20,000 nucleotides of DNA, from the IMG/VR virus record IMGVR_UViG_3300035424_000203. One strand, given 5' to 3'. Positions within the stretch are counted from its first letter, which is position 1; the number at the start of each line of letters is the position of its first letter. Shown piece after piece: positions 1 through 20,000 of the stretch. The stretch comes from an uncultured virus (IMG/VR IMGVR_UViG_3300035424_000203) (Duplodnaviria > Heunggongvirae > Uroviricota > Caudoviricetes). Below the pieces are notes generated by a model, which worked only from the letters and a program-made list of their open reading frames with translations, ran no database searches and was not told the DNA's origin. Position numbers and translations under genes: made by a program.

Positions 1-95
1 TTCCTATAAATGGGGAAAATGAAATAGAAAATGTGTATTTATTATTGGAGCATATAATAAGCAATGACTAAAAGCGACTAAAGAAAGGCGATTCA

Positions 96-3000
96 ATGAA
101 TAATGAAAATGTTTTAAAAGCAAAAAAAGAAGGATTTGTACCTGTACAGTATAGGATTATCAATCTTACATCTGATGAGATTGTCAATAGTGTCACAATT
201 AATGGAACTATGACAGTATATAAAGAAGATGGAAAATCTTATGAAAGAAAAGCAGAAATACATAAGGTTACACCATATACTATAGATGAATTGAAAGAAA
301 AAAATATGCTGATTACGGTTGCAGATGATATTTTGTTCTATGAGATTAGGAAACTAAAAGGATTAAACGACACAACTAAAACACCAAATCAACAACAATA
401 TGACGCATATTTAGAAGTTAAGAAAATGCGAAATAATATTAAAGAGATGAAGAGGGCAGATGAACCAGATATTGAATCTATTCTAAAAGAAACAAAAAGA
501 TTAGATAAATATTTGTTTGTTAAAGATGTAATCAGTGTTGAGAATCGTTCTGGAGATTATAAAAAATTTGGCGTAAAAGGATTTTATTATGGTGATGTAT
601 TATATACAAGAAATTCTGCATCCAGTAGTAATTTAAAGGGCAATACAGTACAGTTTGTTAGAGATGATTTGAATATAAAGTTACAGCCGATACTACAAGC
701 AGGACACAAGGACATTTCACAAGAAGCATTAGTTGTTCCTGAAAAGTATGGGGCATATATGGGTTTATCAACAACAGGAGTAACATTTGTTAGTAGTCCT
801 AGAGTATGTGTAATTCCAGATTTTGAGCATTTGACTTTTGATGATGAAGTATATTTTGTTACTAAAAAAGGTGAGATTATAAAAAAAGAAGCTATAAATA
901 CTGTTGAATATTCAATAGAAATGCGGAAATTCAAAGATACTGGTAATGATGGTGAAACAGTATATATGAATAGCTTTGATGGGATGGGATTAGTTGATCC
1001 GACATTTTTAAAAATGAAATGGCAGCAGGAATTACATTTATCTTATACCCCTTCAGCCTTAAATATGAGAAGTAAAAGCGTAAAGGGATTATTAGTGACA
1101 TTTCCTTTTAAAGAACTTGCACAGGAATTAGGAAGAGAGTACACAACTGATATATTAGGACAAAAAATGCGGATTAAAGACATTGATGTATTTTTAACAA
1201 TAAGTCAATGGAAAAACCATTCATTGTATGATGATGATTTTAGAATTTATGAGCGAAATATAGATAATGTTATTTGGGGAGTACAACGTGTTTCACCCAA
1301 AAGAGATAAAGATAATGTTAAACTGAATTATCAGGCAGAACAAACGAGCAATATTCAATCGGATACTGATATAGAAAGACTTTGTGATCCGACTGGGAAA
1401 TATTTTGAACAGATGGCAGAGGGTAATGATGCGGTAGTTCTTTTTAGTTTAATGAATGACATTATTATATCCAATGAAGACAATATGGAAATTGAATGTG
1501 TAGAAAATGTGACAGAGAGCGAGGAAGACTTTTGGAGCAGTGTTGATACAACGCCATTTAATAAAGCACTGCTGAAAAATCTCGATTTACTACAAGATAC
1601 ATATGTCAGAGGACAAATAAAAAAGAATTTGGAATTTGCTTTTAAGCAAGCTAAAGTAGGGAAATTGTATACGGCGCATAATTCAAATTATCAATTTATG
1701 ATTTCTGATCCATATGCTTTAGCACAATGGGCTATATTGCGAGATGAAATAGCAGATGAAAATGGTAACTATCCAACATCTCCCATGAGGAATGGAAAGG
1801 ATAAATTTTATTTTGGATTGATTAAGCCATATCATATTTATAGTAAATATTGGTTAGATAAGAAAGTTGAAAAGGTGGATGCGTGTAGAAGCCCAATGAC
1901 GGACATAGGAGAACATAATCTTCTTACTATATCTAATAATGAAAACACAGATAATGATGCTTTTGAGAAAATGAAAAAGTATTATAGGTATATTTATAGT
2001 GGAATCATTTATAGCGTACATGATATTTCAACGGTAATACACAGTGATTCAGATTGGGATAGTGATTGTGTATTAACAACGGATTTTGATGTGTTGATTG
2101 ATTGTAGATGGGATGTGCCGCCTGTTATGTATGAAAAAGGCTTATCCAAAATGGATAAGAGAGTATATAATGTTAAAACGGCGGTTGAATCTGATTTGAA
2201 AGGATTTGGAAACAAAGTAGGCGTGTATTCTAATATGAGTACAAATTATTTTGCAATGCTTCCCATGTTTAAAGATGCTGAAAGGGTAAAGATTATCAAT
2301 CAAATTAAGAAATTGCGTTTTATAATTGGAGAAGAAATTGACAGTACAAAAACAGGAAAAAAGCCAGATATATCAATGGATTTCATATATCAATCTGAAA
2401 CCAAAGATATGAGCATGGAAGAAAGAGAAAGTGTAAAAGAACATAATAGATTTACACCAGAGTTTCCAGCTTATTTTTGTAGGTATTTAGATGAAAAGAA
2501 AGATCGTCTTTTTCAAAAGTATTATAAAATATGTAGCCTTATATGCCAAAAAGAAACATTTATGACTATGGAAAAGTTCTTGGATAAAGCACAAAACGGT
2601 GATTTGGAAAACGAAAGCGAAAAAGATTTCCTTCGTTTCTTCTTAGATAATAGTCCATTACTATTAACAGATTGTACCATGAATAAGGTTTGTTGGTACT
2701 TTGAAAAGTTGGAGAAAGAATTAAAGGGGAAATTTAAAATAAAAGATGATAACTATATTCTTTTATCCTATGCTGATGAAGTGGAAGTTGATAAAAAATC
2801 CAAGAATATAATTAACAAAACATTTTCATATTATAGAGACATGATACATGAAATATGGAATGAAGCTAGATATGGAAATAATTGTTACAATACGGATAAA
2901 AAGAAAACATATGTAATTAGTAAAAGAGAACAGCTTATTAAAAATTGTAGAAAGGACTTAGAAAAAATAGAAGTAAATCCTATTAAACTATTTAATATTA

Positions 3001-3188
3001 TTGTTTCCGTTCTAAGAGAGCAAAAAAATCTTGAAAGCGTAAATAAATTTATCTGGAATATATTTGATGAAGATATTGTAGATATTATTCCAGAGGGTAA
3101 AAGAAAAATCAGTATGTTTGAAGTGCAAGATGGTGATATGGAAATTTTAGGACGTAGATTTAAAGTTATCGAGGAGGAAATAATATAG
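96..3188 (+). CDS. YonO-like single-subunit two-barrel RNA polymerase (homologous to QDE-1/cellular RdRP), 1030 aa
   Basis: Family motifs appear in the expected order: SSSNLK, KYGAYMGL, VCVIPD, SFDGMGLVDP, MRSKSVKGLL, FLTISQWK, LNYQ, YQFMISDPY, CRSP, the metal-binding loop SDWDSD (DxDGD-like, 2052-2066), GVYSN and IDSTKTG. AAAGG RBS upstream. Confidence 0.88.
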   Translation: MNNENVLKAKKEGFVPVQYRIINLTSDEIVNSVTINGTMTVYKEDGKSYERKAEIHKVTPYTIDELKEKNMLITVADDILFYEIRKLKGLNDTTKTPNQQQYDAYLEVKKMRNNIKEMKRADEPDIESILKETKRLDKYLFVKDVISVENRSGDYKKFGVKGFYYGDVLYTRNSASSSNLKGNTVQFVRDDLNIKLQPILQAGHKDISQEALVVPEKYGAYMGLSTTGVTFVSSPRVCVIPDFEHLTFDDEVYFVTKKGEIIKKEAINTVEYSIEMRKFKDTGNDGETVYMNSFDGMGLVDPTFLKMKWQQELHLSYTPSALNMRSKSVKGLLVTFPFKELAQELGREYTTDILGQKMRIKDIDVFLTISQWKNHSLYDDDFRIYERNIDNVIWGVQRVSPKRDKDNVKLNYQAEQTSNIQSDTDIERLCDPTGKYFEQMAEGNDAVVLFSLMNDIIISNEDNMEIECVENVTESEEDFWSSVDTTPFNKALLKNLDLLQDTYVRGQIKKNLEFAFKQAKVGKLYTAHNSNYQFMISDPYALAQWAILRDEIADENGNYPTSPMRNGKDKFYFGLIKPYHIYSKYWLDKKVEKVDACRSPMTDIGEHNLLTISNNENTDNDAFEKMKKYYRYIYSGIIYSVHDISTVIHSDSDWDSDCVLTTDFDVLIDCRWDVPPVMYEKGLSKMDKRVYNVKTAVESDLKGFGNKVGVYSNMSTNYFAMLPMFKDAERVKIINQIKKLRFIIGEEIDSTKTGKKPDISMDFIYQSETKDMSMEERESVKEHNRFTPEFPAYFCRYLDEKKDRLFQKYYKICSLICQKETFMTMEKFLDKAQNGDLENESEKDFLRFFLDNSPLLLTDCTMNKVCWYFEKLEKELKGKFKIKDDNYILLSYADEVEVDKKSKNIINKTFSYYRDMIHEIWNEARYGNNCYNTDKKKTYVISKREQLIKNCRKDLEKIEVNPIKLFNIIVSVLREQKNLESVNKFIWNIFDEDIVDIIPEGKRKISMFEVQDGDMEILGRRFKVIEEEII

Positions 3189-4072
3189 TGGCGAGTAATT
3201 ATAAGATTAATTGGCAGGACAAGTATCTTTGTGATACTATCCTTGCCAATAAAGATAATTTGGACGAAAATAGATTGAAATATGAGCGTAATTTTTGGAC
3301 GGCATTATTAGTCAAACATTATATTGTATATGATTTATGCAATGGATCAACAGACATTTTAAAATTAAATGAAGTATTGGAAAAGCATAAAAAGGAAATA
3401 ACAGCAAAAGCCAAAGAATATGTTAATGATGATTCAAGAGTAGAAAGTATAATTAAGGGGATAAAGAAGAATATAGACGATTTAAAAGATACAGATAAAG
3501 AAAATAAAAGGGTATTCTTTGCTGATAAACCAGTTGTGATTTATAGAAGTGAAATAGACACTATTCAACAAATCGGGAAAGATTTTACATATAATTCACA
3601 ATTTGGGAAAAGACCAAGAGAAATTTTACAGAAAATTATTTCTGTATTGCTTATATGGCAAAAAGCATATCAAAATCAATATGAAACAAAGCAAGAATAT
3701 GTTCCTGTTATTGAAGAAAAGATTAATAATTCAAAGATTTTTTCTGATAATGGTAGCGAGAGTGGAACAAGAATAAAAAATTACCAGACACTTCTAGAAA
3801 GTGGATTAATAGAATATTACAGACCAGAGATAGAATATAGAAAAAGAAAGAAAAATCCAATTTATCTGTACAAAATTCCATTTATAAGTTATAATGAAAA
3901 TGGTACAGATGAAATTGTTCTAGTTATTAATAAGTTTGAATTGCTGTGCGAACAGATGTTCAGCGGATTTAATGATAAGTTGTTTGTAAACGAATGTCAG
4001 AAGTGCGGGAAAATGTTTGTAGCGAGACGAAAAAGCACAAAAAACTGTGATATTTGTAATAGACACTATTAA
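3188..4072 (+). CDS. Hypothetical phage protein with a C-terminal Zn ribbon, a putative RNAP partner or transcription factor, 294 aa
   Basis: The GTG start overlaps the RNAP TAG stop (TAGTG), with a GAGGAGG RBS at 3171-3177. The C-terminus is CQKC-x13-CDIC. A possible winged-helix segment reads YQTLLESGLIEY. Confidence 0.75.
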   Translation: MASNYKINWQDKYLCDTILANKDNLDENRLKYERNFWTALLVKHYIVYDLCNGSTDILKLNEVLEKHKKEITAKAKEYVNDDSRVESIIKGIKKNIDDLKDTDKENKRVFFADKPVVIYRSEIDTIQQIGKDFTYNSQFGKRPREILQKIISVLLIWQKAYQNQYETKQEYVPVIEEKINNSKIFSDNGSESGTRIKNYQTLLESGLIEYYRPEIEYRKRKKNPIYLYKIPFISYNENGTDEIVLVINKFELLCEQMFSGFNDKLFVNECQKCGKMFVARRKSTKNCDICNRHY

Positions 4073-4122
4073 ATTGGTTATAATTCACATAAAATTTTGA
4101 AGAAAATTATATAGATTGTACA

Positions 4123-4151
4123 TATACAAAATGAAATAAATGTGTTATGAT
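4123..4151 (+). promoter_or_regulatory. Candidate sigma-A promoter overlapping a short palindrome
   Basis: TATACA (4123-4128), 17-bp spacer, TATGAT (4146-4151) with an extended TGn. The inverted repeat TTGTA-cata-TACAA at 4116-4129 covers the -35. Confidence 0.3.
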
Positions 4152-4178
4152 TAAAAGTTTCGCAAAAGTCTTTTTAAT

Positions 4179-4202
4179 ACCCCTTATAAAATAGGGGTTT
4201 TT
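4179..4202 (+). terminator. Hairpin plus T-tract downstream of the RNAP/Zn-ribbon operon (terminator or palindromic binding site)
   Basis: ACCCCT-tataaaat-AGGGGT followed by TTTT. Confidence 0.5.
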
Positions 4203-4253
4203 GTCGTGTGCTTATCCAAGTTATTATATGGTATATAAAATGTTTTATTATGG

Positions 4254-4317
4254 CTATATATAAGTTGTGGAGACTGTATGTAGTGTTATATATGGTTTGT
4301 GGAGACTATATATAAGT
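4254..4317. repeat. Two interleaved pairs of short direct repeats
   Basis: CTATATATAAGT at 4254-4265 and 4306-4317; TTGTGGAGACT at 4265-4275 and 4297-4307 (32-bp period). Confidence 0.8.
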
Positions 4318-4337
4318 GGTAGCATGGTTTAACATTG

Positions 4338-4414
4338 CAACTATGCCAACTTCATAGTTGTTAATATATATCGTAATAGCACTTACGGTTGAATATCTCG
4401 TAGGTGCTATTTTT
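4338..4414 (+). promoter_or_regulatory. Tandem stem-loops directly upstream of the HTH gene RBS (structured leader, attenuator or small RNA 3' end)
   Basis: CAACTATG-N7-CATAGTTG (4338-4360, perfect 8 bp). AATAGCACTTACG-N11-CGTAGGTGCTATT (4375-4411, 13 bp with one G-U) runs into a T-tract. Confidence 0.55.
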
Positions 4415-4430
4415 GTGGAAGGAGTTTTAA

Positions 4431-4604
4431 TTGTTAAAAGAATCAGTAATTGATTTTATCAACAAAAAGGGTGTTAAGAAGTCCTTTATAGCAGATCAAA
4501 TAGGACTTACCCCGTCTCAATTCAGCCTATGGCTGCATGGTAGATTTAGTCTAAATCAAAGTGTAAAAAATAAGTTGGAGAAATATATCAAAGAAAATTC
4601 ATAA
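4431..4604 (+). CDS. Small Cro/XRE-type helix-turn-helix regulator, 57 aa (not in the ORF track)
   Basis: GGAAGGAG RBS at 4417-4424 and a TTG start. Manual translation MLKESVIDFINKKGVKKSFIADQIGLTPSQFSLWLHGRFSLNQSVKNKLEKYIKENS has the XRE pattern IA-xx-IG-xx-xSQFSxWxxG. Confidence 0.8.
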   Translation: MLKESVIDFINKKGVKKSFIADQIGLTPSQFSLWLHGRFSLNQSVKNKLEKYIKENS

Positions 4605-4703
4605 AAAACATATCTTATTCTAAATGTTTCATTAAAATCCCATTATACATTATTCGATATTAGATAACTCTGCCAGTAAAAAAAGACAGGAGGAATTTTA
4701 ATA

Positions 4704-5702
4704 TTGAAGAAAAAGGATACTGTATTAAGATATAGAAATATATCAATTTACCGTAGGGAAGTATTAGAGAAGGTAAACATTAAAAGTGTAGAATGTTTGC
4801 AAGCATATTTAAAAAATCTGACATTGGGGAATTTAAAACCTGAAACGATAGAGAATAATATTGCGACAATTATCAGGTGGCTTGAATATATTTATGAAGA
4901 ATTGGATGATAAATGTATTCTTGATATGACGATAGAAGATATAGAAGAATATGCGTATTATTTAAAATCCAAAAGAGATAATAGACCTCAAACAATTTCA
5001 AGAGTTTTGGCAGTTATCGAAGATATATATAATTATCTTTTGAAAAAGGAAATGGTTAAAAGTAATCCAGTTTCTTATGTAAAACGTCTAAAAGATATAA
5101 GACGAGAATACGAAGTTAAACGGATATTTTTAACAGAAGAACAGGTTGAAAATTTAAAATTGAAATTAGAGGAATACGGAGATATACAATTACAAACTTA
5201 TATAAACTTTGCTCTTTCAACAGCGGCTAGAGCCAATGCGTGTGCAACACTCAAATGGGAACAAATTAATTTTGATAAGCGCATGGCAACGGATGTTATG
5301 GAAAAGAAATCAAAGTTGGTTACATTGTTTTTCAATGAGTATACAAAAAGTCTGCTTTTAAAATTACAAGATTATAGAAAAGAAAAACATATAAATGATG
5401 GTGGTTTTGTATTTATCTCCAATAAATATAGATATTATGAAGATACAGGTGAAAAAACACATATAAGTTCTTCGACATTAGGGAAATGGGCGAACAGAGC
5501 AGGTGAAATGATAGATGTTCCTGATTTGTCACCACATGACCTAAGAAGAACTGCTGCCAATTTATTATTACAAAGAGGTGGTGATATTGGAGTTGTTTCA
5601 CTACTTTTAAACCATGAAAATATTTCTACAACCTTTAAATACTATATCAATAAATCACAAAACGAGTATTTAAAAGAATACAAAGATAAGTTCGACTTTT
5701 AA
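4704..5702 (+). CDS. Tyrosine recombinase/integrase (XerC/D-like phage integrase family), 332 aa
   Basis: AGGAGG RBS and TTG start. N-terminal SAM-like domain. Catalytic set: STAAR (R), EKKSK (K), PHDLRR (HxxR), LLNH (H), TTFKYY (Y). Confidence 0.93.
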   Translation: MKKKDTVLRYRNISIYRREVLEKVNIKSVECLQAYLKNLTLGNLKPETIENNIATIIRWLEYIYEELDDKCILDMTIEDIEEYAYYLKSKRDNRPQTISRVLAVIEDIYNYLLKKEMVKSNPVSYVKRLKDIRREYEVKRIFLTEEQVENLKLKLEEYGDIQLQTYINFALSTAARANACATLKWEQINFDKRMATDVMEKKSKLVTLFFNEYTKSLLLKLQDYRKEKHINDGGFVFISNKYRYYEDTGEKTHISSSTLGKWANRAGEMIDVPDLSPHDLRRTAANLLLQRGGDIGVVSLLLNHENISTTFKYYINKSQNEYLKEYKDKFDF

Positions 5703-5721
5703 AGTCGCTTATATAAAGCAT

Positions 5722-5750
5722 AAAAAGACAGTCTTCGGATTGTCTTTTTT
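5722..5750 (+). terminator. Rho-independent terminator, probably bidirectional
   Basis: AAAAAGACAGTC-TTCG-GATTGTCTTTTTT, with a cUUCGg tetraloop. Confidence 0.85.
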
Positions 5751-5785
5751 ATTGCAAAAATAAAAATAATAGGAGGTCATAATTT

Positions 5786-8700
5786 ATGGCACAAGAAAAC
5801 TTTTGGATTGATCTGGTTGCTACTCTAAAAAAGGCACAGAGTAAAAAACAAGTTCAGTCTGATGCAAAGAATTTGGGAGAAATAAAAGTACCCCTGATTG
5901 GAACGCTTAGTAAAGCTAAGACAAAGGCACAATTAAAACAGGATTTAGCGTCACTAAATGGAACGATAAATCTAACAGGAAAAGTTAATCAAAAAGGTAT
6001 CGTTACATCGGTACAACAGGCAACTTCACAGGCACAGGCGGCGGCAGACAAGAAAAGTATTCAGGTAAGTATGAATCTGAAGAAAGATAAACTTATCAAT
6101 GACATTAAAATACTTGGTCAGCAGAATACGAAAATGTTTAAAGATGCTAATATGTCTGCAAAGTATAATTCTTTATTGGATAATGCAAAATTAGCAACAT
6201 CAAGTAAAGAGATTGCCAATTTAAGATTGCAGTTATCAGCTATGCGGTCAGAAATTAAAGCTACTAATTTAAGTGGATTGACTCTTGGCGATACGTTCAA
6301 GAAAACATTCAAACGTGCTACAGAGTTATTTACTGGTACTGGTGGAGTAATGTTGTTGTCTCAACAGATGCGTAAAGCATGGACAGAAGCTATAAATTTA
6401 GACAAGGCATATACTGATTTGATTAAAGTGCAAGATGAATTGTCGAGGGGCAATTATCCTACTTACTTGGAACAGTGTAATAAAAAAGCACAAGAATTAG
6501 CATCCACTCAAAAAGCATTAATTGAAGGTGCAACGGAATTTTCTAAATCTGGTTATACAAAAACAATAAGTGATGGCTTATCAGAGAAATCAACGATTTT
6601 AGCCAATGTTGGTGATATGAGTGCGTCTGATAGTGCAAAAGCAATTATTTCTGATGTACAGGCATATGATGTTGTAGATGGCTATGATGATGTAATTGAT
6701 AAAGCCAATGCGTTAATCGACAAGTATAATGAGATTGGCAATACTGCAAGCATTACAACAAGTGAGATTGCTAAAGGTGTACAAACGGTAGGTTCGGTTT
6801 TTGCAGATGCAAACACTTCTGTAGATGAATTTATTGCATTATTAGCGGCTGGTAATAGGCAATATCAGGATGCAGATGCTTTAGCATTAGGTCTTCGTAC
6901 TGCGGCATTAAGGATTCGTGGATGTACAGCAGAGTTAGAAATGATGAATGAAGAAACGGAAGGTGTATATACTTCTGCATCTAAATTAGCTGAAAAGATT
7001 GAAGGTCTTACTAATGTTAATGGTACTGGTGGGGTAAAAATACTCGAAGATGATGAAGAAACTTTCCGCAGTATTTATGAAATTTTTCTTGATATTTCAA
7101 AAGTATATAAGGATATGTCGGATACTGACCAGAGCGCACTTCTTGAATTGATAGCGGGCAAACATAGAGCTTCTGCAATTTCGGCAACTCTGAATAATAT
7201 GAGCGAAGCACAAGAAATTTATCAGAGAAGTTTGGAATCGACAGGATCGGCTCAAAGAGAGTATGACAAGTATCTTTCATCAAGCGAGGCAGCGTTAAAC
7301 CGCTTTAAAGCAAGTATGACGGAAACATATCAGTCTGTAATTGACGGTAAGACAGTAACAGGATTATTAAATTGTGGAAATGCGACTTTACAATTTGTAA
7401 ATAGTCTTGGATTAGTAGAATCTACACTAAAAGGACTTATTGCTATTGGTGTTGTAAAAGTTATTACTACATTATCCGCAGCATTTAAAGCATCCGCAAT
7501 TCAGGCAAGCAATTTTGGAACGGCATTAAATACTGTTAAAAATATGTCTACAATGACAAAAGGCACAACTGATTATACTAATGCTTTGAAAACCTTAAAA
7601 GCAGTATCTATTGGTTTATCAGAAACACAGTTAAAACAGGTTTTGGCAAGTAAAGCATTAAGTGAGTCTGATCGTATAGCAATTTTACGGACAACTGGAC
7701 TTACAAAAGCACAGGCACAAGCTAAACTTGCACAAATGGGCTTAACTCAATCTACAAATGCACAAACGGCAGCAAACGGAGCGGCAACAGCAAGTACATT
7801 TAGTCTTACAGCGGCGGTAAAAGGATTTGGTGCGAGTTTAAAGGCAGCCTTTATGAGCAATCCAGTAGGAATTGCAATTATGGCATTGAGTACAGTTATT
7901 GGAATGGTAACATCTGCAATAGATTCAGCCAATCAGGAAGCAGAAGAAGCAAGACAGAAAGCCAAAGATGCGGCTGATACAGCAAGTACGTTATCAAATG
8001 AAATTTCCGAACTAACAGGAAAATATTTAACTTTATCAAATGCGGTTCAGACAGATAAATCTTCAAAAGAGGATTTAATGACTGTACAGGAAGAATTGAT
8101 TAAAAAACTTGGAATTGAAGGAGAAACTATTGATTCTTTAATTGCAAAGTATGGTTCATTAGACGAAGCTATAAAACAAGTGACGCTTGATGAATTAGGA
8201 AATATGGAAAATGATCTTGTTGCAGGAGTAAAAGCGGCAGAAGATGAATTGAAAGAAATAGGAAAAGATTATGAACATTTTTATAGTCTGACAAATAGAA
8301 ATCTTTTATCTTCTAGCGGTGAAGATGCAGTAAGAGCATACAGTGTATTAAATGAAGCTGGTATTATTGATAAAGGTTCTTATGGAACTGGTGGAGGTTC
8401 TATTGTATTAACAGGTGATGATAGTACGGTAGAAGGAATCCTTGAAAATTATCAGAAATTGCAAGATGCTATGAAAGCATTAAGAGAATCTGATGAATTT
8501 ACAGAAGAAGAACTAAAAGATAATCCGGTATTTTTACAAATTTATAATCGTGTTCAAGAAATGAGAGAGTTTGTAGATGGTTATAATGATGCTATTACAG
8601 ACTTAAATCAGAATGTAGCACAGCAACAAATGTTAAGTTCTTTAAAGGGGATGGAATTACCTGATACAGAAGAAGAATTTAATGCTTTCAGAGACAATTT

Positions 8701-11700
8701 AGTAAAGACAGCACAAAGCAGTAATGAATTTATAGGTTCACAGAAAGATATTGAAGAGGCTATAAATGGTTATCTTGCAACAGTTCCACAGTTTGCTGGT
8801 TATTATGGAGAGTTAAGTAATGCGGTAGAAAATGCCACAGAAACTATAAATCAATCGACAGAAGACATTTCAACAAATAAGGAATCACTAGAGGATATTA
8901 TAAAGCAATATCCAGAACTTATTAAAAAAGCAACAGTCGGCAAATTGGATGAAGATGTATTAACGTCAACGGATCAATATGCAGAATTATTATTAAAAGT
9001 TGGATTAAGTGCTGATAGTTCTAGTAGTGATGTTAAAAAGTTAGTAGAACAGATTCAGGCAGTTGCGGATAATAACTTAATTGATAATTTAAAAGCAGTA
9101 TCGGATGATTTTGAATCATTAGGTGATGTATATAACACTCTAATGAATAAGGGAGAATCACTTTCTATTGATAATTTAGACAGCGTTCAAAATGTGTTCG
9201 GAGATTTGGACATGTTTGATGAATGGGTAAGGAAGGTAACAGATGCAGAGACAAGTACAGAAGATTTGCAGCAAGCATTTGATGACTTGGCTACTGAATA
9301 CCTTAATACAAGTGAAATTTTCCAATCGTTCCTTGCACAGCTTACAGAACAGAATAAGGAATACTATGCTACACAGCTACAGGCAATGGGTGTTGAAAAC
9401 TATGAAGAAGTCATCTCCTATGCACAGGCACTAAATGAAGCAAAAGAAGTCTTATCGCAGTCAAGCTTAGGGTTTGGGGATGCCACCCAGGATGAAATAG
9501 AATCCCTGATTGCAGAGGGGGCATATTTAGGGCTCACCGCAGATTTGATACTGGCACTATATGATGCTAAAGTTGCGGAACAGGCTGCCACCCTTGATAC
9601 TTCCGCTGATTGCGAGAACCTTATCGCCTTAGCCGGTGACACCGACAAGACAAGCAGGTCTATCCAGCTGCTTACCCATCTAATGGATATCTATAACGGG
9701 CTTGAAAGCGGGGCTTATGATGGGAACCGTTTGTTGCGGGAAGAAGCACTTGCAGAAGTCGACAGGATAAAGAAGGAGCTGGAAGGGCTTGCAAATGGGG
9801 AGGCGAAGGGTTCCCCGATTGAACCTACTGTCAAGCTGGGGGCTAAAGGGAGGTCAAGCGCAAAATCCGCCGGCAAGGAAGCGGCTGATACTTATCTTGA
9901 AGCATTTGAAAAGGAATTAAAAGACCTTGATGACCTGAAAGACCGTGGGAAAATCACGGAAAAACAATACCTGGATGCACTCCGCAGACTCTACCTAAAA
10001 TATTTCCGCGACAAGGAGAAATACCTAAAGGAATACGAGAAATACGAACACCAATACCTTGATGGCATGAAATCCCTCTATGAATCAGCATTCAGCTACA
10101 TCACGAAGCAGGTCGGCAAGCGTATTGATGCATTAAATGATGAAAAGGATGCTGCCGTGTCCGCGCTTGAAGCGGAACGTGACGCAAGGCTTGAAGCCAT
10201 AGAGGCGCAGAAGGAACAGCTTGAAAATGAGATAGAAGGCATCGAGAAGAAGATAGATGCCAAGGAAAAAGAAATCAAGGCGATGCAGGACGCAAATGAG
10301 GAACGCAAAAAAGCCGTTGATTTGCAGAAAGCGGAATATGAATGGCAGCGTATGCAGAACCAGAAGACCGCAAATGTCTATAAGGATGGGCAGATGGTAT
10401 ATGGAGCCGACACGTCTGGAATCCGTGATGCCAAACAGCAGGTGGAAGACGCAAGGCTGGAAATAGACATCTCCAAAATCGAAAAGGAAATAGGCTTGCT
10501 CGAAGACCAGAAAGGCTTATTGGAGGAACAAATCGACTTGCTGGACAAGCAGGCAGACCAGATAAACAAATATTACGACAACCTCATCAAACAGACAGAA
10601 TCACACTATGATGCCATGATAAAGGGCATGGAGGACTACAAGTCGCAGTTCGAGGAATTGACAGATCTGCTTGAGGATGCACAGATGGAGGCGGCACTCT
10701 CTGAACTCGGCATTAACATGGACGCGCTCCTAAGCGGCTCGCAGGAGGAATTTGAAAAGCTGAAAACTGCATATATCGGCATCCTTGCGGACATGGGCCG
10801 TGGGAATGAGGGCGTCATAGACCAGCTGTCAAGGCTTTCCGGTATCAGCACACAGTCCATTAGCTACCTTGAATCCACCAAGGATGCGTTTGATGGGCTT
10901 GGGGATGTGGCATTGGGAGGGCTGGGGGAAAGCATTGACGGCATAGGCGAATCCGTAGGCGCCCTCTCCACAAGCGCAGGCGAAGCATCCTCTGCTGTCT
11001 CCGGGATGCAGACGGACGTGGATAAAGCCACGCAAAGCGTTGCACCGCTGAATACGGAGCTTAGCAGCCTAAAGACGCTAATCACAGAGCTTATCGGGCT
11101 GCTTGACGGCATCAAGTTCCCTGAAATCGGCGATGAAGGCTATGCGCAGAAGCTAAAGGATATCGCACAGGCATTCGGTGAAGTCGCATCGAAATGCAAT
11201 GAATTTAAAAACATAGACTTCTCTTCCATTATAGGCACCCCCGAACCTGGCATGGATGGGGATGAAATGCCTAGCGGGGATGGCATGGGAGGGGCGGCTG
11301 GAACCGGGTTCATGGGGCTTGCAGCAGCCATCAATGAAGCGGTTACATCCATCGGCGAGCAAATGGGCAACCTCGAAACGGCGTTGGACAAAGGGAATAG
11401 CCACTTTAAAAAGCAGATGGCTGTCATCAATGACGAATATATCCCAGCATGGGAGGATCTTCAGACACGGCTTGCTGAAATAATCGGCGTAGGCAGCGGT
11501 GGTGGCGACAACAAAGAAGGCAAAGGGGATAAGGGGGCAGGAAGCAAAAGCGGGAACACTGAACCTGGCGGGAATGATGGCAGCATTATAGATATTATGC
11601 AGACAGGCGGGGATGCAGTTGACGCAAAGCTGGAAGACCCTTGGTTGAAAGCATTCAACGACTTTGCAACGGACGGCGACAATTCCATCCAGACAATATG

Positions 11701-12424
11701 TAATAAAATTATTGAACTTGTATCAGAAATGGCGAGGATCATACAGGAGAAATGTGAAGCTGCCGCAAGCGCATTAAATGCACTGGCAAAAACAGCATCC
11801 TCTTCCCTTCATTCTGTCGGTGGTTCCGTATCTGGGAATACTATACCGTCTCATGCGGAAGGCACAGTTGGGGATGCATTTGCCAACGGAACAGGATACA
11901 AAGGGCTACCCCATGACGAAAAGAATGCGCTCCGTTCAGAATACGGGCAGGCTGAACTCACTGTATACCCAGATGGGAAAACAGAACTTACGACAGAGCC
12001 GGTTATGAGTGATTTGCCGAAAGATACCGTAATATTCAATGAAGAGCAGACTAAGCGAATCATGGAAAACAAGGGCAAAGAACTTGGCAATGCATACGAT
12101 GACGGGACGATAACGCTTGCCGATGGAACGGAAATAAGGCCACTGAACCCAAGCGACAGGGAATACTGGCTGCATAAAAAGTTTGACGAATTTTTCAAGA
12201 AAAACAAGGATGCATTCCTTATGCCCACCAATGCAATGTTCAAAACAGCAGAATCCGTAGATAAGATGGTGGAGGTAATCAACAACAACCATACCATGAA
12301 CCGAGAAATTTCTGTCCATATTGGAGACATTAACTTGCAGGGTGTACAGGATGTAAACTCTCTTTCAAAAGAAATCGTTCTTCGTATGCCTAATATGCTC
12401 CTCCAAGAAATGCACAAAGTATAA
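5786..12424 (+). CDS. Phage tail tape measure protein (TP901-type core), 2212 aa
   Basis: AGGAGG RBS. TMP core motifs (ATEFSKSGY, IDKYNEIGN, IAGKHRAS, AAFMSNPVGIAIMALSTVIG), long Ala/Glu/Lys coiled coils, and a C-terminal HAEGT..AFANGT..DLPKDTVIFN..INLQGVQDV region typical of large Firmicutes siphophage TMPs. Confidence 0.92.
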   Translation: MAQENFWIDLVATLKKAQSKKQVQSDAKNLGEIKVPLIGTLSKAKTKAQLKQDLASLNGTINLTGKVNQKGIVTSVQQATSQAQAAADKKSIQVSMNLKKDKLINDIKILGQQNTKMFKDANMSAKYNSLLDNAKLATSSKEIANLRLQLSAMRSEIKATNLSGLTLGDTFKKTFKRATELFTGTGGVMLLSQQMRKAWTEAINLDKAYTDLIKVQDELSRGNYPTYLEQCNKKAQELASTQKALIEGATEFSKSGYTKTISDGLSEKSTILANVGDMSASDSAKAIISDVQAYDVVDGYDDVIDKANALIDKYNEIGNTASITTSEIAKGVQTVGSVFADANTSVDEFIALLAAGNRQYQDADALALGLRTAALRIRGCTAELEMMNEETEGVYTSASKLAEKIEGLTNVNGTGGVKILEDDEETFRSIYEIFLDISKVYKDMSDTDQSALLELIAGKHRASAISATLNNMSEAQEIYQRSLESTGSAQREYDKYLSSSEAALNRFKASMTETYQSVIDGKTVTGLLNCGNATLQFVNSLGLVESTLKGLIAIGVVKVITTLSAAFKASAIQASNFGTALNTVKNMSTMTKGTTDYTNALKTLKAVSIGLSETQLKQVLASKALSESDRIAILRTTGLTKAQAQAKLAQMGLTQSTNAQTAANGAATASTFSLTAAVKGFGASLKAAFMSNPVGIAIMALSTVIGMVTSAIDSANQEAEEARQKAKDAADTASTLSNEISELTGKYLTLSNAVQTDKSSKEDLMTVQEELIKKLGIEGETIDSLIAKYGSLDEAIKQVTLDELGNMENDLVAGVKAAEDELKEIGKDYEHFYSLTNRNLLSSSGEDAVRAYSVLNEAGIIDKGSYGTGGGSIVLTGDDSTVEGILENYQKLQDAMKALRESDEFTEEELKDNPVFLQIYNRVQEMREFVDGYNDAITDLNQNVAQQQMLSSLKGMELPDTEEEFNAFRDNLVKTAQSSNEFIGSQKDIEEAINGYLATVPQFAGYYGELSNAVENATETINQSTEDISTNKESLEDIIKQYPELIKKATVGKLDEDVLTSTDQYAELLLKVGLSADSSSSDVKKLVEQIQAVADNNLIDNLKAVSDDFESLGDVYNTLMNKGESLSIDNLDSVQNVFGDLDMFDEWVRKVTDAETSTEDLQQAFDDLATEYLNTSEIFQSFLAQLTEQNKEYYATQLQAMGVENYEEVISYAQALNEAKEVLSQSSLGFGDATQDEIESLIAEGAYLGLTADLILALYDAKVAEQAATLDTSADCENLIALAGDTDKTSRSIQLLTHLMDIYNGLESGAYDGNRLLREEALAEVDRIKKELEGLANGEAKGSPIEPTVKLGAKGRSSAKSAGKEAADTYLEAFEKELKDLDDLKDRGKITEKQYLDALRRLYLKYFRDKEKYLKEYEKYEHQYLDGMKSLYESAFSYITKQVGKRIDALNDEKDAAVSALEAERDARLEAIEAQKEQLENEIEGIEKKIDAKEKEIKAMQDANEERKKAVDLQKAEYEWQRMQNQKTANVYKDGQMVYGADTSGIRDAKQQVEDARLEIDISKIEKEIGLLEDQKGLLEEQIDLLDKQADQINKYYDNLIKQTESHYDAMIKGMEDYKSQFEELTDLLEDAQMEAALSELGINMDALLSGSQEEFEKLKTAYIGILADMGRGNEGVIDQLSRLSGISTQSISYLESTKDAFDGLGDVALGGLGESIDGIGESVGALSTSAGEASSAVSGMQTDVDKATQSVAPLNTELSSLKTLITELIGLLDGIKFPEIGDEGYAQKLKDIAQAFGEVASKCNEFKNIDFSSIIGTPEPGMDGDEMPSGDGMGGAAGTGFMGLAAAINEAVTSIGEQMGNLETALDKGNSHFKKQMAVINDEYIPAWEDLQTRLAEIIGVGSGGGDNKEGKGDKGAGSKSGNTEPGGNDGSIIDIMQTGGDAVDAKLEDPWLKAFNDFATDGDNSIQTICNKIIELVSEMARIIQEKCEAAASALNALAKTASSSLHSVGGSVSGNTIPSHAEGTVGDAFANGTGYKGLPHDEKNALRSEYGQAELTVYPDGKTELTTEPVMSDLPKDTVIFNEEQTKRIMENKGKELGNAYDDGTITLADGTEIRPLNPSDREYWLHKKFDEFFKKNKDAFLMPTNAMFKTAESVDKMVEVINNNHTMNREISVHIGDINLQGVQDVNSLSKEIVLRMPNMLLQEMHKV

Positions 12425-12427
12425 ACT

Positions 12428-12459
12428 ATACCGCACTCTGAGATATGGGTGCGGTATTT
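12428..12459 (+). terminator. Stem-loop after the tape measure gene (weak terminator or processing site)
   Basis: ATACCGCACTC-N8-GGGTGCGGTAT with only a short T-tail. Confidence 0.5.
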
Positions 12460-12492
12460 ACAATTAATTTAGATAGGAAAAAGGAAACATTT

Positions 12493-12771
12493 ATGAATGA
12501 CATATTGAACAAAGATATCGAGGCAGTCAAAATACTCGTAAAGGAGATTGCTTCCCTGATAAAAACGCATGAACATAAATATGACAAAACCTTTCCATCC
12601 GCAGTTAAAGCTATAAATAGGGATAATACATACACCATCATGGATGACGGAGGGGTTAAGCGGAAAGTAAAATGCTCCATCCCCAATGCTGCTCTAAAGG
12701 TCGGGCAGTATGTATGGGTTAAGGTTCCATGCGGAAGGCTGGAAGACATGCACATATGTGGGGTTAAATGA
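12493..12771 (+). CDS. Small beta-rich (OB-fold-like) tail-module protein, about 92 aa. The start is moved from 12445 to the ATG at 12493.
   Basis: AAGGAAA lies just upstream of ATG 12493, whereas ATG 12445 is inside the hairpin. The gene sits directly after the TMP and contains the LKVGQYVWVKVP beta motif. Confidence 0.65.
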   Translation: MNDILNKDIEAVKILVKEIASLIKTHEHKYDKTFPSAVKAINRDNTYTIMDDGGVKRKVKCSIPNAALKVGQYVWVKVPCGRLEDMHICGVK

Positions 12772-12811
12772 TAATTAAATTACACTGAATAAAGGAGGTA
12801 TAAAGATATAA

Positions 12812-13645
12812 ATGGCAAAACCAGCAGTAAACAAAATAACTCCTTTTGATGCAACCATGAATAAAACGCTCAGTTTCTCCTGGAATGGCAATCAATCATA
12901 CGCAAACCGCTTAATCATATATAATGCAGATACGATGGAGGTCATATATGACAGGAAAATAAGCACATTCCAACATACCCATATTCTCCCTGCTGGCACT
13001 CTTACAAATGGGAAAAAATGGATTGCACAGTTCCAAACATTTGACATGAATAATGCTGCAAGCGAATTATCTGATAAATTATATTTCCAAACTTTAAAGA
13101 CACCACTCTTCTATTTTTACGAATTGGAAAATGGGCAGACTTTGCATTCAGCATTTTATGATGCACAGATATACTATTTACAGGATGATTATGAGGATAT
13201 TCAGTCTTTTAAATTCTATCTTTATGACGGAACAAAAACACTATTGTTGGAAAGCGAAACCATGTATGACAGCACAAAAATAAGATACCAATATAAAGGT
13301 CTTGATAACCATACCATATACTATTTCCGTTGTCATGGCATGACTGTAAATGGTGTGGAAATTGACACTGGATATATTCAGGTATACACAGATTATAGGC
13401 AGCCAGGAGAATACAGCATTATCTATGCAGAGAACGACCCGCTACATGGCTATATCAAATACCACACCAATATAGTGGTAATACAATATAATGGTGACAA
13501 ATCATTCAGTTTTGAGAATGGGATGATAGATTTACGGGGTGACAATGAAGGTATATATTATGACAAAGGTTTTGTTATAGATGGGGATTTTACATTGAAG
13601 AAATACCTAGAAGAAAGATTATTACTGCAAGCCCATATGATATAG
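12812..13645 (+). CDS. Phage tail/baseplate-region protein with FN3-like beta repeats, probably C-terminally truncated
   Basis: AAAGGAGG RBS. Beta-rich, with FN3-like segments (LTNGKKWIAQFQTFD, KGLDNHTIYYFRCHGMT). After GDFTLK it reads off-frame through the 5' region of the next gene. Confidence 0.65.
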   Translation: MAKPAVNKITPFDATMNKTLSFSWNGNQSYANRLIIYNADTMEVIYDRKISTFQHTHILPAGTLTNGKKWIAQFQTFDMNNAASELSDKLYFQTLKTPLFYFYELENGQTLHSAFYDAQIYYLQDDYEDIQSFKFYLYDGTKTLLLESETMYDSTKIRYQYKGLDNHTIYYFRCHGMTVNGVEIDTGYIQVYTDYRQPGEYSIIYAENDPLHGYIKYHTNIVVIQYNGDKSFSFENGMIDLRGDNEGIYYDKGFVIDGDFTLKKYLEERLLLQAHMI

Positions 13646-14250
13646 GGCATTATTCTTATGAAAAAGTTATAGATCCAGACAAATTTTCAACAAGACCTTC
13701 TCATTATGCTTGGTTAAGGCTATTAAGAGAAGTAAAAGAGAATGATGTTACATTGTATGAAGATTGGTATGATTATTGTTCTTTTGAAAATTGGTATGAT
13801 TCTAATAAATATGAGTTTGATAACCAAGAGATTTATTTGAAAAATGGATATTGGGGTGATCCTAATGTTTATTCGCCAGAGACTTGTGTGTTTGTTCCGC
13901 AATGTATAGCCATGATGTTAAGGACGGACTATTTACAACCTCATAGAATGAAAATGAGAAAATATAATCTTCCAGTAGGTATAAATTACGGAAGAAACAG
14001 TAACGGTGATATTAAAAATGGTTATTATATTGTGACATTATCATTAACAGAAGAGGACAGAAGAGTACCCGTAGGAAGAACTGATACATTAGAAGAAGCG
14101 TTTTATTTTTTTAAATACATGAAGGAGCAACATATTAAAATATACGCAGAATCAGTACGGGATAGAATACCAGAGAAACTATATAATTATATGATGAAAT
14201 TTGAGTGGAACGATGACATAAAAAAATACACGGAGGTAAAAGAAAAGTAG
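13594..14250 (+). pseudogene. 5'-truncated HNH-endonuclease-like/AP2 phage protein, paralog 1 (the track calls 13753..14250)
   Basis: The frame is open from 13564 with no ATG, GTG or TTG until 13753. The upstream part (PYDIGHYS...HYAWLRLL) aligns with the N-termini of paralogs 2 and 3. Core motifs are EDWYDYCSFENWY, YSPETCVFVP, NLPVG and TLEEAF. Confidence 0.6.
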
Positions 14251-14849
14251 TGGATTTATTGTTGGATAATGAAATATGGGGATTAAATAAAGATGCCAGA
14301 TTGACAAATGGGATAGGATATTTTGGAAATGATAAGCGATATGAATTTAATAATAAGGCATATAATGTATGGTATCATATTTTAAGACAGATAAAAAACG
14401 ATCCTGAAAATAATTCGATTTGTGAGGTATGGAAAGACTATAATAATTTTTTGGAGTGGTATGATAAGAATTATTATTCAGTGGAAGATGAAAAAATGGA
14501 TTTGTTAAAAGATATATTTGATAAGAATAATCAAATGTATTCGCCAGAGACTTGTGTGTTTGTTCCATACAGAATTACAAGATTGTTAAAAGGAACGGCA
14601 TCTAAAACAAATCTTCCAGTTGGTGTAGGGAAAAAGAAAAATTCAGATATGTATTATTCAACATGTTCTGTTATTAGGCATGGTAAGAAGACTACTGTTA
14701 GACATAGCGGCTTTCATAGTCCTGAAGAAGCGTTTGAACAATATAAAAAGGATAGAAAACAATATATCAAGGATGTTGCAGATTCATATAGATATGATAT
14801 ACCAGAAAAACTATATTATGCCATTATAGAATGGGAGATTGATAAATAA
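14250..14849 (+). CDS. HNH-endonuclease-like/AP2 phage protein, paralog 2, 199 aa, degenerate active site
   Basis: TAGTG coupling and a GGAGG RBS. Motifs GIGY, ICEVWKDYNNFLEWY, LLKDIF, YSPETCVFVP, NLPVGV, SPEEAF, IPEKLY. Confidence 0.75.
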   Translation: MDLLLDNEIWGLNKDARLTNGIGYFGNDKRYEFNNKAYNVWYHILRQIKNDPENNSICEVWKDYNNFLEWYDKNYYSVEDEKMDLLKDIFDKNNQMYSPETCVFVPYRITRLLKGTASKTNLPVGVGKKKNSDMYYSTCSVIRHGKKTTVRHSGFHSPEEAFEQYKKDRKQYIKDVADSYRYDIPEKLYYAIIEWEIDK

Positions 14850-15596
14850 ATGGCAAAAAATAAGATAGATTTAGATTTATGGGGAATTAATGAGGGAGGT
14901 ATACAAGATAATCTTTGCAAGGCTACATATGGAATAGGTTTTTATTCTAATGAAAGCAATATTACAGAAGAAGAAATAAAATCAAAATGTAATGTTATTT
15001 GGAGAAGAATGTTTTCATTATGTTACAGCATTTCTGATTCGTATACTAAAGGTAAAAACGGAAGAGAATACACGTTATGTAAGGAATGGTATGATTACAA
15101 TAATTTTAAGAAATGGTACGATGAAAATTATTATGAATTAGAAAATGAAAATGTTCATTTTTCTCCAATGTGTATAAAAAAGAATAATACACATTTTTGT
15201 CCGCAATTATGTGTATTTGTACCACAATCTATATTAGGTCTGTTATATGGCTATACAAAAGAAGAATATGAAAATAAATGTGTGTGTGGTGTACAAAGAG
15301 TCAAAAGGAAAGACGAAAATAAATACTCCTATAAAAGCGTAATGAAAATTGCAGCAGAATTAAATAAAGGTAGCGATAATTATTATATAGGAACATATGA
15401 TACAGCAGAAGAAGCCTTTATAAATTATAAAATCGTCAAAGAATTATACATAAAAGGTGTAGCTTATCATTATAAAGATAGAATACCAGAGAAATTATAT
15501 AATGCTATGCTGAATTGGGAAATAGAAAAGGATGATAATACTGTAAAATATGAAAACTCAAGAACACGAAAAGACATATTTAGATTACAAAAATGA
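14850..15596 (+). CDS. HNH-endonuclease-like/AP2 phage protein, paralog 3, 248 aa, degenerate active site
   Basis: TAAATG abutment. Motifs GIGFY, LCKEWYDYNNFKKWY, FCPQLCVFVP, YIGTYDTAEEAF (AP2-like), IPEKLY. Confidence 0.75.
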   Translation: MAKNKIDLDLWGINEGGIQDNLCKATYGIGFYSNESNITEEEIKSKCNVIWRRMFSLCYSISDSYTKGKNGREYTLCKEWYDYNNFKKWYDENYYELENENVHFSPMCIKKNNTHFCPQLCVFVPQSILGLLYGYTKEEYENKCVCGVQRVKRKDENKYSYKSVMKIAAELNKGSDNYYIGTYDTAEEAFINYKIVKELYIKGVAYHYKDRIPEKLYNAMLNWEIEKDDNTVKYENSRTRKDIFRLQK

Positions 15597-15735
15597 GCAT
15601 ATGAAAAAATACAGGAATAATCAAGATATTAAAAACGATTGTGCAAGATATATGGGGTTTAAAAATTATCTTGGATTTCTGTCATATCAAATGGAAGGAT
15701 ATTTTCAAAGATCAGGTGATAGATTTGGAGAATAA
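15550..15735 (+). CDS. Possible small hypothetical protein, 61 aa
   Basis: Fills the gap before a hairpin, but overlaps paralog 3 by 47 nt and has no clear RBS. Confidence 0.3.
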   Translation: MKTQEHEKTYLDYKNEHMKKYRNNQDIKNDCARYMGFKNYLGFLSYQMEGYFQRSGDRFGE

Positions 15736-15737
15736 AT

Positions 15738-15765
15738 ACATATAGAGATATATGTTATTTTTTTT
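15738..15765 (+). terminator. Weak intrinsic terminator
   Basis: ACATATA-GAGA-TATATGT followed by TA and T8. Confidence 0.4.
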
Positions 15766-15798
15766 CACAAAAATAATAATTATATGGAGGAATAGTAC

Positions 15799-16341
15799 AT
15801 GAGCAACACAAAGAAAGAAAATAAGATTGTATATTTTGGATCACTGGAACTATTACAAACTATGGCTGAAAATAATGTACTGTATTATTTTAAGTCTGTA
15901 AAATTCAAAGACAAATATCCCTTATTTGGATTTATAGCAGTTCCAAAAGTTTTAAAATTGATTGATAAATTTTCAGAGAAACATTGTGGTGGTACAAATC
16001 ATACTGTAGATGATGTTTCATTGTGGAAAGACAATGTAGGTTTTATTACAAGTGATAAACAAGGCATTGACACGATTATTACAAGAAATATACATATTGT
16101 TAAATCAATTATTCAATATGGGTATGGTTATAGGATTAATAAAATTTACATAGATAAAAGTGGTAAACGTGTATTTAGGTTTTATTCATGTCCAGAAATT
16201 GAAACAATTAAAGCTGATGGAGATAAAGTTAGTCACGATAAATGGGAACGTAAACAGAAAAATACAAAAGAAAAGCCAGTTAATGAAACCATGAAAAAAT
16301 TAATTGATAAGGCTATGACAGATGCACATATAGAAAATTGA
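15799..16341 (+). CDS. Hypothetical phage protein, 180 aa, possibly two tandem DUF5659-like small domains
   Basis: GGAGG RBS. Two segments share a similar strand-helix-strand-strand-FxF-helix pattern. Confidence 0.7.
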   Translation: MSNTKKENKIVYFGSLELLQTMAENNVLYYFKSVKFKDKYPLFGFIAVPKVLKLIDKFSEKHCGGTNHTVDDVSLWKDNVGFITSDKQGIDTIITRNIHIVKSIIQYGYGYRINKIYIDKSGKRVFRFYSCPEIETIKADGDKVSHDKWERKQKNTKEKPVNETMKKLIDKAMTDAHIEN

Positions 16342-16345
16342 AATT

Positions 16346-16651
16346 ATGGGAGAAAATATAATGGATGAAAAAGAATTTGATTATGAAGAATATAGAAATA
16401 ATTTAGAAAAGGCAGTTGAAATTCATGATAAGTTTTACAGGCTTAGAAATATAATAATTTATTTTGTCCTGTATTCTGTATTGTATTCATTTGTGATTAA
16501 ATCATTGATTACAAATGGATTGACAATGTTTTTATCATTGGCACTTGTTTATTTAATAAATAAATTCATGACATATTTATTTGATGAAATAAGATTTACA
16601 ATAAGAATTTTAAAAAAAATCATAACAAGAAAAGGAGAAAGTAATAGATGA
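16346..16651 (+). CDS. Small membrane protein with two predicted transmembrane helices (the start may be ATG 16361)
   Basis: Hydrophobic stretches IIIYFVLYSVLYSFVI and LTMFLSLALVYLI. GGGAG lies upstream of the second ATG. Confidence 0.7.
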   Translation: MGENIMDEKEFDYEEYRNNLEKAVEIHDKFYRLRNIIIYFVLYSVLYSFVIKSLITNGLTMFLSLALVYLINKFMTYLFDEIRFTIRILKKIITRKGESNR

Positions 16652-16794
16652 ACAAGAAGACAAAAGATTTATTAACATTATTAGGAATCGGAGGGTTGCT
16701 ATTTCAGGTAATAAAAACAATAGTTAATGAAGCAAAAGATCAAGTAGTAAAAGATATTAATGAAAAAATTGAAAATATGGAGGAAACTAAATAG
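16648..16794 (+). CDS. Unannotated 48-aa peptide with an N-terminal hydrophobic helix (not in the ORF track)
   Basis: AAAGGAGA RBS at 16631-16638, ATGA overlap with the upstream gene and TAGTG overlap with the downstream gene. Sequence MNKKTKDLLTLLGIGGLLFQVIKTIVNEAKDQVVKDINEKIENMEETK. Confidence 0.75.
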   Translation: MNKKTKDLLTLLGIGGLLFQVIKTIVNEAKDQVVKDINEKIENMEETK

Positions 16795-17420
16795 TGGAAT
16801 ATAATATTGAACTTGGAACGAACATTAAATTTACAGATGAAAATGGAACACATACATTTGTAGAAGGTGATAATGTGATTTGCTGTCGTGGAGAAAAAGA
16901 AAGATATGTAGGAAAAATTACTTGTATTGGTGTTTATCGTGAAGATGAATCATCGGAACCAGAACAGGCTATTTGCATAGATACTTCAAAGAGTAAGACA
17001 AGTTATTCAAGTGAGGTTATTAAAGTAAAGGATATTACATATATCTGCAAAAATATTTTAGATGATAAAAATAACATCCCATTAACAAAAGAGGAACAGG
17101 ATAAAAAGACTTTTATGGGATTATTGACAGGATTAGGATACAAAGATAAAGCAAAAGTAGAAAACGTATATGACCATATGAAAAATGTTATGGATACATA
17201 TGATATTCCATTTGAAAAAGCAGTAGCTTGTACGATTTATGCATTAAGTAATAACTGTAGTATTGAAGTTCCATTAAAAGAAATGTGTGGTGTAGATATA
17301 AAAGAAATTGAAAAAATGATACCAAAACTTGAAAAGGCAGCACAATTTTGTATGGGTATGGCAATAAAATCTCTTGGAGAACTACTTGAACTTATTGGAA
17401 TAGTAGATAAAGATGAATAA
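16794..17420 (+). CDS. Hypothetical protein, 208 aa, with an N-terminal SH3-like beta barrel and a helical C-terminus
   Basis: GGAGG RBS and a coupled GTG start. FVEGDNVIC..YVGKITCI..VIKVKDITYI pattern. Confidence 0.75.
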   Translation: MEYNIELGTNIKFTDENGTHTFVEGDNVICCRGEKERYVGKITCIGVYREDESSEPEQAICIDTSKSKTSYSSEVIKVKDITYICKNILDDKNNIPLTKEEQDKKTFMGLLTGLGYKDKAKVENVYDHMKNVMDTYDIPFEKAVACTIYALSNNCSIEVPLKEMCGVDIKEIEKMIPKLEKAAQFCMGMAIKSLGELLELIGIVDKDE

Positions 17421-17580
17421 TTTAATATAGTGTTTTACAAAAAAGTAACTTGTTAATCTTGTCGAGGTAAGGGCATGATGACTTAATATCGTGTCCTTCC
17501 TAATATTGAGTGATGAATTTTGAAAAGTGAATATAAAGTATAGATGTTAAATGAGATACGTCTTTTATAATAAATTATGA

Positions 17581-17769
17581 TTGGAGTGGTTTTTAATAGG
17601 AATGACGATTGCAAAAGATATTGGTATGGCAAATGTAAGTTTCCTTAAAATAGATAAAACAGAAGAGGAAAGAGCAGAAGAAAAAACAAAATATAATAGC
17701 TTTATGAATTTTATGACGGATATTATTGTAAAGTATGGACTTAATGAAAAATTAGACGAAGATAGATAA
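17581..17769 (+). CDS. Small hypothetical protein upstream of the serine integrase, start uncertain (17581, 17602 or 17626)
   Basis: Short ORF with an amphipathic C-terminal helix (FMNFMTDIIVKYG). Such ORFs often precede serine integrases. Confidence 0.45.
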   Translation: MEWFLIGMTIAKDIGMANVSFLKIDKTEEERAEEKTKYNSFMNFMTDIIVKYGLNEKLDEDR

Positions 17770-17779
17770 TAGGTAAGAT

Positions 17780-17825
17780 AACCAGTTGGAAAGTGTACCG
17801 ATAAATGGTATAATTGAAACTGGTT
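17780..17825 (+). promoter_or_regulatory. Sigma-A promoter of the integrase, bracketed by an inverted repeat
   Basis: TTGGAA (17786-17791), 17-bp spacer, TATAAT (17809-17814) with an extended TG. Inverted repeat AACCAGTT (17780-17787) / AACTGGTT (17818-17825). Confidence 0.7.
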
Positions 17826-17861
17826 GTTTTTAATTTATGAGAAAATTAAGAAGGTGTTACA

Positions 17862-19835
17862 ATGGAATCGAGAAAAGGAAAAAAGTGTGTATTATATTCC
17901 AGAGTATCAACGGAAATGCAAATAGATGGATATTCCCTAGAAGCACAGAGCAATGGATTAAAGCGGTATGCAGATAGAGAAGAGATGCTTGTTATAGATA
18001 CATATGAGGATGCCGGAAAGTCTGGTAAGTCCATAGAGGGCAGACCGGCTTTTAAACGTATGCTTAATGACATATCGCAAGGTTTAGAGATCGACTATAT
18101 TCTTGTGTATAAATTATCACGTTTTGGCAGAAATGCAGCGGATATACTTAGTTCACTAGAATATGTACAGTCTTATGGTGTGAATCTTATTTGTATTGAA
18201 GAGGGTATTGATTCATCTATGACCGCAGGACGGTTACTTATATCTGTATTGTCAGCGGTAGCGGAGATTGAAAGGGAGAATATTATAGAGCAGACCATGA
18301 ACGGACGTAGAGAAAAAGCAAGACAGGGCGGCTGGAATGGTGGTTTTGCTCCATATGGATATAAACTGGAAAATAATAAACTACTTATTGCAGAAGATGA
18401 AGCAGACGTAATAAGAATCATATTTGATAAATTTGTCAATACAGATATGGGATATAATGGTGTTGCAAAATATTTGAATTTGCAAGGGATTAAAAAGAAA
18501 GTCAGACAAAATGGAACACTTACAGCGTGGAGTTCAAAAACAGTTAAGGAATTGATAGACAATCCTGTTTATTGCGGTAAATTAGCATATGGTAGACGTA
18601 TTAGAGAGAAAGTAAAAGGCACGAAGAATGAATATAAGCAAGTTAGAACAGATAATTATATTCTTGTGGACGGAGAACATGAAGCCATTGTCAGCGTAGA
18701 AGATTGGAATAAAGCGAAAGTAAAACGTGAAGCAACTGGAATTAAAGCACCATCAAAAGTAGGTAGGGATCGGGCGCATTTATTGACTGGAATATTAAAG
18801 TGTCCTGTTTGCGGAAGTCCTATGTATACAAATAAAAACGCATGGACTAACAAAGATGGTACATATAATGAAAGATTTTACTATGTGTGTAGCAGAAGAA
18901 GGCAACAAAGGGGCGTGTCATGCAATTATTCAGCACAGTTGATGAAAGAATCCATTGAGCCAGATGTAGTATTGGCAATTAAACAGCTTGTGACCAATGA
19001 AGAGTTTGCGAAGGAAATTAAAAGCAGAATTGGCACAGAGATTGACACTACAGAGATTGACAGGGAAATCAAAAATTACGAATCAAATTTACGGCAAGTA
19101 GAAAACAATAAGCGCAGACTTGAAAGCGATATAGATTCACTTCCTGAAGACTCTAAATATCGTGACCGAAAATTACAGGATATGAACCGTAGACTAGATA
19201 ATTTATATGATACAATCTACGAGTTGGAAGATAAGATTGAAGAAGCCTATGCAAAGCGCAAATCAATAGAGATGAGTGCAATCACGATTGATAATGTATA
19301 CAAGGTGCTGCTTAATTTTGATAGGGTATATGATCGCTTGAATGATGAAGAAAAGAAAACCATGATTCAAGGATTTATCAAGGAAATTCAGATATATCCA
19401 AAAGAAGAACAGGCAAAATATAAGCATCCGATAAGAAATATCACATTTAACTTTCCTATAATCATAAATGGGGAAGAAGTGGATAAGATTTCGTGGGAAA
19501 ATGGGAATACCGTGGAGACGTGCGTCCTCTTGTCGCGTAAAAAATTAGGAGGCAAATCCACTAAAATTGAGATAGAAATTGACCTAAGTGAAGCAGATAG
19601 GCGGGAATGCATCGGCACAGCAACCTATCAGGAAATTAAGGATTATATATGGGAGCATTATCAAATGAAAGTTTCACATTTGTACATAGCACAGATTAAG
19701 AGGAAACTTGGCATTATTGAAAGGGAAAACTACAATCTGCCTAAAAATGAGAATGAAAAAGTTCCCAACTGCCCAGAGGAGAAAGAAAGGATGATTAAGG
19801 AAGCATTGGAATATTTTGGTATGATAAAGAGATAA
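17862..19835 (+). CDS. Large serine recombinase (integrase), fused in frame to an RlmD-type C-terminal segment, 657 aa
   Basis: Catalytic YSRVST motif, DAGKSG, RPAF, KLSRFGR, a recombinase domain (PYGY, NPVYCG, HEAIV), a Zn ribbon (CPVC...C...C) and a coiled coil. Confidence 0.95.
   Translation: MESRKGKKCVLYSRVSTEMQIDGYSLEAQSNGLKRYADREEMLVIDTYEDAGKSGKSIEGRPAFKRMLNDISQGLEIDYILVYKLSRFGRNAADILSSLEYVQSYGVNLICIEEGIDSSMTAGRLLISVLSAVAEIERENIIEQTMNGRREKARQGGWNGGFAPYGYKLENNKLLIAEDEADVIRIIFDKFVNTDMGYNGVAKYLNLQGIKKKVRQNGTLTAWSSKTVKELIDNPVYCGKLAYGRRIREKVKGTKNEYKQVRTDNYILVDGEHEAIVSVEDWNKAKVKREATGIKAPSKVGRDRAHLLTGILKCPVCGSPMYTNKNAWTNKDGTYNERFYYVCSRRRQQRGVSCNYSAQLMKESIEPDVVLAIKQLVTNEEFAKEIKSRIGTEIDTTEIDREIKNYESNLRQVENNKRRLESDIDSLPEDSKYRDRKLQDMNRRLDNLYDTIYELEDKIEEAYAKRKSIEMSAITIDNVYKVLLNFDRVYDRLNDEEKKTMIQGFIKEIQIYPKEEQAKYKHPIRNITFNFPIIINGEEVDKISWENGNTVETCVLLSRKKLGGKSTKIEIEIDLSEADRRECIGTATYQEIKDYIWEHYQMKVSHLYIAQIKRKLGIIERENYNLPKNENEKVPNCPEEKERMIKEALEYFGMIKR
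19500..19540. other. Probable attR junction (insertion site in the rlmD 3' region)
   Basis: ACC GTG GAG ACG TGC GTC CTC TTG TCG CGT encodes TVETCVLLSR, matching the RlmD/RumA terminal motif HVE(T/C)VxLLxR. The stretch is locally GC-richer. Confidence 0.7.
19512..19835 (+). pseudogene. rlmD: Displaced 3' end of 23S rRNA m5U methyltransferase (RlmD/RumA) with its clostridial C-terminal extension
   Basis: VETCVLLSR followed by ATYQEIKDYI..KVSHLYIAQIKRKLGIIERENYN..CPEEKERMIKEALEYFGMI, which I recognise as the extension seen on Lachnospiraceae RlmD proteins. Confidence 0.7.
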
Positions 19836-19842
19836 AATAACA

Positions 19843-19876
19843 GAACTCCTTAGAAATTCTAGGGAGTTCATTTTTT
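19843..19876 (+). terminator. Rho-independent terminator
   Basis: GAACTCCTTAG-aaatt-CTAGGGAGTTC followed by ATTTTTT. Confidence 0.8.
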
Positions 19877-20000
19877 ATAAAAGTTCCATTATTTTTAATG
19901 CAGGGAAAGTTTGATCTGTGTTCATGAGTAAACGGTAGATAGTGAGTACCTCGACTGTGAGGGAAAAATATGTGACAATAGACTATATTTCTATCACAGG

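Follow-up and report, generated by a model that had tools for sequence, protein, structure and literature searches.

A conserved family of headless elements of about 50 kb in gut bacteria carries an RNA polymerase and a tape measure protein: possible satellites of large YonO-type phages

The window, that is, the whole stretch of 20,000 nucleotides analysed here, carries on a single strand (+) an ordered series of genes: in the ORF map a YonO-type RNA polymerase (RNAP) is followed by a Zn-ribbon gene, an HTH-like gene, a tyrosine recombinase, a tape measure protein (TMP) and a serine integrase. Its features are these:

96..3188, + strand: YonO-type single-chain RNAP, 1030 aa (phrog_8308, E 6e-57)
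3188..4072, + strand: gene of 294 aa whose product carries a Zn ribbon at the C-terminus, ending CxxC...CxxC; gene start and RNAP stop overlap
4179..4330, + strand: intergenic control region of putative function, in which a terminator-like hairpin (4179-4198) precedes a 32-nt tandem repeat in 2.1 copies (4265-4330)
4431..4604, + strand: 57-aa protein, HTH-like by eye, from sequence only
4704..5702, + strand: tyrosine recombinase-fold protein, 332 aa (PF00589, E 2e-24; phrog_1, E 3e-46)
5786..9328, + strand: N-terminal part of the TMP, residues 1-1181, element-specific and conserved (PF10145, phrog_4211)
9329..13600, + strand: imported segment, with the C-terminal half of the TMP (to 12424), a 108-aa ORF (12445-12771) and a truncated 277-aa ORF (12812-13645)
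13753..15596, + strand: three tandem paralogs of 165, 199 and 248 aa, corresponding to the C-terminal half of the phrog_953 'HNH endonuclease' family
15799..17769, + strand: four ORFs of 180, 101, 208 and 62 aa, without family match in profile searches
17862..19835, + strand: large serine integrase, 657-aa ORF (PF00239, PF07508, PF13408)
19512..19526, + strand: att core GTGGAGACGTGCGTC, 15 nt, encoding VETCV

Every gene that an earlier note on this DNA had named in the run from RNAP to TMP is found there on the + strand, and with the spacing that it gave: 1.7 kb separate the end of the Zn-ribbon gene from the start of the TMP. From the RNAP to the TMP the distance is 2.6 kb, and no ORF lies between the tyrosine recombinase and the TMP in the window. 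The absence of a recognisable virion gene up to the att junction, which it had also remarked upon, is borne out by profile searches, where none of the 16 window ORFs scanned matches head, packaging, tail-tube, chaperone or lysis families. Its picture of intact ORFs served by ribosome-binding sites and terminators holds for the main ORFs, which are intact, but Shine-Dalgarno-like motifs lie upstream of 9 of 15 starts, and the terminator-like sites (12 observed versus 7.8 +/- 2.1 expected) are not clearly above chance. The 57-aa HTH-like protein, without family match in profile searches, keeps its position in all TMP-adjacent loci (35-100% identity); the tyrosine recombinase at the 3' side of its gene, in whose product HxxR and C-terminal Tyr motifs can be seen by eye, occupies this position only in the window's own subclade. 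Further downstream, the phrog_953-type paralogs have dN/dS values of 0.08-0.11, and the Atlas leads that they gave are AP2/Arm-type DNA-binding clusters only. An Atlas search with the four ORFs of 15799..17769 returned no usable lead; the 208-aa one is kept, at 37% identity, in a second clade of elements (the ~40% clade).

The polymerase matches, in tblastn, yonO of three SPbeta-type Bacillus phages, Goe12, Goe13 and SPbetaL8 (E 6e-7 to 9e-6), and in BLASTP the YonO of Goe12 (E 7e-15 over 568 columns), its DWDSD being aligned to DNDGD, the Asp motif of YonO. D651, D653, D655 and D657 are invariant among 12 relatives, and in a set of 18 relatives 8 carry a precomputed PF05183 assignment. The catalytic aspartate triad is essential in YonO (PMC5467207), and it is by homology together with this triad that the window's enzyme may be classed as YonO-type. 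RNA-library contigs cover parts of the RNAP and of the integrase, contigs of a kind that do not show transcription. The 294-aa Zn-ribbon gene lies 3' of the RNAP in all TMP-adjacent loci; its product, without family match in profile searches and with a poor structure model (pLDDT 61), has its four cysteines C270, C273, C287 and C290 invariant in 11 relatives.

At the other end of the window, the integrase shows the Resolvase, Recombinase and Zn_ribbon_recom domains (E 2e-40, 6e-21 and 2e-11) that define a large serine recombinase. Its ORF continues across the att core and finishes with an rlmD-type tail: residues 1-577 are 96% identical to the integrase of a relative in a Lachnospiraceae metagenome-assembled genome (MAG G001) and divergent beyond, while residues 540-656 share 34% identity with the C-terminal end of an rlmD-like ORF at the opposite end of the G001 island. 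The core has one match in the window and none in 200 shuffles, and elsewhere in 205 loci it recurs only in that rlmD-like gene, at the left end of the island; the junction proposed from the window is real. The island itself, a low-GC region of about 52 kb (C17, ~97.4-149.2 kb) that holds a 96%-identical copy, is flanked by the rlmD-like gene on one side and by host genes on the other. The window covers the right-hand 20 kb of an integrative element of about 50 kb. Virion genes might have stood just beyond its edge; through to attL, the scanned ORFs of the G001 island gave no head, packaging or other virion match. A complete SPbeta-like prophage was considered and set aside, there being no terminase, portal, capsid or tail genes 3' of the RNAP in the window, the G001 island or related loci.

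The conserved core of the element comprises TubZ/TubR, ClpX, a primase-like gene (645 aa) and regulators. One relative is the record G012, 47,376 bp long and bounded by direct terminal repeats of 89 bp (CheckV completeness 100%), colinear with the other small elements, in which tblastn and a portal family search found neither TerL nor portal. The portal family phrog_2739, present in the 156-kb phage G009 (E 1e-75), is found in none of four small elements, and among the ORFs scanned in the elements neither a small terminase nor a capsid-size factor, a tail chaperone or a baseplate hub was found. Judged from its genes, such an element would lack what it takes to build a particle of its own, and it probably possesses its own integration, excision and replication functions, to which the predicted genes, the att core and the terminally redundant relative all point.

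This layout is shared by a whole lineage. Among the 19 related loci, taken as those with RNAP identity of at least 38% (38-99%) and at least 3 kb of downstream sequence, the TMP lies 2.1-2.6 kb 3' of the RNAP in all 19, and neither TerL nor portal is found in any. Where RNAP identity is at most 35%, in contrast, TerL lies 2.9-9 kb 3' of the RNAP in 70 of 104 loci and the TMP adjoins it in none. The RNAPs of the TMP-adjacent loci form one clade (support 100). In Enterocloster phage PMBT24 (OQ326496.2) a morphogenesis block of about 20 kb stands between RNAP and TMP, against 2.6 kb here, as the earlier note had supposed in calling the block missing; in CB473P1-type phages the RNAP maps near 0.4-2 kb, the TMP near 25.6 kb, and what separates the two in large YonO-type phages from this host family is a set of terminase, portal, capsid and tail genes. 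A deletion private to one strain, which that note had allowed for, is contradicted by a capsid-less arrangement conserved and monophyletic over 19 loci. Of the synteny that it proposed, the RNAP-TMP part is conserved and the serine integrase is not universal, a tyrosine integrase taking its place in the ~40% clade. Selection has been strong and purifying: measured against L001, the 96% relative (dS 0.09-0.25), dN/dS is 0.044 for the RNAP, 0.051 for the Zn-ribbon gene, 0.044 for the tyrosine recombinase and 0.060 for the N-terminal part of the TMP. Member sequences are counted in hundreds, spread over diverged hosts and samples. The lineage is old and conserved; it descends from SPbeta-like siphophages with a YonO RNAP, and no head, packaging, tail-tube, baseplate or lysis gene has survived in it, whereas the RNAP, its Zn-ribbon partner and the TMP have been kept.

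The tape measure gene (5786-12424, 2212 aa; PF10145, E 2e-14; phrog_4211, E 1e-47) has had a history of its own. Its N-terminal part is 98% identical to that of L001 and 40-45% identical to that of the ~40% clade, and only 22-25% identical to TMP1 of big phages. The segment 9329..13600 is missing from L001, which has 1.6 kb in its place and a TMP of 1246 aa; short TMPs without the shared C-terminal half are seen in four loci (L001, L094, L095 and L101). A large phage record, G003 (a 90-kb fragment, CheckV completeness 58%, with its own RNAP, TerL and portal-sized genes), is 81% identical in nucleotides to window 9856-12455 and 98.4% to 12473-13600, and the module has relatives at 73-98% identity in 16 contigs of 79-167 kb. 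The segment has a GC content of 43-52% against about 30% in its flanks, a rise that is also present in the big phages' own gene. The truncated tail gene that had been reported is real: ORF 12812-13645 matches, at 100% identity, the initial 263 aa of a protein of 403 aa encoded 3' of the TMP in large phages. The giant TMP is there, as claimed, but it is no family trait: it is a recent chimera, whose C-terminal half came, together with the truncated next gene, from a YonO-type phage of about 155 kb. Import of that half may have been an accident, because it truncates the next gene. A comparable sharing with other big phages is apparent in the ~40% clade, where 4.1 kb at the 3' end of the TMP are 91.5% nucleotide-identical to G009, nothing else being common to both. 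The G001 MAG gave no match to the window's TMP C-terminal half or to the 277-aa ORF. Homologs of a 154-aa gene at the element's left end adjoin TMP1 of big phages.

How do we understand a lineage that keeps a polymerase and a tape measure, and discards the rest of the virion? The earlier note saw in it a streamlined parasite that alters the tails of a helper, and gene loss, conservation and shared tail DNA stand on that side, although the giant TMP can no longer be invoked as a trait of the family. Tail-module DNA common to phages of about 155 kb would fit an alteration of, or interference with, helper tail assembly, and we give an even chance to the element being a satellite-like parasite of such phages that builds or disturbs chimeric tails. 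We infer excision, helper dependence, packaging and a role of the TMP in the element. The element would be excised from rlmD by its integrase and replicate as a circle; its late cassette would be transcribed by its own RNAP; it would supply a TMP with a C-terminal half matching the helper's tail tip; and chimeric tails would form, or helper tail assembly be disturbed, or both, the heads and remaining parts being the helper's. Spread would most likely occur via the big helper phage, because the element lacks head, packaging and lysis genes. Several observations weigh against this reading: the ORFs scanned gave neither the chaperone nor the hub that PLE satellites have, four loci have short TMPs without the shared half, the G001 MAG has no match to that half, the import cuts short the next gene, and 47-52 kb is far more than the 10-20 kb or so usual for satellites.

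The satellite reading may be pushed further, though with less assurance than an even chance would warrant. We would then have a new family of giant satellites (47-52 kb) of YonO-type phages of about 155 kb in gut Lachnospiraceae, perhaps the first with an RNAP of their own. This enzyme might free the late programme from the host's polymerase, and late promoters of the helper might perhaps be read by it too; the TMP might keep its own N-terminal part while its C-terminal half is swapped according to the helper's tail tip; and the RNAP cassette might be swapped between near-identical elements (G012 and G005).

The partition system TubZ/TubR, the primase-like gene and the terminal-repeat contig are equally expected of a plasmid-like replicon. 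One may indeed imagine a phage-derived plasmid-like or integrative replicon that forms no particles and persists by TubZ/TubR, integration and vertical descent, its RNAP and TMP serving a role outside the virion. We consider this unlikely: a conserved core with TubZ/TubR, ClpX, the primase-like gene and regulators, a 47.4-kb terminal-repeat contig and the lack of a packaging gene among scanned ORFs would all suit it, yet no role is known for a TMP where there is no tail, while its N-terminal part shows a dN/dS of 0.06, its C-terminal half has repeatedly been exchanged with big-phage tail genes and with no other partner, and spread over diverged hosts and samples needs some transfer route. A defensive function, in which the TMP is a poison subunit that blocks tail-tip assembly of an invading big phage, expressed late by the element's own RNAP to the benefit of host survival, seems to us quite improbable. 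One study reportedly describes tail-assembly interference by mobile elements, which would count for it, as would the match of the TMP C-terminal half to co-circulating big phages in two clades and, in the available part of the report, the restriction of ICP1 by PLE11 through a TMP pathway (PMC12987554). Its signature at the sequence level is the same as that of a satellite, but short-TMP variants lack the matching half, and a complete life style of excision and circle suggests mobility.

Decay of an ordinary SPbeta-like prophage by deletion of its morphogenesis genes, the alternative that the earlier note kept, is very improbable. The truncated 277-aa ORF, the difference between 1246 aa and 2212 aa in the TMPs of L001 and the window, and a clearly decayed YonO locus in the same G001 MAG (on C33: a 916-aa RNAP, a few virion and lysis genes, a 401-aa TMP fragment; two ordinary terminases lie elsewhere in the MAG) might be read as its marks. 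For the RNAP and the N-terminal part of the TMP it is contradicted by conservation and by dN/dS of 0.04-0.06, the same reduced layout being kept with intact main ORFs in one clade of 19 loci out of 19, down to 38% RNAP identity, and in hundreds of member sequences. That many ORFs lack a family match might suggest an autonomous virus with structural genes too divergent to be recognised, or placed on a second partner element, but this is scarcely credible when PHROG profiles detect both TerL and portal in the large relatives that are nearest, when the portal family seen in G009 is missing from all 4 small elements searched, and when the G001 island has only two unknown ORFs above 350 aa (487 and 380 aa), neither kept in the ~40% clade.

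Headless elements of about 50 kb bearing an RNAP and a TMP are a conserved family in gut bacteria, whatever their way of life. Should the satellite reading be true, the consequences would be considerable. Tail reprogramming by satellites was shown experimentally only recently, in PLE (2026), and if abundant gut Firmicutes harbour another lineage of this kind, unrelated and much larger, tail hijacking would prove to be general; satellite biology would gain a new component, a private RNA polymerase, and the question would open of whether it reads the helper's late promoters. Catalogues of gut viromes are affected as well, because element records are rated near-complete viruses (CheckV 86-100%) and yet cannot form particles alone.

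A close likeness is with PLE, which at about 18 kb is far smaller than the 47-52 kb of the element, lacks an RNAP, which the element has, and exploits a lytic myovirus. PLE (of Vibrio cholerae phage ICP1) and the element are both mobile, without most virion genes and with a TMP of their own; as far as the accessible sections of the report go, PLE satellites use theirs to make chimeric tails from helper parts, and tmp genes also occur in other satellites (PMC12987554). PLE is there said to interfere with helper tail assembly too; the element, known from genes alone, is likened to it by gene content. The same sections ascribe to PLE a tail assembly chaperone and a baseplate hub (PMC12987554), neither found in the element ORFs scanned. 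The EPIP satellites of Mycolicibacterium are likewise integrative and encode both a serine integrase and a TMP, and the available part of the preprint reports tails of altered length (PMC12822802). EPIPs have small genomes and no RNAP, unlike the element; according to that part of the preprint they carry small terminase, scaffold, capsid and connector genes (PMC12822802), none of which was found in the element. Clostridium phage c-st is among the RNAP tblastn matches. It carries TubZ, and thus shares with the element a relative of the YonO-type RNAP and a tubulin-like partition system; c-st is, however, a virion-forming phage of 186 kb, whereas the element is integrated (in the window's clade) or a 47-kb circle, with the TMP as its only virion gene. 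Finally, SPbeta-like and YonO phages, of 100-165 kb, have between or after RNAP and TMP the terminase, portal, capsid, tail, baseplate and lysis genes that the element lacks altogether. SPbeta (PMC5467207) and PMBT24 nevertheless have in common with it an RNAP of the same family with its Asp triad and a TMP of the same PHROG family, and in SPbeta-like phages as in the element the RNAP heads the late genes, with a small overlapping gene and then DNA-binding proteins behind it, and the late region includes an integrase-fold gene.

Every substantial open reading frame (ORF) of the window lies on the + strand:

Genes of the window, by position and strand
96-3188, +, 1030-aa YonO-type RNA polymerase (RNAP; phrog_8308, E 6e-57)
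3188-4072, +, 294-aa Zn-ribbon gene, its start overlapping the RNAP stop
4431-4604, +, 57-aa HTH-like protein
4704-5702, +, tyrosine recombinase (Pfam and PHROG scans)
5786-12424, +, 2212-aa tape measure protein (TMP; Pfam and PHROG scans)
after the TMP, +, ORFs of 108 aa and 277 aa
13753-15596, +, three tandem paralogs of the C-terminal half of the phrog_953 'HNH endonuclease' family
between these paralogs and the integrase, +, four ORFs without assigned function
17862-19835, +, 657-aa large serine integrase

Pfam and PHROG scans of 16 ORFs of the window gave no match to head, packaging, tail-tube, chaperone or lysis genes, which bears out the statement of the earlier note that no head, packaging or lysis gene is recognisable there. 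The window has no tRNA gene, megablast matched it to no phage and blastn matched its right end to no plasmid. At 4179-4330, between the Zn-ribbon and HTH-like genes, a hairpin resembling a terminator precedes a tandem repeat of 32 nt (2.1 copies, 80% match); this stretch may serve as operator or promoter of the TMP cassette. The tyrosine recombinase that adjoins the TMP may be a regulator: the SPbeta repressor SroF has, according to a preprint (10.1101/2025.11.27.690993), a tyrosine recombinase fold without the catalytic tyrosine, whereas the window protein, read by eye, seems to retain that residue. In several clades the phrog_953-half paralogs, five to seven per element, form tandem arrays 3' of the TMP (13753-15596 in the window; L001 19383-22850 and L010 3183-5240 on a contig of the uncultured Lachnospiraceae MAG G001), and their sole Atlas leads are AP2/Arm-type DNA-binding clusters.

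By tblastn the window RNAP matched 16 phage records, among them the yonO genes of three Bacillus phages of SPbeta type. In a BLASTP comparison with Goe12 YonO (E 7e-15) its DWDSD aligned with DNDGD, the aspartate triad of which Forrest et al. (PMC5467207) showed to be catalytic. The Asp residues of the window motif are invariant in 12 aligned relatives, and so are, in 11 sequences, the four cysteines of the CxxC...CxxC C-terminus of the Zn-ribbon gene, whose structure model (pLDDT 61) was too poor for a structure search. PDB sequence searches with the RNAP profile and with the TMP returned nothing usable. As a single-protein query against viral contigs the RNAP found no match, so that an alignment, A1, was used to search for loci.

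True phages show what a complete arrangement looks like. In the Enterocloster phage PMBT24 the RNAP (9612-12107) is separated from the TMP (32035-36561) by genes for terminase, portal, capsid, major tail and others, and baseplate and lysin genes come after the TMP; the window has no terminase, portal, capsid or tail gene between RNAP and TMP, and the morphogenesis block is indeed absent, as had been proposed. In four CB-type phages of Enterocloster the RNAP lies near 0.4-2.2 kb, the TMP match near 25.6-27 kb. Of four large relatives sampled with PHROG profiles, three (L059, L103 and L026, not L017) gave both TerL and portal; L102 gave the TMP alone.

We can ask how general this layout is from the 126 further loci retrieved with the RNAP alignment, counts being made over 127 sequences that include the window and L001, some of them the same contig present in two collections. 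The RNAP is at least 38% identical to that of the window in 23 of the 127. Downstream sequence reaches 3 kb or more in 19 of them, and in every one of the 19 a TMP N-part homolog follows the RNAP after 2118-2605 bp, with no TerL or portal; the other four have less than 2.3 kb downstream. The 104 loci at or below 35% identity have no adjacent TMP, and TerL lies 2.9-9 kb downstream in 70 of them, a portal in 53. A FastTree of 73 RNAPs (near-duplicates and RNAPs split into ORFs below 750 aa omitted, midpoint rooting, local SH-like support only) places the 14 TMP-adjacent rows, with two rows devoid of downstream sequence, in one clade of local support 100 and stem length 1.08. The synteny search suggested by the earlier note thus recovered the adjacency without TerL or portal in one clade, and the alternative of a single-strain deletion fails against the same reduced layout in 19 of 19 loci. 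Selection agrees: Nei-Gojobori dN/dS between window and L001, at dS 0.09-0.25 (dS being saturated against the 82% clade), is 0.044 for the RNAP and 0.060 for the TMP N-part, the two genes singled out for this check, 0.051 for the Zn-ribbon gene and 0.044 for the recombinase.

DNA contigs of two runs contain positions 1-19957 of the window with zero differences, extend only 3.4-3.5 kb upstream and end at a high-depth repeat (19928-19997). At this repeat the summed depth climbs to 740, the element itself having about 19, and several alternative continuations appear; it probably accounts for the assembly stopping just past the window. The upstream context can nevertheless be read from L001, on the 165.9-kb contig G001:C17, which is 96.1% identical over window positions 1-9329 and 94% over 13581-15815. 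There, an island of about 52 kb and about 30% GC is set in DNA of about 50% GC. From its left border, an rlmD-like methyltransferase gene, it carries a primase-like gene, phrog_953-like genes, two sigma-like genes, an HNH gene, a second tyrosine recombinase, a LexA-DBD regulator, TubR/TubZ, a cold-shock protein, ClpX and a GHKL-Toprim protein, and then the gene string of the window, serine integrase last. The scanned ORFs of this island gave no match to terminase, portal or capsid, so that the upstream check proposed earlier, made through this relative from rlmD border to integrase, favours the reduced layout. The GHKL-Toprim protein (814 aa, L001 6465-8909), a fusion of a GHKL ATPase domain with a Toprim domain of the TopoVI-A/Spo11 type, sits just upstream of the RNAP beside the ClpX homolog and is absent from the clade of small records with RNAPs about 40% identical. 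The left end of the element bears a 154-aa gene (L010 7663-8127; G001:C17 147663-148127), 60% identical between element clades, with homologs of 30-34% directly upstream of the first TMP-like gene in the big phages G003 and G004 (L163 667-1107); a PDB sequence search with this family gave nothing usable. With it the elements may have kept a further gene of the tail module. The same MAG has another YonO-type locus (L146, G001:C33 2764-12610), in which a 916-aa RNAP (phrog_8308, E 6e-248), a virion protein, holin, endolysin, an XhlA-like gene and a 401-aa TMP fragment are gathered within about 10 kb, and which looks like a truly decayed prophage.

The window contains the 15-nt att core (19512-19526) a single time and not one shuffle out of 200 contains it; elsewhere among 205 loci it is found only in the rlmD-like gene of G001, and it encodes VETCV in integrase and methyltransferase alike. 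The integrase ORF of the window continues beyond the core and ends, at 19835, with an rlmD-type tail of 35-38% GC; this tail may be the native end of the host gene, or may belong to another element in tandem, as its left end. In G001 the left end of the element gives rlmD a diverged replacement tail (34% identity, 118 aa). Past the integrase, G001 has an IS200 transposase, a RhuM gene and a second serine recombinase (49% identical), then host genes; these three genes constitute a small second element (L007; G001:C17 93032-97134) in tandem at the same att site, beside which the first integrase ORF terminates with an rlmD-type tail that is itself truncated.

The small records of the ~40% clade (G002, G005-G008) measure 36-45 kb at CheckV completeness 74-94%, implying a full size of about 48 kb. 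G002 has, by PHROG scan, the same gene set without virion genes, and G005 is colinear with the G001 island up to its left end, past which come genes for a sigma-like factor and a tyrosine integrase, with others of no assigned function. A complete relative, G012 (47,376 bp, 89-bp direct terminal repeat, CheckV completeness 100%), is colinear with G005 and has a tyrosine integrase in place of the serine integrase: the RNAP-TMP adjacency of the proposed synteny is kept, its serine integrase is not. The portal family phrog_2739, present in the 156-kb phage G009 (E 1e-75), is absent from G012, G013, G005 and G002; a search for TerL family phrog_2 was negative also in its positive control, G009, whose TerL was located by tblastn with that of another phage. 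No small terminase, chaperone or hub of the elements was found.

The RNAP cassette, too, appears from sequence comparison to move between elements. G012 and G005 share 83-98% nucleotide identity on both sides of it; where G005 has a 1149-aa RNAP and its partner, G012 has a 933-aa protein with the TMP about 0.9 kb later. A direct BLASTP comparison of this protein with YonO was not significant, and it is assigned as an RNAP from 34% identity to the RNAP region of G009 (E 9e-117), 27% to the PMBT24 RNAP (E 5e-14) and motifs read by eye (DEDTD). At this place (L196 16597-19398; G012 36597-39398) the RNAP of another lineage replaces RNAP and partner gene, RNAP-to-TMP adjacency being retained. The A1 profile search found no RNAP in G009-G013, because these carry another lineage.

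The most telling result is the mosaic TMP. Window and L001, whose TMP has 1246 aa, diverge at 9329 and rejoin at 13581; in between, the window is 81% identical in nucleotides (9856-12455) and then 98.4% (12473-13600) to G003, a 90-kb virus record of CheckV completeness 58%. The minus strand of G003 carries, in order, a 912-aa RNAP, TerL, a portal-sized gene, a 932-aa TMP-like gene (TMP1), an accessory island, a 1679-aa TMP-like gene (TMP2) and a 403-aa gene. The window TMP therefore combines two sources: its N-part is of the element type, with 22-25% identity to big-phage TMP1, and its C-part is that of a big-phage TMP2. The two TMP-like genes lie 10-11 kb apart in phages of about 155 kb (G003 2850-20609, that is L162 and L163; G009 131.6-148.6 kb), split in G003 by an island with an Abi-alpha-like and an ATPase-like gene; in the small elements the two parts are one ORF. 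The 2443-aa TMP of G002 repeats the pattern, its last 4.1 kb being 91.5% nucleotide-identical to G009, with no other match of at least 150 nt between the two records; relatives of this C-part at 73-98% protein identity occur on 16 contigs of 79-167 kb, where homology begins only at about residue 1000-1120 of the element TMP. Four loci have short TMPs without the common half. The import cuts the following gene of the window: as the earlier note had seen, a tail gene is truncated, its 277-aa ORF being the first 263 aa of the 403-aa protein. There are 79 homologs of that protein, some of them carried by contigs as long as 217 kb, and the protein has a predicted fold of FN3-like beta-sandwich repeats (a T5 tail-tip complex chain among the matches, at rank 38) which, unspecific as it is, would suit a tail-tip protein. 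Neither the TMP C-half nor the 277-aa ORF has a match in G001, and the donor phage is not in this MAG. An origin of the high-GC half of the TMP in a prophage of host GC was rejected, as big phages, otherwise of 24-30% GC, show the same rise in this gene.

The sequence of the window is present in runs recorded as mouse gut; 14 of 24 listed runs contain all its sampled words, and 10 of the 14 may be its source. In one study, two runs gave contigs from RNA libraries that match stretches of the RNAP and the integrase as well as the Zn-ribbon gene end; such cover is no proof of transcription, and the low cover of the TMP carries no weight. One DNA run gave joints 8998/18879 and 10144/14969, too short-sided (side 20) for a reading.

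We may understand this lineage, as far as sequences tell, as an old, selected and reduced derivative of YonO-type phages, unable to build a particle, which keeps a tail protein nonetheless, and the distal half of this protein follows that of the phages of about 155 kb. The simplest account would be a satellite-like parasite, the TMP of which would enter tails otherwise made of helper parts, or poison them. The absence of the donor phage from the G001 MAG, the loci with short TMPs and an import that cuts the next gene sit against this account, and TubZ/TubR with the circular form would also fit a plasmid-like life. Literature searches on YonO or SPbeta satellites, YonO prophages in Lachnospiraceae and tape-measure satellites found no description of these elements, nor any paper describing a satellite with its own RNA polymerase. 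TMP-bearing satellites with altered tail length are reported in a preprint (PMC12822802), and tmp genes in other satellites in a further paper (PMC12987554), where the PLE satellites of the Vibrio cholerae phage ICP1 are described as using their own TMP, chaperone and hub in chimeric or poisoned tails. The present elements would differ from PLE in that no chaperone or hub was found in them, and would resemble PLE in bringing a TMP of their own to tails.
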